Of a stretch of 64,000 nt of DNA, positions 1 through 64,000 are shown piece by piece. The stretch covers positions 51,021-115,020 of the forward strand of contig JAMCPL010000010.1 in assembly GCA_023379675.1 (NCBI GenBank), in the 5' to 3' direction. The notes beneath the pieces are model-generated. The model had not been told where the DNA came from. It saw only the letters and a list, made by a program, of their open reading frames with translations, and made no database searches. Numbering within the stretch: the stretch's first letter is position 1; each line of letters begins with the position of its first letter. The DNA is from Actinomycetota bacterium (lineage in GTDB: Bacteria; Actinomycetota; Acidimicrobiia; Acidimicrobiales; JAMCPL01). The position numbers were made by a program, and so were the translations under genes.

Positions 1-399
1 GGCGCTTCCTATACTACGGCCTATGGCAGGAAGAGTGATGATACCCTGCCCGATTCACTTGTCGTGAAACGCTCCAGGTTTACCGGCTGCAACGGGTACG
101 CGGGTAGGTGGATTGTGGCATTCGACGGTGTGGACAGCCGGACCTATGCGGAACGCCTGGTGGGGGCGGTACTCACTGCGCTGTCTGTGGAGAATCCGGG
201 AGGCCTCTGGGTGGACGATCTGGCAGGATGCACAGTGTACGATACGACTGGCAGGGTTGCCGGAAAGGTGGCCGCGATGCTCGTATACCCTGGTGGTGAC
301 CTGCTTGAATTGGAGGATGGGAAGATGGTGCCACTTGCCTTCGTGGTATCACATGAGGCTGGTAGGGTGGTGGTGGATGTGCCTGAGGGTCTGTTGTGA
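1..399 (+). CDS. rimM: 16S rRNA processing protein RimM (5' partial, frame open to window start)
   Basis: The C-terminal PRC-barrel-like sequence ..LWVDDLAGCTVYDTTGRVAGKV..VVVDVPEGLL is present. The frame has no stop back to position 1. The stop overlaps the trmD GTG start (GTGA), giving the canonical rimM-trmD-rplS order. Confidence 0.85.
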   Translation, partial: GASYTTAYGRKSDDTLPDSLVVKRSRFTGCNGYAGRWIVAFDGVDSRTYAERLVGAVLTALSVENPGGLWVDDLAGCTVYDTTGRVAGKVAAMLVYPGGDLLELEDGKMVPLAFVVSHEAGRVVVDVPEGLL

Positions 400-1145
400 A
401 GATTGACGTATTCACGATATTCCCGGAGATGCTATCCAGTTATCTCTCGTGGTCGCTGATCGGGCGTGCTCGAGCGCAGGGTCTGATCGATATTTCGGTA
501 CACGACATACGATCGTTTTCCGGTGACACCAGGCGGTCGGTGGACGGCAAGCCATTCGGGGGAGGAGCCGGTATGGTCATGTTGCCTGAACCGGTTTTCG
601 AGGCGGTGGAAGGCAGCCGGTGCACAAGGCCGCTGTTCCTGCTCGCTCCATCGGGTAAGGTATTTGACCAGGCAATGGCAACCGAGATGGCGAATCTCGG
701 ATCGTCGACCGATGGCGGGTTCTCCCTGTTGTGCGGACGCTACGAAGGAGTGGACCAGAGGGTGGCCGATTACCTTGCCGATGGTGAGATATCTGTTGGA
801 GACTATGTGATTTCGGGGGGGGAGCTTGCTGCACTTATTGTGATAGAGGCAACGTGCCGGCTTGTACCGGGGGTGATGGGGAACGACGCATCCGTTACGG
901 AAGAATCATTCAACGATGGATTACTTGAGTATCCCCAGTACTCCCATCCGCGGTCATTCAGAGGCTGGGAGGTACCGCCTGTGCTTCTGTCGGGCGATCA
1001 CAGGCGGATTGCGTCCTGGCGTAAGGCATGGCAGTTGAAGCTGACGATTGAGCGTAGGCCGGATCTTATCGAAGCTAGGGGTGGAGTCACTCCAGAGGAG
1101 AGAGAGATGATCACGTTGCTGGACTCAGGGCTCTTCAACCAGTAG
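396..1145 (+). CDS. trmD: tRNA (guanine37-N1)-methyltransferase TrmD
   Basis: MKIDVFTIFPEM.. N-terminus, GGGAGMVM SAM-binding loop, LLCGRYEGVDQRV, SGDHRRI. Length is 249 aa. Confidence 0.95.
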   Translation: MKIDVFTIFPEMLSSYLSWSLIGRARAQGLIDISVHDIRSFSGDTRRSVDGKPFGGGAGMVMLPEPVFEAVEGSRCTRPLFLLAPSGKVFDQAMATEMANLGSSTDGGFSLLCGRYEGVDQRVADYLADGEISVGDYVISGGELAALIVIEATCRLVPGVMGNDASVTEESFNDGLLEYPQYSHPRSFRGWEVPPVLLSGDHRRIASWRKAWQLKLTIERRPDLIEARGGVTPEEREMITLLDSGLFNQ

Positions 1146-1332
1146 GCGGCGAGACATCTGCTATAGTAAGAGGCTTAGCGGATAGGTTCCACGGTGAGTC
1201 CCACGGTGCTATGGCGTGTCGGCATGTGTAGTGCTGCCGGATTTGGGAGTGATGCCGGTGCAGCGCAGGCATGCCGCGGATTTACCAGATTTAACAACAA
1301 GTTGAGTATAGGTGTTTTGAGATGGAGATGAT

Positions 1333-1674
1333 ATGAACGCTACAGATATAATTGATCGTCAGGCGCTAAGGGGTGATATTCCCGATTTCGGTCCGGGAGA
1401 TACCCTGAAGGTCCACGTGAGGGTCGTGGAGGGTACGAGGGAACGTGTCCAGGTATTCCAGGGGGTTGTACTGAAACGCCAGGGGGCCGGCGCCAGGGAG
1501 ACCTTTACTGTGAGAAAGGTCAGTTTCCAGGTAGGTGTCGAGAGGACATTCCCTGTGCATTCTCCAGTGATTGCCAAGATTGAGGTAGTGTCGAGGGGCG
1601 ATGTGAGGCGTGCAAAGCTTTACTACTTGCGTGACCGGATCGGCAAAGCTGCAAAAGTAAAGGAGAAGCGCTGA
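1333..1674 (+). CDS. rplS: 50S ribosomal protein L19
   Basis: 113 aa with [45 protein letters not shown], a typical L19. A GAGATGGAG purine-rich tract lies upstream. Confidence 0.95.
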
Positions 1675-1691
1675 CCGGGACGTAGTTCCGG
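1675..1691 (+). terminator. Hairpin directly after the rplS stop (CCGGGAC-GTA-GTTCCGG)
   Basis: A 7-bp stem (one G-U pair) with a 3-nt loop begins 1 nt after the stop. There is no clear U-tract. It sits between convergent genes. Confidence 0.35.
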
Positions 1692-1728
1692 TAAGTAACA
1701 CGCCCAGTCTGATATACTTTCAAGGTGA

Positions 1729-2466
1729 TTAGGCTCCTGTGTGGACACGCCTGAAGCTTTCGGCGAAGCTTACTCCTACCTTCTGGCCTTCCCCTCGAGC
1801 TCTCTCCCTGATCAGGTCACCGATCCATTCTGTACCATCCACCTGGCTTTTCTGGCACTCTATCGATGCAACCTTTCTCGCTATACTTGCCGTGATGTCT
1901 ATCCATATGGATGGTTCCAGGGTTCCCGATAGGTAGGCATAATCCACCTGGTGTGGCTTGCCAGCTTCGGGGAAGTACAGAGGCATGGCTGCAGCCGGTG
2001 CAAGGGCATCCAGCGTGGCCATGCCAATTATGCGGTGGTCTCGATGGTTGATGTATTCCTCCCCGAACACGATTGCTGTTGGGTCGGGACAGAACACCAC
2101 TTCCGGCTGTACTTCCCTGATGCACCGGACCAGCTTGCTGACCAGATCGAGATTGTTCTCTATCTCACCGTCCGGATAGCCCAGCAGGCGGGGCGTATTG
2201 CAACCTATAACCTCTGCCGATCGTTCCGCTTCTTTTTTTCGAACGGCAGCCAGCTCTTGAGGATCAGCTGATGTGCTGTGAGATCCCTTTTCTCCTTCCG
2301 TGCAGATTACGATTTCCACGTTGCAGCTGGCTTCAGCCCAAAGTGCAAGAGTACCTGCACACGATATGAATGGATCATCAGGATGAGCATATATTGCAAG
2401 AGCTGTGCGTGGTATTTCCTGGATCGCTGAGGACGTTCCCGATGATTGAGCGGGCGGGGCCATCAC
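1729..2466 (-). CDS. PIG-L/LmbE family deacetylase
   Basis: AIYAHPDDPFISCAGTL.. (AHPDD motif) and HRDH are present. Length is 245 aa. The start overlaps the nrdR stop (ATGA), so the two are probably co-transcribed. Confidence 0.8.
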   Translation of the reverse strand: MMAPPAQSSGTSSAIQEIPRTALAIYAHPDDPFISCAGTLALWAEASCNVEIVICTEGEKGSHSTSADPQELAAVRKKEAERSAEVIGCNTPRLLGYPDGEIENNLDLVSKLVRCIREVQPEVVFCPDPTAIVFGEEYINHRDHRIIGMATLDALAPAAAMPLYFPEAGKPHQVDYAYLSGTLEPSIWIDITASIARKVASIECQKSQVDGTEWIGDLIRERARGEGQKVGVSFAESFRRVHTGA

Positions 2467-3116
2467 GTATCGTTTCCAGCTGGTTTGCCATGCCTAATGG
2501 TCCTGGATTCTGGTGTTTCGCCCTGCGGGTATTTCTTGCTGCCGCTCTGACCCTGCGTATCCCTGCCGCCCTGGCGGTAACGCTGCGTGTGGTGCTGCGC
2601 GTCATTGCTTCCGGAATCCCCGGGCTCCCTGGCATGTTCGCCGCTCGTGCCAGACCGCACGTGCCGGGTTTCTTTGATTAGTAGCCCGACCTCACGTTCG
2701 AAATCGCTGGGATTGGCGAAGTTCTTGTACACCGAGGCAAATCTCAGGTAAGCAACTTCGTCCAGTTCCCGTAGCCGATCCAGGACGGCGAGACCTATCT
2801 GGCTGAAACTGACTTCCTTGCCCGAAGTCTTCAACGATTCTTCGACCAGTTGCACCAGCCTGCCAATCTGCTCGGCACTAACCGGCCTGTTCTTTGTGGC
2901 CGCCCGGATCCCTCTGGCTACCTTGGCCGCTTCGAAGGGTTCTCTCGAGCCGGATCTCTTGATGACCCACAACGGGGCATCCTCCAGGCGTTCGTAAGTG
3001 GTGAACCGTCGCCGGCAGTTGAGGCATTCCCTCCGACGCCTGATGGATTCACCGTCGTCGGCCAGGCGGGAATCCACAACCTTGTCTTCCGAGTTCTGGC
3101 ACCATGGACATCGCAT
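2463..3116 (-). CDS. nrdR: Transcriptional repressor NrdR with an extended C-terminal tail
   Basis: MRCPWCQ..(x)..CLNCRRRFTTYER zinc ribbon followed by an ATP-cone (VIKRSGSREPF..VAYLRFASVYKNF). The start is taken at the MRCPWC Met (3116), not the ORF-track start at 3155. Confidence 0.9.
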   Translation of the reverse strand: MRCPWCQNSEDKVVDSRLADDGESIRRRRECLNCRRRFTTYERLEDAPLWVIKRSGSREPFEAAKVARGIRAATKNRPVSAEQIGRLVQLVEESLKTSGKEVSFSQIGLAVLDRLRELDEVAYLRFASVYKNFANPSDFEREVGLLIKETRHVRSGTSGEHAREPGDSGSNDAQHHTQRYRQGGRDTQGQSGSKKYPQGETPESRTIRHGKPAGNDT

Positions 3117-3206
3117 GTTAGCAGGATAGCTCGTTTTTCCGGTACCGTCGAGCAAGACGCAGGCCGGCAGGGAGGTTAGTCAATGTAAATATGCAAGAAT
3201 GTAGAC

Positions 3207-4088
3207 ATGGAGTTGGTGCTGGCAATCGATATTGGCGCTTCCAAGATATCCTGCGGGCTTGTAGATGCTGCCGGGACGGTGCTTACCGTGAGGCGAGTGA
3301 AGACGCCGGTGGATCGTGATGCCGATGGGGTTTTCGATGCGTTGCGTGGTGCGGTACGCGGGACGCTGCAAGATGGGGTTGTAGCAGGCCACCCTCCACC
3401 GGTGGCTTGCGGGGTTGGAAGCGTAGGCCCCATGGAGAGTGGTGGCGTAACGGTGTCTCCACTGAATATCCCGTCGTGGAGGGCTTTCCCTTTGCTTGCC
3501 AAGGTCGAGGACCTGATCGGGCTGCCTACGGCGATTGACAATGATGCCAAGGCGCTTGCACTTGGTGAGGGGTGGGTAGGAGGAGCCAGGGGTGTGATGG
3601 ATTACTTGTCCATGGTCGTTTCGACCGGAGTAGGTGGAGGCATCGTGCTCGGTGGTAAGCTCCTAAATGGTCACGGCGGCAATGCCGGGCACATAGGTCA
3701 TGTGATCGTGGTACCAGACGGCCGCCGGTGTACGTGCGGTGCTTACGGGTGCCTGGAAGCCGAGGCATCCGGCACGGCCATTCAAGCCATTACGGGACGG
3801 CATCCGAGCGAGGCTTCCGCCGGTATGATAGAGCGTACCGGCATGCTCGTCGGTTTGGCCGTGGCATCGGTAGCCAACTTGTTGGATTTGCAACTTTGCA
3901 CGATTGCCGGCTCGGTGGCGCTTGGTTATGGCAGGCGATTCTTCGATGCGGCTAATAGGGAATTGGCTGTCCGATCCCGTATCTCTTACGCTGCAAAGGC
4001 ACGGATCGAGCCGTGCGGTCTCGGTGCTGAGGGTCCACTCGTGGGCGCCGGTGCTGTAGGCTGGCGAGGAATCGGAAGGTTGATGTGA
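3207..4088 (+). CDS. ROK family sugar kinase (glucokinase-like)
   Basis: LAIDIGASKISCGLV N-terminal ATPase motif and the ROK zinc signature GHIGH..CTCGAYGCLEAEASG. Confidence 0.85.
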   Translation: MELVLAIDIGASKISCGLVDAAGTVLTVRRVKTPVDRDADGVFDALRGAVRGTLQDGVVAGHPPPVACGVGSVGPMESGGVTVSPLNIPSWRAFPLLAKVEDLIGLPTAIDNDAKALALGEGWVGGARGVMDYLSMVVSTGVGGGIVLGGKLLNGHGGNAGHIGHVIVVPDGRRCTCGAYGCLEAEASGTAIQAITGRHPSEASAGMIERTGMLVGLAVASVANLLDLQLCTIAGSVALGYGRRFFDAANRELAVRSRISYAAKARIEPCGLGAEGPLVGAGAVGWRGIGRLM

Positions 4089-4378
4089 ATGCGGTCAGGT
4101 TGCAAAGATCGGCGTCGGATGCGGTGATGTATGCCTCGATTGTCTTTGTTGCTCTTGCGGTACGACCCTGGTTATGGCCTATAGCGATACGTCAGGCATT
4201 TCGGATTTCACCGTCCCGCTGGTGGCTGAAAGTGCCGCCACTCCCTGGACCGGACTCTGGGTATATACGCATGAGGTCCATAATCGCTTATGGCGGCGAT
4301 GGTAGGCAGATTCCGGATGCTGGCGATATCGTGAGGTATATGGAGTGGTGCAGGGATGCCGGCCGTTACACCCGGTGA
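4085..4378 (+). CDS. Hypothetical small membrane-associated protein
   Basis: 97-aa ORF whose start overlaps the ROK stop (GTGA). It has one hydrophobic segment (VMYASIVFVALAV). No family was recognised. Confidence 0.4.
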   Translation: MNAVRLQRSASDAVMYASIVFVALAVRPWLWPIAIRQAFRISPSRWWLKVPPLPGPDSGYIRMRSIIAYGGDGRQIPDAGDIVRYMEWCRDAGRYTR

Positions 4379-4414
4379 GCAGGCCAGAGATCCGGTAGAT
4401 TTTCGTAGAGACGC

Positions 4415-5200
4415 TTGCGTGCCTTGAATATGTGGCAAGTGGTAGAGAGGCGGGGTTCTGCCGGGGCGCTTCATAAGATGTGGCCCGACCGCTACCAGCG
4501 TGCTTCGCGTACGGTGGCATTCAGCGAGGTGACCAACGAAGCCCTTGTCGTAGGTAGTATGCAGCCTCTCGCGGGTGAACAGCTCGACCTCCCTTCGGCA
4601 TCCGGCATGGGTAGGGAAGGGCATCCTGCTGATGCCAACCTGGATGTTACTCGTGCCAAGCCTGCCGGGATGAAATGTCCCCTGGAGGTGGTCAGGCGCC
4701 GTAGTGGCGGCGGGGCCGTCTACGTTGCTCCTGGGCAACAGCTCTGGGTGGATCTGTGGATTCCGAGGGATGATCCTCTTTTCGAAGAGGATGTCCTGCG
4801 AACATCAATATTGGCCGGGCGGGTGTGGGCTCGTGCCTTGGAGAAGCTGGGGGTGTCCAGAATAGAGATTCATGGAGGGCGGGTGGCGCTTGGGCGGTGG
4901 GGGGCTCTTGTGTGTTTTGCATCGCTCGGACCAGGTGAAGTGCTTACTGGCGGGCGCAAGTCAGTGGGTATAGCACAGCGCCGTGATAGAGATGGTGCGT
5001 GGCTCCAGACCATGCTCCCGCTTATATGGAATCCTGCCTATTGGGTTCCCAGCCTGACCTGTGCCGGCATGAGACAGGAGGATTCCAAGGCCCTAGAGCA
5101 ATGGCTTATGGATAACGTCGCTGGTCACATAGACAGTCCTCTTGGATCGATCGCACGTAACGCCCTGACGGATGCGATCGTTTCTCATCTCCCGCTGTAG
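4415..5200 (+). CDS. Lipoate-protein ligase family protein (BPL/LplA/LipB fold)
   Basis: VVRRRSGGGAVYVAPGQQLWVDLWIP and GRKSVGIAQRR are typical of the LplA-like catalytic domain. The true start is uncertain. Confidence 0.7.
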   Translation: MRALNMWQVVERRGSAGALHKMWPDRYQRASRTVAFSEVTNEALVVGSMQPLAGEQLDLPSASGMGREGHPADANLDVTRAKPAGMKCPLEVVRRRSGGGAVYVAPGQQLWVDLWIPRDDPLFEEDVLRTSILAGRVWARALEKLGVSRIEIHGGRVALGRWGALVCFASLGPGEVLTGGRKSVGIAQRRDRDGAWLQTMLPLIWNPAYWVPSLTCAGMRQEDSKALEQWLMDNVAGHIDSPLGSIARNALTDAIVSHLPL

Positions 5201-5568
5201 CGCGGGGTAGTGCAGGGTTGCACAAGTGAAAAGATATAAGTCGTGTTTCCCGCGAGTCATTCAGGTTGCCGGCAGGGCGGTGGACTTTGGCGGTGGCAGG
5301 TCGGTCTTAGATGCTCAACGGATAGGTATCTAGAGCTTGCCGGCCCCCAGCCGTCGCATCGCTGTGAAGTCGTGCGTTGTCCTTGCGCTCCGGCATGAAC
5401 AACGTGCTCCGCGATACCTGTCCCGCACCAGCCCACCGGACTGTTATGCTCCCCCGCCTTGTGCTGCTTGCCTGGCTAACCGGCTCACTTATCCAACCTG
5501 CCTATCTAATGAGTCTCTGAAGAATAATCGGCGAAAAAAAATGCCGGGTATCCACCTCTGGGGGGCAT

Positions 5569-5593
5569 AGTGGTGTAAAGTGGATTAAATTGG
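5569..5593 (+). promoter_or_regulatory. Putative MraZ operator: three direct pentamer repeats at 10-bp phasing
   Basis: AGTGG-N5-AGTGG-N5-ATTGG at 5569, 5579 and 5589, about 95-118 nt upstream of the mraZ ATG. MraZ operators in other bacteria are short GTGG/TGGG-type repeats with 10-bp periodicity. Confidence 0.55.
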
Positions 5594-5686
5594 AGCGCCA
5601 GGGAGGCGCACAGAGATAACTGCGAGGCAACTGCCTAATGTCGCCCTTGCTCCAAATGTGTATTACAGGATCGAGAGAAGGCTGAT

Positions 5687-6109
5687 ATGGAAGGTTTTTT
5701 TGGTCGTTATGACCATAGACTTGATGCCAAGGGGAGGTTGACCCTGCCTGCGCGCTTCAGCCCATCTTTTTCCGAAGGGGCTTTCCTATCTTCGTACTCC
5801 GATGGTTGCCTGGCTCTATGGACTCCTGTGGAGTTCGGTATCCGGATGAGAGAGATGCAGGAGAAAGCGTCCACTTCGGCAAAGTGGCGCAACCTGGTGC
5901 GCGTTTGGGCTGCCGGAACATATCAGGCTGAAAAGGATGCTCAGGCCAGGATCGTCATACCACCTCATCTACGTGCTTTTGCAGAGCTTGGGTCAGAGGT
6001 GGTCATTTCGGGGGTGATAGATCATGTGGAGATCTGGAATCCGGCTCGCTGGAGGGAGATGGAGGAGCCGCAAGAAAGGATGCTGGTTCTTGGCGAGGAG
6101 GCCATATGA
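5687..6109 (+). CDS. mraZ: Division/cell-wall cluster transcriptional regulator MraZ
   Basis: FGRYDHRLDAKGRLTLPARF plus a second SpoVT/AbrB-like repeat (KDAQARIVIPPHLR). Length is 140 aa. Confidence 0.95.
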   Translation: MEGFFGRYDHRLDAKGRLTLPARFSPSFSEGAFLSSYSDGCLALWTPVEFGIRMREMQEKASTSAKWRNLVRVWAAGTYQAEKDAQARIVIPPHLRAFAELGSEVVISGVIDHVEIWNPARWREMEEPQERMLVLGEEAI

Positions 6110-6128
6110 GTGTGGAGGGGCAGCCATC

Positions 6129-7091
6129 ATGAGTCCGGTATCCACCGGCAGGTATCACGAGCCCGTGATGGCTGGCACGGTTGTACGGCTTTTCCAGCCG
6201 GTGCCGGAAGGTGTCGTCGTTGATGCGACTATAGGTACCGGCGGTCATTCCGAGGCGTTGCTGGCTGCTTGCGATCAGGTGTCGGTGGCCGGTATTGACA
6301 GGGATGCCGAGGCGCTGGCTATTGCCCGGCTACGCTTGGCTCCGTTTGGGGACAGGGTCAAGCTCATCCACGGCAGGTTCTCGGATATGGAGAAGTTGCT
6401 GGTCACGAGTGGGATGGGCACGGATTCGATTTGCGGGGTGTTGCTGGATCTCGGTATCAGTTCGTTGCAGGTGGGGGAAGCATCCAGAGGATTTTCTTAC
6501 ATGGCGGATGGCCCTCTTGATATGCGGATGGATGCCAGCCAGGGCATGACTGCAGCAGACATTGTGAACGAGGAATCCGAACAATATCTGACAAAGATAT
6601 TCATTGACAATGGCGAGTACCGGAACGCGCGTAGGGTGGCAAAGGCTATCGTGTCATCCCGGCCACTACAGACTACCGGAGAGTTGGTACGGGTGATCAC
6701 TGGCGTGTCCACCGGTAGCATGTGGCGGAGAAAGGGCCACCCGGCGAAACGTTTTTTCCAGGCGTTGCGGACAATCGTCAATGAGGAACAGGCGGAACTC
6801 GCCGGTGTGCTGGATGATGCTGTCAAACTGCTCATGGCAGGCGGTCGTCTTGTCGTGATTTCATACCATTCCGGGGAGGACCAGGTAGTGAAGGAGTCCA
6901 TGGCCCGAGCGGTGAGCGGCGGATGCAAGTGCCTACCCCAGTTGCCCTGCCAATGCGGCGCAATTTCCCTGGGCCGGCTGGTATTCCGGGGAACTCGCAA
7001 GCCGCTGGATAAAGAGGTAGCGTTCAATCCACGTTCCAGGAGTGCTCGTCTGCGGGCGTTCGAGCGTGTACAGGTGGATGGACAGCCATGA
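6129..7091 (+). CDS. rsmH: 16S rRNA (cytosine1402-N4)-methyltransferase RsmH (MraW)
   Basis: YHEPVM, VDATIGTGGHSEALL, LLDLGISSLQ and SYHSGEDQVVK are present. The start is taken at the ATG at 6129, after the mraZ stop. Confidence 0.9.
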   Translation: MSPVSTGRYHEPVMAGTVVRLFQPVPEGVVVDATIGTGGHSEALLAACDQVSVAGIDRDAEALAIARLRLAPFGDRVKLIHGRFSDMEKLLVTSGMGTDSICGVLLDLGISSLQVGEASRGFSYMADGPLDMRMDASQGMTAADIVNEESEQYLTKIFIDNGEYRNARRVAKAIVSSRPLQTTGELVRVITGVSTGSMWRRKGHPAKRFFQALRTIVNEEQAELAGVLDDAVKLLMAGGRLVVISYHSGEDQVVKESMARAVSGGCKCLPQLPCQCGAISLGRLVFRGTRKPLDKEVAFNPRSRSARLRAFERVQVDGQP

Positions 7092-7807
7092 AGGCTCTTC
7101 CAGCTACGCGCCGTAAAGGGTGTACCACTGGAGCGCCCGCATCCACCCGGCACGTAGATCCTGCCGCCGTAGGGAGGAAGCCCAGACCAAGCCCTTCGCC
7201 CCAGCGACTTCCGAGAAAGGCGCCAGTCATTGCCCCGGCGACTTCCAAGCCCAAAAGGACGTTCCTGCCTGGCTGGTCCCTGATTGCTTGCGGGTGCCTG
7301 TTCCTGCTGCTCTGCGTAGTCGCGGTCCTGGCGGGGGCGGCACTGCTCACTTCCAGGCAGGTGGTGGTGGGAGAGCTGAAGAGCCGGCTGGCGTCGCAGC
7401 AGGCGCTCCGTAACGATCTGTCTACGGAATTGGGACTGCTCGGTCAGCCCGATCACCTACTTTCAAGGGCGCTTGCAGCAGGAGTCCCTGCAAGTCCAAC
7501 AGCAAATTCTACCGCGCACAGTGCCGTTCGCGGTGCTGCTGCAAATTCCCCTACGCATATCAGTGCTCATGCCGGTCAAAGCGCCATGGCTGCACCTCAG
7601 AAGTTTCCCCGTAGTAGCAGCGGGAGAATGGTGCAGGAGGGCACTCGGCAGGCAGCCCCCGCGAAAGAGGGCACTCCGCAGCAGGATGTTCCAGCTGGGA
7701 GTGCTACGCAGGGCAGTACCAACTCGGTATCTACGCCTTCTTCGGGCTTGCCATCCAGGCCAGCAGGTCATGGCGGCGCGACCCAAGGGAGATCAACGAG
7801 AGGATGA
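7088..7807 (+). CDS. FtsL-like septation protein (basic N-terminus, one TM, short coiled coil, Ser/Thr/Ala/Pro-rich tail)
   Basis: It lies between rsmH and ftsI. TM segment LIACGCLFLLLCVVAVLAGAALL is followed by VVVGELKSRLASQQALRNDL. There are ATGA overlaps at both ends. Confidence 0.55.
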   Translation: MKALPATRRKGCTTGAPASTRHVDPAAVGRKPRPSPSPQRLPRKAPVIAPATSKPKRTFLPGWSLIACGCLFLLLCVVAVLAGAALLTSRQVVVGELKSRLASQQALRNDLSTELGLLGQPDHLLSRALAAGVPASPTANSTAHSAVRGAAANSPTHISAHAGQSAMAAPQKFPRSSSGRMVQEGTRQAAPAKEGTPQQDVPAGSATQGSTNSVSTPSSGLPSRPAGHGGATQGRSTRG

Positions 7808-9945
7808 GTCGCTGGAAAGATGGAGATGGCCGTCGCCACCAGCAGGGGGAGCGGCATCCAGGCAATGGCACCGAAAGGCGGCGACCAGGAGAGGGCAATC
7901 CAGGGGCTCGGCGTTCCGGTGAGCGGCGAGTGAGTGAGCCTGGGGAGAGGGCGCAGGGGGCGCCGCAAGGTCATCCAGGGGCTCGCCGTCCTCGCCAGCG
8001 GCTGTTAAGCCACCGGCGGCAGAGGGTCCGGGGCCCTGGAGATGCTTCTCGCCGCCTCGCTCGTAGGAACGGTGTATCAGAGGCACGTTATGTATCTAGA
8101 ACCGGGTGTTCCGGCTACAATCCTACCTACAGGAGTCCACTTCCGAAGAGACGTATCGGAACTATTATTGCTGGCGTGCTGCTGACATTCGTAGTGATCC
8201 TGGTTCGCTTGACTTACGTTCAGGTGGTGGATGGTCCTAGCTATGCTGCTTATGGCAGGCAGGAGGTGGCTCAGCGCGTATATGTCCCGGCGCTCAGGGG
8301 ACCTATCTATGCTCGTGACGGCAGGCTGCTTGCCGAGTCCATCCAGCGCCAGCGACTTATAGCCGATCCATTTCTTATCCATCATCCCCGGCGTGACGCC
8401 AGCAAACTCGCGCCAATTCTCGGCATGCCGTCACATACACTTACCACCATGATGAGCAAAAGATCCGGTTATGTGATACTTGCACAGGACGTCGCCAATG
8501 CTACTGCAAACAAGGTAATGAACCTTGGGTTGGCAGGCATTACCACCCAGCCGGTGGAAGTCAGGATTTATCCACCAGGTTCACTCGCCCAGCCATTGAT
8601 AGGAACGGTGAACTGGAAAGGTCAGGGTGCCGCGGGGTTGGAATACCAGTACAATTCTCTACTATCAGGACATCCCGGATGGGAAAGCGTATCGTTCACT
8701 CCAGACGGGGTTCCGCTTCCTGGCGGGAACCGTACACTCATCCCAGCTGTGAACGGGACCGGCCTCGAACTTACCATTGACGAGCCGCTCCAGTATGCTA
8801 CCGAGGAGGCATTAGCGTCGGAGATCCAGAAGCAGCGTGCAACCGGGGGGACAGCGATCATAATGGATGTGCATACTGGTGCAGTACTGGCCATGGCAAG
8901 TCTCAGTGCAAATCCAAAGACTCGAACGGTAACGGAGTCACCTGTCAACCTGGCTACCAACTTGGTCTACGAGCCTGGATCGGTGTTCAAGATCGTTACC
9001 TTCTCGGCATCCCTGACAGACGGCATCATTACTCCCAATACCATGATCACCATCCCATCTTCGTTGGATATGGGAGGTTGGACGTTTCACGACGCGTGGT
9101 CGCATGGCGTGATCAAGTACAGCGCAACCCAGGTTATAGCTTATTCGTCAAATCTTGGTACGATTCTCATTACCGGGAGACTGGGCAAGTCAAGACTTGC
9201 CGCACAGATATCGGCTATGGGTTTTGGACAACCTACCGGCCTCCATTTCCCAGGCGCTTCGCCGGGATTGGTGAATCCACCTTCCCAATGGTCGGCGTCG
9301 GCGATGGGGTCTACGCCTATAGGAGAGGATACTGGAGTCACCCCGATGCAGTTGCTGGATGCTATGAACACTGTAGCCAATGGAGGGGTATTCGTGCCTC
9401 CCAGATTGGTTCGCGCCAGGATATCTCCCACTGGCAAGCTCATCAGCGTCCCGAGACCTCATACCCGGAGGGTATTCCCGCAAGGTGTTGCGAACGAACT
9501 GTCTACGATGCTCGAAAGGGTGGTCATGTATGGCACTGGCGTAAAGGCCGGAGTTCCCGGATACAACGTATCTGGAAAGACTGGCACCAGCAAGGTGTCC
9601 AGCCAGAACGGTGGAGGTTATGTGCAAGGCGCCTACTGGGGAACATTTTGCGGGTTCGTCCCGTCACAGGATCCGGCGCTTTCCGCCTGCGTAGTAATGG
9701 ACAGGCCGGACCAGTATTTCGGGGGATCAGCTGCAGCACCGGTATTTAGCCAGATCATGCAGTACGCGGTACATAGGTTCGGGATACCTCCGACTCCGGG
9801 TGGGGGGATCACTGGGGGAAAGTACCGTCCCATCGACTTCCCGTCTGCGGGCGGACCCAATCCCTATGATTACTTCAATCCCGTAGGCACGCTGAGGTCT
9901 CAAGTGAGCGCGGCGGTGGCCGGAAACGGAGCGAGGATCGGGTAG
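7804..9945 (+). CDS. ftsI: Penicillin-binding protein (FtsI-type class B transpeptidase) with an Arg-rich N-terminal extension
   Basis: SXXK (GSVFK), SXN (SSN) and KTG(T) (SGKTGTS) motifs, with TM IGTIIAGVLLTFVVILV. The true start may be internal. Confidence 0.88.
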   Translation: MSRWKDGDGRRHQQGERHPGNGTERRRPGEGNPGARRSGERRVSEPGERAQGAPQGHPGARRPRQRLLSHRRQRVRGPGDASRRLARRNGVSEARYVSRTGCSGYNPTYRSPLPKRRIGTIIAGVLLTFVVILVRLTYVQVVDGPSYAAYGRQEVAQRVYVPALRGPIYARDGRLLAESIQRQRLIADPFLIHHPRRDASKLAPILGMPSHTLTTMMSKRSGYVILAQDVANATANKVMNLGLAGITTQPVEVRIYPPGSLAQPLIGTVNWKGQGAAGLEYQYNSLLSGHPGWESVSFTPDGVPLPGGNRTLIPAVNGTGLELTIDEPLQYATEEALASEIQKQRATGGTAIIMDVHTGAVLAMASLSANPKTRTVTESPVNLATNLVYEPGSVFKIVTFSASLTDGIITPNTMITIPSSLDMGGWTFHDAWSHGVIKYSATQVIAYSSNLGTILITGRLGKSRLAAQISAMGFGQPTGLHFPGASPGLVNPPSQWSASAMGSTPIGEDTGVTPMQLLDAMNTVANGGVFVPPRLVRARISPTGKLISVPRPHTRRVFPQGVANELSTMLERVVMYGTGVKAGVPGYNVSGKTGTSKVSSQNGGGYVQGAYWGTFCGFVPSQDPALSACVVMDRPDQYFGGSAAAPVFSQIMQYAVHRFGIPPTPGGGITGGKYRPIDFPSAGGPNPYDYFNPVGTLRSQVSAAVAGNGARIG

Positions 9946-9982
9946 CGATGCCATCACTACATCCATTATCACTACATCCATC

Positions 9983-11656
9983 ATGCCAGTCTCATCGACG
10001 CGCGTGGAATATGTTCCGTCGGCGGCTGGGCATGATCGACGCGGGAGGCGATCGGCCGGGAAGCCTGCGGTGGCAATGCTGTTGAGCGGCCTTCTCGACG
10101 GGATCAGGCCGGTCGACATGGTAGGCGAAGTGTCAACAGCTCAAATATCGTCTGTATCATACGACTCGCGGGAAGCCTGCGATGGAGCTCTGTTCTGCTG
10201 CCTGGCTGGAACGCGTTACGATGGGCATGAGTTTGCGGGACGGGCGGTGTCGAATGGGGCGTCGGCCCTGCTGGTCGAGAGGCGCCTGGATATAGCAGTC
10301 CCTCAAATAGTTGTGGCACGAGGCACCGCTAGGGCGGCCATGGCGGTGATTGCCGCTAATTTTTATGGCAGACCCTCCGGATCCCTTGTCATGTCCGGGG
10401 TTACCGGTACCAACGGCAAGACGACGGTAGCTCATATGGTTGCGTCTATATTGCGTGCTGGCGGGTTGCGCACATCGGTCATCGGAACCCTGGGAGGCGG
10501 ACGGACTACCCCTGAGTCCACCGATCTACAGCGAAGCCTTGCACAAGCACGAGATTCCGGTTTCAAGGCCGTATCCATGGAAGTCTCATCCCATGGCATG
10601 GTACAGAATAGGGTGGATGCCATACGTTTCCAGGCGGCAGTGTTCACTAATCTCTCTCCCGAACACCTTGATTACCACAAGACGATGGATATGTATTTTG
10701 GAGCCAAGGCTGCGCTGTTTGTTCCGGAGAGAGTCGAGAACGCCATCATCAACGTTGACGATCCGTGGGGAAGGCTGCTCACGGAGAAGGTGTCCGGCGT
10801 GCCGGTGCTCCGGTACGGTGCAGATGAGGCATCCGAGGTGAGCCAAGATGAATATGGGAGTTCCTTTCGCTGGAGGGGTATGCAGGTAAGAATCCAGCTG
10901 GCAGGCAGGTATAATGTCCTCAATGCCATAGCCGCTGCCAACGCGGGCCTTGTACTCGGAGTGGACGAGGACGCGATAGCAGAGGGGCTTGACACGATGG
11001 AGCCCGTTCCGGGGCGGTTTGCCCTGTACCGGAGTCCTTCCGGCGGAGTCGTGGTGATAGATTACGCACACACTCCAGATGCTCTGGAAGCAGTCCTAAT
11101 GTCGGCTCGGGAGATCATGCACGAGCCGAGAGGGCGGCTTACATGTGTATTCGGCTGTGGGGGAGATAGAGATGCGAGCAAGAGGCCCCTGATGGGATCG
11201 GTGGCAGCGAGGCTGGCGGATAAGGTTGTGGTGACTTCCGACAACTCCAGAAATGAGGACCCGGTTGCAATTATGGACGAGATAGTATCGGGTATCGGCG
11301 CCGATGATCGTAAACGCCTAGTGGTGGAGATCAATCGCCGTAAAGCGATTGAGTTCGCCGTTGTGCAACTCCGGGATGGTGACGTAGTGGTGGTGGCAGG
11401 CAAGGGGCACGAAACCGTCATGGAGGCGGGCGGCAAGTGTGTACATTTCAGTGATGCCGAGGTGGTCACCGGATGCATGGCAGTGCTGGCTGGTCGCCAG
11501 GGAAACGTTCCTGGAGGGTCGTTGTCCGGTGATGCAGGCCGTTCCTGGGTAGTAGGTGCTGACCTGGGAGTAGGTACCGATCCGAGAGTAGGTGACTCCG
11601 GTAGGTCAATAGAGGGCGGCGCGGGTAGCACCGGAGGACTGGCATGCTCGGATTGA
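9983..11656 (+). CDS. murE: UDP-N-acetylmuramoyl-L-alanyl-D-glutamate--2,6-diaminopimelate ligase MurE
   Basis: DSREACDGALFCCLAGTRYDGHEF and GVTGTNGKTT are present, with TSDNSRNEDP in place of the DNPR motif. The start is uncertain (an alternative Met is at 10076). It has a Gly-rich C-terminal tail. Confidence 0.88.
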   Translation: MPVSSTRVEYVPSAAGHDRRGRRSAGKPAVAMLLSGLLDGIRPVDMVGEVSTAQISSVSYDSREACDGALFCCLAGTRYDGHEFAGRAVSNGASALLVERRLDIAVPQIVVARGTARAAMAVIAANFYGRPSGSLVMSGVTGTNGKTTVAHMVASILRAGGLRTSVIGTLGGGRTTPESTDLQRSLAQARDSGFKAVSMEVSSHGMVQNRVDAIRFQAAVFTNLSPEHLDYHKTMDMYFGAKAALFVPERVENAIINVDDPWGRLLTEKVSGVPVLRYGADEASEVSQDEYGSSFRWRGMQVRIQLAGRYNVLNAIAAANAGLVLGVDEDAIAEGLDTMEPVPGRFALYRSPSGGVVVIDYAHTPDALEAVLMSAREIMHEPRGRLTCVFGCGGDRDASKRPLMGSVAARLADKVVVTSDNSRNEDPVAIMDEIVSGIGADDRKRLVVEINRRKAIEFAVVQLRDGDVVVVAGKGHETVMEAGGKCVHFSDAEVVTGCMAVLAGRQGNVPGGSLSGDAGRSWVVGADLGVGTDPRVGDSGRSIEGGAGSTGGLACSD

Positions 11657-12687
11657 TGGTTGCCGGGGGCATGGCACTGATCGTTGCAGTGTTCTGTACA
11701 CCCGTTTTGCGGCGCTGGCTGGTGGCCAATTCAATAGGGCAGTACATACGGGATGACGGTCCAAGCATGCACAGGGCGAAGGAAGGCACCCCGACCATGG
11801 GCGGCATAGTACTATTCGCTGCGTTGTGTGTTGGCTACTTTGTAGCGCATATGATTACCTCTGTCCGGATGAGCGCCGATGGCGTGCTGGTTGTCGGGCT
11901 TGTAGTGGCCTTTGGTCTGATAGGGCTTATCGATGACTGGCTCAAGGTGCATAACAAAAGGAACCTTGGGCTGAACAAGCGGGCGAAATTTGCCAGCCAG
12001 GTGGCGGTAGCACTGCTGTTCGCGGTAGGGTCTGAGAAGTTTGGGCATGCAAGCACTTTTCTGTCTTTTACCCGATGGAACTCTACAGGGGTAAATCTGG
12101 GGTCTATAGGTTGGATCGTGTGGGTGGCATTGATCGTGGTCGGCTCTTCCAATGCTGTCAATCTAACCGATGGTCTCGATGGTCTTGCCGCAGGTTCGCT
12201 GGCGCTCGTCTTTGCGGTGCTTGCAATTATCGGGTATTGGCAGTTCAGGCATTTCAGCATATACAGAGTGTCTTACTCCCTGGACTTGAGCCTGGTTGCC
12301 GTCGCCCTTGCAGGGGCCTGCGTGGGATTTCTATGGTGGAACGCGGCGCCGGCGCGGATATTCATGGGCGATACCGGGTCACTGGCCATGGGAAGCGGGT
12401 TGGCGGGGATTGCCATACTCATGAATTTGCAGTTGTTGCTGCCGATCTTGGGCGGGCTGTTTGTCATAGTGACGCTTTCAGTCGTTGTTCAGGTGATCAG
12501 CTTTCGGATCTTCAAACGCAGGTTGCTGAAAATGGCTCCCCTCCATCACCACTTCGAACTTTCCGGTTGGCCGGAGTCCACGGTCATCGTGAGATTCTGG
12601 ATCATGGCGGGCCTTTTCGCCGCTTTTGGACTGGGACTTTTCTATGCTGACTACCTGTCGGTTACGAGGCTGTTGTCGAAGGCATGA
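11644..12687 (+). CDS. mraY: Phospho-N-acetylmuramoyl-pentapeptide transferase MraY
   Basis: HR.KEGTPTMGG, NAVNLTDGLDGLA, FMGDTGSLA and PLHHHFEL are present. Confidence 0.95.
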   Translation: MLGLMVAGGMALIVAVFCTPVLRRWLVANSIGQYIRDDGPSMHRAKEGTPTMGGIVLFAALCVGYFVAHMITSVRMSADGVLVVGLVVAFGLIGLIDDWLKVHNKRNLGLNKRAKFASQVAVALLFAVGSEKFGHASTFLSFTRWNSTGVNLGSIGWIVWVALIVVGSSNAVNLTDGLDGLAAGSLALVFAVLAIIGYWQFRHFSIYRVSYSLDLSLVAVALAGACVGFLWWNAAPARIFMGDTGSLAMGSGLAGIAILMNLQLLLPILGGLFVIVTLSVVVQVISFRIFKRRLLKMAPLHHHFELSGWPESTVIVRFWIMAGLFAAFGLGLFYADYLSVTRLLSKA

Positions 12688-12693
12688 AAAGGG

Positions 12694-14121
12694 ATGGAAA
12701 TGGCAGGTAATCATACAGGTGGTTATGTATTAGTATTTGGAGCTGGTGTCACCGGGCGTGCGGTGGTGGATATGCTCTTGTCAGAGGGACAGGACGTGGT
12801 GGTCGCGGACGATTCAGCAGTTCCCAGGCGCGCTGTGTTTGAACTTAACATGCCTGATGGGTATGCACGACCTGGTGGTGGCATACGGATAGTAAGGGCT
12901 CCCAGAAACCGAACGCTCGAGCGGCTTGTAGCTGGTGCTGATCGGGTGGTGGTGAGCCCGGGGGTACCTCGAAGCCATCCGATCCATCGGATGGCCGCAG
13001 GTAAGCTGACGAGCGAGGTCGGTCTTGCCAGGGCGCGTCTGCAGATTCCTTTTGTGGGCATCACCGGCACCAACGGAAAGACCACTGTAGTTACTCTGGT
13101 AGCATCTATGCTCGAAAAGTCGCACTTCAGGGTGGCAGCGGCAGGCAACATCGGATTACCACTGATTAGCGTCATCCACCGCTCGATTGACGTGGTGGTG
13201 GCCGAACTCTCGTCATTCCAGCTGGCAACGACCAGCGATCTTGCGCCCACTATAGGTGCATGGCTTAATTTTCAGCCTGATCACCTGGATTGGCACACGG
13301 ATATGAAGGATTACCGTCTCTCCAAGACAAGGATATGGGAAGGCGTTGGGCCAGGTTGCAAGGTGGTGGCGAACTGGAATGACGAGGTAGTGATGGAGGC
13401 GGCAAGGCAGGCAACTGGTACTACAGGCGCCGAACTGGTTGCATGGGGGGATGGTGACGGGAGCTGGCATCGTGAGGGTGACCTCATTATCTCTCCCGAT
13501 GGTGACACGCTGGTATCCATCCGGACGTTATATCGTAGCATGCCCCATGATGTGGATAACGCTCTTGCTGCACTTGCTGTTGCCACTAGTGCAGGTGCAA
13601 ACCTGGATGGCTGTGCCGAAGCACTGGCTGGCTTCAACGGGTTACCGCACCGGGTGGAGTTGGTTGCCGATATCCAAGGAGTTCGCTACCTGGATGATTC
13701 CAAATCCACGACACCCAGTTCGACTGCTGCGGCTCTCGCTGGCATGGAAGATAGCAGTGCTGTGCTGATTGCTGGGGGGCGCAACAAGGGCTTGGACCTT
13801 GGAACACTGCGTTCCTGCGCGGATACGCTGAAGGCTGTAGTTGCCATAGGCGAGGACGCTCATGAAGTGATGGCCGCGCTGGAAACACTGTGTCCTGTCA
13901 AAGTTGCGGGGTCTATGGATGAGGCGGTGGCGCTGGCCACAGGTTTTGCCGATCGGGGAGATTCTGTCATTCTATCGCCGGCTTGTGCGTCGTACGATTG
14001 GTACGGTTCGTATGCTTCACGGGGTGACGATTTCCGGCGGTGCGTGCTCGAGCTGCAGGGCACTCACGTGTTTGGTGAGGATCCCAACCGTGGTGTGACA
14101 AATGTACCAGGAGGTGGGTGA
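12694..14121 (+). CDS. murD: UDP-N-acetylmuramoylalanine--D-glutamate ligase MurD
   Basis: VFGAGVTGRA Rossmann motif, GITGTNGKTT, GLPHRVE and DDSKSTTP are present. Confidence 0.92.
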   Translation: MEMAGNHTGGYVLVFGAGVTGRAVVDMLLSEGQDVVVADDSAVPRRAVFELNMPDGYARPGGGIRIVRAPRNRTLERLVAGADRVVVSPGVPRSHPIHRMAAGKLTSEVGLARARLQIPFVGITGTNGKTTVVTLVASMLEKSHFRVAAAGNIGLPLISVIHRSIDVVVAELSSFQLATTSDLAPTIGAWLNFQPDHLDWHTDMKDYRLSKTRIWEGVGPGCKVVANWNDEVVMEAARQATGTTGAELVAWGDGDGSWHREGDLIISPDGDTLVSIRTLYRSMPHDVDNALAALAVATSAGANLDGCAEALAGFNGLPHRVELVADIQGVRYLDDSKSTTPSSTAAALAGMEDSSAVLIAGGRNKGLDLGTLRSCADTLKAVVAIGEDAHEVMAALETLCPVKVAGSMDEAVALATGFADRGDSVILSPACASYDWYGSYASRGDDFRRCVLELQGTHVFGEDPNRGVTNVPGGG

Positions 14122-15326
14122 ACTATATGTCTAATCTTATGTCGAGGCTTATGTCAAAAATAAGACCAACTGCTGGGATAGTAGCTTGTGTTGCACTCCT
14201 GCTTGGTGTAGGTGTTGTGATGGTGCTTGCTTCCTCGCCTTACAGCTCGCTCGTCACCTATGGGTCGGTATGGTCAGTTTTCGAGCATCAGGTGGCATGG
14301 ATCCTGCTGGGGACTGTGGCGTTTGTAGCTGCGGCCATGGTGCCCACTTCGTTCATAAGAAAGCTGCGTTATCCCATGCTCGCCGTCGCGCTTGGCCTTC
14401 TGGTCGCGGTGCTTGTGCCGGGGATCGGTCATAGCGTATCCGGGTCCAGCCGCTGGTTGGGATTCGGACCAGTTACTATCCAGCCGTCCGAAATAATGAA
14501 GTTTGTTTGGTGCGTATTTGCTGCGGATCTCCTGGATCGCCGCGTAGGGGAGGATTGGCGTCCAAGGGACGCGCTGATCCCGCTGCTTTCCTTCCTTGCA
14601 GTAAGTTGCGCTCTTATCGTCAAACAGCCTGATCTTGGTACGACAATAGTGATTGTATGCATAACGATTGCAATGATGGTGACTTCAGGACTATCTCTAC
14701 CAGTGGTGCTGGAAGTTACACTGGGGTTGCTTGGCATCGGTGCCGGCCTGGCATTTGCAGCGCCTTACAGGCGTGCGCGGCTGCTCTCTTTTATCCATCC
14801 ATTTGCGCACGAGTACAGTTCCGGTTACCAGGTGGTGCAGTCGTTGATCAGCCTTGGTACGGGTGGTGTAAGTGGGGTCGGACTGGGGCGTGGCTCTGCG
14901 CAGTGGGGCTTCCTGCCACATGCCCATACTGATTTCATTTTCTCGATCATAGGTGAGCAGGCGGGGCTTGTGGGCACAGTGTTGGTGGTGGTGCTCATAT
15001 TCGCGTTGCTGGGCATGGGCATACGGGTTGTTGCCGCAGCGTCCGGTAAGTTTGAATCATTGCTGGCCGTTGGCATCACCTGCTGGCTGGCGGCAGAATC
15101 TATTATCAACATAGGCGCCACACTTGGATTGCTCCCAGTGACCGGGATACCCTTGCCGCTTGTGTCTTATGGTGGCTCCTCCATGTTGATTACTATGGCG
15201 GCGATCGGGGTGTTGCTGCGCATTGCAATAGATGCCGAGAGGGGTCTCACGGTTATCGAAGGAGGTCTGGCACGGAGCAGCAGGCATCCGGTGTACGGGA
15301 GACCAATGGGTCATGTCAATAGCTGA
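14118..15326 (+). CDS. ftsW: Peptidoglycan glycosyltransferase FtsW (SEDS family)
   Basis: Multi-TM protein with IQPSEIMKF, TDFIFSIIGEQAG and PVTGIPLPLVSYGGSS. Confidence 0.9.
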   Translation: MNYMSNLMSRLMSKIRPTAGIVACVALLLGVGVVMVLASSPYSSLVTYGSVWSVFEHQVAWILLGTVAFVAAAMVPTSFIRKLRYPMLAVALGLLVAVLVPGIGHSVSGSSRWLGFGPVTIQPSEIMKFVWCVFAADLLDRRVGEDWRPRDALIPLLSFLAVSCALIVKQPDLGTTIVIVCITIAMMVTSGLSLPVVLEVTLGLLGIGAGLAFAAPYRRARLLSFIHPFAHEYSSGYQVVQSLISLGTGGVSGVGLGRGSAQWGFLPHAHTDFIFSIIGEQAGLVGTVLVVVLIFALLGMGIRVVAAASGKFESLLAVGITCWLAAESIINIGATLGLLPVTGIPLPLVSYGGSSMLITMAAIGVLLRIAIDAERGLTVIEGGLARSSRHPVYGRPMGHVNS

Positions 15327-15431
15327 GTATGGACATATATGTGATGTGTGCCAGCAACGGTATGCAGAGGATGCTGGCCATATCAGGGTAGCCTGCCTTT
15401 CTCTCGTACTACCAGCGCTGGGGAACGAGGT

Positions 15432-16667
15432 ATGACTGACCGTGCCGGTGGCCAGCATGCTGGCTTTCGTAGAAGGTATTTTGCCCTGGTTGCGGGCGGC
15501 GGGACGGCGGGTCATGCCAAGCCTGCCCTAGAACTGGCTCGGGAATTGGCCAGGCGCCATCCACCCGATTGCGTGGCGTTGGTTGGCGGAAGGCGGGGGC
15601 TCGAGAGAAAGGTATGGGAGCCGTCGGGAATGGAGGCGTTTTACCTGCCGGGTCGCGGGATGCCACGTATTTCGCGTACAGCTTCATGGACTGGTATTTG
15701 GGGTTACATATCCGAGATGGTGGTATTTTCTGCTGAACTCGCAATGGCTATGGCCGGATCTGCCGTGCTCGTGGCGAGGAAAAGGCCTGCTGTAGTAGTG
15801 GTATTTGGCGGTTATAGTGCCGTGGCGCCGGCTCTAGCGGCGGTTGCGATGAGGATCCCCCTGGTGGTTGCCAACGTAGATGCCGTGGCGGGTCGTTCCA
15901 ACCAGATACTTGCCAGACTGGCCAAGGCCTCGGGAGTGGCGTGGCCGGGGACGGGGCTCCCGCGGGAGGTTGTCACGGGTGCGCCGGTAAGTCGATCCAT
16001 CGTCGAGGCAGGCCGTTCCAGGCGCTCTGCTGGCGCCAGTGCCGAGAGTGATGCTGCCCGGAGAGAACTGGGTATTCCCGAAGGCAGGTTTGTAGTACTG
16101 GCAGTGGGAGGCTCGCTCGGAGCGCGCAGGCTCAACGAACTAGTGCTGGATATTGCATCCGCCTGGTCCTCCAGGGCAGATGTTGCGATATATCATATCG
16201 TAGGTGACAGGTACCTCGCTTGGGCTCAGACTCGTGCCATGGAACTGGGGTTGCCGGGCACTGGCGATGACCATGCGGACGGGGGAACTGGCATAGCGTA
16301 TGTACAGGTAGGCTACGAGTCGCGGATGGATAGAGCCTACCTGGCTGCCGATCTTGCCATCTGCAGATCAGGCGCCATCACGGTTTCTGAGTTGGCTGCA
16401 GCCATCTTGCCAGCAGTTTTGGTACCCCTTCCTGGTGCTCCGTCGGCCCATCAGGAGGTGAATGCCCGCGTGCTCGCATCCCGGGATGCAGCTGTCATGG
16501 TAAGCGAAGACGGGCTGTCTGTGGAGAAGCTGAGATATGAATTGGAGCGCCTGATGGGTGATGAAGCCAGGCTGGACGGGATGGCCGCAAAGCTGTCCAG
16601 CCTATTTTCTGAGAACGCTACGCTGAGGTTGGCTGATCTGGTGGAGAAGTATGCCAGGGCGAGTTGA
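15432..16667 (+). CDS. murG: Undecaprenyldiphospho-muramoylpentapeptide beta-N-acetylglucosaminyltransferase MurG
   Basis: LVAGGGTAGHAKPAL and SRSGAITVSELAA-like CRSGAITVSELAA are present. The start is taken at the ATG at 15432, preceded by GGAACGAGG. Confidence 0.88.
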   Translation: MTDRAGGQHAGFRRRYFALVAGGGTAGHAKPALELARELARRHPPDCVALVGGRRGLERKVWEPSGMEAFYLPGRGMPRISRTASWTGIWGYISEMVVFSAELAMAMAGSAVLVARKRPAVVVVFGGYSAVAPALAAVAMRIPLVVANVDAVAGRSNQILARLAKASGVAWPGTGLPREVVTGAPVSRSIVEAGRSRRSAGASAESDAARRELGIPEGRFVVLAVGGSLGARRLNELVLDIASAWSSRADVAIYHIVGDRYLAWAQTRAMELGLPGTGDDHADGGTGIAYVQVGYESRMDRAYLAADLAICRSGAITVSELAAAILPAVLVPLPGAPSAHQEVNARVLASRDAAVMVSEDGLSVEKLRYELERLMGDEARLDGMAAKLSSLFSENATLRLADLVEKYARAS

Positions 16668-18036
16668 TCTGTCGCACGCGCGTAGAGTGCACGTGATAGG
16701 TGCTGGGGGCGCAGGCATGAGCGCCATATCGACGGTACTGGCTGCTCGTGGCCATACTGTACATGGGAGCGATTTGAAGAGATCTGCCGTATCAGAGCGT
16801 TTGGAGGCTCTGGGCATACCGGTATCCATCGGCCACCGGGCAGAGAATGTCGGAGATGCCGATATGGTGGTAATTTCCACCGCTATTCCACGGAGCAATC
16901 CGGAACTGCAGTTTGCCATATCCACGGGTATAGAAGTATATTCGCGTGCCGATATGCTTGCTTCGCTGGTGAGTGATCGGCGAGTCATCGCGGTGTCTGG
17001 TACTCACGGAAAGACCACTACGACTTCCATGCTATCGCTTTGCCTGGTGGAAGCCGGTATGCACCCGTCGTTCCTGGTCGGAGGCGATATCAACGAGACG
17101 GGCACCAATGCAGTCTGGGACGAGGGCGAGTGGGTCGTGGTGGAGGCGGACGAAAGCGACGGAACGTTTCTGTCGCTCGACACAGAGGTGGCGGTAATCA
17201 CGAACATCGAACCAGACCACCTGGACCATTACGGCGATTTTGAGTCTTATGTGGCCGCCTTTGTCGATTTTGCATCCATGGCCAAGCGAGGCTTTGTGAC
17301 GAGTGCTGATAATGCGCGTGTCGCGGAGATTGCTCGTGATCTAGGCGGAGAATCGGTCGGCTTCGACAAAGGTGCGTCATGGCGCATAGTTGAAGCGACA
17401 ATAGGTGCCGATGGGTCTTCGTTCAGGCTATCCCATAAGGGAAGCCTTCCTACCGAGATGCAATACGTACCCGTTACGGGTGAGCACAACCTGCGTAACG
17501 GCGCGCTGGCGGCTGTGGCGGCCAACCGTGCAGGGGTATCGTTTGCCGCGACGAGCCGAGCTTTGGCACGATTCAGCGGTGTTGCCAGGCGTTTCGAGCA
17601 CCGTGGGAGCGCGCGAGGGATTACGTTTGTAGATGACTATGCCCATTTGCCTGGAGAGGTGGATGCTACCCTAAGGGCGGCAAGGTTGTTGGCCCCCAGG
17701 CGAATCGTGGCCGTTTTCCAGCCGCACAGGTACAGCCGTACCGCCGTGCTTGCCACCGATTTTGGCGATGCACTGGCCCTGGCGGATGTGGTGGTGGTAT
17801 TGGATGTCTACCCAGCGGGTGAACCAGTTCGCCCCGGAGTTACAGGGTGGTTGGTTGCTGATTCGGTCAATTTCTCGAATCCGGGACTTCCCGTGCACTA
17901 TGTCCCGCGCCGCAGCGATCTTCCTTCACTACTGAATGAGATATTATTGGAAGGCGATTTGTGTCTCACTATGGGTGCAGGCGACATAACCACCCTGGCG
18001 GACGAGATGTTGTTGCGCTGGGGGGAGGCCCGGTAG
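16651..18036 (+). CDS. murC: UDP-N-acetylmuramate--L-alanine ligase MurC
   Basis: VHVIGAGGAGMSAI, VSGTHGKTTTTSM and DDYAHLP are present. It overlaps the murG 3' end by 17 nt. Confidence 0.93.
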   Translation: MPGRVDLSHARRVHVIGAGGAGMSAISTVLAARGHTVHGSDLKRSAVSERLEALGIPVSIGHRAENVGDADMVVISTAIPRSNPELQFAISTGIEVYSRADMLASLVSDRRVIAVSGTHGKTTTTSMLSLCLVEAGMHPSFLVGGDINETGTNAVWDEGEWVVVEADESDGTFLSLDTEVAVITNIEPDHLDHYGDFESYVAAFVDFASMAKRGFVTSADNARVAEIARDLGGESVGFDKGASWRIVEATIGADGSSFRLSHKGSLPTEMQYVPVTGEHNLRNGALAAVAANRAGVSFAATSRALARFSGVARRFEHRGSARGITFVDDYAHLPGEVDATLRAARLLAPRRIVAVFQPHRYSRTAVLATDFGDALALADVVVVLDVYPAGEPVRPGVTGWLVADSVNFSNPGLPVHYVPRRSDLPSLLNEILLEGDLCLTMGAGDITTLADEMLLRWGEAR

Positions 18037-18065
18037 TAATAGCCCGAAGGCGGAGGTGGGTTATA

Positions 18066-19130
18066 GTGAATGCGATGGATCTCCACCAGAAGGACTTGCA
18101 GAAGGAGAGACTCCACGAGCAGCTGGCGTCTGCGTTCACGGAGCTATCGCGGGAGCTGAGCCCTCATGTACGGCAGAACTATGATATCGGCCATCTGACC
18201 ACATATCGTGTAGGGGGAGCAGCCGCTGTGTATGTGGTTGCGCAGTCGCTCGAGGATCTGGAGGTCATCTACCGCATACTCAATGTTATCGCCTACAGTG
18301 GCCCAATTCTGGTGCTCGGCAAGGGTTCCAATCTTCTTGTTGCAGATGGCGGATTTCCTGGCATAGCCGTGTCGTTGGGGGCAAGTTTTGGGCGTCTTGG
18401 AGTGCCCGGAGATTCGATACATGAAATCCTGCCTATGGCTGGATATGTTGGGCTCGAAAGCGGAACCGGGGTGCTGGTGAGGGCAGGCGGTATCCTTGCA
18501 TTGCCCGTTCTGGCAAGGAAGTGCGTCTCCGTAGGCCTGCTGGGGGCGGAGTGGTGCGTGGGGATACCTGGTTCCGTGGGAGGAGCGGTGAGGATGAACG
18601 CTGGAGGGCATGGTTCCGACATGGCCGGCATCTTGGCGGGTTGCACTGTCTTCAATCTTTCGAGCGGTCACTCAGAGTGGCGGAAGGTCGACGATCTTCA
18701 TTCCGCATACCGGTCGAGTGATATTCCTGCGGATGACGTCGTGCTTTTCGCTGACATGTTACTGGTTGCGGGCGACAGCCGGATGGGGCGGACACGCATT
18801 GCAGAGATAGTGCGATGGAGGAGGGAAAACCAGCCGGGAGGATCCAATGCAGGGTCGGTGTTCGTGAATCCACCGGAGGGGTCCGCTGGGATGCTCGTAG
18901 AGGAGGCTGGGATGAAGGGTGCACGTATAGGGACCGCGCAAGTGTCGGAGAAACATGGCAACTTCATACAAGTGGATGACGGTGGCTCGGCTAACGACGT
19001 ATACGAGCTGGTTTGCCGGGTGCGCGAGACAGTAAAAGATCGCTGCGGCGTGGAATTGAGAACAGAGTTGTGCCTCGTGGGGTTTGCTGACGACTTACCA
19101 GGTGTGCATCGTGTGAGTGACTCGCACTGA
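18066..19130 (+). CDS. murB: UDP-N-acetylenolpyruvoylglucosamine reductase MurB
   Basis: LTTYRVGGAAAVYV, GKGSNLLV, the FAD-binding fold and GSVFVNP are present. A GTG at 18066 is preceded by GGAGGTGGG. Confidence 0.88.
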   Translation: MNAMDLHQKDLQKERLHEQLASAFTELSRELSPHVRQNYDIGHLTTYRVGGAAAVYVVAQSLEDLEVIYRILNVIAYSGPILVLGKGSNLLVADGGFPGIAVSLGASFGRLGVPGDSIHEILPMAGYVGLESGTGVLVRAGGILALPVLARKCVSVGLLGAEWCVGIPGSVGGAVRMNAGGHGSDMAGILAGCTVFNLSSGHSEWRKVDDLHSAYRSSDIPADDVVLFADMLLVAGDSRMGRTRIAEIVRWRRENQPGGSNAGSVFVNPPEGSAGMLVEEAGMKGARIGTAQVSEKHGNFIQVDDGGSANDVYELVCRVRETVKDRCGVELRTELCLVGFADDLPGVHRVSDSH

Positions 19131-19341
19131 CGTTTTCCACCTTGACAAATGTCGTCGCCGGCTGCCGGATGTGCGCCATGCGGATTGCTACGACGTGTGC
19201 AGCTGGAGTTGTACATATTGTGGCAGGTAATTCCTATTTTTTGCCGTTTATGAATGGAAGCGGAAAAGAGGCTATAGTTGGTTTCAGGTATGATGCGCTC
19301 GAGCGTAGAGTCGCTTCGGGCATGAGGTTCAAGGAGAGGAT

Positions 19342-20469
19342 ATGGTGGCGTTGGAGTCTAACAATTACTACGCGCTGATCAAGGTTGCTGGTGTTGGAGG
19401 TGGTGGGGTTAACGCCGTCAATAGGATGATCGAAGCGGGCCTCAAAGGTGTCGAGTTCATTGCCATGAATACTGATGCCCAGGCATTGCTCATGAGTGAT
19501 GCCGATGTGAAGTTGACTATTGGGGGTGACCTCACCAGGGGCTTGGGGGCAGGCAGCAATCCAGAGATTGGGAGACAGGCTGCAGAGGATCATCGGGCGA
19601 ATATCGAAGAGGTGCTCAAGGGCGCTGACATGGTGTTCATTACGGCAGGCAAGGGTGGCGGGACCGGTACTGGAGCGGCGCCGGTGGTTGCAGAGATAGC
19701 GCGTTCGCTCGGAGCATTGACAATTGCAGTCGTGACGCGTCCATTCGGCTTTGAGGGAAGGAAGCGATCCACCCAGGCGGAACTGGGCATAGAGAAGCTG
19801 AGAGAGAAGGTCGATGCCATTATCGTCATACCCAACGACAGGCTGCTCACGGTGTCGAACGACAAGACGACCATGGTGGCTGCGTTCAGGGCAGCCGATG
19901 AGGTATTGCTCCAGGGAGTGCAAGGTATTACGGACCTGATTACGGTGCCTGGCCAGATCAACACTGACTTTGCAGATGTGCGTGCGGTGTTGGAGGGCGC
20001 GGGAACTGCAATCATGGGGATTGGCAGGTCTTCAGGCGAGGGCAGGGCCGTGAGCGCGGCTAGGGCGGCAATCACCAGCCCACTGCTGGAAGCCTCCATC
20101 GAGGGAGCACGAGGCATACTTGTCAATGTTGCCGGTGGTGCCGATATCGGCCTTTTCGAGGTCCATGAAGCAATGGAAATCATACACGCAGAAGCACATC
20201 CGGATGCCAATATCATCTTTGGCACAGTATTGGACGAGTCTATGGGTGATGAGGTGAGGATTACGGTTATAGCAGCTGGTTTCGAGAGATGGGAAGACGG
20301 ACGTCACCGGGGTGCGCAGGCACCGGTGCGTGCAGGTGAGCGGGTAGCGGCCAACGGATCGGATCCGAGCAATAATGGATCCGCTGGCATCTTCGATGAT
20401 CTTGGTGATGATGACCTCGATTTGAATCTGAGCGACGACGAATTCGATGTTCCCAGGTTCATGCGCTGA
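19342..20469 (+). CDS. ftsZ: Cell division GTPase FtsZ
   Basis: [35 protein letters not shown] and NTDFADV are present, with a C-terminal [11 protein letters not shown] peptide. Confidence 0.97.
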
Positions 20470-20560
20470 GACGGCTGAAACTGAGATCTGGGAGCGCATG
20501 GACAGCGCCCGTGCGGGCATTTTGGCAAAGGCGCCAGTGGGTCAGGTGTTCTGAACTTTC

Positions 20561-21241
20561 GTGATATACCTTGATTTCCAGGACACACCGGTCAAAGCAT
20601 GCTGGACTGGTGCCAGCGAAGGGGACCTGTCAGGGTTACCGGTTGGATCGCAGCGCAGTGAGATGTTGCGATGGCTGATCGGGGACAGGTCTTTGCTGAG
20701 GGTACTACAGGTGCATGGTTCGGTCGTGGTTACAGAGGAGGCGGTAGGCGGTCAGCCGTTACGGGTGCCAAGTGGAGATGCGATTGTAGCCACCGGTGCT
20801 GGTAGGTGCCTCGTGATCCTTACCGCTGATTGCATGCCGGTTGCCCTGGCGTCATCCGAGGGTATATATGGCGCGGTGCATGCTGGTTGGAGGGGCCTGA
20901 TGGCGGGGGTGCTGGAAAATGCAGTTGGTGCGATAAGGAGATACGGGGCGAGCAAGGTGTATGCCGCTGTAGGCCCAAGCATAGGCCCGTGCTGCTACGA
21001 GTTTTCGCAGGAGGGCGCAATGGCTGTTGCGGCCCGGTTCGGGATGGACGTCATGGCCACTAGCCATCGTGGTGCGATATCGCTCGATCTTGCCAGGGGA
21101 GCGGCAACGGCGCTTGAACGGGTCGGTGCAATTGTAACGTGGCAGGCCAATGAATGTACGGCATGCAGCGGTAAGTACTTTTCCTACAGATCGGGAGACC
21201 TGTCGTCGCGCCAAGCGATGTGTGTCTGGCGTGAGGATTGA
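20561..21241 (+). CDS. pgeF: Peptidoglycan editing factor PgeF (YfiH/DUF152 laccase-domain protein)
   Basis: QVHGSVVV, LTADCMPVAL, AVHAGWRGL and GPSIGPCCYEF are present. Confidence 0.85.
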   Translation: MIYLDFQDTPVKACWTGASEGDLSGLPVGSQRSEMLRWLIGDRSLLRVLQVHGSVVVTEEAVGGQPLRVPSGDAIVATGAGRCLVILTADCMPVALASSEGIYGAVHAGWRGLMAGVLENAVGAIRRYGASKVYAAVGPSIGPCCYEFSQEGAMAVAARFGMDVMATSHRGAISLDLARGAATALERVGAIVTWQANECTACSGKYFSYRSGDLSSRQAMCVWRED

Positions 21242-21245
21242 ACGG

Positions 21246-21995
21246 ATGGGGGCGCAACTACCGTTGCCAGCGGAGGGAAGGTCCGGGCATCAGCGGATCG
21301 CCTTGGAGGGCTTGGATGTTCTAACCGATGAGGTGAGATCGCGGCTTGCCGTAATTCGCAATAAAATATCCGATGCCGGTGGGGACGTAAGTCGTATCAC
21401 GATTGTTGCGGTTACCAAAGGATTTGGCCTCGTTGCGGTACGGGCGGCGCTCGGAGCGGGGCTGGTCAATATAGGGGAGAACTATGCTGCAGAGCTCATT
21501 CACAAGGCGGGGGAATTGAATGGCTTGGATGGCAGCGCCTGTCCACGATGGCATTTCATCGGTGCTGTGCAGCGAAGGCGCGTGGCAGCGCTGGGTAAGT
21601 ACGTGGATTGCTGGCAGTCTGTGGCAAGGGTGAGCGAGGGAGCGGCGATCGCGCGTTACCGGCCGGGAGCCAGGGTATTCGTGCAGGTGAACGCTGCGAG
21701 GATGGAGGGGCGTAATGGCTGCTTACCGGAGGATGCATGCGATCTGGTCAAAGAGCTGAGGGGATTGGGACTGCGAGTGGACGGGCTCATGACCATAGGT
21801 ATACAAGGCGATACTATCGCGACACACAATATATTCTCTGAAGTTAGGGACTTGGTCGATCGCTTGGAAGTGGCCGAAGTGTCCATAGGGATGACCGAAG
21901 ATCTGGAGACGGCGGTACGTGCCGGCTCCACCATGGTAAGGATCGGAAGGGGGCTTTTCGGAAATCGTGAAACAATCCACCACTCCGTCACGTGA
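21246..21995 (+). CDS. yggS: YggS family pyridoxal-phosphate homeostasis protein
   Basis: IVAVTKGF (PLP lysine), WHFIGAVQRRRV and LSIGMTEDLETAV-like EVSIGMTEDLETAV are present. The start is taken after the pgeF stop. Confidence 0.85.
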   Translation: MGAQLPLPAEGRSGHQRIALEGLDVLTDEVRSRLAVIRNKISDAGGDVSRITIVAVTKGFGLVAVRAALGAGLVNIGENYAAELIHKAGELNGLDGSACPRWHFIGAVQRRRVAALGKYVDCWQSVARVSEGAAIARYRPGARVFVQVNAARMEGRNGCLPEDACDLVKELRGLGLRVDGLMTIGIQGDTIATHNIFSEVRDLVDRLEVAEVSIGMTEDLETAVRAGSTMVRIGRGLFGNRETIHHSVT

Positions 21996-22028
21996 CTCGT
22001 GTATAGTTGTTGCGAAAAGGAGGTATAG

Positions 22029-22598
22029 ATGGCAGGTTCAGTCATGAAGAAGATGGCGTTCTATCTTGGGCTGACGGATGACGACTACGATGACCAAGAG
22101 AGTCTCCATGACAGCGAACAGGAGTTCAGCGATGGCGCTACAGCGGAGTTTTCCGGTAATACGGTCATCAGGCCCATCGGTAATGTGAGCAGGCAAGATG
22201 TACCGGAATACATGGATGGCGAGGATGAAGGCCCTAGGCGTGGCGGGCATAAGAGGGATCAGCACGTTACAGGCATCAGGCCACCGACGCCGCTACGTCC
22301 GATTGCGATGGAACCGGCCACTACGGAGTTTCTGGTTGTCCGCCCAGTGGAGTATGCAGATTCCAGGGTGGTGGCGGACCATGTGATGTCTCGCCAGCCT
22401 GTCATAATCAATTTGCAGACGGCGGAGCGGGATCTCATGCGGCGAATTATCGACACCTGCAACGGGGTGGCTTATGCTATAGGTGGTCGGTTGGACAAGG
22501 TGGCGGACCGGGTATTCCTGCTCACCCCTTCGAATATCAAGGTATCCGCGGCAGATCGTGAAAGGATCAAGGAAGACCAGCACCAGCAGGACGTGTGA
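22029..22598 (+). CDS. sepF: Cell division protein SepF
   Basis: N-terminal MKKMAFYLGL amphipathic helix and a C-terminal SepF core (VVRPVEYADSRVVADHVMSRQPVIINL..RRIIDTCNGVAYAIGGRLDKVADRVFLLTP). Confidence 0.92.
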   Translation: MAGSVMKKMAFYLGLTDDDYDDQESLHDSEQEFSDGATAEFSGNTVIRPIGNVSRQDVPEYMDGEDEGPRRGGHKRDQHVTGIRPPTPLRPIAMEPATTEFLVVRPVEYADSRVVADHVMSRQPVIINLQTAERDLMRRIIDTCNGVAYAIGGRLDKVADRVFLLTPSNIKVSAADRERIKEDQHQQDV

Positions 22599-22787
22599 CC
22601 TATGTTCAGTTATCGCTCTACCTGATCTGGATGTGCATGACCGTTACAGATGGGGCGAGATTCTGAGCGAAGTGCAAGCGCGGTGGTGCAATGGAGGTGG
22701 ATGTTACTCTACTGTCGCATAATATTCCGGGTGTCTATTCCTGGCGGTGAATGACGCTCGGCAGTTACCGGTACTAAGCTGATTTCT

Positions 22788-23057
22788 GTGGGAATTAAAG
22801 AAATACTTGTATTCTTGGTGGAAGCTTACATCGTGGTGCTGATCCTGAGGGCAGTATTGTCGTGGTTCCCCGTGCATCCGGGGTCACCTATAGGAGGGAT
22901 TTCACGGGCGCTGGAGTCCATCACAGAGCCGGTGCTGGCACCAGTCAGGAGAGTCATCCCGCCAATGTCCGCCGGAGGCATGGGAATCGATCTGTCCTTT
23001 ATTATTGTCCTGTTGCTCTTGCAGGTGGTTGCCATTCCGATTATACGGGCGCTGTAG
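22788..23057 (+). CDS. YggT family membrane protein
   Basis: 89 aa with IVVLILRAVLSWFP..ITEPVLAPVRRVIPP..GIDLSFIIVLL. It sits in the conserved position between sepF and divIVA. Confidence 0.85.
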   Translation: MGIKEILVFLVEAYIVVLILRAVLSWFPVHPGSPIGGISRALESITEPVLAPVRRVIPPMSAGGMGIDLSFIIVLLLLQVVAIPIIRAL

Positions 23058-23196
23058 AGATGGCTGGGTGACGGATAGGCACAAGTCGGACTGGCGTCCA
23101 GGTCAAGCTATCCCATTAGAGTACTTTAGGGCAGTTGGGTGGTGGAAAAGTACAAGTATCCACCACTTGTACCCTTGGAGTGGATAGTCTATTTAC

Positions 23197-24069
23197 ATGA
23201 CTATGGAAGACGTATCAAACGAGCCAGTGCCCGAGCAGGCCGGTAAGATCACGAGCATACGTACTGTGGAATTTCGCCAGGCTTTGCGCGGCTACAACAT
23301 CGACGATGTGGATGAATACCTCGAACAGCTGGCAGTGGAGGCAGATGCTGTTTTCGAGCGGATCAGGCAGCTTACCGAGCAGCTTGGTCATGCTAATGTC
23401 AGGGCGAGCCAGCTGGAGAGTGGTGCCGTTGTCCAGATGCAGGAAGCATCGAACCAGGTTGAGGCTGCCGCCGGCGCGCTCAATGACAGTACGGTCGAGT
23501 CGCTCCAAAATACGCTTATCCTGGCTCAGAAATTTGTGGATCAGACTCATGCTGAAGCCCAGGAACAAGCACGCAGCGTAATTGCTGCTGCTGAGAGCCG
23601 AGCCCAAGAAGTGCTTGAAAAAGCTGATGCCGAGGCGAAGAGGATGGTGGCAGAGACCGAGGGGCGCGTGAAGCAGGAAGTTGCTCGCTTGGAGCAGGTA
23701 CGCTCGAAGCTGGTAGGAGAGGTCGAGGCGGTTGCACGGTATCTTGATGGCGAGCGAACCAGGTTGCGCGGGGCGTTGACTGAAATGGTGGCATGGGTGG
23801 ACGAGCAGTTCAATCCTGCTGCTGCGGTGCTGAGCCAGCCCGCTGACCAGCGTGCGATGCCTGGCGCCGGCTCCTTGAGCCGGCCTGCCAGCGAATCCGT
23901 AAGTCCGGGAAGGGAGGATGGGTTACGGGGTGGCACCAGAAACGATGGCACCCGGATGACCGGAGCCGGGAGCAATGGAGCCGGGAGCAGTGGGACACAC
24001 GGCGATGGTGAGGATGTAGGCAGTATCGGGACAGGTGTCACTGACCCGGCAGGCCGGTCTACGGTTTGA
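23197..24069 (+). CDS. divIVA: DivIVA/Wag31 family coiled-coil protein
   Basis: I.TVEFRQALRGYNIDDVDEYLEQL DivIVA N-domain, followed by a long coiled coil and a Gly/Ser-rich tail. Confidence 0.9.
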   Translation: MTMEDVSNEPVPEQAGKITSIRTVEFRQALRGYNIDDVDEYLEQLAVEADAVFERIRQLTEQLGHANVRASQLESGAVVQMQEASNQVEAAAGALNDSTVESLQNTLILAQKFVDQTHAEAQEQARSVIAAAESRAQEVLEKADAEAKRMVAETEGRVKQEVARLEQVRSKLVGEVEAVARYLDGERTRLRGALTEMVAWVDEQFNPAAAVLSQPADQRAMPGAGSLSRPASESVSPGREDGLRGGTRNDGTRMTGAGSNGAGSSGTHGDGEDVGSIGTGVTDPAGRSTV

Positions 24070-24164
24070 GGCTGTGTCGGACTTTGATGACCCGTTGAAT
24101 CTATTTTCTTGATGGAAGTAATGACCTGTAAATAACTGCCTGGCGAGCGGAAGGTACAGGAATA

Positions 24165-27100
24165 TCAGAGTGAATGGCGTCGTATCGCAATGGTTATAGT
24201 GTTGCCATCGGGAAGTGTAACGGTTTCGACATACGTATCTGGACTTAGCGCAGTCTGGTTGCTGATTTCGTTGCCAGCAGAGTCCCGGAGGTGCATTTCG
24301 AGCGATTGTGTCTGTTCTCTTACGTAGCTGCTATTATCGTTGACCGCTTGAATAATGGTTCCGGGCAGGGTCAGGCCGAGTATGATCCTGTCGGATATGT
24401 CCAGACCGGCGTTTCTTCTGGCTTGCTGTACCAGGCGTACGACATCTCGGGCAGTTCCTTCGCGAGCTAGGTTGTCATTGATCGCGAGATCAAGGACAAC
24501 CACACCGGCATTTCCCGGCAGAGCGCGTCCGTTCTGCTCATTGAGCGGCACAAGATCGAGCGAGTACTCTCCTTGCTCCAGTGCGGTACCGTCCACTTCT
24601 ACAGAATTGCCGTCCCCGAGATGCCATTTACCCTCTTTGGCCGCGCGGATGACATGCTGGGTTTTCGGGCCGAGCCGAGGACCCAGGGAGGCTGGGATGG
24701 TGGTCAGCTTCAACCGTGCCCAGGGTGTGTAATCATTGCTAAATACCACTTTCTTGACGTTCAGTTCTTCTGCGATGACGTCCTTGTACTCTTCGAGCGC
24801 CGAGGTGTCGGCAGTTGCTACCGTCAGCGTCGATAGCGGCAGCCTTGCTCTGATTCCATTTGCCTTGCGGATGCCATGGGCTGCTGAGCAGATATCACGG
24901 ACCCTGTCCATGGCGGAATTGAGTACCGGGTCGAATGGCAGATCGCCTGGGTGTGGCCAGGTTGCAAGATGCACGCTTTGCTCGCCAGTAAGACCCATAT
25001 AGATGTGTTCCGAAACCAGGGGCAGCAGTGGTGCAGATAATCTCACCAGTACCGTGAGGACGGTGTGCAGGGTGTTGTAAGCATCCGCTTTGTCCTGCTC
25101 TACCACCTCGGATCCGTCACGGGCCATCCAGAAGCGATCACGGCTTCTACGGATGTACCAGTTGTCCAGTATCTCGACGAATGATGTTATAGCGTGGCAT
25201 GCGGCTGCAAGATCGTATTGCTCCATGTACGCAGTGAGTTGCATGGTCAAGTTGGCCGTTTTGGACAAGATATAACGATCGAGTACTTTTGTCGAGTTTA
25301 CGGAGAATTCACCACGCATCTTATCCGCGTTGGCATACAGCGACAGGAAGTACCAGGCATTCCATATTGGATTGATGGCAAGCCTGACCGTGTCGGCGAT
25401 TGCCATTTCCTGGACGACGAGGTCCTGCCCTCTGAGTACGGGTGAAGACAGCAGGAACCATCGCATTGCATCCGCACCGAATCTGCTGAAGATTTCCTCA
25501 GGTTCGGGATAGTTGGACAGCCGCTTGGACATCTTTCGCCCGTCATTTCCCAGGATTACCCCGTGGGCTATGCATGTCTTGAAAGCCGGCTTGTCGAATA
25601 GAGCGACAGCGAGCACATGCAAGGTATAGAACCATCCCCTTGTCTGGGCGACATATTCGACGACGAAGTCAGATGGGAAATGATTCTCAAACCATGACGC
25701 TCTCTCGAAGGGATAGTGGACCTGTGCAAATGGCATGGAACCGGACTCGAACCAGCAGTCGAGCACATCCGGTACCCTGCGCATGGTGGACTTTCCTGAA
25801 GGGTCATCCGGGTTGGGACGCGTCAGGCTATCTATCTCTGGGAGATGCAAGTCGTCTGGACGGCGTCCAAAGTCAGCCTCCAGCTCGTCCAGGCTGCCAT
25901 ATACGTCCACCCTGGGATAGTGCGGGTCGTCGCTTTTCCAGACAGGTATAGGCGATCCCCAGAAACGGTTGCGACTGATGGACCAGTCCCTGGCTCCCTC
26001 CAACCACTTGCCGAATGCTCCATGCTGTATATGTGATGGAACCCAGTGGATTTCCTCATTTCTCGCCAGCAGCCTATCCTTGATGGCTGTTACATTGACA
26101 AACCATGAGCTCACAGCTTTGTACACGAGTGGAGTGTCTGTCCTCCAGCAGTGGGGGTAGCTATGCTCGTAGCGTTCACTCCGAGCCAGGACACCTTTGG
26201 CGGCAAGGTCGTGAACAATTTTCTCATTTGCTTCGAATACCTGCAGTCCCTCATAGGGAGGTACTTCTGAAGTGAACCTGCCTCTTTCGTCCATGGGACA
26301 GACGGTTGCAATACCTTCTCTGGAGCAGGCTTCGTAATCGTCCTCTCCGAAGCCGGGGGCCAGATGGACAATGCCGGTACCGTCATCGGTTGTTACGAAA
26401 TCTGCCGTTATTATCCGGAAGGCATTGGGGGTTTCAGAGAAGAAGTCGAACAGCGGGCGGTAGCTGCGCCCGGCAAGCTGCTCACCGGTCATGTAAGCTA
26501 CCGGCGCCTGCTCACCTATTATATCGCTGTAAGCATCAGCCCTGGCAACTGCGATTAGGGTAGGTGTGCCGGCGGATCCATCCAGCATGTATGCCCCGTA
26601 GACAGTGCTGGAACCTACTGCAAGAGCCAGGTTGGATGGCAGGGTCCATGGAGTGGTCGTCCATACCAGCAGCTTTAGTTCGCCTGCCAGGAGGTCGGCT
26701 TCATTGGTGGTGGTATTGGTGGTGGTATTGGTGGTGGTCTCTCCGCCGGCTTGGCGACTTCTATCTTCGATGCCAGGGATTTCTGCAAGGTGATTGCTCA
26801 GGTTGTGGTGATGCGTACCCCTGGCTTGTGCCACTTCCTTGCTCGGATGATCCGGCGCAGGATGGACCGTGAAGGCCACCGTGACAGCGGGATCAATCCT
26901 CGGACGGTAAGAGTCGTCCTGGCGTGTTTCGAAATTCGAGAGAGGAGTCTCGCATTCCCAGCAGTAAGGCAATACCCTTTCGCTTTCGTACAGCAACCCC
27001 ATGTCATGCAGTCGCTTGAATGCCCACATTACGCTTTCCATGTATGTGACGTCCATGGTTCTATAGGCATTCTCGAAATCGACCCATCTGGCCTGCCTGT

Positions 27101-27533
27101 GTACGTAACGTTCCCAGGCATCGGTAGTGTCCTGGACCAGGGAGCGGCAGTGAGCGTTGAAGCGATCCACTCCGAAGTCGTGTATCGCAACCTTGCCCGA
27201 TACGCCGAGGTCTTTTTCTGTAGCCATTTCAGCGGGAAGACCATGGCAGTCCCATCCGAAACGGCGATCGACCCTCTTGCCTCGCATGGTCCAGAAGCGT
27301 GGTATGGCGTCTTTTACAAACCCGGTGAGCAGATGCCCGTAATGGGGGAGACCGTTGGCAAATGGGGGTCCGTCGTAGAAGATGAACTCTCCATCTTCGG
27401 GAGGATGTGCATTCAACGTTTTCTCAAATGTTTGGTTGGCATCCCAGTACGAGAGCACTTCCTCCTCTATAAGGGGATAACTCGGCTGCTGGCTAACCTG
27501 GGGATAGGGATTATATTGTGTATTTTCTGACAT
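24165..27533 (-). CDS. ileS: Isoleucine--tRNA ligase, long (type 2) form
   Basis: MSENTQYNPYPQV.. start with FYDGPPFANGLPHYGHLLTG (HIGH), WTTTPWTLPSN (editing domain) and GRKMSKRLSNYP (KMSKS). The start is taken at the ATG at 27533; the in-frame ORF upstream to 28208 is treated as antisense shadow. Confidence 0.93.
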   Translation of the reverse strand: MSENTQYNPYPQVSQQPSYPLIEEEVLSYWDANQTFEKTLNAHPPEDGEFIFYDGPPFANGLPHYGHLLTGFVKDAIPRFWTMRGKRVDRRFGWDCHGLPAEMATEKDLGVSGKVAIHDFGVDRFNAHCRSLVQDTTDAWERYVHRQARWVDFENAYRTMDVTYMESVMWAFKRLHDMGLLYESERVLPYCWECETPLSNFETRQDDSYRPRIDPAVTVAFTVHPAPDHPSKEVAQARGTHHHNLSNHLAEIPGIEDRSRQAGGETTTNTTTNTTTNEADLLAGELKLLVWTTTPWTLPSNLALAVGSSTVYGAYMLDGSAGTPTLIAVARADAYSDIIGEQAPVAYMTGEQLAGRSYRPLFDFFSETPNAFRIITADFVTTDDGTGIVHLAPGFGEDDYEACSREGIATVCPMDERGRFTSEVPPYEGLQVFEANEKIVHDLAAKGVLARSERYEHSYPHCWRTDTPLVYKAVSSWFVNVTAIKDRLLARNEEIHWVPSHIQHGAFGKWLEGARDWSISRNRFWGSPIPVWKSDDPHYPRVDVYGSLDELEADFGRRPDDLHLPEIDSLTRPNPDDPSGKSTMRRVPDVLDCWFESGSMPFAQVHYPFERASWFENHFPSDFVVEYVAQTRGWFYTLHVLAVALFDKPAFKTCIAHGVILGNDGRKMSKRLSNYPEPEEIFSRFGADAMRWFLLSSPVLRGQDLVVQEMAIADTVRLAINPIWNAWYFLSLYANADKMRGEFSVNSTKVLDRYILSKTANLTMQLTAYMEQYDLAAACHAITSFVEILDNWYIRRSRDRFWMARDGSEVVEQDKADAYNTLHTVLTVLVRLSAPLLPLVSEHIYMGLTGEQSVHLATWPHPGDLPFDPVLNSAMDRVRDICSAAHGIRKANGIRARLPLSTLTVATADTSALEEYKDVIAEELNVKKVVFSNDYTPWARLKLTTIPASLGPRLGPKTQHVIRAAKEGKWHLGDGNSVEVDGTALEQGEYSLDLVPLNEQNGRALPGNAGVVVLDLAINDNLAREGTARDVVRLVQQARRNAGLDISDRIILGLTLPGTIIQAVNDNSSYVREQTQSLEMHLRDSAGNEISNQTALSPDTYVETVTLPDGNTITIAIRRHSL

Positions 27534-27675
27534 AATGATTATTAAGTAAGGCGTCCTTCCACTACGGGTATTGTATGCTGTTTTGCAGCCTTCGTGCCAC
27601 ATGGTATCGTGACTGAACGTGACTGAACGTATTGGTATACACTTTGGCACTGCGGCAGCATGAAAAGGAGGAAAT

Positions 27676-28659
27676 ATGACGAAGAGTGCAGGGAAGAGCG
27701 TGAAGCCGAAGGCGCCACCCGGTAACCTAAAGCCGAAAACAGGTACAAAAGAGGCGCTGGGCACGCACTCTCGGCAAGGGCCAGGGGATGGCACCAAAGG
27801 CGCCCCCAAGACGCTGGCGAAAAGTATGGCGAAGCCGGTGTCCAAGCCCGCAGCTAAGCCTGCCGCCAGAGTACCTGTTGGACCAGTGGCGAAGGGTGCG
27901 GTGGCAATCTCGGCTGCAAGAAAGCCCGCAGCCAACAAGTTGACCGCCATGCCAGCTAGAGATGTATCCAAGGCGCCGGCGAAGGTGGGGTCCAGGGTGA
28001 TAGGTAAACTTCCTTCTGGAAAGACCTCCGCCAGTGCTGTATCGAAGGAGACGGGTAAATCCAGGTCCACCGCTCCTGGCAAACGTGGCTCTGGCACTGG
28101 CTCTGGCTCTGGCTCTGGCTCTGGCAAGGCCCTGATAGCTGCCGCCGCGATACCGGCCGCAAAATCTTCCACAAGATCTAGCCGCAGGGCCACCACGTCC
28201 ACTACCAAGGCCGCCTCGCGGGCTCGCCTGCCCGGGGAGAGCAGAGCACTGCCGGCGCGGCGCTCTTCGGAAACGGCGTCCTATGTATCGGATGTGAAAT
28301 TCTTAGAGGAAATGCGTGAGGCGTTGCTCAAAGAGCGTACGATTTACGAGGAACAGGTCGAGGCACTGAAAGACGAGGCCGAGTCGCTTGCCTTGGAGCG
28401 CGAACCTGGAGATGTGCAATTTGACGAGGAGTCGGGTGAGGGTGGTACGGCGTCGCTGGAGCGAGAACTCGATCTGTCGCTGTCCGCCCAGGCGCTTGAA
28501 GCCATACACTTGATAGATGATGCACTGGATGGCATTGATAAAGGTACTTACGGTCTGTGTGACTCATGCCACAAGCCCATATCCAAGGCTAGGCTCAGGG
28601 CACTTCCGTATGCGCGGCTGTGTATAGAATGCAAGAGTGGTGGCCTACACAGGCATTGA
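27676..28659 (+). CDS. DksA/TraR C4 zinc-finger protein fused to a ~200-aa Lys/Ala/Pro-rich histone-tail-like N-terminus
   Basis: The AAGGAGG RBS lies 5 nt before the ATG. The C-terminus reads GTYGLCDSCHKPISKARLRALPYARLCIECK (CxxC..CxxC). The N-terminus has KPKAPPGNLKPK..AKPVSKPAAKPAA.. and GSGTGSGSGSGSG. It sits in the conserved ileS-(dksA-like)-lspA-rluD position. Confidence 0.8.
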   Translation: MTKSAGKSVKPKAPPGNLKPKTGTKEALGTHSRQGPGDGTKGAPKTLAKSMAKPVSKPAAKPAARVPVGPVAKGAVAISAARKPAANKLTAMPARDVSKAPAKVGSRVIGKLPSGKTSASAVSKETGKSRSTAPGKRGSGTGSGSGSGSGKALIAAAAIPAAKSSTRSSRRATTSTTKAASRARLPGESRALPARRSSETASYVSDVKFLEEMREALLKERTIYEEQVEALKDEAESLALEREPGDVQFDEESGEGGTASLERELDLSLSAQALEAIHLIDDALDGIDKGTYGLCDSCHKPISKARLRALPYARLCIECKSGGLHRH

Positions 28660-28706
28660 GTAATAGGCATGCATCTTCGGCATCCGAACGGGCGCACGCT
28701 GGTCAA

Positions 28707-29270
28707 GTGCGTCACGGGGGGCGCCTGTGCGTCTCTGCAAGAGCCAGGTGTCTTGCGGTTGCGGTGCTGACGGCGTCAATAGTGATTGTGGTAGATCAGG
28801 TGGCCACATCGTGGGCGCTCGCGCGGTTGGCGAAAGGGCCAATTCACATCGTGGGGCCGTTAAATCTACAACTTGTGATGAATACGGGCTTTTCATTCGG
28901 CATTGCAAGAGGGAACTCCCCCGTGATAGCCGTGGTGGCAGGCATACTGGTCGTCATCTTGATATGGGCGGTGACCAGGGCGCGTACAGTTCCGCTTGCT
29001 TTAGCATACGGGATGATCATAGGCGGGGCGGTGGGCAATCTGGCCGATCGCCTGTTCCGGGGAAATCATGGCGCCGTAGCAGACTTCATCAGCTTGAAGC
29101 ACGGACCTACATTCAACATTGCCGATGCCTGTATTGACATTGGTGGATTACTGGCGGTGATCATCTGGACGAGGCGATCGCTGATGGAGTCCTCCCATGT
29201 AACTGTTGGGGATGCAACCGCCGATCAGGACAGGGACGAGGATAGGGATGGCGGCAATTGGCCGGATTGA
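28707..29270 (+). CDS. lspA: Lipoprotein signal peptidase (signal peptidase II)
   Basis: VMNTGFSFGI, GGAVGNLADRL and FNIADACIDIG are present. The start is uncertain: the ORF track begins at 28620, overlapping the previous gene, and the GTG at 28707 was chosen. Confidence 0.85.
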   Translation: MRHGGRLCVSARARCLAVAVLTASIVIVVDQVATSWALARLAKGPIHIVGPLNLQLVMNTGFSFGIARGNSPVIAVVAGILVVILIWAVTRARTVPLALAYGMIIGGAVGNLADRLFRGNHGAVADFISLKHGPTFNIADACIDIGGLLAVIIWTRRSLMESSHVTVGDATADQDRDEDRDGGNWPD

Positions 29271-30361
29271 TCGAGCAACGACCTGTGTCATCTCTTACCA
29301 GGTCATTCTGTGTTCCGGCCGCTCTGGCCGGCGAGCGGGTGGACAGGGCTATATCGCTTGTACTGGACATGCCGCGGGCCAGAGTCAGTTCGCTTGTAGC
29401 TTCGGGGAAAGTCATGGTGGATGGCGCGCCTCCTGTACAGCGCAGCAAGCCGCTGGTCGAGGGACAGGTTGTAGAAGTGATGGTAGGGGAGTACGCGCCG
29501 GATGTTGCCATAGCGGATAGCACGGTAGTTTTCAAGGTAGTGTATGCCGACGAGTGGATCGCAGTCATTGACAAGCCAGCAGGACTTGTGGTACATCACG
29601 GTGCTGCTCACTCGGGCGGTACGCTGGTGGATGGCCTCCTTTCGAAGTTCCCGGGACTCGGGCAATTGGCAGCCACGGGTGCGATGGATGCTGCACGACC
29701 AGGCATAGTTCACCGGTTGGATAGGGAGACATCCGGTCTGATGGTGGTAGGGCTGACCCCCCAGGCATTCAGTGTTTTGAGCGCAGCGATGACTGCGAGG
29801 CAGGTTGAACGGCGCTATACGACCCTGGTGTCTGGCACCGTGCCTGAAGCTCGGGGAAGTGTAGATGCTCCGGTAGGAAGGATGCCGGGTAACCCCACCA
29901 GCATGGGGGTAACTGCCACTGGCAGGCATGCCGTTACGCATTACACCGTGCAAGCTCGCTTTGCCAGGCCGGTAGAGACCAGCCTGCTCAATGTACGCCT
30001 GGAAACCGGCAGGACCCATCAGATACGTGTGCATATGTCCTCGATCGGACATCCTGTTATAGGCGATACCCGTTACAAAGGACCTTCATGGAAGTCGCTT
30101 GGATTGGGCGGTGGTCTTATCGCTGAGGTCCAGGCTGGGGAAGGTGTGGATGAGGCTGATCCGGGGACTGGGGCCGTGGATGGCGACTCACCTGTGCCTC
30201 TTGGCGAGTGGCGCATTTTCCTTCATGCATGCAGGCTGTCGCTGGAGCATCCTGTTACCGGTAGGCACATGGAGTGGCAGTCGTCCCTTCCCTCCGAGTT
30301 GGCGAACGTCCTGCAGCGGCTGGAATCAGCCTGCAATCCTGCCGGCAAGTGCCACGCGTGA
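29258..30361 (+). CDS. rluD: RluA/RluD family 23S rRNA pseudouridine synthase
   Basis: N-terminal S4 domain (RVDRAISLVLDMPRARVSSLVASGKVMVDG) with HRLDRETSGLMVV and THQIRVHMSSIGHPVIGD. There is an acidic Gly-rich insertion near the C-terminus. Confidence 0.9.
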   Translation: MAGLIEQRPVSSLTRSFCVPAALAGERVDRAISLVLDMPRARVSSLVASGKVMVDGAPPVQRSKPLVEGQVVEVMVGEYAPDVAIADSTVVFKVVYADEWIAVIDKPAGLVVHHGAAHSGGTLVDGLLSKFPGLGQLAATGAMDAARPGIVHRLDRETSGLMVVGLTPQAFSVLSAAMTARQVERRYTTLVSGTVPEARGSVDAPVGRMPGNPTSMGVTATGRHAVTHYTVQARFARPVETSLLNVRLETGRTHQIRVHMSSIGHPVIGDTRYKGPSWKSLGLGGGLIAEVQAGEGVDEADPGTGAVDGDSPVPLGEWRIFLHACRLSLEHPVTGRHMEWQSSLPSELANVLQRLESACNPAGKCHA

Positions 30362-31092
30362 AGAGATACCGAGCTTGGCATAGACGTTGTTCAAGTGATA
30401 TTCCACCGTTTTGACACTTGCGCTCTTGCTCGTGCAATTTTGGTGTCCGTCCTCGTGCAGTTAACCTGTCCGCCAGCTTGCAGGTCGAGATGACCATTGA
30501 GTGGTGGCTGACTCATGCTGTATGTATGAACGGTTGCCGAGAACATCACACTTTGAGAAGAGGTGTTGACTCTCACGAATATCGTAGGCGGATGCCAGAA
30601 TCTCGAGAAACGCCTCCGGCCGGAAGCAAGGCGCGCTTGGCTGTTCGACTGGAGGGCCCTCACCACTTCGCTGGGTCTCAGTGTTCGGACTCTCTTGCGA
30701 TCTATCATAATAGCCTGCTCAGCAGGCATGAGTTGCAGCACTGACGGGTAGCAGAGAAGTTTGCCGTCAGATTCGATAACACGGAGGTTCGATGCCTCCG
30801 CGAGTTCGATCAGCTCTCTGGCGTATTCACCCGATTCCATCCAGGACCTGATATCGAAATCCGCTCGCGCAACGAGTTCACTTGCCCTCTGGTACAGATC
30901 TGCGAGCTGGTCTCTGACGGCCGCGATGGAAGCAGTCAATTCAGACTGGTTCCCTTTCGCGCTTGCTCCTTGCGCCTTTCTGGCGACCGCTATTGCGGCT
31001 TGCATGCCCTTGGTCAAGGTTACGGTCTCGCGATTGAGACGTTCAAGTTCGGCTTCATAACCTGCCGGTGCGCTTGCCCGGTCGCTCACCAT
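30326..31092 (-). pseudogene. Decayed regulator gene: a 233-aa ORF (30391..31092) plus an out-of-frame LuxR/GerE HTH remnant (30326..30460)
   Basis: The N-terminal ~150 aa look protein-like, with a coiled coil. The last ~80 aa of that frame look like noise. A different frame reads ..SASVKTVEYHLNNVYAKLGISSRVALAGRIAG*, a strong GerE-type recognition-helix signature, but it is cut by a TAA at 30461-30463. The remnant overlaps the rluD 3' end convergently by 36 nt. Confidence 0.5.
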
Positions 31093-31123
31093 CGTCTCCT
31101 TTTCGTAAGTTCCCTACAGATCG

Positions 31124-32530
31124 TTGTGGAAGTGCCTATACATCGACTCGACTCCTGCTGTACTGTCTATATGTGGCACAACGAGCCGGACCGGATATCG
31201 CATGGACATGAATGGCAAGGACGTACCTGCTAGCAAGATCGGTCCACGAGGGTCCGGCATACGAGCATTGAGCCAGGGCGGGCACGATAGCCCCCACGAT
31301 AGCCCCGTTGCCGGCGTATCACCAGGATCAGCCGAGCGCAATACGCGGCGACAGGAATGGTCTTGGAGGCATCATGTTTCGTCACCGCGGACTGTTGCTG
31401 GCGCGGCATATGCCAAGCTCCGGGCAAGGCGGTGGGAAGTGGCTGTGTATGCCGGCTCTCGCTTGCTGATTCTATGGGTTGCCCTGGCTGAGGCCATAGT
31501 GATGCATACGTCTCTCGGCTCTGAACTTTCGAACTGGGACGGAGTGTGGTACCTGGCCATTGTACATCACGGCTATCCTGCTCACGTGCCTGCGGGCCAG
31601 TCAACTCTCGGATTCCTGCCTGTATACCCGTTACTGATCCTGATCGTGTCACGCCTGACCTTCACGTCGCCTCTGATCGCGGGGCTTGTTGTATCTGGGG
31701 TGGCCGGATTTGTGACAGTTGTGCTGGTGGAGAGCCTGGTGAATAGATGGTGGGGGAAGGATGCCAGCAAGTGGGCCGTCATCATTCTGTGCCTGTTCCC
31801 GGGTTCCATCGTATTCTCCATGGTCTACCCTGAGGGCCTTACTGCAGCTCTCGGCGCAGGCTGCCTCTTGGCTCTTGCGAAACGTCGCTGGGTGGTGGCC
31901 GGAATCAGCGCCGCACTGGCGGGAGTTGTCGAACCCGTCGGACTGGTGGCCATACCTGTGTGCATCCTCGTAGCCTGCATGATATATTTTGGCGACGCCG
32001 TCAATCGCAAAGAGGCAAAGCGAAGTATGCTGGCGCCCGGTATCGCCCCATTGGGCATCGGCGGATTTGCGCTTTTTCTCTGGATATGGACGGGAACTCC
32101 GTTTGCCACGCTTGACGCGCAGGCATCTGGGTGGCACCAGTCAGGGAACCCTATCGCTCTGATTGCCCAGATTCTTTCGGGGGTCGCGTCCAACCCTGCC
32201 AGGTTCCTATCGCACCATGCCATCAACCTTGACTTCGTCAATGGGCTGGTTGGAGCTGTTTTCTTGGTAATGGCGCTGGTCCTGCTGTGGCACCGCCTAC
32301 CGGCATTACCCATTGAAGTGTTTGCCTGGGTTGCCGGAATAGGGTTACTTACGCTGTGGTCGATACGTACGCCGCCGAATGCTCGCATGCTGATAGTTGC
32401 TTTTCCTGCCATAGTGGTGTGGGCGGATCATCTCGAAGGGAAGTCGTTGAAGGTGTTTACCACCGTGGAAGTGGTCCTTCTTGCAGGCATGAGTGCGCTT
32501 ACCTTTCATGGCCGGTTGCTGTCTCCATGA
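31124..32530 (+). CDS. Integral membrane GT-C type glycosyl/mannosyltransferase (PIG-V/DUF2029-like)
   Basis: Polytopic membrane protein with SNWDGVWYLAIVHHGY....LGFLPVYPLL, a motif typical of mannosyltransferase-2-like GT-C enzymes. The true start is probably internal. Confidence 0.6.
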   Translation: MWKCLYIDSTPAVLSICGTTSRTGYRMDMNGKDVPASKIGPRGSGIRALSQGGHDSPHDSPVAGVSPGSAERNTRRQEWSWRHHVSSPRTVAGAAYAKLRARRWEVAVYAGSRLLILWVALAEAIVMHTSLGSELSNWDGVWYLAIVHHGYPAHVPAGQSTLGFLPVYPLLILIVSRLTFTSPLIAGLVVSGVAGFVTVVLVESLVNRWWGKDASKWAVIILCLFPGSIVFSMVYPEGLTAALGAGCLLALAKRRWVVAGISAALAGVVEPVGLVAIPVCILVACMIYFGDAVNRKEAKRSMLAPGIAPLGIGGFALFLWIWTGTPFATLDAQASGWHQSGNPIALIAQILSGVASNPARFLSHHAINLDFVNGLVGAVFLVMALVLLWHRLPALPIEVFAWVAGIGLLTLWSIRTPPNARMLIVAFPAIVVWADHLEGKSLKVFTTVEVVLLAGMSALTFHGRLLSP

Positions 32531-32595
32531 GTTGGGCTAGTATTAGCTGTAAGTGAAAGCCAGCCTGATGAACGGTCTGGCTGAAAGGACTTGTT

Positions 32596-33609
32596 ATGCG
32601 TGCTGTATTATTGGAGTCTACAGGGCCTGTCGACTCGCCGGTACTAAGACTGGCGGAAGTGGAAAAGCCGGATCCTGGTCCAGGGGAAGTCGTGATCAAG
32701 GTATCCACCTGCGGAGTCTGCCATTCGAACCTCCATATGATAGAGGGTGACTGGGTGGGGAATGGGGTGCCGGCGTTCATGCCCATTATTCCGGGACATG
32801 AGGTCATGGGTACCGTAGACACCTTGGGAACAGGCGTTGACTGGCTGCATACCGGCCAGCGTGTAGGCGTCCAGCCGCTGTGGACTACTTGCGGCAGGTG
32901 CGAGTACTGCCTGACCGGGCGCGAGGAACTCTGCCAGAGCAAGGATATTACGGGCGAGACCGTGAATGGAGGTTATGCAGACTATATGCTTGCAAAGGCA
33001 CTGCACTGCTATCCTGTACCTGACGAGATAGATGACGTGGAGGCGGCTCCTCTCTTTTGTCCAGGCATCACGGCATACAGCGCCGTTTCGAGAGCGCGCT
33101 TGGCTCCAGGACGTACCGTAGGGGTATTCGGCATTGGTGGAGTTGGCCATATGGTATTGCAATTTGCTCGACTTACGGGAGCTGAGGTGATTGCGGTGAC
33201 TCGTAGCGCGGTGCATGGTGGCATTGCAGGCGACCTGGGAGCAGACCGGGTGGTCGATGCCGCGAGCGTGGATCCAGTCCGTGCCTTGAAGGAGGTTGGC
33301 GGGGTCGACTCTAGTATAGTGTTCGCTCCCGCGAGTGACGTGGTGCAGCAGGCCGTAGAAGCCACAAAGCCTGGGGGTACAATTGTAGTGGGAGTGTCCG
33401 CCGATATCAGCCATTTTGCGTTCGCCGACGAGAAGAGGATTGTTGGGTCCGTGATCGGGCCTAGGCAGGGAATGATGGAAGTCCTGGCGCTTGCGGCTGC
33501 TGGAAAGGTGAAGCCTGTGTGCGATACATTTGCGTTGGAGGATGCTCCTGACGTGCTTTTGAGATTGAAGCATGGAGAGATACGGGCAAGGGCGGTTTTG
33601 AAAATATGA
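32596..33609 (+). CDS. Zinc-dependent alcohol dehydrogenase (MDR family)
   Basis: CGVCHSNLH, PGHEVMGTV, the structural-zinc Cys cluster CGRCEYCLTGREELC and GIGGVGHM are present. Confidence 0.9.
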   Translation: MRAVLLESTGPVDSPVLRLAEVEKPDPGPGEVVIKVSTCGVCHSNLHMIEGDWVGNGVPAFMPIIPGHEVMGTVDTLGTGVDWLHTGQRVGVQPLWTTCGRCEYCLTGREELCQSKDITGETVNGGYADYMLAKALHCYPVPDEIDDVEAAPLFCPGITAYSAVSRARLAPGRTVGVFGIGGVGHMVLQFARLTGAEVIAVTRSAVHGGIAGDLGADRVVDAASVDPVRALKEVGGVDSSIVFAPASDVVQQAVEATKPGGTIVVGVSADISHFAFADEKRIVGSVIGPRQGMMEVLALAAAGKVKPVCDTFALEDAPDVLLRLKHGEIRARAVLKI

Positions 33610-33837
33610 TTGCCGGGTCGCAGGTGGCGGGTGGCGGGTGGCGGACGTATCTCGGTACAAGTGCATTAGGCCTGCCAGCTCGGAATAGCGATGATCGAGG
33701 TCTGGACGGTGTGAGCAGCCTTCATACAGGTAACACGCAGCGTGCGCACATGTAAGATTGCGTAGAAGCTGCCTAAGTAGACGTAACCCAAGTAGACGCA
33801 GACATGGGGGTACAGGACGGCAATACAGGACGGTAAT

Positions 33838-34860
33838 ATGGCATCTAATCGTAGAGTCAAGCTGGTGAACATAGGTAAATTGATTGTCGAATCCGAAGAC
33901 ATGCCTGTACCTGGCGTAAACGAGTATCTTGTCAAGATCAGTTCTGTAGGGGTGTGTGGTTCTGATGTCCACTACTTCGAGCACGGCAGGATAGGCAATT
34001 TTGTGGTGGAGTCTCCGCTTGTACTTGGTCACGAAGCTTCGGGCGTGATTGTAGGAGCAGGGCCGGGTACCGACCAGGACAGGGTCGGCCATAGGGTGGC
34101 CATCGAGCCGGGGGTACCATGCGGTCGTTGCAAGCAGTGTAGGACGGGTAGGTACAATCTTTGCCCGTCTGTCCGTTTTCTGGCTACGCCTCCTATCGAC
34201 GGTGCGTTTTCAGACTATATCGTCCATAATGGTGATTTCCTCCATGATATCCCTGATGGCATGAGCGATGATCAGGCGGCCTTATGCGAGCCGCTTTCGG
34301 TTGGGATATGGGCCAACCGACGTGCTGACGTTTCTCCGGGGGATCGCATACTTGTGACAGGTTGCGGTCCGATTGGCTTGATGGTGGCGCAGGTGTCACG
34401 AGCGCGAGGTGCCCGCGTCATCCTTAGCGATATAATACCGTCGAGGCTGAACGCTGCCAGAACTCTCGGCTTTGATGAACTGCATGATGCTGCATCCGCA
34501 CCGATAGAAGAATCCGGGATTACGGCCGACGTTCTAATGGAATGCACCGGCGTAGCGGACGTAGCTTTTCGTTCCATCTCAGTACTGGCTCCTGCCGGCC
34601 GAGCTGTGCTGGTGGGAATGTCGCCTGAGAAGGATCAGGCGCTTCCGGTGGCGACTATACAAGTAAGGGAAATCGTGCTCACCGGGGTATTCCGGTATGC
34701 CAACACCTATCCCGTCGCAATCGAACTATTCGAGCGTGGCATGATCCAAATTGATCCATTGGTCGGGGCGAAGTATGGTCTTGATGATGTGGCTGCTGCG
34801 CTCAGAGCATCGAGAGAAGATCCAGCGTGCATAAAGCCAATGGTCGTTCCATCGCTATAG
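33838..34860 (+). CDS. Sorbitol/xylitol/L-threonine dehydrogenase-like MDR oxidoreductase
   Basis: VGVCGSDVHYFEHGRIG, LGHEASGVIV, CGRCKQCRTGRYNLC and GCGPIGLM are present. Confidence 0.88.
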   Translation: MASNRRVKLVNIGKLIVESEDMPVPGVNEYLVKISSVGVCGSDVHYFEHGRIGNFVVESPLVLGHEASGVIVGAGPGTDQDRVGHRVAIEPGVPCGRCKQCRTGRYNLCPSVRFLATPPIDGAFSDYIVHNGDFLHDIPDGMSDDQAALCEPLSVGIWANRRADVSPGDRILVTGCGPIGLMVAQVSRARGARVILSDIIPSRLNAARTLGFDELHDAASAPIEESGITADVLMECTGVADVAFRSISVLAPAGRAVLVGMSPEKDQALPVATIQVREIVLTGVFRYANTYPVAIELFERGMIQIDPLVGAKYGLDDVAAALRASREDPACIKPMVVPSL

Positions 34861-35059
34861 AGGTGCTTTGCGGTCGCAGAACAGCGGTCAGTTGCTTTAC
34901 AAATTATTTCCATGATGTATTCGCGAACGCGGCCAGGCACATCGCAGGGGCGTATCCGGCGATAGCCACTCCGGATGTCCGGCGGATTGCGGATGAACAG
35001 GAATCATAGATGAGAACAGCTCACTGTTGGCGGAACTTGCTGATCAGAGGGACGAGCAT

Positions 35060-36544
35060 ATGGGAGTGATCGCAGGGGTCGATTCTTCCACTCAGTCGAC
35101 CAAGGTCGAGCTGAGAGACCTGGATACAGGAGAGGTGGTTGGGCAGGGCAGGGCAGGGCATTCGCCTGTCTCGCCGCCGGTATCGGAGCAGGATCCACAG
35201 GAGTGGTGGGTTGCATTCAATAAAGCGTTTGCTGGTGCTCTGTCGGACAGTGCTTCGAGAGGAAATAGGGCGGTGATGGCCAGGGATATTGATGCGATAT
35301 CCATTGGTGGACAGCAGCACGGGTTGGTCATTCTCGACTCTTCGGGAAATACGATTCGCCCGGCCAAGCTGTGGAACGATACGGAATCAGCAAAGGATGC
35401 CGACGATCTACGTGGCAAGCTGAGGGAGGGGGACTACGAGTGGGCCAGGGCTTGCGGTAGCGTTCCGGTTGCAGCATTGACTATATCAAAACTGGCCTGG
35501 CTCGAGCGAAATGAACCCGATTCGTTTTCCCGCGTGGCAAAGATATTGCTGCCGCATGACTGGTTGACGTACAAGTTGACGGGCAGATTCTGTACTGACA
35601 GGGGTGATGCTTCCGGTACGGGCTACTGGTCTCCGAGCGAGGGAAGGTGGCGTTTCGATCTGCTGTCCCTCGTGGATCCGGACATGGATTGGCCCGCACT
35701 GGTTCCGGAGGTGCTTGGACCGCTGGAAGCTGCAGGCGATTGGAATGGCATTACCGTAGGACCGGGCACTGGCGACAACATGGCATCAGCGCTAGGCATA
35801 GGGCTGGCACCCGGTGACATGGCAATTTCACTCGGTACCTCAGGCACCGCTTTTACCGTGTCGGAGGTACCTGTATGTGATCCGTCAGGATACGTCTCCG
35901 GCTTTGCTGATGCAACGGGTAGGTACTTGCCACTTGCCTGCACGCTGAATGCAACCAAGGTGACTGACACGTTTGGGGCGCTACTGTCGATGAATCGTGA
36001 TGCGATGTCTAATGCAGCGTTGGGTGAATCGCTTGGATCCGGCGGGCTGGTGGTGGTCCCATACTTCGATGGAGAGCGTACTCCGAACAGACCTCGTGCC
36101 CACGGTGCAGTAGTGGGACTATCCAGCGGGGTGAGCGCCTCCAGGCTCGCTAGGGCGGCATTTGAAGGTGTCGTATGCAGCATACTCGACGCAATGGATC
36201 ATTTGCCGGATATAAGTGGATCGCTGTTCCTTGTAGGTGGTGGATCCCGCTCGCGGGCCTACCAGCAGGTGGTTGCTGATCTGGCGGAGATGGCGGTGAC
36301 TGTCAGCAGTGAGCCGGAAACGGTTGCTGCCGGCGCTTGCGTGCAGGCTGCCTCGGTGGTTGCAGCGTGCCACATGAGCCAGGTGATCGAGGGATGGGGG
36401 CTGAGGAAAGGCTCACTCGTGCCACCTGGAGGCGGGACATCAGGCCGGAGTGATTCCGTGCGGGGGGTGACTGCGCAGGAGGTAAGGGAGGGGTTCAGGC
36501 GAGTTGCATCCTCTGACGTGTGGGATATTTCTCGAGGTGCTTGA
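35060..36544 (+). CDS. xylB: Xylulokinase (FGGY family)
   Basis: GVDSSTQSTKVELRD, LWNDTES and LVGGGSRSRAYQQVVADL are present. The start is taken at the ATG at 35060, preceded by GAGGGA. Confidence 0.85.
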   Translation: MGVIAGVDSSTQSTKVELRDLDTGEVVGQGRAGHSPVSPPVSEQDPQEWWVAFNKAFAGALSDSASRGNRAVMARDIDAISIGGQQHGLVILDSSGNTIRPAKLWNDTESAKDADDLRGKLREGDYEWARACGSVPVAALTISKLAWLERNEPDSFSRVAKILLPHDWLTYKLTGRFCTDRGDASGTGYWSPSEGRWRFDLLSLVDPDMDWPALVPEVLGPLEAAGDWNGITVGPGTGDNMASALGIGLAPGDMAISLGTSGTAFTVSEVPVCDPSGYVSGFADATGRYLPLACTLNATKVTDTFGALLSMNRDAMSNAALGESLGSGGLVVVPYFDGERTPNRPRAHGAVVGLSSGVSASRLARAAFEGVVCSILDAMDHLPDISGSLFLVGGGSRSRAYQQVVADLAEMAVTVSSEPETVAAGACVQAASVVAACHMSQVIEGWGLRKGSLVPPGGGTSGRSDSVRGVTAQEVREGFRRVASSDVWDISRGA

Positions 36545-37281
36545 CATCGGGCCGACTTTTATTGCGCGGCGACCTGAGTGAGGCCAGCGGGTACAGGGTG
36601 ATCAGCGAATCCTTGGCGCGAGGTCTATCTTTTACTGCCGTGTTTGCCGCCAACGACTTAATGGCCATAGGAGCCATGTCGGCACTGAGGAATGCAGGTT
36701 CGGTCGTGCCCGAGGACGTGTCTGTCGCCGGATTCGACGATATCACTATTGCAGCCTACGTGTCTCCAGGCCTAACTACGATTCACCAGCCAGTGGATCT
36801 CATGGGGGCTGTTGCAGCTGAAGTCGCTATAGCCGAGCTGGAAGGCAGGTACCGGCGTAGCTCTGCCGGTTCGCGTAGGCGGTCGGTTGCCAGCGGAGAG
36901 GAGAGCGCAACGCGCGAGCAGAGTATGCGAGCGCCGGTTTCGGTGGCCGGTAAGGCACCTAAGGGTGCCGGTCGATCTGATGCCATGTATCGAGATCGTA
37001 GGCCGAGCAGGCTATCGTCAGTGGAGCCTGGCGGTGATCTTTCCAGTAATCAGCTGCAATCTATACTGTCCAGGGGTCTGGCATATGAATCCTGGCTTGA
37101 TGGACGTAGGGTTATCACGTTCAACGGATCGCTTGTCGTACGTGGTTCCACCTCGGCTGCCAATACCAGGAGAGCGTTGCCTAGAACTGCCGGGGTCGCT
37201 CCTGGAATAGCGAGCAGTGTTCAGGGTCTCCACCGCCAGTATCGGGGCGAGAGACGTCCTGTTGCAGGAGCCGTAGATTGA
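36520..37281 (+). pseudogene. 5'-truncated LacI-family regulator remnant (no HTH and no first half of the sugar-binding domain)
   Basis: GDLSEASGYRV..FTAVFAANDLMAIGAMSALRNAGSVVPEDVSVAGFDDITIAAYVSPGLTTIHQP matches only the C-terminal subdomain of LacI/GalR proteins. The LacI-like end LVVRGSTS is present. The ORF begins inside the xylB 3' end. Confidence 0.6.
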
Positions 37282-38273
37282 AGCCAATTGTAGTGCTTGG
37301 CAGCATCAACCAGGACATGATAATACGGGTACCTGACTTACCTATGCCTGGTGAAACTGTTCTGGGCAGATCGCTGGAGATCCGGCCAGGCGGCAAAGGA
37401 GCCAACCAGGCGGTGGCGGCATCCCTGCTCGGTGGCCGGGTGTTCCTTACCGGCATGGTCGGCGATGATGGTGCGGGCAATCAGATGATCACCCAGATAG
37501 CGAGTAGGGGTGTAGATATATCCATGGTTACTGTGGCTTCCGGCAGGCTTACGGGGATTGCAACAATACTTGTCGATGATCATGGTGAGAATATGATAGC
37601 GGTCGCCCCTGGCGCGAACAGTGAGGTCGGTACCGGCCATATCAAGCTGGCTGCCGACATACTGGCACTGGAAGGGGGTGTGGCGGTTGCGCAAATGGAA
37701 GTGCCCGAAAAGACCGTAACAGCTGCAGTGCACGAGTTTCGTGAGATGGATGGCGTTGTAACCATGCTCAATCCATCCCCTGTCTCTGGCGTGTCGCCGG
37801 AGGCATTGAATGGCGTGGATATTATCGTGGTGAATGAAGTGGAAGCAGGACAGCTTGCCCGGAGTGCGAGGATGGTCGAGTCATATTCACAGGCACTCGA
37901 TGCCGCAGCAGTTGTCGCATCCTATGGCATCAGGACAGTCATCGTTACGCTTGGTCGGCTGGGTGCGGTGATGTACGACGATGGAGACACCATTGCGGTC
38001 GAGCCGCCACCAGTGGAAGCTGTGGATACCACGGGGGCGGGTGACGCTTTCATGGGGGCGCTTTCCGTTGGTGTGTCGAGCGGGTGGACCATGGAGAGGT
38101 CGTTCGATTTTGCCGTCCGTGCGAGCGCCATAGCCACTACGCGGCCAGGCACGCAGGACGCACTGCCATCGATTCACGATATCATGGATGTAGAGGCAGA
38201 GTTGCCGGTGATATCCAGGCATTCAAGCTCCATCAGGCTATCAGGAGAGGAAGTGGGTGGAAATGGCGACTGA
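37278..38273 (+). CDS. rbsK: Ribokinase (PfkB family)
   Basis: VVLGSINQDMI, PGGKGANQAVAA and DTTGAGDAFMGAL are present. Confidence 0.9.
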   Translation: MKPIVVLGSINQDMIIRVPDLPMPGETVLGRSLEIRPGGKGANQAVAASLLGGRVFLTGMVGDDGAGNQMITQIASRGVDISMVTVASGRLTGIATILVDDHGENMIAVAPGANSEVGTGHIKLAADILALEGGVAVAQMEVPEKTVTAAVHEFREMDGVVTMLNPSPVSGVSPEALNGVDIIVVNEVEAGQLARSARMVESYSQALDAAAVVASYGIRTVIVTLGRLGAVMYDDGDTIAVEPPPVEAVDTTGAGDAFMGALSVGVSSGWTMERSFDFAVRASAIATTRPGTQDALPSIHDIMDVEAELPVISRHSSSIRLSGEEVGGNGD

Positions 38274-38931
38274 CCGAGATATTGCGGTGCAACTATCCCA
38301 GACACCGGCGGAAGTCGCAGGCAGGAAAGCTCCAGGCCATCAGGGAACTGCACCGCTGCTGTCGGTGGAACATCTCGTAAAAAATTTCGGTCCAGTTCGT
38401 GCGGTGGATGGCGTAAGCCTGGATTTCTACGAGGGCGAGGTACTCGGTCTGGTGGGGGATAATGGAGCCGGTAAATCCACGCTGTTGTCACTCCTGACGG
38501 GATATAACCATGCGGACAGCGGTGTTTTCCGGTACCGCGGGAAGCTGGTTACCCACACCTCGCCTTCGACGTCCCGCAAATCCCTGAAGATTGAAATGAT
38601 CTACCAGCATTTGGACCTGGCCCCGGACCTTACTGTCTGGCAGAACCTCTTCCTCGCTGAGGAGAAGAGGAGATTCAAGGTACTGCTGGACAAGCGGTCC
38701 ATGAGACATCGTGCGGCTCAGGTGCTTGAAGAGTTGGCATCCAAGATAAGGCCGGACGATCTTGTGGGCGCCCTTTCCGGCGGTGAGCAGCAGGTAGTGG
38801 CCATTGCACGTGCTCTACTGTTTGGATCATTCCGACGATGTCTTGGAGGATATGATCGTCACCAATATAGCCGGAACGCTCTGGCCGGTGCGGGCCGCGG
38901 TGCGGCATTTTACCGGGCATGGCGGGGGTGA
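38257..38931 (+). pseudogene. 3'-truncated sugar ABC transporter ATP-binding gene (RbsA-like N-terminal half)
   Basis: Walker A GDNGAGKST, the Q-loop and the signature LSGGEQQVVAIARALLFG are present. Homology then stops: there is no Walker B/DEPT, and the rest of the ORF looks like noise. Confidence 0.6.
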
Positions 38932-39253
38932 CATAGTCATCGTTGCGTCAGTGGCAGGCCTGCGTGGCGGCGGCAATGAGGCTGTGTATGCCTCCACGAA
39001 ATTCGCTCAGGTCGGCTTGGCCGGTTCGCTTGACAGGGAGTTACGCGAAAATGGAATACGAGTAAGCGCGATCTGCCCGGCAGGTGTAACTACTGAGTTT
39101 GCACTCGGCCTTGGTCGAACTGCTGGAGATCCGTCCCTGGACGAATTACTGCGACCGGAAGACGTTGCTCACGCGATCGTAACGGTGCTGGAACAGCCCA
39201 GGTGCCTGCGCACGACCCTCTGGACCATGTGGTCCATGACCGAGCAAAGTTAG
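38804..39253 (+). pseudogene. 5'-truncated short-chain dehydrogenase remnant (C-terminal ~140 aa only)
   Basis: LDHSDDVLEDMIVTNIAGTLW, the VASVAG motif and the catalytic YASTKFA (YxxxK) are present. There is no N-terminal TGxxxGIG Rossmann motif. The frame begins at the point where ABC homology ends. Confidence 0.6.
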
Positions 39254-39280
39254 CTCCTTGGCAAAGTGCTGGTAACGGAA

Positions 39281-40123
39281 TCAGGCGGCCCGGTATGCCT
39301 CGGCCAGGGCAGGCAAGGTAGCTAAAGACTGCAGAGCTCTGGCTTCGAGCGCCCTCACGCGGCGGACTCCCATGCCCAGTTCACGTGCGCACTTTTGTAG
39401 TGATGCAGGCTTTCCTCCATCAAGTGCAAATCGCAGGGTGATCACGCGCTGTTCAAGATCAGGGAGATTCTTGACTGCTTTCTTTATCTCATCGCACAAG
39501 ATTTGCATCTCTACACTTTCTTCGAAATCGCTCGACTCCTTATCTTTCAAGAGATCGCCTATAGTGGTGCCGGTGTCCTCGCCGGTAGGCTGATCGAGGC
39601 TTGCAACCACTTTGGCCAAGCTGGTGAAGCGGCTGACTTGCTCGACGCTCTGGCCGGTTTCCAGGGCCAGGTAGTCCACGGAGGGCTTTTCCTGGCCACC
39701 TGCAGTAAGATCCCAAGATGCCCTCTCGATCCTGTGCGCCTGCTCTGCCACCTCCATAGGAAGGCGGATGGCGTTTGCCTGGCTTTGTATCGCCCGTTGC
39801 AAGGACTGGCGGATCCACCAGCTGGCATAAGTGGAAAATTTGAATCCTCGCATGAAGTCGAATTTTTCTACGGCTCTCATCAGGCCAAAAGTGCCTTCTT
39901 GAATAAGATCTGCCAGCTCCACGCCCCGGTTCTGATACCTTCGTGCCCAGTGGATCACCAGCCTGATATTTGCCTCGACCATTTTGGTACGTGCATCTTC
40001 ATCACCAAGTGTCACCCTACGAGCTAACTCGGTTTGCTCTGCAGCACTTGGCATTGGGTGGCGGTCAAGAGTTTCCAGGAAAGTGTGCAGGGTATCTACT
40101 GTTCCCGTATGCTGTGTATTCAT
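39281..40123 (-). CDS. RNA polymerase sigma-70 family factor (group 2-like, no region 1.1)
   Basis: [46 protein letters not shown] (region 2) and a region 4 HTH ([23 protein letters not shown]) are present. Confidence 0.9.
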
Positions 40124-40266
40124 CTTTTATGTAACTGTCTCCTCGCTATTGCGGCTCACTGGACGTACTCCTATCCAGGGCCCTTGTGCCGTTCCTATAT
40201 CTATACAACGCCGGAATGCCTGCAGTAATTCCCGCTGGAGGCGTGTTGCATTGCTATAGTGGAGTC

Positions 40267-40845
40267 ATGATGCGGAAACACGTGACAATCGATAATCTTT
40301 CTGGTAAGGAGAGCATGGAGTCAGGAGGGAGGCCGGATCGCGGCCCAGGCATGCTCGAGACCGGTTCGGTCCTAGGCGGCGCTAGCGGTAGCGCTGCGAG
40401 TAGCGACACAGGCGGCGGCGGTGATGATCAGCCACCTGCCACAGAGACGGTAGGCCAGCCTGCCAAGGTCATGAGGATCGGGATGATGGTCAGGCAGTTG
40501 CTGGAAGAGGTACGCCAGGCACCGCTCGACGAAGCCAGCAGGGTGCGGATGAAGGAGATATATGAGACCTCTGTCGCTGAGCTGGCTGGAGCTCTGAGTC
40601 CCGAGCTCTCCGAGGAACTTGATCGCCTGTCCATACCTTTCGAGGGGACCGCACCCTCGGAGGCTGAGCTTCGGGTGGCTCAGGCTCAGCTTGTGGGGTG
40701 GCTGGAAGGGCTCTTTCATGGCATCCAGGCCACGCTGGTAGCCCAGCAGATGGCCGCCAGGGCTCAGCTGGAGGAGATGCGGAGCCGGGAGCTGCCCTCT
40801 GGCATGCAGGACACCGTTGCGCATAGACCGGGCACCTATCTCTGA
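40267..40845 (+). CDS. bpa: Bacterial proteasome activator Bpa/PafE-like (DUF2587)
   Basis: AKVMRIGMMVRQLLEEVR..LDEASR.R..EIYETS..EL...LSPEL..EL..L.....PSEAELR.AQAQLVGWLEGLFHGIQ with a C-terminal ..PGTYL* (compare the GQYL 20S-docking motif). The start is uncertain (ORF track 40186). Confidence 0.75.
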   Translation: MMRKHVTIDNLSGKESMESGGRPDRGPGMLETGSVLGGASGSAASSDTGGGGDDQPPATETVGQPAKVMRIGMMVRQLLEEVRQAPLDEASRVRMKEIYETSVAELAGALSPELSEELDRLSIPFEGTAPSEAELRVAQAQLVGWLEGLFHGIQATLVAQQMAARAQLEEMRSRELPSGMQDTVAHRPGTYL

Positions 40846-40896
40846 TCTTTCGCTATCTCTGATCTTTCGCTATCTCTGACCTTTCCCTATCTCGAG
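40837..40896 (+). repeat. 17-nt tandem repeat x3.5 (TATCTCTGATCTTTCGC) beginning inside the last bpa codons
   Basis: Units lie at 40837-40853, 40854-40870 and 40871-40887 (2 mismatches), with a partial unit at 40888-40896. The first unit contains TAT CTC TGA, which encodes Y-L-stop of bpa. Confidence 0.9.
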
Positions 40897-40938
40897 TCGT
40901 AATTCATCGTCTGCGGACTTGAACCCGTACGCGAGGCC

Positions 40939-41047
40939 ACACGATCTGTTTTGTAGCTTCAAGAGCCATTGCGCCGGTGAAATTGTTTGATGAGGTGGGT
41001 CGCATATACTACACGATCCGTTTTGTAGCTTCAAGAGCCATTGCGCC
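40939..41047. repeat. Repeat-spacer-repeat unit 1: 37-nt direct repeat x2 (1 mismatch) with a 35-nt spacer
   Basis: ACACGATC[T/C]GTTTTGTAGCTTCAAGAGCCATTGCGCC occurs at 40939-40975 and 41011-41047. The spacer is GGTGAAATTGTTTGATGAGGTGGGTCGCATATACT. Confidence 0.9.
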
Positions 41048-41188
41048 AGGTGCATCGTGTCGCTTGACGACCGAGGATGCGTCGGGACGTGGGTTGTGCT
41101 AATGATTGTAACCATAGGCCGCGACCACCGGCGAACCGGCTCCGTGGTCTGCATGGCGCACCACTACTAGTGATAGAGGAGGTCCATA

Positions 41189-44100
41189 TTGAGCGGTACG
41201 AAGTCATTTGTGCACTTGCATACTCATACTGAATTTTCCATGCTGGACGGCGCGTCCAGGATCGATGATCTCATTGATGCATGCTTGGCGGACCGCCAGC
41301 CGGCAATCGCCATCACTGATCATGGGAACCTGTACGGGGTTCTCGACTTTTATGAAGCATGCAGGAATAAAGGCATAAAGCCGATCATCGGCCTGGAGGC
41401 ATACATGGCCGCTGAATCCCGCTTCGAGCGGCCTGTTGCCAGAGGTAGGCTGGACGATGACATGGGTGGGGAATCGGAGAAGGGTTCCAAGGTCTACTAC
41501 CACCTCATAGTATTGGCGGAGACATCCGCCGGCTACAAAAATCTCATGAAGATAGCCTCCTATGGTTCCGTGGACGGTGGTTACTACTATAAGCCCCGGA
41601 TCGATTGGGAAATACTGGAGACATTCCACGAAGGCCTGAACGTCACTACGGCGTGCCTGGGAGGGCTCGTGCCACAGGCGCTGATTGCGGAAGATACCCA
41701 GAGGGCCGAGAAGCTGGCAGGCCGTTTACAGGACATCTTCGGGAAAGATCACTTTTTTGTCGAGATACAGGACCATGGGATTGCCGATCAGCGCCGTATC
41801 TTGCCTGCCCTGGTCAAGCTTGCCCGCAAACTGGATGCTCCGCTTGTCGCTACCAATGATAGCCACTACATACATAGGGAAGACGCGTTGGCTCATGATG
41901 CCCTGCTCTGCATACAGACGCGCAAACCCAAGGACGATCCAAGCCGGCTCAAGTTCGAAGGCACCGAGCATTACCTGAAAACGAACCAAGAGATGCGTGA
42001 CGTTTTCCGGGAATTTCCTGATGCATGCGACAATACCATCGAGATCGCCGAACGCACTCATGTGGAGATCGACTTCGGTTATGACGCGCTGCCGGAGTAT
42101 CCTCTCCCCTCGCATATTACCGTCTCCATGCCGGGTGCCTCGTACAAGGAGCGTGGCGATGCATATTTGAAACAGGTCGCTTACGAGGGCGCGGAGAAAC
42201 GGTACGGCTCACCGCTGGAGGAACATGTGAATCAGCGGATTTCTTATGAATTGTCAGTGATCTCGCAGATGGGGTTTTCCTCGTATTTCTTGATTGTGGC
42301 GGACCTGGTGGATCATGCCAAGAAGTCCGGCATCAGGGTAGGTCCGGGCCGTGGGTCGGCGGCGGGGTGCTGCGTGGCATATTGCCTTGGGATAGTGGAA
42401 CTGGATCCCATTCGCTACGATCTTCTGTTCGAGCGGTTTCTCAACCCTGGGCGCAAGCAGATGCCCGATATCGATATGGATTTTGACGAGCGCTACCGTG
42501 GCGAGATGATCAATTATGCCGCCAGGCGTTACGGAGAGGACCATGTTGCCCAGATCATTACGTTTTCCACCATAAAGGCCAGGGCTGCGGTGAGGGACGC
42601 TGCAAGGGTGCTTGGCTATCCATATGTGGTGGGCGACAAGATCGCAAAGGCGATGCCTCCTCTGGTCATGGGCCGCGATACGCCACTGAAGGCCTGTTTC
42701 GAAAATGTGCCGGGTCATGAGGACGGGTACAGGGTTGCGGGCGATCTACGAGAGATGTACGAGACGGACGAGGATGTAAAGCAGGTGGTGGATGTCGCAC
42801 GCGGGCTGGAGGGATTGCGTCGCCAGGACAGCATACATGCAGCGGCGGTGGTGATCACCCGTGAGTCGCTTATGGAATATCTTCCCGTACAGCGCAAGCC
42901 TGAGCAGGGAAGGGACTTGTCTGAAGCTCCTTTGGTTACGCAGTACGAGATGCACGGGGTGGAGAAATTAGGGCTCTTGAAGATGGACTTTCTGGGTCTG
43001 CGCAATCTTTCCGTGATAACGCGTGCCATTGAAATCATTGAACAGTCCACAGGAGAAGAAGTCGACATCGACAAGGTGCCATTGGATGACACCGAGGTCT
43101 ATTCCATGCTATGCAAGGGAAACTCTATAGGTATATTCCAGCTGGAAGGCAGCCAGATGCGTAGCTTGATGAGGTCGCTGCAGCCTACCTGTTTCGACGA
43201 CATCGCGGCCCTGGTGGCTCTTTACAGGCCTGGCCCGATGGCAGCCAATATGCATCGTGACTATGCAGACAGGAAAAATGGTCGTGCTCCGATCACGTAC
43301 CTACATGATGACCTCGAACCAATATTGAAAGATACTTACGGCTTGATGATCTATCAGGAGTCGGTGATGAGGGTGGCACAGCGTTTTGCCGGCTACAGCC
43401 TCGAGGAGGCGGACAATCTGCGCAAGGCATGTGGCAAGAAAGATCGTGACCTGATTGCCAAGGAACGAGATAAGTTTGTCTCGGGATGTGTGGAGAGCGG
43501 GTACGGGGAAAAGCTTGGCACCCAGTTGTTCGACATCATAGAGCCATTTGCCGATTATGCATTCAACAAGTCCCACTCGTATGGCTACGGGCTTATAGCG
43601 TATCAGAATGCCTGGTTGAAGGTGCATTACCCGGTGGAGTACATGTGTGCCCTGCTGTCATCGGTGAGAGACGATAAGGATAAGACCGCCGTTTACCTGT
43701 CGGAGTGCAAGTCCATGAATATCGAGGTACTGGTGCCCGATGTCAATCGGTCTCAGGTGGACTTCACCCCGCTGCATCAGGGAGGGGAGGACTGCATACT
43801 CTTTGGATTGGCGGCCGTACGCAACGTAGGTACCTCTATTGTAGAGAAGATCATCGAGACGCGTGATCAAGGCGGTGCATTCCAGGATTTCCATGACTTC
43901 TGCACGAGGGTGCCGCAGGCTGTGTTGGGACAGAAGCCGCTGCAGTCGTTGATCCTCGCGGGTGCTTTCGATTCACTTGGGCATAAGAGAAAGGGCTTGC
44001 TCGACAGTGCAGAGGCCATCTCCAGGCAGGTACAGTTAAGGCGGAAGGAAGAGGAAGCGGGAGTGATGACCCTCTTTACGATGTTGGAGGAGAACGGGGC

Positions 44101-44800
44101 GGGGGGAGGTGGCGCGCATGAACCTAAGTCGATGGAGATACCGGATGTCGAGATGGGGATCAGTGAAAAGCTGGCTCGCGAGAAGGAGATGCTTGGACTT
44201 TACGTGAGCGGGCATCCGCTGGATGGTTTCGAGAGAGCGGTAAGGGCGGCGGCCGGCATGAGTATAGCCGATCTGATCCTTCCCATCCTGACCGGTGATG
44301 AGGACCTCGCGCAGGCACGCGAAGGCATAACGGTCACATTGTGTGGTGTTGTTACCTCCACGAAACCCAGACGTACCAAGAAAGGCGATCCGATGATGAC
44401 CTTTATCCTTGATGACACCACCGCCTCCATAGAGGTGACGGCTTTCTCCAAGGCGCTGGAGACATCACAGATTGATGTGGTGGATGACAGGATACTGCTG
44501 GTCAAGGGTCGGCTGGATACTCGTGATGATGAGCCGAAAGTGATTGCGATCTCGTTGTCGGATCCACAGTTGCGTCCCGCCGATCGTGATCTGCACATAA
44601 GCATTCCAGGTGAACTTTTGGATCGTTCCAGGGTTGAACAACTGCAGAAGCTGTTGGCTGGTTATCCTGGAGAAGAGAGGGTGGTGGTTACCGCTGGCGA
44701 GAGGACGTTCAGATTGCCGCCATCGGTCAAGGTCGATTCCAGGAGAGGTCTGCTGGCTGAGCTCAGAGAACTGTTCGGCGATTCGATAAAGGTGGCCTAA
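41189..44800 (+). CDS. dnaE: DNA polymerase III alpha subunit
   Basis: PHP domain FVHLHTHTEFSMLDGA with GLLKMDFLGLRNL, FNKSHSYGYG and an OB-fold C-terminus. The TTG start is preceded by GGAGG. Length is 1203 aa. Confidence 0.95.
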   Translation: MSGTKSFVHLHTHTEFSMLDGASRIDDLIDACLADRQPAIAITDHGNLYGVLDFYEACRNKGIKPIIGLEAYMAAESRFERPVARGRLDDDMGGESEKGSKVYYHLIVLAETSAGYKNLMKIASYGSVDGGYYYKPRIDWEILETFHEGLNVTTACLGGLVPQALIAEDTQRAEKLAGRLQDIFGKDHFFVEIQDHGIADQRRILPALVKLARKLDAPLVATNDSHYIHREDALAHDALLCIQTRKPKDDPSRLKFEGTEHYLKTNQEMRDVFREFPDACDNTIEIAERTHVEIDFGYDALPEYPLPSHITVSMPGASYKERGDAYLKQVAYEGAEKRYGSPLEEHVNQRISYELSVISQMGFSSYFLIVADLVDHAKKSGIRVGPGRGSAAGCCVAYCLGIVELDPIRYDLLFERFLNPGRKQMPDIDMDFDERYRGEMINYAARRYGEDHVAQIITFSTIKARAAVRDAARVLGYPYVVGDKIAKAMPPLVMGRDTPLKACFENVPGHEDGYRVAGDLREMYETDEDVKQVVDVARGLEGLRRQDSIHAAAVVITRESLMEYLPVQRKPEQGRDLSEAPLVTQYEMHGVEKLGLLKMDFLGLRNLSVITRAIEIIEQSTGEEVDIDKVPLDDTEVYSMLCKGNSIGIFQLEGSQMRSLMRSLQPTCFDDIAALVALYRPGPMAANMHRDYADRKNGRAPITYLHDDLEPILKDTYGLMIYQESVMRVAQRFAGYSLEEADNLRKACGKKDRDLIAKERDKFVSGCVESGYGEKLGTQLFDIIEPFADYAFNKSHSYGYGLIAYQNAWLKVHYPVEYMCALLSSVRDDKDKTAVYLSECKSMNIEVLVPDVNRSQVDFTPLHQGGEDCILFGLAAVRNVGTSIVEKIIETRDQGGAFQDFHDFCTRVPQAVLGQKPLQSLILAGAFDSLGHKRKGLLDSAEAISRQVQLRRKEEEAGVMTLFTMLEENGAGGGGAHEPKSMEIPDVEMGISEKLAREKEMLGLYVSGHPLDGFERAVRAAAGMSIADLILPILTGDEDLAQAREGITVTLCGVVTSTKPRRTKKGDPMMTFILDDTTASIEVTAFSKALETSQIDVVDDRILLVKGRLDTRDDEPKVIAISLSDPQLRPADRDLHISIPGELLDRSRVEQLQKLLAGYPGEERVVVTAGERTFRLPPSVKVDSRRGLLAELRELFGDSIKVA

Positions 44801-44830
44801 CCGTGTGCCGGTTCAGGTCGAATGTGCCAG

Positions 44831-44855
44831 CCGGATGCCGTCCATGGGCATCCGG
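44831..44855 (+). terminator. 9-bp GC-rich hairpin downstream of dnaE (CCGGATGCC-N7-GGCATCCGG)
   Basis: It is a perfect inverted repeat 31 nt after the dnaE stop. It has no U-tract, as in I-shaped actinobacterial terminators. Confidence 0.4.
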
Positions 44856-44983
44856 TGCGGCTGGGGGCGTGGACCCGTGCGCCGGGTTCTGCCGTCCGGC
44901 GCAGGTCAGGACCGATGGAGTACGCAAGCTGGACGGGTGACTTGGTTCTGGGTACCAGAGGCGTGATAAGCTGTTAGTGGAGA

Positions 44984-45682
44984 GTGGTTATGGGATTTGA
45001 AGTTGACACAAGAGATTGTTCCATCCTGAGTGATTCCGAGTTCGAGGCCATGGCTGAGCTGGCAGGTGGAAGAGCTGGATTGTTCGATATAGGGTTTCTT
45101 TCTAAGCAGAGGGACGAGTGGGTGCTGGTCTGTACGGTGAAGGAAGGCTCGAAGTTGAGGGCTTATTCCTTTTTCACCCTCGAAAGGATTGGTGGTACAC
45201 CAGCAGTGCTGATCGGTGTGGCCGATAGCGACGGAACCGGGAAGTCTGCAAAGGCGGTGGATCTGCTGCTGGCGGAGCACTTCAGAAAGGCGGTACTGGC
45301 CTTTCCCGACGAAGACGTGCTGGTGTGCGGGATGGCGATCTTTCCTGCCGTATACTCGGTGTTCGGCGGTCTGAACGATGTCGTTCCAAGACCTGGATAC
45401 AAGCCGACTGGCGAGGAAAGAGCGTGGGCTAGGCGTATTGCAAGACGGTTCAGCGCCGATGGCCAGATAGATGACAGGAACTTCGTGTTGAACTGCGGTG
45501 GTCGGCCCACTACGGGTGTGCTCAATCTGGGGAAGAGCCGTACAGGCGAGGAACCGGACCATGACATCATGTCGCTTTTTGGAGGGATAGATCATGCTTC
45601 TGGCGATAGGATTGTGGTGTGCGGGTGGGCCATGGCGGAAGATCTCGCATCGGGGGCGTTGCTCAAGAGGCCAAGCGGGTAG
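44984..45682 (+). CDS. Hypothetical protein (232 aa)
   Basis: Long ORF with a GGAGAG-like purine tract upstream. No family was recognised. An equally long antisense ORF (44906..45595) makes the strand less certain. Confidence 0.45.
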   Translation: MVMGFEVDTRDCSILSDSEFEAMAELAGGRAGLFDIGFLSKQRDEWVLVCTVKEGSKLRAYSFFTLERIGGTPAVLIGVADSDGTGKSAKAVDLLLAEHFRKAVLAFPDEDVLVCGMAIFPAVYSVFGGLNDVVPRPGYKPTGEERAWARRIARRFSADGQIDDRNFVLNCGGRPTTGVLNLGKSRTGEEPDHDIMSLFGGIDHASGDRIVVCGWAMAEDLASGALLKRPSG

Positions 45683-45696
45683 TCACGCTCTAAGCC

Positions 45697-45805
45697 GTCG
45701 TGCCAGTGTGTGTTTCCACGGGTGCCAGAAGCCTGCGTTCCTGAGGTTGCTCTGTTCACCGAATCGGTGTCGTGCCAGTGTGTGTTTCCACGGGTGCCAG
45801 AAGCC
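45697..45805. repeat. Repeat-spacer-repeat unit 2: perfect 37-nt direct repeat x2 with a 35-nt spacer
   Basis: GTCGTGCCAGTGTGTGTTTCCACGGGTGCCAGAAGCC occurs at 45697-45733 and 45769-45805. The spacer is TGCGTTCCTGAGGTTGCTCTGTTCACCGAATCGGT. Confidence 0.92.
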
Positions 45806-45894
45806 CCAGGAATGTGCAGGCAAGCTGTTGCAGGAGTGGTGTACCGGTGGGTTGGATTGTACAGCGAGGCATCAGGCGCGTCACAGTATCCTGT

Positions 45895-46647
45895 TCAAGG
45901 ACGGGGGATCAACATTGCCAGAGTCTTGTAACAATGGCCGTCATGTGGTGCGTCCAAGGCCACCAGCAGGCAATAGGGGCGAAATCCTATTGCTTCCTCG
46001 AGTTCCTTGGCTTGGAGCGTTCCGCTCTTGGTCATGCTGAGGATGCGTTGCAGATTTCTGCTGGAGACCGGCATTATTGTGTCCACCGTACCGGAGGTCA
46101 GCCTTGCCCATGATGAGCCGTCGTCCCGTAGGAACAATAATATATGGTCCACCTTCTTGATCAGGGCGACCGATGGGTGTTGCCCGTTGAAATCCCAATA
46201 CGGTGCGGACCAGCCTGGGAATCCGAGCAAGTTCTTCGGGAGGGGGGTCGCAATCTCCTTCAGCAGCATCCGGGCGAATCGGGCCGCCAGGAAGCCATGC
46301 AGCTGGGGAGTACCGGTAACGGTGATGGCGTCTGGAAATGCTGGATCCTCGGCACTTGTTTCTGTGGAGCACTCCGCCGACAGGACGTCAAACGACTTCT
46401 CTTCCTGGGTGGGAGCTGTTTCGACATCTGGCGACATACCGGCTTGCTGGCTGGTGTTACCGCCTATATGAGCAATGTTATCATTCATATAACGATCATC
46501 TCGTAGTCGTATCATGCTATGCCTGTAGGGGTCGATTCCTATGACATCATTGCCAACGTCGGCAAGGAACACGACAACTTGCTGACCAGAGAGTTTTGAG
46601 CGGAGAGAACGCAGGCGCCTACCCGTGAGTGGCCTGGATCTCTTCAA
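45895..46647 (-). CDS. Hypothetical protein (250 aa), possibly DNA-binding
   Basis: The N-terminal LTGRRLRSLRSKLSGQQ.. segment is faintly XRE-HTH-like, followed by an acidic Ser/Thr linker and a C-terminal globular part. No family was recognised. Confidence 0.5.
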   Translation of the reverse strand: MKRSRPLTGRRLRSLRSKLSGQQVVVFLADVGNDVIGIDPYRHSMIRLRDDRYMNDNIAHIGGNTSQQAGMSPDVETAPTQEEKSFDVLSAECSTETSAEDPAFPDAITVTGTPQLHGFLAARFARMLLKEIATPLPKNLLGFPGWSAPYWDFNGQHPSVALIKKVDHILLFLRDDGSSWARLTSGTVDTIMPVSSRNLQRILSMTKSGTLQAKELEEAIGFRPYCLLVALDAPHDGHCYKTLAMLIPRP

Positions 46648-46837
46648 GCGTGATGCCTTTCAAGTGGCGGTTGGCTGGACATGTGCAATTCCCATGTATG
46701 CATGTGCGCCATTATACTCATGCCCGGCGTGCGCTTGCTACCCGGTGCCGACGCAGGCGATGTCGAGGGAGCGCCATTATGCTCATGCCAGCTGCTTGTT
46801 TAGCGCAATGAACCTCAATATTGCTATGATTGTAGGG

Positions 46838-47611
46838 ATGGAGATCAGACTTGATGGGAAGGTTGCCCTGGTTACCGGCGGTTCCAGGGGTATCGGGTTT
46901 GCCATAGCATCCAGGCTTGTGGAAGCAGGAGCAGATGTGATGATCACCTCGCGCAAGGCTGATGCGTTGGCTGCCGCAGCCGGCAGGTTGGCTGCATCAA
47001 ACCGGAGGGTGGAGTGGATGACGGCTCATGCAGGAGACCCTCGCCAGGCAGCAGGGTGTGTCAAGGAAACTATTTGCAGGCTTGGAAGCGTCGACATCCT
47101 CGTGAACAACGCTGCCACCAATCCGTACTTCGGGCATATCATGGACATTGACGAGAGGATGGCCTCGAAGACCGTCGAAGTCAATCAGCAGGGGCTTCTC
47201 ATGTGGTCAAAGTTTGCCTGGCATGAATGGATGGAGGAGAACGGTGGCTGTATTTTGAATATGGCATCCGTGGGTGGCCTAGAGGTGGAGCCTGCCATAG
47301 GCTGGTACAACGTCACCAAGGCGGCCGTCGTCCACCTCACGCGCCAGATGGCATATGAGATGTCGCCAGGCGTCAGGGTCAATGCATTGGCGCCCGGATT
47401 GGTGAAGACCGACTTCGCCAGGATGCTTTGGGATGGTTCGCACGGGGATGCCATTGCAGGAAACTTGCCATTGCAACGACTTGGCGAACCTGACGACATC
47501 GCTAGGCTGGCTCTGTTTGTCGTGTCGGATGCCGCTTCGTGGATTACCGGCAATGTCTTTGTCATCGACGGGGGGGCAATGGTAATGCCTGGCGGGGGCA
47601 TCAGCCGATGA
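46838..47611 (+). CDS. Short-chain dehydrogenase/reductase (FabG-like)
   Basis: KVALVTGGSRGIGFAIA, NNAA and YNVTKAAVVHLTR (YxxxK) are present. The start is taken at MEIRLDGK (46838) rather than ORF-track 46625. Confidence 0.88.
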   Translation: MEIRLDGKVALVTGGSRGIGFAIASRLVEAGADVMITSRKADALAAAAGRLAASNRRVEWMTAHAGDPRQAAGCVKETICRLGSVDILVNNAATNPYFGHIMDIDERMASKTVEVNQQGLLMWSKFAWHEWMEENGGCILNMASVGGLEVEPAIGWYNVTKAAVVHLTRQMAYEMSPGVRVNALAPGLVKTDFARMLWDGSHGDAIAGNLPLQRLGEPDDIARLALFVVSDAASWITGNVFVIDGGAMVMPGGGISR

Positions 47612-47709
47612 TGCTGCTTGCTCGCAGATGGCGGTTCCAGTGTAGCGGCTACGCTGGAAAGAGGGATGCCAAGCGAGCCAAGAAGTCGGCATGGAGCCGT
47701 GGCAGGGCG

Positions 47710-48138
47710 CTACTGGCCACGGGCTTTTTTCACCATATCAGCCAGCGTGAAGGAGGCGAGGTGGTCATGCATGTGCCTTCCTACATCCTGCCATACCGCC
47801 AGCAAGACACATTGTCCCTCGTGTTCGCAGGCTCCGTCCTCGTGAGGTTGTCCGAAATCACCAGCAGTGATCGGCCCGTCGACAGCACTTACCACCTGTG
47901 CAAGAGTGATGTCTTCCGGTGGATGTCCAAGGACATATCCACCGCCTATCCCTCGCTTGGATCGGACCAGGCCGGCTCCCTTCAATGACAGTAGTATCTG
48001 CTCCAGATATGGTTGTGGTAAGCCGGTACGCTCGGCGATGTCCTTTACCGATGTCGGCCCGGTCTCGTCTGAGTGCAGCGCCAGGGAGAGAAGGGCCCTG
48101 CTTGCATAGTCGCCTCGTGTCGAAACTCTCACACTCAA
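47710..48138 (-). CDS. Rrf2 family transcriptional regulator
   Basis: RVSTRGDYASRALLSLA.....TSVKDIAERTGLPQPYLEQILLSLKGAGLVRSKRGIGGGYVL matches the family. Confidence 0.92.
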   Translation of the reverse strand: MSVRVSTRGDYASRALLSLALHSDETGPTSVKDIAERTGLPQPYLEQILLSLKGAGLVRSKRGIGGGYVLGHPPEDITLAQVVSAVDGPITAGDFGQPHEDGACEHEGQCVLLAVWQDVGRHMHDHLASFTLADMVKKARGQ

Positions 48139-48154
48139 ATGTTACTTCCCTGGC

Positions 48155-49405
48155 GTGGTGCTCATGAACACTATCGACAAAGATCCCGTGCTGCCTATTT
48201 ATAGTGGGGCATGCATATGCAATGTCATGCCGGTCATTACGGGCATACTGGCTGCCGGAAACGGCGCAGGAGGGATTGACGGTGCCGGTGGTGGGCAGCA
48301 GAGAGTGCTTGCCACGAGCTCGCCACTATATCGTGACGGTAATAGTAGTGACCCGTCGTTGGATGATGGCGATACGCCCGACTGGGTACCGTCATGCCTC
48401 TCCGAGGCTAGGCAGATTGCCGTACTCGTGGTCGATGGTCTTGGATGGCTTCAAATGCAACGGTACGAATCGCCGGAGACGTTAATAGAGATGGAAGGTG
48501 GGTGGATCACATCGGTGGCGCCCACCACTACTGCAGCGGCACTGACATCACTTACTACCGGGCTGCCCCCGAGCGTACATGGAATGGTCGGCTACCGGAT
48601 GAAGGTGCGGCGACATGACACCGACGATGTGCTCAACGCACTACGATGGAGGACGGAGTCTGGAGGTGATGCGAGAACCGAAGTAAGGCCGAGAGAGTTC
48701 CAGCCAGCTGCGCCATTCGGTGGCAAGAGCGTGCCGGTGGTGGCAAGAGCGGACCTGTGTGGCACTGGTTTCACGGCAGCTCATCTCTACGGATCCCGTC
48801 ATATATCCTGGAAAGCGCCGTCCTCGATCCCGGTGGAAGTGGAGAGGCTGCTGAAGTCAGGCGAACCTCTTACATATATATATTACGATGGTGTGGACAG
48901 GGTTGCGCATGCTTACGGGCTCGGAGATCATTATGAGGCGGAACTGGGGTATGTGGACGACCTTATTGCGGGTATACTTGAAGTGCTGCCTGATGGTGCC
49001 GCCCTAGTGGTTACCGCCGACCACGGGCAGGTACATATGGATGGACCTGCCATCGAGATGGATCCGTCCATCTTGGAGATGGTTAACCTGATATCAGGTG
49101 AAGGCAGGTTTCGCTGGTTGCATTGCAAGGGCGAGGTGCTGCCGGATCTACTGGAAGCCGCAGAGTACATTTACGGCGATCTGGCATGGGTTTGCAGCCG
49201 TACCCAGATCATGGATGAGGCATGGATGGGGCAAGGCATGGCGGCAGCGGTGGCGGAACGATTGGGCGACATTGCGCTGGTTGCCAGGGAACCGGTTGCG
49301 TTCATGGATCCTGCGGATGTCGGTGAGAGTAGGTTGAAAGCCAGGCACGGCTCTCTTACTCGTGAAGAGATCATGGTGCCTTTTGTGGCTTACCTGAATG
49401 GCTGA
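48155..49405 (+). CDS. Alkaline-phosphatase superfamily protein (type I phosphodiesterase/nucleotide pyrophosphatase-like)
   Basis: VVDGLGW..SVAPTTTAAALTSLTTGLPPSVHGMVGY and YYDGVDRVAHAYG..VVTADHGQV are metal-site motifs of the AlkP/PglZ-type fold. Confidence 0.7.
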   Translation: MVLMNTIDKDPVLPIYSGACICNVMPVITGILAAGNGAGGIDGAGGGQQRVLATSSPLYRDGNSSDPSLDDGDTPDWVPSCLSEARQIAVLVVDGLGWLQMQRYESPETLIEMEGGWITSVAPTTTAAALTSLTTGLPPSVHGMVGYRMKVRRHDTDDVLNALRWRTESGGDARTEVRPREFQPAAPFGGKSVPVVARADLCGTGFTAAHLYGSRHISWKAPSSIPVEVERLLKSGEPLTYIYYDGVDRVAHAYGLGDHYEAELGYVDDLIAGILEVLPDGAALVVTADHGQVHMDGPAIEMDPSILEMVNLISGEGRFRWLHCKGEVLPDLLEAAEYIYGDLAWVCSRTQIMDEAWMGQGMAAAVAERLGDIALVAREPVAFMDPADVGESRLKARHGSLTREEIMVPFVAYLNG

Positions 49406-49486
49406 GCATGTTAGTGGCTGAGCATGTTCCTTCTCGTATCCGTACACCCGACGTTCACGCCACGCATAGGTATCCCCGCCGGATGT

Positions 49487-52195
49487 TTACGCAGATGGCT
49501 GCCCACCATCGTTTTCCTGGGCTGGGGCAATCCCGTAATGCCTCCATGTGGATGAGCGTGAGGGCAGATCATCCGCTTGTGGCTCCGGGCTGTAGGTTGC
49601 CTGCCCGTGCGATGCCCGGTCGGATGCTTGGCTGCGGAATGTATCGACCATCTTGAGCATGGCATGCACATCCACAGGCTTGGTCATGTACCTGCAAGCA
49701 CCCTGGCTGATCAGGCGTTCCAGGCTGCCTGGCGTCGCGTCGGCAGACACAATGACCACCGGTGTGCCTGAGAGGTCGCCTCCAGCAGTGATCTCACGTA
49801 GCACGTCCTCGCCGGACATATCTTCGAGATGCAAATCGAGAAGGATCAGATCAGGATGGTACTGGCGAGCGATATCGATTCCCAGCCTCCCGAGCGCCGC
49901 AGGGATGAGCCTGATCGAAGGTCGCTTGGAGAGTATCTCTTCCATGAGCCTTGCGCTTGCAACGTTATCCTCTATGTACAACACAGTGAAGAGCCGCTCG
50001 GCCTCGCTACCCGTTGCTGCGGATTCCGGGCTACCTGCAGGTTGCATTTCGGTGCCCGCGTTTCCGGAGTCGAGGACGGCATCCGCTGCCTGCGAACCGC
50101 TGGTAATTCCTGCTTCCATGGGGTCGCCGGCAGGATTTTCGTTCGAACCTGCAGAGGCGGTACTCTCGTTCACGGACACCTCCACGCAAAATGTACTTCC
50201 CTTGGCGGGCTCGCTGGTGACCGTGATGGTACCTCCCATCGCCTCCACGAGCCTTCTGGTGAGGGCAAGGCCAATCCCCGTACCAGGTATCGATGTGCTG
50301 TCCGCGCTCAGCCTGGTAAATGGCGTGAATATGGCTTCCAGCGCATTGGCCGGGATGCCCCTTCCGGTATCGACTACGGATATCCTGACGGTACGTCCCC
50401 TATCGCATTGCTGTTGCTCCAGATTGACCATGACGCTTCCTCCTTTTATGTTGTATTTGATGGCGTTGTCCAGAAGGTTCAGCAGCACCTGCATCAGCCG
50501 CTGGCTGTCTGCCTTTACGGCCAGGTAATTTCCCACATCGTTACGATTGAACGCCAGTGAAACATTACTGGTGAATGCCAGCGGGGAGATGATGTCCATT
50601 GCTTCACGAATACTTGGCACTACCATGACCGGTTCGATGGAAAGGCTGAGGCGTCCGGCTTCGACGCGTGCGAGATCAAGCACTTCGTTGATCAGCGATA
50701 GCAGGTGCTTACCGCCTTTTTCGATCTGGACGACATATTCGCGGATCTGATCGGGAATCTCGTCCATCTTGATAAGTTGGCTGAAGCCGAGGATGGAGTT
50801 CAGCGGGGTGCGGAGTTCATGACTCATCCTGGACAGGAACTCCGACTTTGCCTGGTTTGCTTTGTCCGCTTCCTGCTTTGCCGATTTGAGCTCATCTTCT
50901 TTCGTCACCTGATCTGATATGTCCCGCGCGGCGGTGACCGTGCCGACGACCCTGCCGTCCTTGCTGGTCAGCGGCCTGCACCGTATCTCGTAGGTTTTGA
51001 CTTCCCCAGTTTTCCCACGTGCCCGAACCCTCATAGGTAAGGACGCGGTGCGCGGCGAGGCAATGGTGGTCGCTTGCAGTTCGAGTGAGGGCCGGCGGTC
51101 CTCCGGCAGGACATGTTGGAAGTTGCACATCAGCTCTCTTGCCCTATCCATAGTGATACCAAGTGAGCGTTCCACCTCCGGGCTTACCCTGATCACCTTG
51201 CCGGCCGTATCCCTCAGGGTGATGATGTCGGGGACGGCCTCGAATATGGAACTTATGAGGCGCTCACGGTCAAGGATTTCGTCCCTCTGGTCGCGCAAGC
51301 TCTTTTCCCGGTGGCGAAGCTCCTGCGAGGCTTCCTTCAACCCAGCGGCGATTTGCCCGATCTCGTCCTTGCCAACGGGTAGGTCCGTCAGCTCCTCTCC
51401 CTTGTGCAGGCGGAGAGACGCCATCTCAATTGCTGTCAATCTCTTGGACACTCCCGATGATATTATCAGCATTACCACTACGCCGCCTATGATGGCTATC
51501 AGCACAGCGGCAAGGGACACAGATCCACCGGCATCGTGCCGCGCCGCCAGCGTTGCCTTTGCATTTGACATTATGCCGTTCTCATTACTGATGAAGCGCC
51601 TGACCGTGGATTCTGCCGACGTTATCCCTCCAAACACTCCTGCAAGTAGGTGTCGTACCGGGCCAGGTAGGGATACCGATGAATGGCTGGATCCTGTGGA
51701 GGGTCCTGTGGAGCCGCTCAGCGAGGCTACATCGGAGGTAAGCGCGGCCAGCTTGGACAGTACGGATGACAATTGCCCAGAGAGGGCGCCTGCCATGGCA
51801 ATTGCTCTGGGGTGGTGATCAGACAAGGATTGGAGATTTCTTACGTTGGCTGTGATGTCGATGCGTTCAGCGCGGATGTCCGCGAGGGCCGCCATGACGG
51901 TCTGGCGACCAGTGGTGGCGTGAGGCGTACTCCCAAGAGGCTGGGCCAGCTTTACCAGTATCTGTCCCAGATCCGATTCGGCGTCATGAGCCTCATTCTC
52001 GGCCCTGATCGTGTTGTCGTAAGCCGATTGTGCACTTGCGATGGACGGATTGACTGCGAAGCCAGCCAATGCCAGATAGCCGACGAGTATGAGCAATGGC
52101 ACTCCAACCACCACGCTGGCCTTGTACTTTATCTTGAGATCCCGTGTCAGCCGGGAAGGAGCGAAAGGGAACTTGCGGCCTGACGAACTGGTCAT
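49487..52195 (-). CDS. Hybrid sensor histidine kinase/response regulator (TM-sensor, HAMP, PAS, HisKA, HATPase, REC)
   Basis: H-box FLSRMSHELRTPLNSILGF, N-box LLNLLDNAIKY, G-boxes DTGRGIP and GTGIGLAL, and a C-terminal receiver (VLYIEDN..DLILLDLHLEDMSG..TKP) are present. Confidence 0.9.
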   Translation of the reverse strand: MTSSSGRKFPFAPSRLTRDLKIKYKASVVVGVPLLILVGYLALAGFAVNPSIASAQSAYDNTIRAENEAHDAESDLGQILVKLAQPLGSTPHATTGRQTVMAALADIRAERIDITANVRNLQSLSDHHPRAIAMAGALSGQLSSVLSKLAALTSDVASLSGSTGPSTGSSHSSVSLPGPVRHLLAGVFGGITSAESTVRRFISNENGIMSNAKATLAARHDAGGSVSLAAVLIAIIGGVVVMLIISSGVSKRLTAIEMASLRLHKGEELTDLPVGKDEIGQIAAGLKEASQELRHREKSLRDQRDEILDRERLISSIFEAVPDIITLRDTAGKVIRVSPEVERSLGITMDRARELMCNFQHVLPEDRRPSLELQATTIASPRTASLPMRVRARGKTGEVKTYEIRCRPLTSKDGRVVGTVTAARDISDQVTKEDELKSAKQEADKANQAKSEFLSRMSHELRTPLNSILGFSQLIKMDEIPDQIREYVVQIEKGGKHLLSLINEVLDLARVEAGRLSLSIEPVMVVPSIREAMDIISPLAFTSNVSLAFNRNDVGNYLAVKADSQRLMQVLLNLLDNAIKYNIKGGSVMVNLEQQQCDRGRTVRISVVDTGRGIPANALEAIFTPFTRLSADSTSIPGTGIGLALTRRLVEAMGGTITVTSEPAKGSTFCVEVSVNESTASAGSNENPAGDPMEAGITSGSQAADAVLDSGNAGTEMQPAGSPESAATGSEAERLFTVLYIEDNVASARLMEEILSKRPSIRLIPAALGRLGIDIARQYHPDLILLDLHLEDMSGEDVLREITAGGDLSGTPVVIVSADATPGSLERLISQGACRYMTKPVDVHAMLKMVDTFRSQASDRASHGQATYSPEPQADDLPSRSSTWRHYGIAPAQENDGGQPSA

Positions 52196-52387
52196 CGTGC
52201 CGTTTTCTTACAACAGACCACTCGTATTACCATATTGCCCCAATCCGTTCCATAGGCGCTCCGGGACAGCCCAATGATCAACCCTCGAAACCATCCAGGA
52301 AGCCATATCCAGTATTCTCAGTATAGCCCTGGTGGCACAGGTTTGCTTGCAATGTGAATAGCTGATCACAATTTGTGCCGTAATGCC

Positions 52388-52499
52388 GAAGTGGCGGTCT
52401 ACACGGGTTCGACACCTTCAGGCCCCAAAGGGTCTAACGGGAATCTTGGACCAATCGACTCATGAAGTGGCGGTCTACACGGGTTCGACACCTTCAGGC
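52388..52499. repeat. Repeat-spacer-repeat unit 3: perfect 36-nt direct repeat x2 with a 40-nt spacer; one copy covers the LysR stop codon
   Basis: GAAGTGGCGGTCTACACGGGTTCGACACCTTCAGGC occurs at 52388-52423 and 52464-52499. The spacer is CCCAAAGGGTCTAACGGGAATCTTGGACCAATCGACTCAT. Confidence 0.92.
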
Positions 52500-53398
52500 A
52501 TAGGTTGCCCATGTTTGGCTGTTCTCGTCACTTCTTGCAGTGAGGCGATTGCCGCCTTGGCCGATGCCGACGGTATGCTCCGCGATCGGCGGGCTATCCC
52601 GACTTCACGAGTGGCTATGCCGTCTACCTTTACCAGCCTGACGCGATCTTTTAGATGGAATGGGACCGCACTGGTGGGCAACAGGGCAAATCCGTTACCG
52701 TCGAAGGCGAGCGATGCTATCAGGCGTATCCCGTCCAACTCGGCGGCAGCCTTTAGACTGACACCGTGAGACATTGCCGCCTGGTCCAGTTCGTTACGGA
52801 ATGTGGTTCCAGGCGCTGGCAGCAGCAGTTCGAGGTGGGCCAGATCGGCCATCTGGATTGAGTCCATGCCCGGAACTGGATCCGCGTCACGCGGTACCAC
52901 GAGGTTGATTTCTTCTGTGAAGAGGGGGGTGGCGGTCAACTCCTTGCTGGTTACCGGGAGCGTCATGACAGCAAAGTCCAGCCTACCTGTAATCAGGAGC
53001 TGGCTGAGGGTGTTACTGGTTCCGTCATGTATCACCAAACGAATGGCAGGGTGAGCCCGTTTCAGGGTGGCATGCAGCCTTGGCGTGATCCATCGTGCCG
53101 TGGTACCTATCATGCCGATCCGTACGGTACCGGACAGTTCTGCCTTCAGCGCGCCTATGTCGTCCCATATGGCTTCCATCTCTCCGAGCATCCTGTACGC
53201 GCGGGCGGCAACCGCTTCACCTTCTGGGGTGAGATCCGACGTCGATCTATCGATGAGTACCGTCCCAAGCTCGTTCTCCAGCTTTGTCACGTGTGCTGAG
53301 ATATTTGATTGGACTGTTCCAAGCAAGTCCGCTGCGCTGGAAAAGGAACCTTTTTCATGTACCGCCAGTAGGGCTCGTAGCTGTTTTATATCCATCAC
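52475..53398 (-). CDS. LysR family transcriptional regulator
   Basis: MDIKQLRALLAVHEKGSFSSAADLLGTVQSNISAHVTKLENELG HTH followed by a LysR substrate-binding domain. Confidence 0.92.
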   Translation of the reverse strand: MMDIKQLRALLAVHEKGSFSSAADLLGTVQSNISAHVTKLENELGTVLIDRSTSDLTPEGEAVAARAYRMLGEMEAIWDDIGALKAELSGTVRIGMIGTTARWITPRLHATLKRAHPAIRLVIHDGTSNTLSQLLITGRLDFAVMTLPVTSKELTATPLFTEEINLVVPRDADPVPGMDSIQMADLAHLELLLPAPGTTFRNELDQAAMSHGVSLKAAAELDGIRLIASLAFDGNGFALLPTSAVPFHLKDRVRLVKVDGIATREVGIARRSRSIPSASAKAAIASLQEVTRTAKHGQPMPEGVEPV

Positions 53399-53670
53399 TT
53401 ATTATGATATCAAGTATCTATAGTAGCTGCTTGACAGATTGAGGCATAAGGTACATAATATTTACATAGATAGCAGGAGCTGGATACCCCCTCTCCGTTT
53501 CCTGGCTATACAGATGGAGAAGTCGAGCGCCCCCCCTTGGCTTCTCCATCGCTATTTTGGCGGAGATCTACTTTCCATACTGTACAGCGCTAGCGGTTTC
53601 ACCGCGTATGCCGCACATGCCGGTCGTCGGGTGTGTCATTATTTGTAGGATAAAATAGTTTAGCTATAAT

Positions 53671-54375
53671 ATGTCCATGGTGAGGAACTCCAGAGCTACT
53701 GGCGGCGGCGCTGTGAGTGGCGGCAACGGCATGTACGGAGGTGAAGACGGCACCGAACACGGCTGCATGGCCGAGGGTGGCGGCAGCATTGGCGTCAAGG
53801 GTGGCGGCCAACCCATCAGTGATGAAAGTGGAGGCAGTGGCATGGACACGGATATGCCACGACGGCATGCCGGTGAGTACCCAGCCGGCATCGTGCATGA
53901 CGGTAATGGCGACGTGTCTACTGAGGCAGTCGATATATTTCTTCTGATAGTGCATCTGGCCAGAGGGCTACGATGGCACGGTTCGCAGATGCCTGAGGAT
54001 CTCCGCACGATGGTGAGAAATGCAGGATTGGCTCCAAGGCACATCACTGCCCTTGTGCAGATAGCAGCGGCAGGGGAGATGAGCGTGAGTCTACTGGCGG
54101 ATAGGCTGGGGGTCGCCCTGACCACTGCCAGCCTACTTGCTTCTCAGCTGGCTTCGCAGGGATTGGTGGAGCGAAAAGAGGATCCTGAGGATCATCGGCG
54201 TACATTGATACGGATTCCCGAGCGATTCGATGACATCACATCTGGCATGTTCAAGGGGCTCCTGGAACCTATAGAGCAGGTGCTCGCTTCCATCAGTGCA
54301 CAGGACCGCGGCGTGCTCGAATCTGCATTGCGGAAGTTGGTCGAGGCAGTGACTGCGGCTGCATGTGGACCGTAG
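53671..54375 (+). CDS. MarR family transcriptional regulator (Gly-rich N-terminal extension; start uncertain)
   Basis: LAPRHITALVQIAAAGEMSVSLLADRLGVALTTASLLASQLASQGLVERKEDPEDHRRTLIRI is a winged HTH. An internal Met at 53842 is an alternative start. Confidence 0.8.
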   Translation: MSMVRNSRATGGGAVSGGNGMYGGEDGTEHGCMAEGGGSIGVKGGGQPISDESGGSGMDTDMPRRHAGEYPAGIVHDGNGDVSTEAVDIFLLIVHLARGLRWHGSQMPEDLRTMVRNAGLAPRHITALVQIAAAGEMSVSLLADRLGVALTTASLLASQLASQGLVERKEDPEDHRRTLIRIPERFDDITSGMFKGLLEPIEQVLASISAQDRGVLESALRKLVEAVTAAACGP

Positions 54376-54410
54376 GGTGAATCTACCTCACAAGTGGAGG
54401 GTACATCGTT

Positions 54411-55295
54411 GTGCGTGGTGCATGGGAATGGAGGATGGCTGGCCAGCCGCTGCGGGAGTGCTGTAACGGAGCGGCTACTATGGGTACCGTGAAACGCATA
54501 CCTTCCACGGACCCAGCCAGACCGGCTGCAGGTTTACGCGATACCGCAGAGAGGCGAAGCCGGCCTGCGCAATCTTACAGGATTGATTTCAAACTTCCAG
54601 CGGAAGTCGAGGAGGAGATTGCTGGGCTTACCGCCAGTAAGGAATCCACTACCAGGGAGAGGATACTCGATATGCTGGCAAGGGCGGCGCGGGCATATGA
54701 CAGGGGATATTTTAAGGAATCGTTGCAGTATGCCGGCAAGGTGCTGAGGCAGTTGCCCGCTTCTGCGTCTGCACGCGAACTCGCCGGTCTCTCCTATTAC
54801 GGTCTTGGCAAATGGCACGAGGCATCGACACGGTTGCAGTGGGTGGTCGATTCGACTGGGGATATGAGCCAGGTTCCGGCTCTGATGGATTGCCACAGGG
54901 CAATGGGCAACTACAGTAAGGTTGCTGATCTGTACGATTTACTTCGCCGGTCATCACCTCTGCCCGAGGTGCTCGCAGAGGGACGTATAGTTGCCGCGGA
55001 GGCGCTCGCAGATGAGGGCAGGATCATAGAGGGGATAGAGTTACTCGAACGGGCCGGTGTACGTAAGCTGATCCGCAACCCCAAGGAGAGGCATTACAGG
55101 CAGTGGTACGTCCTTGGTGATCTCTACGAGAAGGCTGAGCATATCGCCACGGCAAGGCTCATGTTCAAGCGGGTGAGCGAGTGCGATGGCGGTGCAACGG
55201 ATGCAAAGGAGAGGCTCGACTTCATAGGGGGGAATGAGGTTCCCAGGCGACAGCGTCACCGTAGTTCAAGCGCCAGAGTGACAATGCCAGAGTGA
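54411..55295 (+). CDS. Tetratricopeptide-repeat protein
   Basis: TPR-like helices (AYDRGYFKESLQYAGKVL, GLGKWHEASTRLQWVV, MGNYSKVADLYDLL and others) with a basic C-terminus. The start is uncertain. Confidence 0.6.
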   Translation: MRGAWEWRMAGQPLRECCNGAATMGTVKRIPSTDPARPAAGLRDTAERRSRPAQSYRIDFKLPAEVEEEIAGLTASKESTTRERILDMLARAARAYDRGYFKESLQYAGKVLRQLPASASARELAGLSYYGLGKWHEASTRLQWVVDSTGDMSQVPALMDCHRAMGNYSKVADLYDLLRRSSPLPEVLAEGRIVAAEALADEGRIIEGIELLERAGVRKLIRNPKERHYRQWYVLGDLYEKAEHIATARLMFKRVSECDGGATDAKERLDFIGGNEVPRRQRHRSSSARVTMPE

Positions 55296-55490
55296 CGGCA
55301 CTATAGTGATGAGTGGCGTCCGTGATTGTAGCGACCGGACAGGACAGTGCGAGCTTGGTCGTGGTCATGGAAGGAGTTGAGCCTTTTAAGTGACGCTATG
55401 CGACAGGGCTGTGGGTGCGGGCTGTTGAATGGCCTTGCGGCCGGTGTGGTCGTATAGACGGGAAAAGACTGGAGAAGGAGGAAAGTGCAG

Positions 55491-56579
55491 ATGTTCGGAG
55501 TACCCAGTACGGGAAATGTCACAAGTATGGTGGATTTGGAGGCGCTACTTGGTGCGGATGCCGAGGACCTGCTGAGCCATACCTGCAAGGGTATTCCTAA
55601 AGAGATGCTGGAGTTGCCAGGGCCGGATTACCTGGACAGAGTGATGTCGGTCAGTGACCGTAACGCAACCGTCCTACGCAATCTGGGCACGCTCTATTCG
55701 CATGGCAACCTTGGAGGGACGGGATACTTGTCCATTCTCCCGGTGGATCAGGGCATCGAGCACTCAGCTGCAGCGAGCTTTTCAAAGAATCCCGCGTATT
55801 TCGATCCGTTCAAACTCTGCGAGCTGGCCGTGGAAGGGGGTTGCTCCGGTATCGCAACCACCCTAGGAGTGCTTGGCATGACTGCGAGGAAGTATGTCCA
55901 CAAGATACCATTTATAGTCAAGCTCAACCACAATGATCTGCTCGTCTACCCCAACCGGTACGATCAGATCATGTTCGCGTCGGTTCGTCAGGCCGCGGAT
56001 CTGGGTGCGGTGGGTGTCGGTGCTACGATATACTTTGGGTCGGAGGAGTCCTCGCGGCAGCTACAGGAGGTGTCAAGTGCGTTTGCCGAGGCTCATAGGA
56101 TGGGAATGTTTACCGTGCTGTGGTGCTACCTACGTAACAACGCGTTCAAGACGCCGGACGCGGATTACCATGTCGCAGCCGATCTCACCGGGCAGGCCAA
56201 TCACATTGGTGTGACCTTGGAGGCAGATCTGATAAAACAGAAACAGCCTGAGCTGAACGGTGGCTATACGGCGTTGCACTTCGGCAAGACCGATCCTCTT
56301 GTATACGATACCCTTGCCACGGATCATCCCGTGGATCTTACCCGTTGGCAGGTGGTCAACTGCTATTCAGGTCGTATCGGGCTGATCAATTCCGGTGGTG
56401 AGTCAAAGGGGGACACTGATCTGGCACAGGCCGTGCGAACAGCTGTCATTAACAAGCGAGCCGGTGGGACCGGGCTCATTGTAGGGCGGAAATCCTTCCA
56501 GCGTCCCATGGATGAAGGAGTGAAGCTGCTCCACGCCATCCAGGGTGTCTTTGCTGACTCCCGGATCACCATAGCCTGA
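55491..56579 (+). CDS. fbaB: Class I fructose-bisphosphate aldolase (FbaB/DhnA type)
   Basis: It is close to the E. coli FbaB pattern ([17 protein letters not shown]...[47 protein letters not shown]). The start is taken at the ATG at 55491, 8 nt after GGAGGA. Confidence 0.88.
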
Positions 56580-56595
56580 CGTACTTCGGTCTGCT

Positions 56596-56711
56596 GCGGC
56601 CATTATGCCGCAGCCCGGTGTCTTTACCAGCACGCGGGCACGCCGGTCGTGAGCGCTACAATGCGATGTAATTAGGCGGCCATTATGCCGCAGCCCGGTG
56701 TCTTTACCAGC
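56596..56711. repeat. Repeat-spacer-repeat unit 4: perfect 36-nt direct repeat x2 with a 44-nt spacer; each copy carries a hairpin
   Basis: GCGGCCATTATGCCGCAGCCCGGTGTCTTTACCAGC occurs at 56596-56631 and 56676-56711. GCGGC-CATTAT-GCCGC forms a stem-loop. The first copy starts 17 nt after the fbaB stop. Confidence 0.92.
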
Positions 56712-56919
56712 TATCGGATCACCATAGTGTAGCGCGTAGAAAGCGTTAAGAAACCAGCTATTCGCGCTAACAACGCGTTAAAAGGCTTCCATTCCGGTAG
56801 CTACACGTGTATAACGGTGCATATGGTACTGATTGACGGATGCAGGCTATGACCTGGCCCGAGATATTACGGATAGTTCATGAGCTGCGGCATGGCGGCC
56901 GCAGCGGATCTGGAGAGTC

Positions 56920-58707
56920 ATGACCTGGCAGGGAGTACTCCAGATATTTGTTCTTATGGGGATAGCGGCCATCCTCGCACGAGTGGTCGGTGGCTACATG
57001 TTCCTGGTGCTTGCCAGGGAAGGTGATGTCAGGTCGGCGAGATCTACGGGTGCTGCCGGGCCTGTAGCTCATACCCCTCTGCTCGATACATGGATCGGGA
57101 CGATAAAGTCTGTACTGGATCGAGTCATCGAACCTGTTGAGCAGGGGATATACCGGATATGCGGGATCAATCCAGATCAGGAGATGCGCTGGACCACGTA
57201 CGCATTTGCATTGCTTGCCGTGAACCTTGTCGGGTTTGCAGTGCTTTTCGTTCTCCTAGGCCTTCAGCAGTGGCTGCCGCTCAATCCTGCCCATATGCCG
57301 AAGATCCCATTCTGGGTAAGCCTGAATACGGCAATCAGTTTCACGACCAATACCAACTGGCAGGCTTACGCAGGGGAGGCGACACTCAGCTACCTGAGCC
57401 AGGCGTGGCTCGTGGTCCAGCAGTTCCTTTCCCCAGTGACCGGCATATGCCTCTTCCTGGCTGTTGCAAGGGGATTCTCCAGGCACAGCACCAAGACGCT
57501 CGGCAACTTCTGGCGCGATTTTGTAAGGACCCTGCTATGGATCGCTGTTCCGGGTGCGATTATCGGCACCATCGTGCTCATAGCCCTTGGTTCCCCGCAG
57601 AACCTGCACGCTTACACTCATGTCACCACCATCCAGGGAGTGCATCAGACTATTGCACAGGGCCCGGTCGCCTCAATGACATCAATCATGCAACTCGGCA
57701 ACAATGGCGGCGGATTTTTCAATATGAATGCCGGCCAACCCTTCGCCGGTCCCAATGTGGCATCGTTGCTTTTCCAGCTGATACTTGGTTTTGCAGTTCC
57801 ATCTGGATGCATATATCTGTTTGGCAGGATGGTGGCCGACGTTCGCCAGGCATGGGCAATCTTTGCGGCGATGGCGATACTTTTTGTTGCAGGCGCGTTG
57901 GTGGTATATGCATTCGAAGCGGCGGGAAATCCGATAATCAATGCGCTGCATCTTGCAGGCCATGGAAACTGGGTGGGGAAGGAGAGCAGGTTTGGCATAG
58001 GATCTAGTTCACTGTTCGAGAACTCCACCACAACCATATCGTGGGGATCTACAGCCGCGGCAAATGACTCACTCACGCCCTTGGCGGGCTTGGTGTTGCT
58101 TTTCAATATGAAAACGGGCGAGGTCATCTTCGGATCCTGGGGGGCAGGGATGATCGGGATGCTTGCCTATGCGGTGCTTGCCGTCTTTCTTGCAGGCCTC
58201 ATGGTGGGACGTACGCCGGAGTACCTTGGCAAGAAGATCGAGTCGTTCGAGGTGAAAATGTCCGTGCTTGCAATGGTGGTACCCAGCTTCGTCATACTCA
58301 TTCTGGCTGCTACATCGGTGGTGATAGGTCCTGGGTTGGCCGGCATCTATAATCCGGGTCCGCACGGCCTCTCGGAGGTGCTATACGCCTTCAGCTCGGG
58401 CGTGGGCAACAACGGTTCGGCTTTTGGTGGCCTCAACGCGGCATCCCCCTGGTATGCGGCAACGGTGGGTATAGCCATGTTGCTGGGGCGCTATGCCATG
58501 TATATACCGCTGGTTGCTCTCGGCGGCTCTCTGGCGGCCAAGCAGAGAATTCCTGCCGGTGCCGGCACCTTTCCTACCCATACTCCACTCTTTGTGGGGT
58601 TGCTCATCGGGACGGTGGTCATTGTAGGAGCTCTCGTGTTCTTTCCGGCCCTTGCGCTCGGACCCATAGCCGAACAGGTGGCCATGCATGCAGGGAGGCT
58701 GTTCTGA
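56920..58707 (+). CDS. kdpA: Potassium-transporting ATPase subunit KdpA
   Basis: [47 protein letters not shown] and [11 protein letters not shown] align with E. coli KdpA from memory. Confidence 0.95.
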
Positions 58708-60815
58708 TGGGTGGCGACACGCTTACAGTGGTTGAGACCGGAGCCGGAGACCGGAGGCCCAAGCAGGAATCCTTCTGGACAAGGGAATCTGTGGTGCATG
58801 GGTTCAAGCAGGCTGTCGTCAAGCTCAACCCGTTGGACCTAATGCACAATCCGGTCATGTTTGCAGTGGAGGTGGGGGCAGCTCTTACTACTATCGACAC
58901 GTTGCGTTACCTGGTTGACGGGAACGCCACATCCCTCGCTTTTGTCGGGCAGATCACCATCTGGCTATGGCTCACCGTGCTGTTCGCAACGTTTGCAGAG
59001 GCAATGGCGGAGGGGAGGGGAGCGGCTCACGCCGAGTTCCTGCGCCAGTCCAGGACAGAGACGGTGGCACGTAAGGTCATGTCCGACGGGTCAATCCAGG
59101 ATATTCCAGCGACTGATCTCCAGAAGGGTGATGTCGTGGTCGTCTCGGCAGGGGAGGTGATTCCCGGCGATGGTGAGGTGAAGGAGGGAATTGCAGCGGT
59201 CGACGAGTCGGCCATCACCGGTGAGTCCGCTCCGGTAATCCGAGAGTCCGGCGGTGATCGTAGCGCTGTCACCGGTGGCACCAAAGTCATATCCGACGAG
59301 CTGCGGATAGAAATCACCGCAGGTAGGGGTGAGTCATTCCTGGACAAGATGATAGAGCTGATCGAGTCGGCCAAGCGCTATAAGACGCCCAACGAGATAG
59401 CGCTGGCGTTGCTGCTTGCTGGCTTGACTCTGATATTCCTGGTTGTGACTGTCACGCTGGAGCCCATGTCAGTATATGCAAAGTCCCCGGTTGGAATTAC
59501 TGTGCTCATAGCTCTCCTAGTGGCGCTCGCTCCGACCACAATAGGCGGCCTTCTCTCGGCTATCGGTATCTCTGGCATGAACAGGCTGTTCGAACGAAAC
59601 GTCCTTGCGCTGTCCGGTAGGGCCGTGGAGGCGGCAGGCGATGCTAATGTGATCATGCTCGACAAGACCGGAACGCTGACCATAGGCAATCGCCAGGCAA
59701 CAGAGTTCATACCTACATCGGGCATATCGGAGCGCGAGCTGGCTGAGGCCGCGCAACTGTCTTCACTGGCAGATGAGACCCCGGAAGGACGCTCCATTGT
59801 AGTGCTTGCGAAAGAGCGCTACGGGCTCAGGGAAGTGGATCTTCCGGAGAATGAGGTGGAGTTTGTCCCGTTCAGCGCCGAGACGCGCATGAGTGGTGTC
59901 AATTACAAGGGCAGGGAGATAAGAAAGGGCGCTGTCGATTCGGTGTGCAGCTGGACGGGATGCCAGACTGATACGGCCCTGGGGCTTGGCATAGATCGTA
60001 TAGCCAGATCGGGCGGTACGCCGTTACTGGTTTCGGAGGGCAAGAGGATACTTGGCGCTATACACCTGAAGGACGTGGTGAAGGAGGGGATCCACGAAAA
60101 GCTCAATGCTCTGCGTGAAGCCGGTATCAAGACGGTGATGATCACAGGAGACAACCCGGTTACCGCCGAAGCGATAGCAAAAGAGGTCGGAGTGGACGAC
60201 TTCCTCTCCGAGGCCACTCCCGAGAAGAAGATGGACTACGTGAGGCAGATGAAGGCTGAGGGGTACATGGTGGCCATGGTGGGCGATGGCACCAATGATG
60301 CTCCCGCGCTGGCCAATGCCGATGTTGCGGTTGCCATGAATACTGGCACCATGGCTGCCCGTGAGGCAGGCAACATGATCGATCTGGATTCCAATCCAAC
60401 CAAGCTGATAGAGATCGTAGAAGTCGGCAAGCAGATCCTCATAACCAGAGGTGCGTTGACCACGTTTTCCGTCACCAACGATATTGCGAAGTATTTTGCC
60501 ATCATACCTGCAATGTTCGTATCACTCTATATTGCCGGGCACAAGGCCGTCAGCCTGGGAGCGCTCAACATTATGCGCCTCACCTCACCCCAGACCGCCA
60601 TCCTTTCGGCGATCATCTTCAATGCGCTTATCATTCCCGTGCTCATACCACTGGCCCTCAAGGGGGTGAAATACCGTCCGTCGTCGGCGGCGGTACTGTT
60701 GCGCCGGAACTTGTTTGTCTATGGCCTAGGCGGTCTGATCGTGCCTTTCGTGGGGATAAAGCTTATAGATATGGTGGTTACGGCACTTCACCTGGTGTCT
60801 ACAACGGTGCATTGA
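58707..60815 (+). CDS. kdpB: Potassium-transporting P-type ATPase subunit KdpB
   Basis: [17 protein letters not shown] and [12 protein letters not shown] are present. Length is 702 aa. The start overlaps the kdpA stop (TGATG). Confidence 0.96.
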
Positions 60816-60855
60816 TGGTCGGCAGCGCGATTGGCAGCGTAGAAAGGAGAGTACG

Positions 60856-61536
60856 ATGACATCGAGAATGTTGTGGACCAGTACAAAACTCGTACTGCTG
60901 TCGTGTGTATTCCTTGGGATAGTGTACATGCTGGCGATGACCGGGTTTGCCGAGGTTGTATTTCCCAGCCAGGCCAACGGGAGCCTGGTGCACTATCATG
61001 GACACGTGGTCGGTTCCAAGCTGATTGGAGAGCAGTTTACCTCGGCGGGCTTTTTTCAGGGGAGGCCAAGCGCCACCTCGCCTGCCTACAACGCAGCGGA
61101 TTCCTCGGCATCGAATCTTGGTCCCACCAACAAGCTTCTCATAGGGCATGTAAAGGCTCGTATCCAGGCATTTCTGAAGGAAAATCCAGGGATCAAAGTC
61201 AACCAGATACCGCCCAGCCTCGTAGAGAGTTCCGACAGTGGTCTCGATCCTGACATTACGCCGGCAGACGCCTACGTGCAGGTTCCAAGAGTGGCAAGGG
61301 CTGACCATCTGCCACAGGCCACCGTTCGCAAGGTGATCTCTGAAAATATACATGGCAGGTTCCTCGGAATATTTGGCCACTCCTATGTGAATGTGCTCGA
61401 GATGAATCTGGCCCTGCTGAGGGCGCAATCCGCTACGGGCGTGAGCGCAGGTACGAGAACGCACGGTATCTCTGCACCTGCAACCGCACCTGGTCACGTT
61501 GACCCTGGTGCCGACCCAGGAGCGCGAAAGAGATGA
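60856..61536 (+). CDS. kdpC: Potassium-transporting ATPase subunit KdpC (with C-terminal extension)
   Basis: N-terminal TM with ..FPSQANGSLV.. and SGLDPDITPADAYVQVPRVA are present. Confidence 0.9.
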   Translation: MTSRMLWTSTKLVLLSCVFLGIVYMLAMTGFAEVVFPSQANGSLVHYHGHVVGSKLIGEQFTSAGFFQGRPSATSPAYNAADSSASNLGPTNKLLIGHVKARIQAFLKENPGIKVNQIPPSLVESSDSGLDPDITPADAYVQVPRVARADHLPQATVRKVISENIHGRFLGIFGHSYVNVLEMNLALLRAQSATGVSAGTRTHGISAPATAPGHVDPGADPGARKR

Positions 61537-61548
61537 AGGGTTGAGGAA

Positions 61549-61641
61549 ATGTACGTTGTCTATTACATACTTGCGATAGCGGCCATCGGTATGATCTTTT
61601 GGCTGTTTGTCGCTTATGCCAAGGGCATTGACAGGCTATGA
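61549..61641 (+). CDS. 30-aa hydrophobic micro-protein (KdpF-like paralogue)
   Basis: MYVVYYILAIAAIGMIFWLFVAYAKGIDRL. GAGGAA lies directly upstream. It starts 12 nt after the kdpC stop and ends ..GAC AGG CTA TGA, parallel to the next micro-ORF. Confidence 0.5.
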   Translation: MYVVYYILAIAAIGMIFWLFVAYAKGIDRL

Positions 61642-61702
61642 GCCAGGTCGGGCGCGTGATCGACATGTCCAGGGTTTCTGAGATCGTGAGGAGTGGTGGA
61701 CT

Positions 61703-61792
61703 GTGAGTGCATTTGAATGGATAGGGCTGGTGGTTAGCGTGGCGTTGCTCGTGTTCCTCTTCTATGCCATGCTCTTCCCTGACAAGCTATGA
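61703..61792 (+). CDS. kdpF: KdpF-like 29-aa single-TM peptide
   Basis: VSAFEWIGLVVSVALLVFLFYAMLFPDKL fits the KdpF pattern (hydrophobic helix then Y..L..P[ED][KR][FL]). GAGGAG lies 9 nt upstream of the GTG. Confidence 0.6.
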   Translation: MSAFEWIGLVVSVALLVFLFYAMLFPDKL

Positions 61793-61800
61793 TCTATTAG

Positions 61801-62220
61801 GTGGTTCAGCCAGGCATAAGAATAGGAGAAGCTGCCGCAAGAGCAGATGCCTCAGTAAGGACGCTGAGATATTACGAGGAGGTGGGCCTGCTCGAACCTT
61901 CTTCGCGCTCTGCCGGAGGGGAGCGGCGGTACAGCTACACTGATATAGAGAGAGTGCTGCGCATCAGGGAATTGAAGTCTCTCATGGGATTCAATCTGGA
62001 TGAGATAAAAAGCATTCTGGCTGCCGAGGATGAGTTGGCCGTACTCAAGGAAGAAGTGAATTCAGGCAGTGTCGAGGTACAGAGGCGCCGTGAGATACGC
62101 TTGGAGGCCATACGCATACTGGAGCGGGTACGGGAGAGGATAGCCGTGCAGGCAGGCCGGCTCAAAGTATTCGACGACGAGATTGCCCGTCGTATCGAAC
62201 GCATCCAGGCAAAGCTGTAA
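61801..62220 (+). CDS. MerR family transcriptional regulator
   Basis: IRIGEAAARADASVRTLRYYEEVGLLEPSSRSAGGERRYSYTDIERVLRIRELK followed by a coiled coil. Confidence 0.9.
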   Translation: MVQPGIRIGEAAARADASVRTLRYYEEVGLLEPSSRSAGGERRYSYTDIERVLRIRELKSLMGFNLDEIKSILAAEDELAVLKEEVNSGSVEVQRRREIRLEAIRILERVRERIAVQAGRLKVFDDEIARRIERIQAKL

Positions 62221-62290
62221 GTACCAGAAGCGCTGGGCGGGCATCCTCACCCATGGATACAAACCATGGGCTTGCGGGGCGAGGCTGGGG

Positions 62291-63751
62291 TCAGAAATGC
62301 AGATCGGAGAGTTCGGGCACTGTACGGCATGCCCTGTCACGTGCAGCCAGGAAGCGACCACGCCGCAGGGTGCGCTCATCATCGCTGTATCTGGGTTCCA
62401 TCACTTTTGCCGGGCGGTACAATTTCGCAAGGTCGTCCGTGTCACGCCATATACCTACAGCCATCCCTGCCAGCAAGCCAGCGCCGAGCGTGGTGGCCTC
62501 CGTAACCCGGGATACTTCCACAGGACGTCCAGACAGATCGGCCAGCATCTGGGCAAATATCTCGTTGGTGGACATGCCTCCATCCATCCTCACGGTAGGT
62601 ATCCTGAGACCTGTGTCCTGCTCGGCTGCATCGATCAGGTCCACGCCGCGATGAGCGATACCTTCCAGGACGGCCCGGACCATCTGAGCCTTGGTGGTTC
62701 CGCCCGTGACGCCGAAGAACGCTCCCCTGGCGCCGAAATCCCATACGGGCGTACCCAAACCCATGAGCGCCGGCACGAAGTATACGTCCCTCGTATCATT
62801 GCACGATGCAGCAGCGGTGGCGGATTCCTCCGGAGAGTCGATTAGACCGAGATCGTCGACGAGCCAGGTCACTGCCGCTCCCGCCGCAAGCATGAGAGCT
62901 TCCACTCCCCAGGTAAGTGCGGCATTGCGCTGCCAGGCAATTATTGGTATGGTAGCGCCCGCAGGCCCTGTGTAAGAGAACTGGGGGCGCATATCACCCG
63001 TGCAGCAGTCGAGCATTGCTCCGGTTCCAAATGTGATCTTCGCTGATCCGGCATGCGTGCAGCCCTGACCGGCCATGGATGCCTGCTGATCGCCGACCAT
63101 TGCCGTTACCGGAGGGCGACCTGGTAGGATCGAGGCGATACCCGCCACGCCGGAGGTGTCCACCACCTGCGGCAGGCAGCTCTCAGGTATCCGCAGCACT
63201 GACAGGAGATCTGCGTTCCAGCCCGTGCCGTCATCGCGCAAAAGAGCGGTCATGGCTGCATTGCTCGCGTCGGTCACATGGATGGCTCCAGCGGAAAGTT
63301 TCAGGGCAATCCAGGAATCCACCGTACCGAAACAGAGGTCCCTGGTTCTCTCCGGATCGACCGAGTCCATAATCGCCTCTACCTTTGTGGCCGAGGCGTT
63401 TGGCGGGACATGGTAGCCCATGCCTGCCAGTTCCACACACCTGAATACCGTGCGCAGGTCCTGCCATCCGATGGCGGGTGCAACCGGCTTGCTGGTTTTC
63501 CGGTCCCATACCACAGTCGTGGAGCGCTGGTTGGTGATGCCAACGGCTGCCACCGATCCGGCCTGCTGCAGCACTGAGATTGCCAGTTCCACGGCGTCAC
63601 GCGCAAGAGCTTCCGCATCCAGTTCGAGCATACCTGGTGCAGGTATGGCGGAAGCAAGCCTTTTTTGCTGGAGGTGCCCGACTTCACCTTCAGGCGTTAC
63701 GAGCCCGGCCCGTATAGAAGTGGTACCAACATCAATGACCAGTATGCTCAT
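62291..63751 (-). CDS. glpK: FGGY family carbohydrate kinase, glycerol-kinase-like
   Basis: ILVIDVGTTSIRAGLV, FGTVDSWIALKLSAGAIHVTDASNA, MDGGMSTNEIFAQMLADL and ATTLGAGLLAGMAVGIW are present. Confidence 0.75.
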   Translation of the reverse strand: MSILVIDVGTTSIRAGLVTPEGEVGHLQQKRLASAIPAPGMLELDAEALARDAVELAISVLQQAGSVAAVGITNQRSTTVVWDRKTSKPVAPAIGWQDLRTVFRCVELAGMGYHVPPNASATKVEAIMDSVDPERTRDLCFGTVDSWIALKLSAGAIHVTDASNAAMTALLRDDGTGWNADLLSVLRIPESCLPQVVDTSGVAGIASILPGRPPVTAMVGDQQASMAGQGCTHAGSAKITFGTGAMLDCCTGDMRPQFSYTGPAGATIPIIAWQRNAALTWGVEALMLAAGAAVTWLVDDLGLIDSPEESATAAASCNDTRDVYFVPALMGLGTPVWDFGARGAFFGVTGGTTKAQMVRAVLEGIAHRGVDLIDAAEQDTGLRIPTVRMDGGMSTNEIFAQMLADLSGRPVEVSRVTEATTLGAGLLAGMAVGIWRDTDDLAKLYRPAKVMEPRYSDDERTLRRGRFLAARDRACRTVPELSDLHF

Positions 63752-63755
63752 TTAC

Positions 63756-64000
63756 CTATCTTACCGTCTCATCTCCCACCGTCTCATCTCCCACCGTCTC
63801 ATCTCCCACTTGGCCGGAATCGTCAGACTTTCCCAGGAGAGCGATGATCATGGCATCGGCAGCCAGGAAGATCACAGCTATCCAGGTAAGGGTGCTTGCA
63901 GTGGCAAACTGGGGTGCCCAGCCTGCGCCAGGCAGGAAACGTTCCACGGCCTGGCGATAGACCATGTATGTCCCGGTTGCCACTACGGTCGTGAGGGCGG
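63756..64000 (-). CDS. Membrane protein, 5' partial (runs off window end), with a C-terminal (GDETV)x3 repeat
   Basis: The frame is open to position 64000. It has a hydrophobic segment LTWIAVIFLAADAMIIALLG. It ends 4 nt upstream of the glpK-like start, so the two may form an operon. Confidence 0.5.
   Translation of the reverse strand, partial: ALTTVVATGTYMVYRQAVERFLPGAGWAPQFATASTLTWIAVIFLAADAMIIALLGKSDDSGQVGDETVGDETVGDETVR

Follow-up and report, generated by a model that had tools for sequence, protein, structure and literature searches.

Four repeat-insert-repeat units in the window

The window, i.e., the whole 64,000-nt stretch of DNA that was analyzed, corresponds to contig JAMCVI010000011.1 of assembly GCA_023486005.1, and its gene content includes the dcw cluster, IleRS, dnaE, a histidine kinase, LysR, and kdp. 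Four units of the form repeat-insert-repeat (R-S-R, where R is the duplication length and S the insert length) were located and designated u1 to u4 (Table 1). The first lies between the stop codon of BPA (93 nt upstream) and the start of dnaE (141 nt downstream), u2 is flanked by two convergent genes of unassigned function, and u4 lies downstream of a class I aldolase gene. The second copy of u3 covers the final 7 codons and the stop codon of the LysR gene on the minus strand, so that this gene remains intact. The initial annotation had described the units as intergenic or placed across last codons and had reported the window to be free of cas genes, and the gene annotation agreed on both counts.

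The whole window was scanned for direct repeats (at least 24 of 30 matches, offsets of 40 to 140), and u1 to u4 were the only ones found apart from one borderline repeat within a coding region. The same scan of 20 dinucleotide-preserving shuffles of the window yielded zero pairs. The repeat and insert lengths claimed initially for the four pairs were reproduced exactly (Table 1). When compared among themselves, the four repeats were mutually unrelated, also as claimed, as were the four inserts, and neither repeats nor inserts resembled the flanks.

Table 1. Coordinates of the repeat-insert-repeat units in the window
Unit	Span	Strand	First copy	Insert	Second copy	Description
u1	40939..41047	+	40939-40975	40976-41010 (35 nt)	41011-41047	37-nt repeat, 1 mismatch
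u2	45697..45805	+	45697-45733	45734-45768 (35 nt)	45769-45805	37-nt repeat, perfect
u3	52388..52499	+	52388-52423	52424-52463 (40 nt)	52464-52499	36-nt repeat, perfect
u4	56596..56711	+	56596-56631	56632-56675 (44 nt)	56676-56711	36-nt repeat, perfect
Older aldolase unit	56544..56734	+	56544-56581	56582-56616 (35 nt)	56697-56734	Diverged second copy; hairpin at 56594-56613
kdpA-upstream unit (oldest)	56849..56949	+	56849-56878		56920-56949	Degraded repeat, 70% identity, period 71; hairpin at 56885-56904

Two older units were found close to u4. The first copy of the older aldolase unit consists of the last 11 aldolase codons, the stop codon, and 2 nt, and its insert holds a hairpin (free energy of −10.6 kcal/mol, z = −4.1). 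Its second copy is interrupted by u4, the target of which crosses the junction between the insert and repeat 2 of the older unit. The older unit is common to lineages A and B, with both 38-nt repeats perfect in lineage B, and no unit was present at the site in the outgroup L088. The oldest unit is situated upstream of kdpA; its second repeat comprises the kdpA start codons, and its insert again bears a hairpin. The hairpin pattern occurred only twice in the window, against 0 occurrences expected by chance.

Ancestral state of the sites and their reuse

The sites were compared with those of related lineages. At the u1 site, sister lineage B (L085) had a single R1 copy and no insert, and a degraded unit of its own was seen ~27 nt further downstream. 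The u2 site held a single repeat copy in sister strains L083 and L084, and in L082, L085, and L089 it held an unrelated insert of 45 nt between imperfect repeats of 32 nt, the boundaries of that unit being offset from those of u2 by only 3 and 2 nt. The same sites have been struck independently in separate lineages. At the u3 site, both lineage B and the outgroup L088 had one R copy and no unit, and u3 was therefore assigned as a lineage A insertion. For u4, exactly these 80 nt were missing in lineage B. Sister or outgroup lineages likewise had a single copy without insert at the sites of the older aldolase unit and of the units specific to lineage B. As the sister and outgroup sites show a single copy without insert, the units are insertions with target duplication, and the four window units are real and recent, with the polarity set by outgroups. 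An exact search with R2 in species-representative genomes (among which lineage A is not represented) gave no match, and a genome scan for variants of the aldolase hotspot returned only unrelated matches and the lineage B reference.

These data bear out the initial proposal that short DNA was inserted with duplication of the target, and the single copy without insert that had been predicted for relatives was observed for u1, u3, and u4 and, in two sister strains, for u2. An old tandem duplication that later diverged had been argued against from the outset and was rejected here, as relatives lack the inserts and the flanks do not resemble them. Partial overwriting of a 72-nt tandem duplication was also rejected, as the inserts show no trace of flank sequence. 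Conservation of both copies and the spacer with covariation, the alternative named initially, was not seen; because close relatives lack the units, there was no conservation and nothing in which covariation could be measured.

Assembly artifact was considered and ruled out because the same sequence was obtained in independent assemblies of the same strain from different assemblers. A second metagenome-assembled genome (GCA_027449425.1) contained all four units at 100% identity. The u4 unit was complete in one JGI metagenome contig and one ENA MEGAHIT contig and was identical across the independent assemblies L081, L087, L090, and L091. Logan SRA contigs overlapped u1, u4, and the older aldolase unit, and these contigs broke inside the units.

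The added length is fixed

The sample was widened to 23 events from three related Acidimicrobiales lineages (A, B, and D), for which R was between 27 and 53 nt and S between 19 and 45 nt, with R+S near 72. Statistical tests were made on 22 curated events, the ftsY event not being included. For these, the period was 72.5 ± 2.3 nt with a mode of 72, and 19 of the 22 fell at 70 to 73. Within this set, R (27 to 47) and S (23 to 45) were strongly anticorrelated (r = −0.90, permutation P < 1e-5), and the standard deviation of R+S was 2.3 compared to the 7.4 expected if R and S were independent. The period was 72.1 ± 0.5 for the 11 hairpin-type events and 70 to 71 in the lineage D events; three non-hairpin events exceeded 73 nt (76, 77, and 80). 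About half of the events were split as 36 to 38 nt of repeat and 34 to 36 nt of insert. The ftsY event of lineage A, located just left of the window, combined an R of 53 with an S of 19, again giving 72, and is an in-frame insertion. It was concluded that the added length is fixed while the split between insert and duplication varies. The near-constant duplicated length claimed initially therefore holds (36 to 37 nt) in the four window units alone, given the range of R over the 23 events. Decay of the repeat ends was considered as a source of the variation in R and rejected, as the sequence beyond the repeat was unrelated between the two copies.

The events were sited at gene ends, including one tRNA 3′ end. 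The genes survive because the repeat copy adjoining the gene body stays intact. Lineages A, B, and D contained 6 to 14 units per 100 kb, and units of this kind were absent from 1.6 Mb of other Acidimicrobiales and 0.8 Mb of unrelated genomes. The recurrent insertion process is restricted to these related lineages.

Origin of the inserts

Twelve of the 23 inserts were pieces of a single GC-rich hairpin family, with ragged ends, and their donors lie in the same genome. In lineage B, the older aldolase insert agreed at 28/28 positions with the reverse complement of the hairpin upstream of kdpA, 240 nt away, and the insert downstream of kdpC matched the L113 insert together with 6 nt of the repeat of L113 itself (34/35). 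All 9 further hairpin loci of the B genome had locus-specific repeats flanking the hairpin. Altogether, 13 complete copies of the hairpin were found at 11 loci, together with the half copy in ftsY that ends in the loop, and always with flanking duplications. The hairpin core was conserved, and the copy ends varied by 1 to 12 nt on the left and 3 to 20 nt on the right. The inserts are thus copied from the cell's own genome with ragged ends, centered on one GC-rich hairpin, and the copies sometimes bring a few nucleotides of another unit's repeat. Multi-unit arrays occurred only at L183 and L198, where the same insert is repeated, showing that existing units later expand in tandem; no array with differing spacers was found among the units of these lineages. 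The hairpin lay on the strand of negative GC skew in 10/13 events, which is only suggestive.

The initial claim that the inserts are unrelated stands for the four window inserts, but in the wider sample about half belong to the one hairpin family. For the inserts without a hairpin, including those of the window, no donor was found in ~0.27 Mb of related sequence. The search of the inserts against phages and plasmids, which had been suggested at the outset, gave no match for any insert. The four insert cores and the hairpin were not matched in IMG/VR, the hairpin was not matched in JGI metagenomes, and Rfam, including its CRISPR repeat families, gave no match. A shared motif at the repeat ends had also been suggested as a feature to look for, and no leader-like or repeat-like motif common to the targets was found. 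The "GCC|" target motif of the window units did not generalize to other events. The last base of R was C in 7/9 hairpin-oriented events and in 4/4 window units, a weak preference, and microhomology at the junctions was weak or absent.

Interpretation

The initial annotation proposed the units as candidates for ectopic Cas1-Cas2 integration, whereby the CRISPR integrase of the genome inserts prespacers off-site and duplicates a repeat-length target by staggered attack and gap repair. The part of this claim that concerns the insertion of short DNA with a target duplication, absent in relatives, was upheld; the attribution to Cas1-Cas2 is unlikely, as R is variable, R+S is fixed, and inserts derive from a hairpin of the same genome. 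The commonest geometry, shared by about half of the events, is CRISPR-like, since actinobacterial type III or type I arrays have 36- to 37-nt repeats, and in the four window units R is indeed constant and S variable. Existing units also draw new insertions, as in the case of u4 within the older aldolase unit. Off-target integration by Cas1-Cas2 is known in vitro, and in E. coli the cell's own DNA is captured near earlier integration sites. However, integrase rulers set the repeat length, and the duplication length is constant only within the four window units; a 19-nt insert with a 53-nt duplication lies far outside integrase geometry. Rather than sharing one prespacer length and coming from diverse, mostly foreign sources, the inserts span 19 to 45 nt and half of them belong to one hairpin family of the same genome, and none matched a virus or plasmid. 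The L183 and L198 expansions reuse one insert rather than growing by new, different spacers, and the targets lack a common leader-like or repeat-like motif. No cas gene or array was present in 81 kb of the window's contig, nor was an array seen in ~150 kb of further sequence from lineages A, B, and D, where the genes are partly annotated (~230 kb overall). An alternative enzyme would be a hypothetical dedicated one (an integrase, transposase, or HUH-type nickase) that moves a tiny mobile hairpin element, cuts with a very long stagger, and gauges the sum of insert and stagger, the non-hairpin inserts being mis-captured DNA. This is unlikely as well, although slightly less so than Cas1-Cas2. It would account for the hairpin never being seen without flanking duplications, for a period that is very tight and clade dependent (72 versus 70 to 71), as an encoded ruler would give, and for the precise reuse of sites in independent lineages. 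The C at the end of R and the orientation bias relative to GC skew also point this way, as does the copy ending within the hairpin loop, the place where HUH-type nickases cut. Against it, the copy ends are ragged by up to 20 nt, unlike defined transposon ends, terminal inverted repeats are absent, and about half of the inserts have no hairpin or shared sequence. No candidate gene was seen in the small part of each genome examined, and no transposase is known to produce target duplications of 27 to 53 nt or to measure a sum.

Functional paired sites or structured RNA, i.e., operator or terminator copies held under selection, would fit the location of the units at gene boundaries and the ability of some inserts to form a stable, terminator-capable hairpin. 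This explanation is largely refuted and, like an artifact of assembly, highly improbable: close relatives are without the units, an Rfam match is absent, and the repeats are arbitrary local DNA that includes coding ends and a tRNA 3′ end, while the artifact variant is contradicted by identical independent assemblies. The reading that we favor, to which we would give somewhat less than an even chance, is that each event adds a module of ~72 nt, composed of a 19- to 45-nt tract copied from the same genome and a compensating 27- to 53-nt target duplication, in a manner coupled to replication. The coupling to replication, rather than to Cas1-Cas2, is proposed with low confidence, and a dedicated integrase, itself hypothetical, that measures R+S is nearly as likely. 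In the replication-coupled process, a short single-stranded DNA fragment from another locus would prime or join synthesis on the target template. Hairpin-bearing fragments may be favored because nucleases and flap removal would act on them poorly. The strand that is displaced or left unpaired would be kept and then sealed at a set length of ~70 to 72 nt, and the next round of replication would produce an R-S-R unit with R+S fixed. The set length would be roughly that wrapped by one SSB tetramer, although this length ruler is conjecture. Several observations sit uneasily with the replication model. No enzyme or intermediate was found, and donors can sit on other contigs, which is awkward for a template switch at a single fork. 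The recurrent split of 36 to 38 and 34 to 36 nt, like a CRISPR unit, is not predicted by a flap model, and a general replication error would not obviously stay within one clade or be so precise in its reuse of sites. The four window inserts without donor, the three events above 73 nt, and the weak or absent microhomology belong to the same list.

Comparison to known systems

The units resemble neo-CRISPR loci (Nivala, Shipman and Church 2018, as cited in PMC6698737 for CRISPR loci that arise spontaneously) in that short DNA enters a non-CRISPR site with duplication of tens of nucleotides of target, that the usual dimensions of ~37 + 35 resemble one CRISPR repeat-spacer unit, and that units are hit again. 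They are unlike neo-CRISPR loci in that insert plus duplication (~72 nt) is conserved rather than the duplication, that the inserts are mostly ragged own-DNA copies of one hairpin family, that arrays re-duplicate the same insert, and that no protospacers were found. The likeness to REP/REPIN sequences and miniature inverted-repeat elements is that a short GC-rich hairpin is dispersed between or downstream of genes in near-identical copies per genome, and that the orientation may be biased relative to replication. These elements have defined ends and a short fixed target duplication or none, whereas here a local duplication of 27 to 53 nt flanks each copy, the ends are ragged, there are neither terminal inverted repeats nor a conserved tetranucleotide, and the cargo is unrelated in about half of the events.

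Mycobacterial MIRU-type minisatellites consist of 50- to 80-nt units at gene boundaries that overlap stop or start codons and vary in copy number by tandem expansion. The actinobacterial setting, the unit size, the gene-boundary location with its overlap of stop or start codons, and the tandem expansion at L183 and L198 are shared, but MIRU units are homologous across loci, while the present units have only the insert in common, each locus having its own repeat, and the origin by insertion is directly visible. Slippage of native sequence, which defines a minisatellite, did not generate the units, as the ancestral sequence lacks the insert and the flanks do not resemble it, and explains only the later expansion at L183 and L198. 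In models of short-patch double illegitimate recombination and flap ligation, short single-stranded DNA from elsewhere is incorporated during replication, and hairpins shield flaps. Templated inserts and ragged ends are common to these models and to the units, but the known processes give substitutions or expansions of variable size, and none is known that adds a fixed length, is confined to one group of lineages, or reuses sites. A literature search turned up no bacterial process in which a duplication and a templated insert together add a constant length, and the lineage-wide addition of ~72 nt seems to be undescribed.

Implications

The events may represent a new mode of DNA insertion in bacteria, one that measures the total added length (~72 nt) and copies short stretches of DNA from the cell itself, with the hairpin as its self-propagating and most successful cargo; we advance this tentatively, as a reading that falls a little short of probable. 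If it is true, a few hundred units would be present per genome (from the density in the window's lineage and an assumed ~3 Mb), at gene ends, at tRNA ends, and in frame. The process places hairpins that resemble terminators behind genes, duplicates the ends of genes and tRNAs while leaving them unbroken, and adds 24-codon in-frame insertions, and it is thereby a source of regulatory and protein variation. Because the units resemble minimal CRISPR arrays, they will give rise to erroneous "orphan array" calls in metagenome-assembled genomes. Should the 72-nt rule stem from a ruler that is dedicated or coupled to replication, this would be a new mutational or mobile process, the products of which natural data already define at single-nucleotide resolution. 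If it were linked to Cas1, a new mode of site selection by the CRISPR integrase would be shown; as structures like these have been proposed as seeds of new CRISPR loci, a role for Cas1 would bear on the origin of arrays.

Identification and genomic setting of the units

The window corresponds to roughly positions 37.8-101.8 kb of contig JAMCVI010000011.1 in the MAG GCA_023486005.1, which represents an uncultured Acidimicrobiales bacterium, and its DnaE is only 71% identical to the best match in species-representative genomes. The four repeat-insert-repeat units reported by the initial annotation (u1 to u4) were all confirmed at exactly the same coordinates by repeat search. A scan of the whole window for direct repeats (at least 24 of 30 matches, all offsets of 40-140 nt) returned only these four and one borderline repeat in a coding region, while the same scan of 20 dinucleotide-preserving shuffles returned none. 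The borderline repeat, probably a coding one, was left out of the unit count. Sequence comparison bore out that the repeats and inserts of u1 to u4 have no relation either to each other or to the flanking DNA. All four units are present at 100% identity in a second MAG (GCA_027449425.1), u4 was also found on one JGI metagenome contig and one ENA MEGAHIT contig, and Logan SRA contigs were identical to the window across the parts covered, which shows that the units are genuine. The Logan contigs end within u1, as expected of a short-k assembler at a 37-nt repeat.

Over the 81 kb of contig that comprise the window and flanking DNA, only housekeeping genes are encoded: SMC, Ffh, the dcw cluster, IleRS, dnaE, a hybrid histidine kinase, LysR, aldolase, kdpABC, UvrB, and RNase J. 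No cas gene was found among the annotated genes of these 81 kb, which extends the same statement made earlier for the window. The units are confined to the last 24 kb, probably because the first 40 kb consists of densely packed operons.

Coordinates of units, repeats, and indels (window positions unless a locus, L###, of a related genome is named; R, duplicated repeat; S, insert)
Feature	Coordinates	R	S	Details
u1	40939-40975 / 41011-41047	37 nt, one mismatch	35 nt
u2	45697-45733 / 45769-45805	37 nt	35 nt
u3	52388-52423 / 52464-52499	36 nt	40 nt
u4	56596-56631 / 56676-56711	36 nt	44 nt
Older aldolase unit	56544-56734 (copies 56544-56581 / 56697-56734)	38 nt	35 nt	Aldolase 3' end
Older degraded unit	56849-56949			Upstream of kdpA; period 71
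ftsY event	L220 3221-3345	53 nt	19 nt	Lineage A; contig JAMCVI010000011.1 at ~34.2 kb, 3.5 kb left of window
tRNA-Pro(TGG) unit	L192 7686-7835			Lineage B
Borderline repeat	7898-7927 / 7973-8002			FtsI/PBP gene; 24/30 matches, offset 75
17-nt tandem repeat	40836-40893			CTATCTCTGATCTTTCG, 3.4 copies
15-nt tandem repeat	63763-63809			ACCGTCTCATCTCCC, 3.1 copies, perfect
1.8-kb segment	L085 (reverse strand) 1106-2923			Insertion point ~38821
95-nt element	L082 16792-16886			Insertion point ~62291; 18-nt terminal inverted repeats TGGTCTGTCCCGCAAATA / TATTTACGGGACAGATCA

Comparison between lineages

Four lineages were compared: A, the window's own strain (GCA_023486005.1, GCA_027449425.1, and others); B, its sister at ~91% nucleotide identity (L082-L085, L089; reference MAG TL1-4.bin29); C, the outgroup at ~80% identity (L088); and D, more distant, with DnaE 71% identical (L001, L002). 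At the u3 site, both B and C have a single repeat copy and lack the insert, and at the u4 site exactly 80 nt are missing from B relative to A. The u1 site in B holds one copy of the repeat and a degraded unit of B's own, the target of which overlaps that repeat by 10 nt. The u2 site is single copy in two B strains, and in three other B strains it holds a 45-nt insert unrelated to that of u2 and a repeat of 32 nt, the boundaries of which lie only 3 and 2 nt from those of u2 in A. The key prediction of the initial annotation, one repeat copy and no insert in relatives, therefore holds. The alignments indicate that u1 to u4 are insertions with target duplication and that the same sites were struck independently in different lineages.

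At the aldolase 3' end, C has no unit whatever, and A and B have in common an older insertion of 73 nt, the repeat of which spans the last 11 codons and the stop. The u4 unit was gained later in A, straddling the insert/repeat junction of this older unit. When all A-versus-B indels over 26 kb were listed with no prior selection, one further B-specific event was found, of exactly 72 nt, downstream of kdpC.

In A, multi-base changes in clusters separate the second repeat copy of the older aldolase unit from the first (ACCAGCTAT for GCTGACTCC, GTGTAG for GCCTGA); in B, both copies are identical. This contrast suggests that sequence was replaced in patches in A or that gene conversion took place in B. 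The aldolase gene is 95% similar between A and B, and neighbouring genes are ~90% similar. Separately, a 1.8-kb segment of B is absent from the window, where a short ABC-transporter ATPase gene and a short-chain dehydrogenase fragment flank the insertion point and overlap; it may therefore have been lost by deletion in the window's lineage. A B-specific 95-nt miniature element, absent from A, is a conventional small transposable element, unlike the 72-nt units. The 17-nt tandem repeat directly after the BPA gene, ~45 nt upstream of u1, has about one copy in B and is 33 nt shorter there, and the 15-nt tandem repeat at the start of a large AftD-like glycosyltransferase gene (minus strand) differs in copy number between A and B.

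Total length added

In lineage D, three units had R/S values of 28/43, 33/38, and 47/23, giving periods (R+S) of 71, 71, and 70. Units bearing a GC-rich hairpin, common to about half of the inserts, had values of 44/29, 28/43, 37/35, 38/34, 36/36, 27/45, 37/35, 30/42, and 31/41 at the nine listed further B loci (periods of 71-73). An in-frame event in the N-terminal region of ftsY, which duplicates PSTVKGDISSEARGTHD in the protein, again added 72 nt. Across 22 curated events, the period was 72.5 +/- 2.3 nt (mode 72; 70-73 in 19/22), with R ranging from 27 to 47 nt, S from 23 to 45 nt, and a correlation between them of r = -0.90; a period SD of 7.4 would be expected if R and S were independent (permutation p below 1e-5). 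For the 11 events with hairpin inserts, the period was 72.1 +/- 0.5. Across events, it is the total added length that is conserved, rather than that of the duplication. The constant, "ruler-like" repeat of 36-37 nt described initially was limited to the four window units, against the wider range of R in the 22 events and the still longer repeat in ftsY; four events are too few to separate the two patterns.

Origin of the inserts

The hairpin (consensus about AGTCYGCTGCGGCCRCTATGCCGCAGCCCGTGCACTGG; free energy near -10.7 kcal/mol) is common to the older aldolase insert and B's kdpC-downstream insert, and a scan of reference genomes located it at at least nine further loci in the B genome. It was flanked by repeats at 9/9 of those listed and, among the matches listed, never occurred without flanking duplications. 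In B, the older aldolase insert matches, at 28/28 nt, the reverse complement of a hairpin that lies 240 nt away, immediately before kdpA; this hairpin is itself part of the older degraded unit. At 34/35 nt, the kdpC-downstream insert matches the insert of another unit (L113) plus the first 6 nt of that unit's target-derived repeat, and it was therefore copied from the L113 unit or a sibling. The ends of the hairpin copies are ragged (left extension 1-12 nt, right extension 3-20 nt), and the ftsY insert consists of the hairpin's left half. In one B hairpin unit, the duplicated stretch comprises the final 25 nt of the tRNA-Pro(TGG) gene and 12 nt downstream; the tRNA stays intact, and the arrangement resembles the attachment sites that integrative elements leave behind. 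Both multi-unit arrays (L183 and L198) repeat the same insert, which is ordinary tandem expansion and not acquisition of new spacers.

Inserts lacking the hairpin, including those of u1 to u4, are unstructured, and no donors for them were found in 0.27 Mb of related sequence. Neither the inserts nor the hairpin matched phage, plasmid, IMG/VR, or JGI metagenome sequence. Over the wider set, the view of the inserts as unrelated spacers does not hold, since this set includes hairpin inserts copied from their own genome.

Distribution

Counted as non-periodic direct repeats at offsets of 70-80 nt, densities were 6.2 per 100 kb in A, 7.8 in D, and 14 in B, the last inflated by hairpin-targeted sampling. 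Only in-frame lysine/alanine coding repeats were counted in 1.6 Mb of other Acidimicrobiales, and none in 0.8 Mb of unrelated genomes.

Possible mechanisms

The data establish insertion with target duplication, a constant total of added DNA, inserts templated by the genome itself, hairpin bias, site reuse, and later tandem expansion. The preferred explanation is a process coupled to replication, in which a short single-stranded fragment of another locus would be used on the target template, hairpin-bearing fragments would be favoured as resistant to nucleases and flap removal, and the displaced or unpaired strand would be kept on reaching a set length. Replication coupling would account for the constancy of R+S, the ragged ends and self-derived origin of the inserts, the copy of half a hairpin, and a weak strand bias (in 10/13 events, the strand with negative GC skew carries the hairpin). 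It does not readily account for the clade restriction, the precise site reuse, and the 37/35 mode, which instead favour a candidate dedicated enzyme measuring R+S, in our view a somewhat less likely agent.

The Cas1-Cas2 integrase takes prespacers of defined size. Rulers with their anchor points in the repeat determine how long the repeat is (PMC6698737 and its references). The integrase would neither shrink R by exactly the growth of S nor pair a 53-nt duplication with a 19-nt insert. The four window units taken alone fit ectopic integration of this kind, and the commonest geometry (36-38 / 34-36) resembles a CRISPR unit. A search for the shared motif that might mark the repeat ends revealed no conserved target motif other than a tendency of the repeat to end in C. 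Of the CRISPR-type integration claimed initially, insertion with duplication stood; Cas1-Cas2 is probably not the agent but stays in contention as a rival of low probability.

In the literature searched, no bacterial process came up in which a duplication and a templated insert together add a fixed length. The closest known systems are off-target CRISPR integration, REP and miniature inverted-repeat hairpin elements, MIRU-type actinobacterial minisatellites, and short-patch illegitimate recombination with flap-ligation models; each has some features in common with the units and differs in at least one defining feature that was tested. The phenomenon behind the units is broader and stranger than first reported, and the density in lineage A would correspond to a few hundred units per genome for an assumed genome of ~3 Mb.

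Follow-up and report, generated by a model that had tools for sequence, protein, structure and literature searches.

The direct repeats that stand between bpa and dnaE in this chromosome, here termed U1, are almost certainly the mark of an insertion, in which DNA captured from elsewhere was taken up and the target sequence came to lie duplicated on either side of it. U1 is one of at least 13 such events in a single acid-mine clade; they are recurrent, independent and nested, and each has added ~72 bases. As to their origin, the reading that we prefer, tentatively and at a shade less than an even chance, is that U1 is a neutral scar left by a CRISPR adaptation integrase acting off-target, a putative enzyme recognised through its products. 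U1 itself most likely has no function of its own.

The host belongs to the Acidimicrobiia, is uncultured and comes from mine tailings and acid mine drainage. The window, that is the whole stretch of 64,000 nt that was analysed, is core chromosome: it carries trmD, nrdR, the mraW-mur-fts cluster, sepF, divIVA, ileS, lspA, a sigma factor, bpa and dnaE, together with a histidine kinase, lysR, marR, a class I aldolase and kdpFABC. Among the Pfam-annotated genes in ~98 kb of the contig (the window extended on both sides) there are no cas, integrase, transposase or reverse-transcriptase genes. A genome scan of species representatives anchored on DnaE gave nothing above 71% protein identity, and a JGI metagenome scan anchored on the histidine kinase returned distant paralogues only. 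A syntenic strain ~91% identical to the window (L095-L100, five independent assembly projects) was reached via the protein clusters of genes adjacent to the units.

In U1, the repeat ACACGATC[T/C]GTTTTGTAGCTTCAAGAGCCATTGCGCC is present twice around an insert, S1 (Table 1). The preliminary description of this DNA had given two 37-nt copies with one mismatch, a 35-nt spacer and a position ~140 nt upstream of dnaE; coordinates and sequence are exact, and the start of dnaE (41189) lies 141 nt past copy 2. The single mismatch falls at position 9 of the repeat, where the outgroup strain L096 has C, as in copy 2, and the T of copy 1 postdates the duplication. By chance, exact 36-mers at such spacings are expected ~1e-15 times per 64 kb. 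No further copy of the repeat occurs within the window with up to 7 mismatches allowed, and in the reads the 37-mer stands at the depth of its flanks and in no other sequence context.

U1 is real DNA and not an artefact of assembly. Two independent MAG assemblies (GCA_023486005.1 and GCA_027449425.1) match the window at 100% identity across the units, as do Logan k=31 contigs from several runs, and run X5, which belongs to a different study and samples a strain ~1% diverged, has all four of the units U1-U4. In the k=31 graphs of same-strain runs, U2 and U4 are split into repeat-tail, insert and repeat-head contigs, with the repeat-only unitig at ~2x the flanking depth for U2 and higher, at 50x, for U4. 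The same runs contain a U3 contig that skips 76 nt, which is either a true empty allele or a collapsed loop of the k=31 graph and was left out as evidence.

Table 1. Positions of the units, their parts and two unoccupied target sites in the window.
Feature	Position	Length	Remarks
U1	40939-41047	37/35/37 nt	repeat/insert/repeat
U1 repeat copy 1	40939-40975	37 nt	T at position 9
U1 insert S1	40976-41010	35 nt (36 counting A41011)	captured DNA, 43% GC
U1 repeat copy 2	41011-41047	37 nt	runs on into the original downstream flank
U2	45697-45805	37/35/37 nt	exact repeat 45697-45733 and 45769-45805; insert 45734-45768
U3	52388-52499	36/40/36 nt	exact repeat 52388-52423 and 52464-52499; insert 52424-52463
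U4	56596-56711	36/44/36 nt	exact repeat 56596-56631 and 56676-56711; insert 56632-56675
E6 (older unit) repeat copy 1	56544-56581	38 nt	end of the class I aldolase gene, including the stop
E6 insert	56582-56616	35 nt	carries the hairpin GCTGCGGCC-ATTAT-GCCGCAGC
E6 repeat copy 2, remainder	56712-56734		interrupted by U4; first part 56617-56631, duplicated at 56697-56711
E7 (old, common to the window and the ~91% strains)	56849-56949	~30-nt copies	copies 56849-56878 and 56920-56949, 70% identical; period 71
E5 target, unoccupied in the window	41038-41074	37 nt	shares 10 nt with the end of the U1 repeat
E8 target, unoccupied in the window	61627-61661		end of kdpF, including the stop

The layout of U1 recurs three times in the window, in U2, U3 and U4, each time with a wholly different repeat, so that the window holds four units with private repeats, plus two older ones (E6 and E7). 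A CRISPR array uses a single repeat over and over. Four different repeats in one geometry point to four separate insertions, each of which duplicated its own target. U2 begins 15 nt past the stop of a 230-aa gene, and the repeat of U3 takes in the final codons of the minus-strand LysR gene together with its stop. U4 sits nested inside E6, with a repeat composed of the last 21 nt of the E6 insert and the first 15 nt of E6 copy 2. The remainder of that copy bears two clustered patches of change in the window strain; a variant aldolase allele was considered as their origin and discarded, since no strain's aldolase has such an end. In L098 and L099 the two copies of E6 are identical, with a period of 73. 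E7 duplicates the start of kdpA around a 41-nt insert, and E9, 4 kb upstream of the window, combines a 54-nt repeat with an 18-nt insert in frame in ftsY, to which it adds 24 codons. A stop codon lies within many of the repeats (lysR, aldolase, kdpF, bpa) or no more than 15 nt ahead of them; insertions there are presumably tolerated, one gene end being left intact by the duplication.

The relatives show what the targets looked like without the inserts. At the U1 site, L095-L097 have a single copy of the target and no insert, the copy being joined to the sequence that follows copy 2 in the window, and the empty site reads ...TAGCC-ATACGGTCCGTTTTGTAGCTTCAACAGCTATTGCGCC-AGGTGCATCG.... The preliminary description had named two observations that would speak against it, namely many dispersed copies of the 37-mer and conservation of the whole 109-nt block upstream of dnaE. 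With the 37-mer single-copy and the block, of which L095-L097 lack copy 1 and the insert, not conserved, neither applies. Base-exact empty sites with one copy and no insert are likewise present for U3 (L096 and L097) and U4 (L098 and L099). For U2, the site is empty in L097 (one copy, no insert); in L095, L096 and L098 the same target contains an unrelated 45-nt insert (U2', repeat 32, period 77), which is an independent hit on the U2 target.

The relatives also carry units of their own. E5, found in the ~91% strain (L095-L097, and a contig of run X6), is a 37-nt target duplicated around the 34-nt insert AAACCACGTCTTGGTGTTTCGGCCGGGTCCGGAT. It sits a few bases downstream of the U1 site, where the window is single-copy, and the targets of U1 and E5 overlap by 10 nt. 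In E8, from the same strain, the end of kdpF is duplicated (35/34 nt) around a 38-nt hairpin-bearing insert with a period of 73, and here too the window is single-copy. E6 is itself absent from a third lineage, ~82% identical (L115), in which its site is single-copy and without insert. The next-nearest lineage has a unit at the stop of bpa in L008, for which L007 provides the empty site; nothing in the bpa-dnaE region of either can be aligned to U1. Overall, base-exact empty sites are known for U1, U2, U3, U4, E5, E6, E8 and L008a. The units are restricted to one clade: ~1.6 Mb from 78 other Acidimicrobiia loci held none, only coding low-complexity repeats and tandem arrays, and the candidates that had come up in other Acidimicrobiia (L051, L073, L062 and others) proved to be repeats of these two kinds.

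The inserts are DNA captured from elsewhere. The 36 nt of S1 (40976-41011), missing from L095-L097, recur in runs X2 and X6 between unrelated AT-rich flanks, and in X2 they end a 12.2-kb contig at about host depth. For S3, the insert of U3, 36 of the 40 nt are found in short contigs with other flanks, at 44x (exact) and 434x (three mismatches), the host standing at 13.7x; the last 4 nt are missing from that source. Variation in the S3 source between runs is synonymous in one frame, and the source is thus a coding gene, although its 31-aa peptide has no relative in the protein collection. The junctions of the S1 and S3 sources show no microhomology. Exact scans of IMG/VR with S1 and S3 gave 0 matches, phage and plasmid sequences returned no BLAST match to any insert or its context, and for S2, S4 and S5 no source turned up in the read contigs or public collections searched. 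No common motif that could serve as a PAM lies beside the three recovered source contexts. Compared in register, the insert is unlike either flank, and the unit is therefore not a tandem duplication.

One source was sampled repeatedly. Pieces of a single hairpin-bearing sequence, with the consensus GRTCY-GCTGCGGCC-RYYAT-GCCGCAGC-YCRTGMAC, make up or form part of the inserts of E6, E7, E8 and E9 (ftsY) and of one unit known from read contigs only. The E6 and E8 inserts (~35-38 nt) are different, overlapping windows of a longer hairpin source that is present in the read contigs, and the 18-nt insert of E9 matches an E7-type variant of the hairpin and ends at its apex. Among the units the hairpin has been inserted in both orientations, that of E7 lying opposite to that of E6. 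Rfam gave no match at E<=10 on L098, the hairpin included. The possibility that the hairpin is a CRISPR repeat of the host was considered and found no support: a pattern scan found no arrays in viral contigs, and its k-mer depth is only a few-fold above that of the host.

Over 13 events, the repeat ranges from 28 to 54 nt (sd 6.9) and the insert from 18 to 45 nt (sd 7.9), while their sum stays between 70 and 80 (mean 73.0, median 72, sd 2.9). Repeat and insert lengths are strongly anticorrelated (r = -0.93), and an equally tight sum was reached in 13 of 100,000 permutations (p ~1e-4). Taking the window strain together with its ~91% relative, seven of ten events have a repeat of 35-38 nt and most inserts measure 34-45 nt; the exceptions in this pair keep the sum (54+18, 32+45 and ~30+41), as do the events of L007 (47+23) and L008 (33+38 and 28+43). 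U3 and U4 exceed 72 by 4 and 8 nt, the excess in U3 corresponding to the 4 bases that are absent from its source. The boundaries show a weak preference as well: 8 of 12 events have G as the first duplicated base, and 7 of 12 have C just before it (each p ~0.014). Repeat and insert compensate for each other, which independent rulers for repeat and spacer would not bring about. The sum of ~72 suggests either an integrase that measures total contour length at sites without a motif, or another process of fixed length. To our knowledge, such compensation between repeat and insert has not been reported previously.

What could have made these units? CRISPR spacers are acquired when a short duplex is joined at two staggered phosphates and the gaps are then repaired, and such chemistry is known to yield a product of this kind. 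For U1, a 35-36-nt fragment from elsewhere would have entered the bpa-dnaE spacer through two joins staggered by 36-37 bp, and repair of the two single-stranded gaps would have duplicated the target, leaving repeat, insert and repeat. The same reaction would have taken place at least 13 times on the chromosome of this clade, at gene ends as well as between genes and, in one case, within ftsY and in frame. Its most likely agent is a spacer integrase of CRISPR type (Cas1-Cas2 or a relative) acting off-target, and each unit would then be a one-spacer 'neo-CRISPR', with whatever sequence stood at the target for its repeat. We infer that the clade has such an integrase, with a native repeat of ~36-37 nt.

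An off-target integrase fits the modal duplication of 36-37 nt, inserts of 34-45 nt, the lack of microhomology and the two orientations of the inserts. It also fits the sampling of overlapping windows from one source and G as the first duplicated base. The most important point against it is the constant sum of 73 +/- 3, which a simple ruler does not predict. No repeat-like motif common to the targets is evident, nor do they match a CRISPR-DR family. Repeated capture of one hairpin sequence would be unusual for naive adaptation, and there is neither a cas gene nor an array within the ~98 kb read, nor a PAM at the three source contexts.

In E. coli, off-target integration by Cas1-Cas2 makes new repeat-spacer-repeat units and can give rise to new arrays, the natural cases being circumstantial (Nivala, Shipman & Church 2018, as summarised in PMC7054753, PMC6698737 and bioRxiv 10.1101/148544). 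As these summaries present them, the E. coli neo-CRISPR units resemble those described here in having a spacer-sized insert outside arrays and a target duplicated over about the length of a repeat, with local sequence as the repeat, inserts from other DNA and recurrence at favoured sites. They differ, according to the same summaries, in having been induced by over-expressed type I-E Cas1-Cas2; the integrase considered here is deduced from its products, and its at least 13 events are natural ones in housekeeping regions. Unlike the E. coli units, those of the acid-mine clade come with empty sites in relatives, with duplications of mostly 35-38 bp, and with events that fall at gene ends and, in ftsY, in frame. 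The type I-E repeat is 28 bp long.

Canonical CRISPR acquisition shares with the units staggered integration, duplication by gap repair, inserts of 34-45 nt and a period of ~72 nt, as is found with repeats of 36-37 nt; the units lack an array, a leader, a shared repeat and adjacent cas genes, and have arbitrary local sequences for 'repeats'. Casposons resemble them in the use of an integrase of the Cas1 family (the Cas1-solo casposase) and in target-site duplications. A casposon, however, spans several kb, is bounded by terminal inverted repeats and duplicates ~14-15 bp, whereas the inserts described here measure 18-45 nt and have no ends in common.

Should the units be the work of a spacer integrase, no clearer natural record of off-target CRISPR adaptation would exist to date: each event is documented by dozens of bases, relatives retain empty sites, and one target was hit more than once. 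They would then bear on what adaptation costs the host genome, on the birth of CRISPR arrays and on how an integrase recognises a site without a repeat. In addition, two-repeat 'CRISPR candidates', which array finders drop as false positives, may in some lineages be real molecular fossils.

Alternatively, it may be the total length that is fixed. An undescribed insertion-duplication process, unrelated to CRISPR, that adds a fixed quantum of ~72 nt is the less probable but a serious rival. Here, a new or displaced strand of fixed length would consist of an insert, copied or captured elsewhere, and a local re-copy of the target, and would be sealed in. It could take the form of a length-limited polymerase or reverse transcriptase that switches template, or of the ligation of a protein-wrapped flap of ~70 nt. 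Such a process would account for a sum that is invariant (median 72, sd 2.9) when each part varies with an sd of 7-8, and that is kept at the extremes (ftsY 54+18, L007 47+23, L008 28+43). The ftsY insert of 18 nt stops at the hairpin apex, as if copying had been aborted and had then returned to the target, one junction of U3 has 4 extra bases, and no cas genes are seen in ~98 kb. On the other hand, the two sequenced source junctions have no microhomology, of which template switching usually shows some. The repeat in U1-U4 also stays at 36-37 nt as the insert goes from 35 to 44, which looks like a ruler for the repeat rather than for the sum, and the non-canonical events are few (~5). It counts further against a fixed quantum that we know of no enzyme or pathway for insertion-duplication of this sort.

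Flap ligation and template switching have in common with the units that short duplications arise during DNA synthesis; a displaced strand could set the length, and a stop in copying at a hairpin apex is plausible. The duplications of FEN1 and Pol I 5'-nuclease mutants are plain tandem ones bounded by microhomology, with no captured segment and no fixed size of 72 nt. More broadly, we entertain, without expecting it, that a previously undescribed process with a quantum of ~72 nt and confined to this clade has been at work, as a new enzyme system or as a new mode of the Cas1 family that measures total length. If so, it would be the main source of insertions of 40-200 nt and would remodel gene ends, plant terminator-like hairpins after genes and add in-frame peptide segments. 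A total of ~72 nt lies outside current models and would call for an integrase ruler of a new kind or for a new mechanism.

The off-target integrase, our preferred reading, takes the CRISPR-like geometry as the trace of an enzyme. The preliminary description had pointed to a type-II-like core in the repeat, and U1 would on that reading be a functional mini-CRISPR array or small-RNA locus, with a guide made from the 35-nt spacer. The geometry, with a repeat of ~37 nt and an insert of ~35 nt, is real and probably meaningful, and the inserts do come from other DNA. The 37-mer is nevertheless not a CRISPR repeat: it is ordinary, pre-existing intergenic sequence that is found once in the related strain, and no match in Rfam, CRISPR-DR families included, was obtained at the gathering score across the window or at E<=10 for 40800-41200. 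Each unit has only two copies, the repeat differs in every unit of the window and of the relatives, and no cas9 or other cas gene is near. The neighbours of U1 are Bpa, DnaE and other housekeeping genes, and other repeats are gene ends (3' for lysR, aldolase, kdpF and bpa, 5' for kdpA) or coding sequence of ftsY. The 7-nt inverted pair ACACGAT (41011-41017) and ATCGTGT (41054-41060), which had been proposed to close a stem around copy 2, is present. The stem is not significant: its folding does not surpass that of shuffled sequence (z = +0.16), and the relative carries a mutation in one arm. These results contradict a functional array, which is very improbable.

We give as little credence to a role for U1 as a cis-regulatory element of dnaE or a conserved leader structure. 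Its distance from the start of dnaE would suit such a role. However, the ~91% strain, with dnaE and the proximal leader intact, lacks U1; neither a promoter nor a terminator consensus was found in or beside U1; and folding is no better than in shuffled sequence. An incidental effect of U1 on transcription is possible; the RNA runs of the same study contain none of the words sampled from this stretch.

Least probable of all, and scarcely credible, is that U1 is a dispersed repeat (REP or MITE), the footprint of a transposon excision, a simple tandem duplication or an assembly artefact, often the cause of short intergenic repeats in MAGs, given that the repeat is single-copy in the empty sites and at flank depth in reads, that the inserts share no termini and duplications of 28-54 bp are far above the target duplications of known transposons, and that the same structure appears in independent assemblies, runs and studies, with diverged copies in other lineages. 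In Actinobacteria, MIRU/VNTR and REP elements form sequence families with tandem or dispersed copies. Like the units, MIRU and REP elements are strain-variable, intergenic and 40-100 bp long, and lie at gene boundaries, sometimes over stop or start codons; in the units, by contrast, each repeat is a unique local sequence and the middle is unrelated captured DNA.

Whichever process made them, the units have left their mark on genes, through duplicated stop and start codons, hairpins placed after genes and the 24 codons brought into ftsY. Within the 27 kb that align between the window and the ~91% strain (91.3% identity), there are 10 indels of 40-200 nt, 7 of them of this class. L098, for its part, also carries a true MITE of 95 nt with inverted ends of ~17 nt.

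The repeat-insert-repeat arrangement, in which a captured fragment is inserted and the target duplicated, extends beyond the window into coding sequence. The unit in ftsY, on the window's own contig, is in frame (see the table); within the N-terminal region of FtsY it repeats the peptide PSTVKGDISSEARGTHD, with a linker of 6 residues.

Features in and around the window and in the related strain
Feature	Position	Description
In-frame unit in ftsY	L101 6032-6157	54-nt repeat, 18-nt insert; ~4 kb upstream of window position 1
Degenerate pair at SDR gene	window 46706-46724 and 46771-46789	19 nt, one mismatch, spacing 65; upstream of/within SDR gene start
Element with terminal inverted repeats	L098 ~16792-16886	95 nt, inverted repeats of ~17 nt (TCTGTCCCGYAAATA...); site corresponds to window 62291
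Tandem repeat at bpa end	window 40836-40893	17 nt, CTATCTCTGATCTTTCG, 3.4 copies; starts within final bpa codons and spans the stop
dnaE leader block	window 41100-41152	53 nt
Tandem repeat near aftD-like gene	window 63763-63809	15 nt, perfect, ACCGTCTCATCTCCC, 3.1 copies; adjoins the gene end

The duplicated gene end of E6, an older unit at the end of the class I aldolase gene, has diverged within the window. Compared with the first copy, the second (56617-56631 and 56712-56734, interrupted by the nested unit U4) differs in two clustered patches; its reading frame still runs open to a stop codon, giving the gene end GVFTSYRITIV*. Both E6 copies are identical in the related strain, which is syntenic and shares about 91% DNA identity with the window, and none of the strains' aldolases searched carries the variant ending.

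Positions 52424-52459 of the U3 insert have a source elsewhere in the metagenomes, where it is protein-coding sequence. This source is found at a depth 3-30 times that of the host in four runs from three studies, assembles into fragments of ~100-190 nt only and has no match in the protein collection; it is thus an abundant, microdiverse element. For U2, neither of the genes on its two sides (44990-45682, 230 aa; 45895-46647, 250 aa) has a Pfam assignment. The shorter product, of 230 aa, is more than 90% identical to its counterpart in the related strain.

A further pair of repeats lies upstream of or within the start of an SDR gene; its counterpart in the related strain measures 21 nt, with a spacing of 58, and is accompanied by 162 extra nt. 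The degenerate pair in the window may be an old, eroded repeat-insert-repeat unit. The 95-nt element, which the related strain has and the window lacks, is by contrast a conventional MITE. The related strain is also longer by 1,818 nt at ~38822 of the window. The additional sequence completes an ABC ATPase gene, contains a gene for an ABC permease and supplies the beginning of an SDR gene. In the window, the two genes bordering this site (ABC ATPase and SDR) appear cut short, so the window strain has a deletion.

Around the end of bpa, the CTATCTCTGATCTTTCG repeat is present as a single copy in the ~91% strain, and its expansion is thus specific to the window lineage. Downstream, the dnaE leader block is identical in that strain amid divergent surroundings and encloses the dyad GACCACCGG-CGAA-CCGG..CCGTGGTC; it may represent a leader structure under conservation or an operator. 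The ACCGTCTCATCTCCC repeat also has a different copy number in the related strain.

Follow-up and report, generated by a model that had tools for sequence, protein, structure and literature searches.

Spacer-like insertions flanked by duplicated target DNA in core chromosomal regions of an uncultured Acidimicrobiia bacterium

Genomic context and structure of unit 2

The 64-kb stretch that was analysed (referred to as the window) comes from the chromosome of an uncultured member of the Acidimicrobiia found in mine tailings and mine drainage. It is identical to JAMCVI010000011.1 (MAG GCA_023486005.1) over the 20.4 kb that were compared. Housekeeping genes of the region include the dcw cluster, ileS, lspA, a sigma factor gene, bpa, dnaE and a histidine kinase gene, and are accompanied by lysR- and marR-type regulator genes and kdpABC. 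A phage or plasmid origin of the window was rejected, as megablast searches against phage and plasmid collections were empty and the gene content is chromosomal, with housekeeping functions. Along nearly the whole window (1–64000) the GC skew is positive, and most genes lie on the plus strand; no tRNA genes were found in the window. Just downstream of dnaE, a 212-nt gap between two convergent genes holds the repeat pair under study (unit 2):

44990–45682, plus strand: gene for a conserved hypothetical protein (230 aa), upstream neighbour of unit 2, no Pfam family
45697–45733, plus strand: copy 1 of the repeat (A), 37 nt of duplicated target, perfect copy
45734–45768, plus strand: spacer B2, an inserted fragment of 35 nt, TGCGTTCCTGAGGTTGCTCTGTTCACCGAATCGGT
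45769–45805, plus strand: copy 2 of the repeat (A), 37 nt of duplicated target, identical to copy 1
45895–46647, minus strand: gene for a conserved hypothetical protein (250 aa), downstream neighbour of unit 2, no Pfam family

The repeat, GTCGTGCCAGTGTGTGTTTCCACGGGTGCCAGAAGCC, forms a perfect direct pair of 37 nt with a period of 72 nt, and the original prediction had placed both copies and the 35-nt spacer correctly. When up to three mismatches were allowed, the 37-mer matched the 64-kb window at these two positions (0.00 matches expected), no further copies were found in the whole window, and 100 dinucleotide-preserving shuffles yielded no match at all. An internal direct repeat, GTGCCAG..GTGCCAG, had also been pointed out; it is present in the window copies and reads GTGCCGG..GTATCAT in the sister species described below, so that it is real in the window and not conserved.

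Three public runs, which belong to two studies, support unit 2 with independent k=31 contigs. The contig graph of X1 led from the upstream flank (9.8×) through the 37-mer (17.6×) and a 95-nt spacer contig (9.4×) to the downstream flank (13.7×), and the X2 and X5 contigs (also k=31) gave the same proportions; the 37-mer node thus had about twice the depth of the flanks in X1, X2 and X5, and the spacer contig single depth. Two other MAG assemblies (L090 and L091) carry unit 2 in identical form. The source is a metagenome-assembled genome, for which an assembly artefact or chimera has to be considered, but the structure recurs with consistent depths in the contigs of all three runs and in three separate MAG assemblies, which leaves this explanation a negligible probability.

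It had been suggested that the unit, which adjoins ORFs of no recognisable family, may be an accessory patch. The 230-aa protein has 3383 homologues across Acidimicrobiales and its gene is also called in relatives, a syntenic counterpart of the 250-aa gene is called in L081, L085 and L088, and both genes stay beside dnaE in relatives at 81–91 % nucleotide identity. Because the flanking genes are conserved core genes adjoining dnaE, the idea of an accessory patch was abandoned. Further downstream, the 250-aa gene and an SDR gene diverge from a promoter region between them, in which the motif GCGCCATTATACTCATGCC occurs twice (46706–46724 and 46771–46789, 65 nt apart). The sister species has copies of 28 nt spaced by 58 nt; the first copy is kept even in a relative of 81 % identity, and the motif resembles the core of the unit 4 repeat (GCGGCCATTATGCCGCAGCCCGGTGT). 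It may represent a family of regulator-binding sites.

Unit 2 has the geometry of a CRISPR array, namely direct repeats of 23–55 nt and unique spacers of similar length, and with two repeats and one spacer it has the minimum possible size for one. The 84 kb of contig around the units hold housekeeping genes only; neither a cas gene nor a CRISPR array was found within them, and the cas genes and leader of a canonical array are thus missing from this region. No promoter-like or terminator-like site was found at unit 2.

Further units and alleles in related genomes

A scan of the whole 64 kb for pairs of perfect repeats (18 nt or longer, period 30–200 nt) yielded exactly four, all with periods of 72–80 nt, and the 72-nt period that had been predicted to be common to units 1 and 2 was borne out. 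The three further units are as follows:

40939–40975, plus strand: unit 1, copy 1 (A), 37 nt, between bpa and dnaE
40976–41010, plus strand: unit 1, spacer of 35 nt
41011–41047, plus strand: unit 1, copy 2 (A), 37 nt, one mismatch to copy 1, period 72 nt
52388–52423, plus strand: unit 3, copy 1 (A), 36 nt, at the 3' end of a lysR-type gene
52424–52463, plus strand: unit 3, spacer of 40 nt
52464–52499, plus strand: unit 3, copy 2 (A), 36 nt, period 76 nt
56596–56631, plus strand: unit 4, copy 1 (A), 36 nt, between a deoC-like gene and kdpA
56632–56675, plus strand: unit 4, spacer of 44 nt
56676–56711, plus strand: unit 4, copy 2 (A), 36 nt, period 80 nt

The MAG contigs L090 and L091 carry units 1–3, all in identical form. 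The repeat sequences of the four units are mutually unrelated and belong to no shared or known repeat family: none matched the CRISPR-DR families of Rfam, and no hairpin common to the four was found. A sequence-specific role of the repeat is not supported on these grounds. Rfam searches at gathering score returned no match in the whole window, and at E≤5 only two chance-level matches between 40.8 and 56.9 kb, both outside the units. Tandem Repeats Finder called none of the four units; a tandem repeat or VNTR repeats its whole unit head to tail, and the spacers here are unrepeated and unrelated to the flanks.

Five assemblies represent a sister species with about 91 % nucleotide identity to the window. 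Three of them (L081, L089 and L094) have an empty unit 2 site, in which a single copy of the 37-mer region is followed by the downstream flank. The repeat is 81 % identical to its orthologue there (7 of 37 positions differ), which is similar to the neighbouring intergenic DNA, whereas the two window copies do not differ at all; the duplication therefore arose long after the species had split. The other two assemblies (L087 and L088) carry GTGCCGGTGTGTGTTTCCAGAGGTGTCATAAG, an unrelated insert of 45 nt and GTGCCAGTGTGTGTTTCCAGAGGTATCATAAG, that is, a 32-nt duplication with a period of 77 nt, the boundaries of which lie 3 and 2 nt from those of unit 2 in the window. L088 and L089 are 99.87 % identical outside this difference, and the copies in L088 are each a single base away from the empty allele. 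In that allele, the left-hand variant is the one of copy 1 and the right-hand variant the one of copy 2, so that it may have arisen in the sister species by secondary loss through recombination between the repeats. Whether or not it did, comparison of the alleles indicates that the two species gained different inserts at one site. The gap of more distant relatives at this position is 32 nt only. Loci of the sister species were also sought by using the L19 and MerR proteins of the window as queries; these searches returned the window's own lineage only.

In a canonical array, the repeat is conserved between relatives and the spacers differ, whereas the unit 2 repeat is a single-copy sequence in three of these assemblies. 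The sister-species assemblies show a single copy without a spacer, or else a spacer of another sequence, rather than two copies with a conserved spacer, and aligned flanks reveal no larger duplicated segment from which the pair could derive. The sister-species alleles thus support the original suspicion that the units are repeat–spacer insertions which relatives need not share. The RNA structure that had been proposed for the unit, in which sequences following the two copies would pair and enclose spacer and copy 2 in a loop, was not supported. The intergenic region folded no better than shuffled sequences on the plus strand (z=0.10) and gave z=−2.9 on the minus strand, the similarity of the spacer to its context and the proposed pairing were within chance, and the pairing is impossible in those relatives that lack the spacer.

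Empty sites in close relatives were found for units 1 and 3 as well as for unit 2. The unit 1 insert is absent from the sister species, which has an insert of its own 27 nt downstream (unit 1'): a 37-nt duplication of 41038–41074 around a 34-nt spacer, which is likewise present in X6 and X7. Units 1 and 1' sit just upstream of a block (41050–41185, upstream of dnaE) that is conserved in relatives down to 81 % identity. This block includes TGTGCTAATGATTGTAACCATAGGCC and the stem-loop-like GACCACCGGCGAACCGGCTCCGTGGTC, has no Rfam match, and could be a promoter or leader element. On its other side, unit 1 is adjoined by a 17-nt tandem repeat, CTATCTCTGATCTTTCG, of which 3.4 copies lie at the end of bpa (40836–40893); in L085, this position is taken by a short tandem repeat of another kind.

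The unit 3 site is empty in the sister species, with exactly 76 nt missing. A single copy is traversed without a branch by contigs of X1, X2 and X6, whereas X5 and the MAGs have the insert; over 7.7 kb, the X1 contig otherwise shows no mismatch to the window. Strains that are otherwise identical lack the insertion, which is present in X5 and the MAGs and is therefore still segregating. Copy 2 (52464–52499) overlaps the end of the lysR-type gene (minus strand, 52475–53398), namely its stop codon and the eight codons before it, so that the end of the gene was duplicated and the gene was not disrupted.

The spacer contig of unit 4 is flanked by A in X1, X2 and X5. The unit is nested in an older, degenerate pair (56544–56574 and 56697–56727), the period of which is 73 nt without unit 4. 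The region upstream of kdpA is a hot spot (window positions 56544–56727; contigs of X1, X2, X5 and X6): a 34-nt segment (56584–56617) flanks an insert of 39 or 51 nt in some strains, and closed cycles of 73 or 85 nt were seen at unit 4 in the contig graph of some strains. A hairpin at 56590–56620, GCTGCGGC-CATTAT-GCCGCAGC, has about seven times the depth of the host and is therefore multicopy in the metagenomes.

Similar structures were seen outside the window. An in-frame unit (L100:3221–3346) lies on the same contig about 3.6 kb upstream of the window start, in the part of ftsY that encodes the variable N-terminus. Its period is 72 nt, split into a 54-nt duplication and 18 nt of new sequence, and the protein reads PSTVKGDISSEARGTHD - RSAAATR - PSTVKGDISSEARGTHD; this split is at odds with a ruler of 36–37 nt. 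L001 and L002, which are Acidimicrobiia from acid mine drainage (AMD) with about 70 % DnaE identity, have two-copy units with periods of 70–71 nt, two of which flank dnaE:

L001:5398–5514: two-copy unit, duplication of 47 nt
L002:9167–9265: two-copy unit, duplication of 28 nt
L002:13066–13169: two-copy unit, duplication of 33 nt

The right boundary of the L001 unit lies in the loop of an 11-bp hairpin (GATGGAGAAGT ... ACTTCTCCATC), and a unit upstream of dnaE is present in L002, too, which belongs to another genus. Acidimicrobiia loci other than these, about 1.6 Mb in total, contained almost no such units. Repeat pairs in two other Acidimicrobiia loci, L056 and L067, were set aside as ordinary multi-copy tandem repeats.

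Sources of the inserted fragments

None of the four spacers was similar to its surroundings above chance on either strand (unit 2 spacer against its context of ±400 nt: p=0.65 and 0.8 for the two strands). No other copies of the unit 2 spacer were found in the window or in the fetched loci, and a donor for B2 was not found in scans of viral and genome contigs, in phage and plasmid collections or in the runs. Exact scans of viral contigs with the cores of B1–B4, of metagenome contigs with B3 and B1, and of genome contigs with A2, B1 and B2 gave no matches, and neither did blastn searches of phages and plasmids with all spacers and two donor contexts. Short matches of B4 (15–19 nt: 17/17, 15/15 and 18/19) in three high-GC loci have unrelated contexts and were put down to chance.

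The one donor scan that succeeded used the flank of the B3 donor as query, and returned three copies in another Actinomycetota MAG (FK_Sedi_A_Bin.95), two of which match the spacer in 36 of 36 positions:

L103:1891–1926: donor region in a tnpB element, identical to bases 1–36 of B3
L104:1057–1092: donor region in a tnpB element
L105:536–571: donor region in a tnpB element, identical to bases 1–36 of B3

The donor lies in the 3' part of a 554-aa tnpB gene with OrfB_IS605 and Cas12f1-like TNB domains, and therefore belongs to a multicopy element of the IS200/IS605 family. The three tnpB copies are 92–94 % identical to one another; the region from which spacer 3 was taken lies about 160–200 nt upstream of the tnpB stop, near the expected position of the guide-RNA scaffold. 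The 36-nt sequence also sits in very deep, polymorphic contigs of the same metagenomes, where the exactly matching donor form reaches 44–317× compared with 14–73× for the host, and is 2–6 times deeper than the host.

B1 (40976–41011, 36 nt) also occurs in X1, where a 347-nt contig joins one of 12.2 kb and the flanks have 35 % GC, and the same donor context occurs in an X6 contig; a peptide read from this context matched no protein. By these sequence matches, B1 is assigned to foreign, AT-rich DNA and B3 to a transposon. The junctions of both inserts are blunt and show no more than 1 nt of microhomology, and no PAM-like flank common to the two donors was found. Prespacer-sized foreign inserts joined without homology are thus documented by B3 and B1 (the B2 donor was not found). 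The unit 3 insert has TCAT beyond the donor match, and other inserts contain small internal duplications; such extra bases suggest untidy repair synthesis.

These donors bear on two explanations of the units. Ordinary tandem duplication by replication slippage, giving nascent minisatellites that diverged later, would fit the recurrence of the 72-nt period, and the closed 73- and 85-nt cycles at unit 4 in some strains are consistent with later amplification by unequal recombination. The spacer, however, is a copy of neither flank and is revealed as new sequence by the empty-site alleles, no unit was called by Tandem Repeats Finder, and two spacers have donors elsewhere. An origin by slippage is very improbable and is already largely refuted by the empty sites.

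A working orphan mini-CRISPR array, the crRNA of which would guide a Cas effector encoded elsewhere, is nearly as improbable. The repeat–spacer–repeat geometry fits, and two of the spacers (units 1 and 3) have counterparts in foreign or transposon DNA; four unrelated repeats are, however, beyond one processing enzyme, and they have neither a CRISPR-DR match nor a common hairpin. The unit 2 "repeat" is moreover a single-copy intergenic sequence in relatives that drifts as neutral DNA would (81 % identity), there are no cas genes nearby, and no promoter-like site reads into the unit.

Mechanism of insertion and comparison with known systems

Target duplication, empty sites, independent re-use of a site and polymorphism among strains were all observed. 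The favoured explanation, to which we give about even chances, is that unit 2 arose by ectopic integration of a spacer-sized fragment, most likely by Cas1–Cas2 of the host acting off-target outside an array ("neo-CRISPR"). A 35-nt unrelated fragment would have been joined into intergenic DNA at two staggered cuts 37 nt apart, and gap filling would then have left a copy of these 37 nt at each end of the insert, in the order repeat–spacer–repeat. The same process would have acted repeatedly and recently in this Acidimicrobiia lineage, with some inserts drawn from mobile or foreign DNA; recurrence is deduced from the four units, from hits at the same or overlapping sites in the sister species and from one unit that is still polymorphic. 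The agent would be the CRISPR adaptation integrase, Cas1–Cas2, integrating prespacers off-target in a host whose CRISPR system is assumed to have native repeats of about 36–37 nt and spacers of about 35–36 nt. We infer the enzyme, and do not read it from the locus, because the 84 kb examined contain no cas genes. The product at unit 2 is probably a neutral scar or by-product and not a working crRNA gene.

Repeats of 36–37 nt with spacers of 35–41 nt are the geometry of several CRISPR types, and periods of 72–77 nt are typical of CRISPR systems with 36–37-nt repeats. Cas1–Cas2 is, to our knowledge, the only enzyme family that pairs a duplication of such length with an insert of such size. Known transposons duplicate about 2–15 bp of target, far below 32–37 nt; a transposable element with target-site duplication was rejected, as the inserts are unique fragments of 34–45 nt without copies in the window or loci and the duplication is 32–37 nt.

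Duplications measure 36–37 nt in five of the six intergenic events of the two sister species, and 32 nt in one. The left boundary reads GCC|G at four of the six sites, and the duplicated segment begins with G, on either strand, at 8 of 12 ends; GCC precedes the boundary on the plus strand at all four window units. This boundary bias suggests a weak sequence preference for the target, which would also account for the re-use of one site.

Several lengths count against the Cas1–Cas2 reading: a 32-nt duplication in the sister-species event at unit 2, duplications of 28 and 33 nt in L002 and of 47 nt in L001, and the 54-nt duplication with 18 nt of new sequence in ftsY. The periods of all events (70, 71, 71, 71, 72, 72, 72, 73, 76, 77 and 80 nt) are tighter than either the duplication or the insert length, and such a constant period is not predicted by a simple repeat-length ruler model. 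The extra bases in some inserts, the empty search for a B2 donor and the lack of a PAM-like flank common to the two donors and of cas genes in the 84 kb also weigh against this reading.

The main rival to Cas1–Cas2, clearly less probable than it, is cas-independent break repair: a staggered double-strand break would have been filled in, which duplicates the overhang, and a stray fragment captured as filler, with rejoining by Ku/LigD-type end joining or polymerase template switching. The variation of the duplication from 28 to 54 nt across events, the untemplated extra bases and small internal duplications in the inserts and the lack of cas genes in the 84 kb examined speak for it. The copies in L088, each one base off the empty allele in genomes that are 99.87 % identical, would fit error-prone fill-in, but would also result from loss by recombination between the repeats. 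Against break repair, no known process leaves overhangs of about 36 nt at a break, the inserts vary little in size, and the two traced inserts match their donors over exactly 36 nt, with blunt ends and no microhomology. The 36–37-nt duplication in five of six intergenic events of two sister species also argues against it, as does a site that was struck twice within 3 nt.

A dedicated integrase or fragment-capture system other than Cas1–Cas2, which would place fragments of about 36 nt into preferred intergenic sites, is unlikely. The same or overlapping sites were re-used in two species, and a site upstream of dnaE was used in a third genus; the period stays near-constant at 70–73 nt while duplication and insert lengths trade off, and this clade is richer in events than the other Acidimicrobiia loci, which amount to about 1.6 Mb. 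However, no candidate gene was found, and a known enzyme family already explains everything except the length trade-off. More broadly, we consider it doubtful, though rather less so, that a form of fragment capture unlike ordinary CRISPR adaptation repeatedly writes transposon or foreign pieces of about 36 nt into the chromosome, each event lengthening a preferred intergenic site by about 72 nt. Such capture may be run by a not-yet-recognised enzyme, and could be the way in which new CRISPR arrays are born in nature, or could seed the 70–80-bp minisatellites of actinobacteria.

Taken together, the units are most simply explained as natural, recurrent and partly ongoing spacer-like insertions in core DNA, produced by CRISPR integration gone astray. 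The creation of new arrays by off-target Cas1–Cas2 integration was described for E. coli by Nivala et al. 2018, as presented in bioRxiv 10.1101/148544, which treats the evidence from natural genomes as only circumstantial. How new CRISPR arrays originate is an open question, and the locus offers a series from the wild: empty sites, fresh insertions with identical copies and older ones with diverged copies, one site re-used in two species, an insertion segregating among near-identical strains and an insert traced to a transposon. If the integrase is confirmed, the units would be direct evidence that ectopic spacer integration occurs naturally and is tolerated in core chromosomal regions, and would show which sequences attract it. 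If these genomes have no matching CRISPR system, the units would instead point to an undescribed insertion mechanism.

Among canonical arrays, the DR locus of Mycobacterium tuberculosis (type III-A) has repeats of 36–37 nt and spacers of 35–41 nt. The units resemble it in these lengths, in a period of about 72–77 nt and in spacers that vary between strains, and resemble canonical arrays in the loss of spacers by recombination between repeats and in at least one spacer derived from a mobile element. They differ in that each locus has one spacer and its own unrelated "repeat", the sequence of which is not conserved, and in having no leader, repeat family or adjacent cas genes. Transposons and casposons likewise leave a direct target duplication from staggered cuts and gap filling, but theirs measures about 2–15 bp and surrounds a defined element with conserved ends, whereas the window lineage duplicates 32–37 nt around a fragment of 34–45 nt that is unique to each insertion. 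The MIRU/ETR VNTRs of mycobacteria are also intergenic, with periods of 50–80 bp and strain variation; they repeat the whole unit head to tail, whereas only A is repeated in the window and new sequence lies between the copies.

Ectopic spacer acquisition within arrays is documented for CRISPR1 and CRISPR3 of Streptococcus thermophilus (PMC7999890). There, too, a spacer is placed away from the canonical leader-proximal repeat, but into a bona fide repeat inside an array, whereas the targets in the window are unrelated chromosomal DNA. The closest likeness in form is to the neo-CRISPR loci of E. coli type I-E as presented in bioRxiv 10.1101/148544 (Nivala et al. 2018): a spacer-sized insert lies in non-CRISPR DNA, a target of repeat length is duplicated, and the result is two repeats and one spacer in which the "repeat" is the site's own sequence. 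In the window lineage, unlike E. coli, the length of the duplication is not strictly constant and no cas genes have been linked to the host. The E. coli loci arose under overexpression of Cas1–Cas2, whereas the events described here are natural ones in uncultured populations, with several loci within 16 kb and one site re-used independently in two species.

Follow-up and report, generated by a model that had tools for sequence, protein, structure and literature searches.

A 36-bp target-site duplication around a short insert at the end of a LysR-family gene: a probable natural case of off-target spacer integration in an actinobacterium

The 3' end of a LysR-family regulator gene in an actinobacterial chromosome carries an insertion flanked by a 36-bp target-site duplication. 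We believe that this unit (U3) was probably produced by off-target spacer integration, the work of a Cas1-Cas2-type integrase with a 36-bp ruler (a 'neo-CRISPR' event). The enzyme itself and its 36-bp native repeat we infer from features that can be observed directly: the anatomy of U3 and of similar units, their empty sites, the donors of the inserts, the constant length of the duplication, the bias of its border bases and the polymorphism in the population. The window, i.e., the whole stretch of 64,000 nt analysed here, is ordinary core chromosome (the dcw cell-division cluster, ileS, lspA, dnaE, a proteasome activator, kdpABC, the LysR gene and a kinase gene) of an Actinomycetota species from mine tailings and acid drainage.

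The 36-mer GAAGTGGCGGTCTACACGGGTTCGACACCTTCAGGC is present in exactly two copies in the window (52388-52423 and 52464-52499), which are 100% identical and lie 40 nt apart; the earlier note had described this perfect repeat and its 40-nt spacer exactly. In 100 dinucleotide-preserving shuffles of the window no matches like this pair were obtained. Read on the minus strand, copy 2 is G CCT GAA GGT GTC GAA CCC GTG TAG followed by 11 nt; that is, one base of the preceding Met codon, seven full codons (PEGVEPV), the stop and 11 nt further. The stop and the 11 nt past it had been recognized correctly in the earlier note, whereas its number of duplicated codons (eight) was one too high. Its placing of the other copy in the intergenic region between the LysR gene and the histidine kinase gene agrees with both the position and the annotation of the kinase. 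The gap between these two genes is 279 nt with U3 filled vs 203-204 nt when the site is empty. The LysR protein still ends with PEGVEPV and the stop because the upstream copy retains the native junction with the gene. The LysR reading frame also has a GTG start one codon upstream of the called ATG.

A repeat search of the window found four units alike in build (U1-U4), each made from a different sequence, and one older unit (U0). The number three given to the present unit in the earlier note is consistent with this set of four near-perfect units plus one older decayed one. The unit finder applied to shuffled windows (50 and 30 shuffles) returned no comparable unit. The coordinates are collected in Table 1.

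Table 1. Features of the U3 locus and of the other units in the window (positions in the window; a dot means that no strand is assigned)
Feature	Position	Strand	Description
U3 repeat copy 1	52388..52423	.	36 nt, between the LysR and kinase genes; half of the target-site duplication
U3 insert, donor-identical part	52424..52459	.	36 nt equal to the 3' region of a tnpB IS; the plus strand of the window is antisense to tnpB
U3 insert, tail TCAT	52460..52463	.	4 nt missing from the known donor copies, which run on as CGGC
U3 repeat copy 2	52464..52499	.	on the minus strand, the last 7 LysR codons, the stop and 11 nt
LysR-family regulator gene	52475..53395	-	306 aa; PF00126 and PF03466; its 3' end is the integration target
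Hybrid histidine kinase gene	49487..52195	-	downstream of U3, on the same strand as LysR
U1	40939..41047	.	36/37-nt duplication (40939-40975, 41011-41047) with 1 mismatch; 35/36-nt insert
U2	45697..45805	.	perfect 36/37-nt duplication (45697-45733, 45769-45805); 35-nt insert
U4	56596..56711	.	perfect 36-nt duplication (56596-56631, 56676-56711); 44-nt insert
U0 copy A	56544..56581	.	old duplication of the last codons and stop of a DeoC-family aldolase gene
U0 insert	56582..56616	.	about 35-37 nt; contains the hairpin GCTGCGGCcattatGCCGCAGC
U0 copy B, remaining part	56712..56734	.	copy B consists of 56617-56631 and 56712-56734
U1s empty target in the window	41038..41073	.	single copy; overlaps the U1 target by 8 nt

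U1 lies 94 nt past the Bpa stop, and U2 is found 15 nt past the stop of a 230-aa gene, between convergent genes. U4 is nested in U0, with a target that extends from the U0 insert into U0 copy B. The latter copy is split by U4 and has diverged from copy A in the window lineage; with 80 nt of U4 removed, the period of U0 is 73 nt. All five units of the window are located from 35 nt before to 94 nt after a gene 3' end, which may reflect tolerance of insertions there, or else a target preference. No cas gene and no multi-copy repeat array occurs in the window, and neither was found in 10 kb to its right and about 7 kb to its left; at the Rfam gathering threshold, no RNA family is reported in the window.

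That U3 is an insertion follows from the comparison of empty and filled alleles. Seven public contigs code for exactly this LysR protein. Two contigs, both from MAGs, do not differ from the window; three more (L003-L005), assembled from further samples of the same mine-tailings study, agree with it in the flanks at 100% identity but have the 36-mer once and lack the insert. These three are k = 31 contigs, and the read-level evidence throughout is that of Logan contigs, not raw reads. The assembler does not collapse filled units and instead breaks k-1 = 30 nt into them (in L003 at U2 and in L006 at U3). When the contigs of eight runs are compared with the locus, four runs (X3-X6) contain the empty joint, which skips 76 nt, and the other four contain the filled form. 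In a sister lineage, where the genes stand in the same order and the nucleotide identity is about 91%, the U1, U3 and U4 sites are empty; the U2 site is empty in two of the three loci covering it (L026 and L027), and the third (L025) carries a different unit. The earlier note had proposed a staggered-cut insertion across the stop codon that keeps the reading frame, and this is borne out by the empty sites with identical flanks, by those in the sister lineage and by the donor found elsewhere. Relatives with a single copy and without the insert, which it suggested looking for, are represented by L003-L005 and the sister lineage.

The history of the filled allele is less simple. U3 is also filled in one further strain (X7), the LysR gene of which is about 3% diverged; hence, some of the empty alleles in the window strain may be secondary losses. 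Such a loss is possible, as the two repeats can recombine and thereby restore the empty site perfectly. The filled U3 allele may instead have passed from one strain to another. It is the donor match and the sister lineage, and not the strain phylogeny, that give the direction of the change (an insertion). A sequence scan of U3 found no promoter or terminator consensus, and its RNA fold is not unusual (z = +0.95); without a sign of function, the unit is probably a neutral scar. RNA-seq runs of the mine-tailings study contain no part of this locus.

The donor of the U3 insert can be traced. The first 36 of its 40 bases are found in a second context with unrelated flanks in all eight runs, including those where the host site is empty. 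In a scan of species-representative genomes, this context proved to have two copies in a co-occurring MAG (FK_Sedi_A_Bin.95), where the 36 nt are 100% identical to L007:1891-1926 and L008:536-571. It belongs to a segment of about 470 nt repeated at two contig ends (the copies are 93% identical) that encodes the C-terminal TNB domain of TnpB (PF07282; 60.9 bits in L008 and 31.3 bits in L007 with a cut-off of 26.3); the protospacer is about 60 nt beyond this domain. Judging by the sequence, the donor is a TnpB insertion sequence of the IS200-IS605 type. Both of its copies sit at contig ends, and the sequence covered contains no full-length tnpB and no tnpA. The element is multi-copy with many variants, and its right end (L007:2200) joins many different flanks. 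Among the loose ends listed for run contigs joined to the donor IS, only the U3 unit is present, and there is no canonical array. The depth of the donor context tracks the Bin.95-type organism at about 1-2.4 copies per genome and does not follow the window organism, the abundance of which varies independently; the G+C content of these two organisms is 51% vs 57%, respectively. For the TCAT tail of the insert, an unsampled variant of the IS is the simplest guess.

The earlier note also suggested a search of the insert for an origin from a mobile element or a phage. The former was found (36 of the 40 bases match the tnpB IS); as for the latter, the viral contig collection and the GenBank phages yielded nothing real. 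Specifically, an exact search of the viral contig collection gave 0 matches for each of the U3, U1, U2 and U4 inserts, and the U3 region had only chance 40-nt matches to GenBank phages. For U1, exactly 36 nt of the insert (40976-41011) are common to an AT-rich context of some other replicon, from which it follows that U1 is really a 36 + 36 unit. The reconstructed 96-nt U1 donor had no match among plasmids, and a search of JGI metagenome contigs with the U1 insert and the U0-donor flank gave 0 matches. No donor of the U2 and U4 inserts was found in the searches made. The U0 insert matches, at 56588-56617, a high-copy hairpin family of about 30 nt found elsewhere in metagenomes. We considered this family as a native CRISPR repeat and rejected it: the core is about 30 nt rather than 36, and its two flanks are unlike each other in the only longer context. 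The family may be a REP-like element or an IS end. No common 3-nt motif (PAM) flanks the four known protospacers in any orientation (the comparison was made by eye on this small sample), and Rfam reports nothing in the donor loci at E <= 1.

The effect is not confined to the window lineage. The chromosome of the donor MAG (L008, about 8 kb with aroK, aroC, ogt, yceI and an ATP-grasp ligase gene) contains three further units. In one of them (L8c), a perfect 36-nt duplication surrounds an insert of 30 nt, and the unit lies in frame inside the ATP-grasp gene; it is polymorphic, as one run has the empty form (depth about 12) alongside the filled one. In another (L8b), the two 36-nt copies differ by four mismatches and enclose a 35-nt insert, which was copied (29/30) from a part of yceI, a neighbouring gene on the same strand at a distance of 520 nt. 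In the third (L8a), which is more decayed, the period is 73 nt. Two units, U1s and U2s, are peculiar to the sister lineage; U2s is present in one of the three covering loci and has the same target as U2 with an unrelated insert. U0 is also present in the sister lineage as an exact 38-nt repeat with a 73-nt period and the same insert with 5/37 differences; thus, U0 is older than the split and drifts at an approximately neutral rate. The older units in general decay at about this rate (5/37 differences in the U0 insert, 6/36 in U1s and 4/36 in L8b). No cas1 or cas2 was found in the sister or donor loci.

Overall, about ten events can be counted in three lineages: five in the window, two more in the sister lineage and three in the donor organism. 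This amounts to five units in about 80 kb of the window organism and three in about 11 kb of the donor organism; over the sequence seen, the density is approximately one unit per 10-17 kb. Three intergenic spots were hit twice independently (U0 and U4, U1 and U1s, U2 and U2s).

The dimensions of the units are nearly constant. In 10-11 events the duplications are 36-38 nt and the inserts are 30-44 nt long; the duplication is 36 nt in U3, U4, L8b and L8c, 36/37 nt in U1 and U2, and 36-38 nt in U0 and U1s. The repeat of each unit is a different local sequence, which means that nothing is carried in except the insert. Four of the six well-defined targets have G as the first and C as the last base (the background is 8.2%, P about 6e-4, a post hoc estimate), and the bases presumed to be attacked are G in 10 of 12 cases (P about 1e-4, also post hoc). 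An orientation-free search for shared positions in the six targets reported only C-2, G1, T11, G35 and C36, with an overall p = 0.31. The sites look as if they were set by the border bases and a 36-bp ruler, not by a strong internal motif.

A duplication of fixed length, a variable short insert copied from elsewhere and G at both attacked positions form together the signature of full-site Cas1-Cas2 integration. Such integration at non-CRISPR sites has been described for Cas1-Cas2 of P. furiosus, where the attacked G or C are one repeat length apart and G is strongly preferred (PMC6698737). In E. coli over-producing Cas1-Cas2, spacers also enter other parts of the genome and can give rise to 'neo-CRISPR' arrays, a result of Nivala et al. 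(2018) as described in two reports (PMC7054753, bioRxiv 10.1101/148544). The second report mentions two other species in connection with natural off-target integration and calls this evidence circumstantial (bioRxiv 10.1101/148544).

We presume the following course of events. A Cas1-Cas2-type integrase would capture a fragment of about 36 bp from the 3' part of the tnpB IS of a co-resident actinobacterium. The two 3' ends of the fragment would be joined to opposite strands of the chromosome, 36 bp apart and each beside a G; gap repair would copy the 36 bp between the cuts and give the repeat-insert-repeat structure, with the LysR frame preserved as a by-product of the duplication. The unit would then be a largely neutral scar, to be lost by recombination between the repeats or to decay by mutation. 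The same process would have occurred about ten times in the loci seen, in three lineages, re-using few intergenic spots.

Several observations count against the off-target reading. No cas1/cas2 and no canonical array of a 36-nt repeat was found in the window, its flanks or the loci of the sister lineage and the donor; the units are far denser than rare misfires would lead one to expect; and the six targets share no internal motif beyond the borders, which is to be set against the tendency of known off-target sites to resemble the native repeat. As for the first point, about 100 kb without cas genes out of multi-Mb genomes says little.

It is tempting to go further and propose that the acid-mine actinobacteria considered here possess an integrase of the adaptation type that lacks, or no longer has, a favoured array beside a leader and routinely writes dispersed one-spacer units. 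We regard this proposal as doubtful, although worth stating. Its hot spots may be mostly gene 3' ends and sometimes positions in frame inside genes; in a stronger version of the same proposal, the enzyme may not be a Cas1 at all. If the proposal is true, each genome would contain perhaps hundreds of scattered records of IS, foreign replicons and self DNA, and the process would be an important cause, overlooked until now, of indels and changed gene ends and would supply material for new CRISPR arrays.

Returning to off-target integration by a Cas1-Cas2-type integrase, its strongest rival is a non-CRISPR integrase or repair pathway that cuts 36 bp apart and captures fragments of about 36 nt, so that the scattered units are its main product and not a misfire. 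The lack of cas genes and canonical arrays in any sequence examined speaks for it, as do the high density and re-use of spots, the targets without a repeat-like motif and the ends of some inserts, which do not match the donor. We nevertheless consider it improbable: every measurable feature fits Cas1-Cas2 (the fixed length, the spacer-sized inserts, the attacked G, and the mobile or self donors). We also know of no other enzyme family that makes 36-bp duplications.

Replication slippage, template switching or end-joining with filler DNA could be suggested by the L8b insert, the source of which lies on the same strand at a distance of only 520 nt; in addition, Actinobacteria have Ku/LigD end joining. 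However, none of these processes is expected to produce the same 36-bp duplication with an insert of about 36 nt ten times, and they leave unexplained both the inserts from other replicons and the G...C borders, so this origin is very improbable.

The units might also have a function, either as mini-CRISPR arrays of one spacer or as regulatory RNAs, with their transcripts put to use by a Cas effector. Their repeat-spacer-repeat anatomy, the match of the U3 spacer to a mobile element and the persistence of some units (U0) over about 9% sequence divergence are compatible with such a role. We find it hardly credible, since each repeat is different, local and even coding, and no single Cas6 or effector could process them all; besides, they have no Rfam match, an ordinary RNA fold and no promoter or terminator consensus, the old units decay at about the neutral rate, and one unit (L8c) is in frame inside a gene.

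A transposon or integrative-element scar, i.e., an att or target duplication left by excision, was mentioned in the earlier note because a direct repeat surrounds a foreign insert at a gene end. This suggestion is almost untenable. Only 40 nt lie between the copies, in place of the kb-scale element that att sites would enclose, no integrase or transposase gene is located nearby, and the U3 insert is an internal fragment of an IS. The inserts in general are internal fragments of other DNA, mutually unrelated and without terminal inverted repeats or shared ends. Known IS duplications are 2-14 bp, and IS200/IS605 elements insert without any duplication.

The chance of an assembly artefact is negligible: short repeats can confuse de Bruijn assemblers, but identical units are present in two NCBI MAGs, a JGI metagenome, ENA k141 contigs and Logan contigs (three studies), and the k = 31 graphs behave as a real repeat-insert-repeat should.

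The observation is relevant to two open questions, namely the origin of new CRISPR arrays and the natural rate of spacer-integrase misfires; the only direct demonstration of misfiring comes from E. coli over-producing Cas1-Cas2. Here a natural case has all its pieces visible: the empty and the filled site, the donor, the coexisting alleles, the decayed units and the repeated hits. Insertions of this kind can change the ends of genes and even lie in frame within a gene, which makes spacer integration a mutational force besides an immune one. The hot-spot sequences are ready substrates for learning what an integrase with a 36-bp ruler recognises. There is also a practical side, a trap for annotation: CRISPR finders may call tiny arrays in such places, and gene callers may mishandle the duplicated gene ends.

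How do the units compare with known systems? The type III-A direct-repeat locus of M. tuberculosis has 36-nt repeats and spacers of about 35-41 nt; such a canonical array belongs to the same phylum, and its repeat and spacer lengths match those of the units here. Canonical arrays, however, re-use one repeat at one leader-proximal site beside cas genes, while each unit here has its own repeat in two copies with one spacer and no cas genes nearby. No unit has one repeat in at least three copies at its locus, as a canonical array does, and the units adjoin housekeeping genes rather than a cas operon or leader. Mini-CRISPR arrays and solitary repeats of viruses and plasmids are likewise very short (one or two spacers) and located away from cas genes. 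Their repeats are homologous to the CRISPR repeat of the host and travel with the element; for the units here, in contrast, the empty sites prove that the repeats are made of chromosomal sequence already present at the site.

The in vitro activity of P. furiosus Cas1-Cas2 is much closer: paired attacks occur on opposite strands of non-repeat DNA at G (or C), one repeat length apart, and the border bases matter most (PMC6698737). The differences are in the spacing (30 bp in P. furiosus vs 36 bp here) and in the target, as the Pyrococcus sites share A-rich positions in mid-repeat with the native repeat (PMC6698737), whereas the six sites here have no detectable internal motif. With the neo-CRISPR of E. 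coli the units share a spacer-sized insert outside an array and a local duplication of repeat length unlike the native repeat. The E. coli events, as the reports describe them, were obtained with over-produced Cas1-Cas2 and have a 28-bp duplication (PMC7054753, PMC6698737, bioRxiv 10.1101/148544); the units here, with a putative Cas1-Cas2-type enzyme, are natural and polymorphic in the population, have a 36-bp duplication and identified donors, and are numerous and recurrent. Thus, the kind of event (off-target Cas1-Cas2 integration) is already known, and what is unusual here is the completeness of the natural record, the density of the units, the re-use of sites and the in-frame hit.

The loss of a unit may be recorded in the sister lineage (about 91% nucleotide identity to the window). 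The sequences of its loci L025 and L026 differ by U2s, the 77-nt unit at the U2 target, while the encoded kinase proteins are identical. The single copy in L026 is composed of the 5' part of the first L025 repeat and the 3' part of the second one; judging from the sequence, this mosaic is the pattern that would be expected if the unit had been lost via recombination between its repeats.

The unit L8c, a perfect 36-nt duplication with a 30-nt insert in a contig of the donor MAG FK_Sedi_A_Bin.95, lengthens an ATP-grasp / L-amino-acid-ligase gene in frame by 66 nt (22 codons), between the ATP-grasp domain and the C-terminal domain of the encoded protein. Both alleles are found together in the metagenome run X2.

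The same MAG carries the TnpB-type insertion sequence that matches 36 of the 40 inserted bases of U3, the unit at the LysR 3' end. The two copies of its 3' part are 93% identical, and each is located at a contig end. The family is present in all runs in many sequence variants and has a sharp right end at L007:2200. The L007 copy may be a decayed fragment, since it matches just part of the TNB domain (positions 38-60 of the 60-position profile).

Coordinates of the units, insertion sequence copies and neighboring features
Feature	Location	Description
U2s locus, with unit	L025:16490-16720	
U2s locus, single copy	L026:16490-16640	
L8c	L008:6593-6694	
TnpB-type insertion sequence, 3' part	L007:1730-2200	
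TnpB-type insertion sequence, 3' part	L008:376-845	
17-nt tandem repeat	window:40836-40893	CTATCTCTGATCTTTCG, 3.4 copies
ftsY duplication	L014:3221-3346 (GCA_023486005.1)	72 nt, in tandem
X5 contig junction	window:43215 to 44852	skips 1636
MarR-LysR intergenic hairpin	window:53508-53558	C7 tract
High-copy family core	window:56588-56617	GGTCTGCTGCGGCCATTATGCCGCAGCCCG, ~30 nt, perfect 8-bp stem

Two tandem repeats were also observed. The 17-nt repeat lies directly 3' of the proteasome-activator gene and directly ahead of U1, and is present in about one copy in the sister lineage. The ftsY duplication is within the coding region, its second copy being exact over 54 nt; rather than having the repeat-insert-repeat structure of the units, it seems to be a simple tandem repeat that keeps the reading frame. 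Separately, one low-depth contig (6.35) of run X5 has a junction inside or after dnaE, which might reflect either a genuine variant or chimeric assembly of the contig.

Contigs break at the MarR-LysR hairpin in several runs. In four runs, the contig agrees with the window to 53558 and continues into the unrelated sequence TAAGCTGATTATATCTGCGGC...; therefore, about 40 nt seem to be common to another locus, and the two may represent a further donor/insert relation. The hairpin sequence is also present in the sister lineage (97% identity).

The ~30-nt core is a member of a high-copy family. Its depth in run X7 is about 27x that of the host, and it is represented there by many 31-mer unitigs with branches at either end. 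In one longer context, it is flanked by GTAGTCAAAACCCATCACAGGTATTT and TGCACTGGACCGTGCACTGGACCGTGTAGT. The family could be a REP-like element or the end of an insertion sequence.
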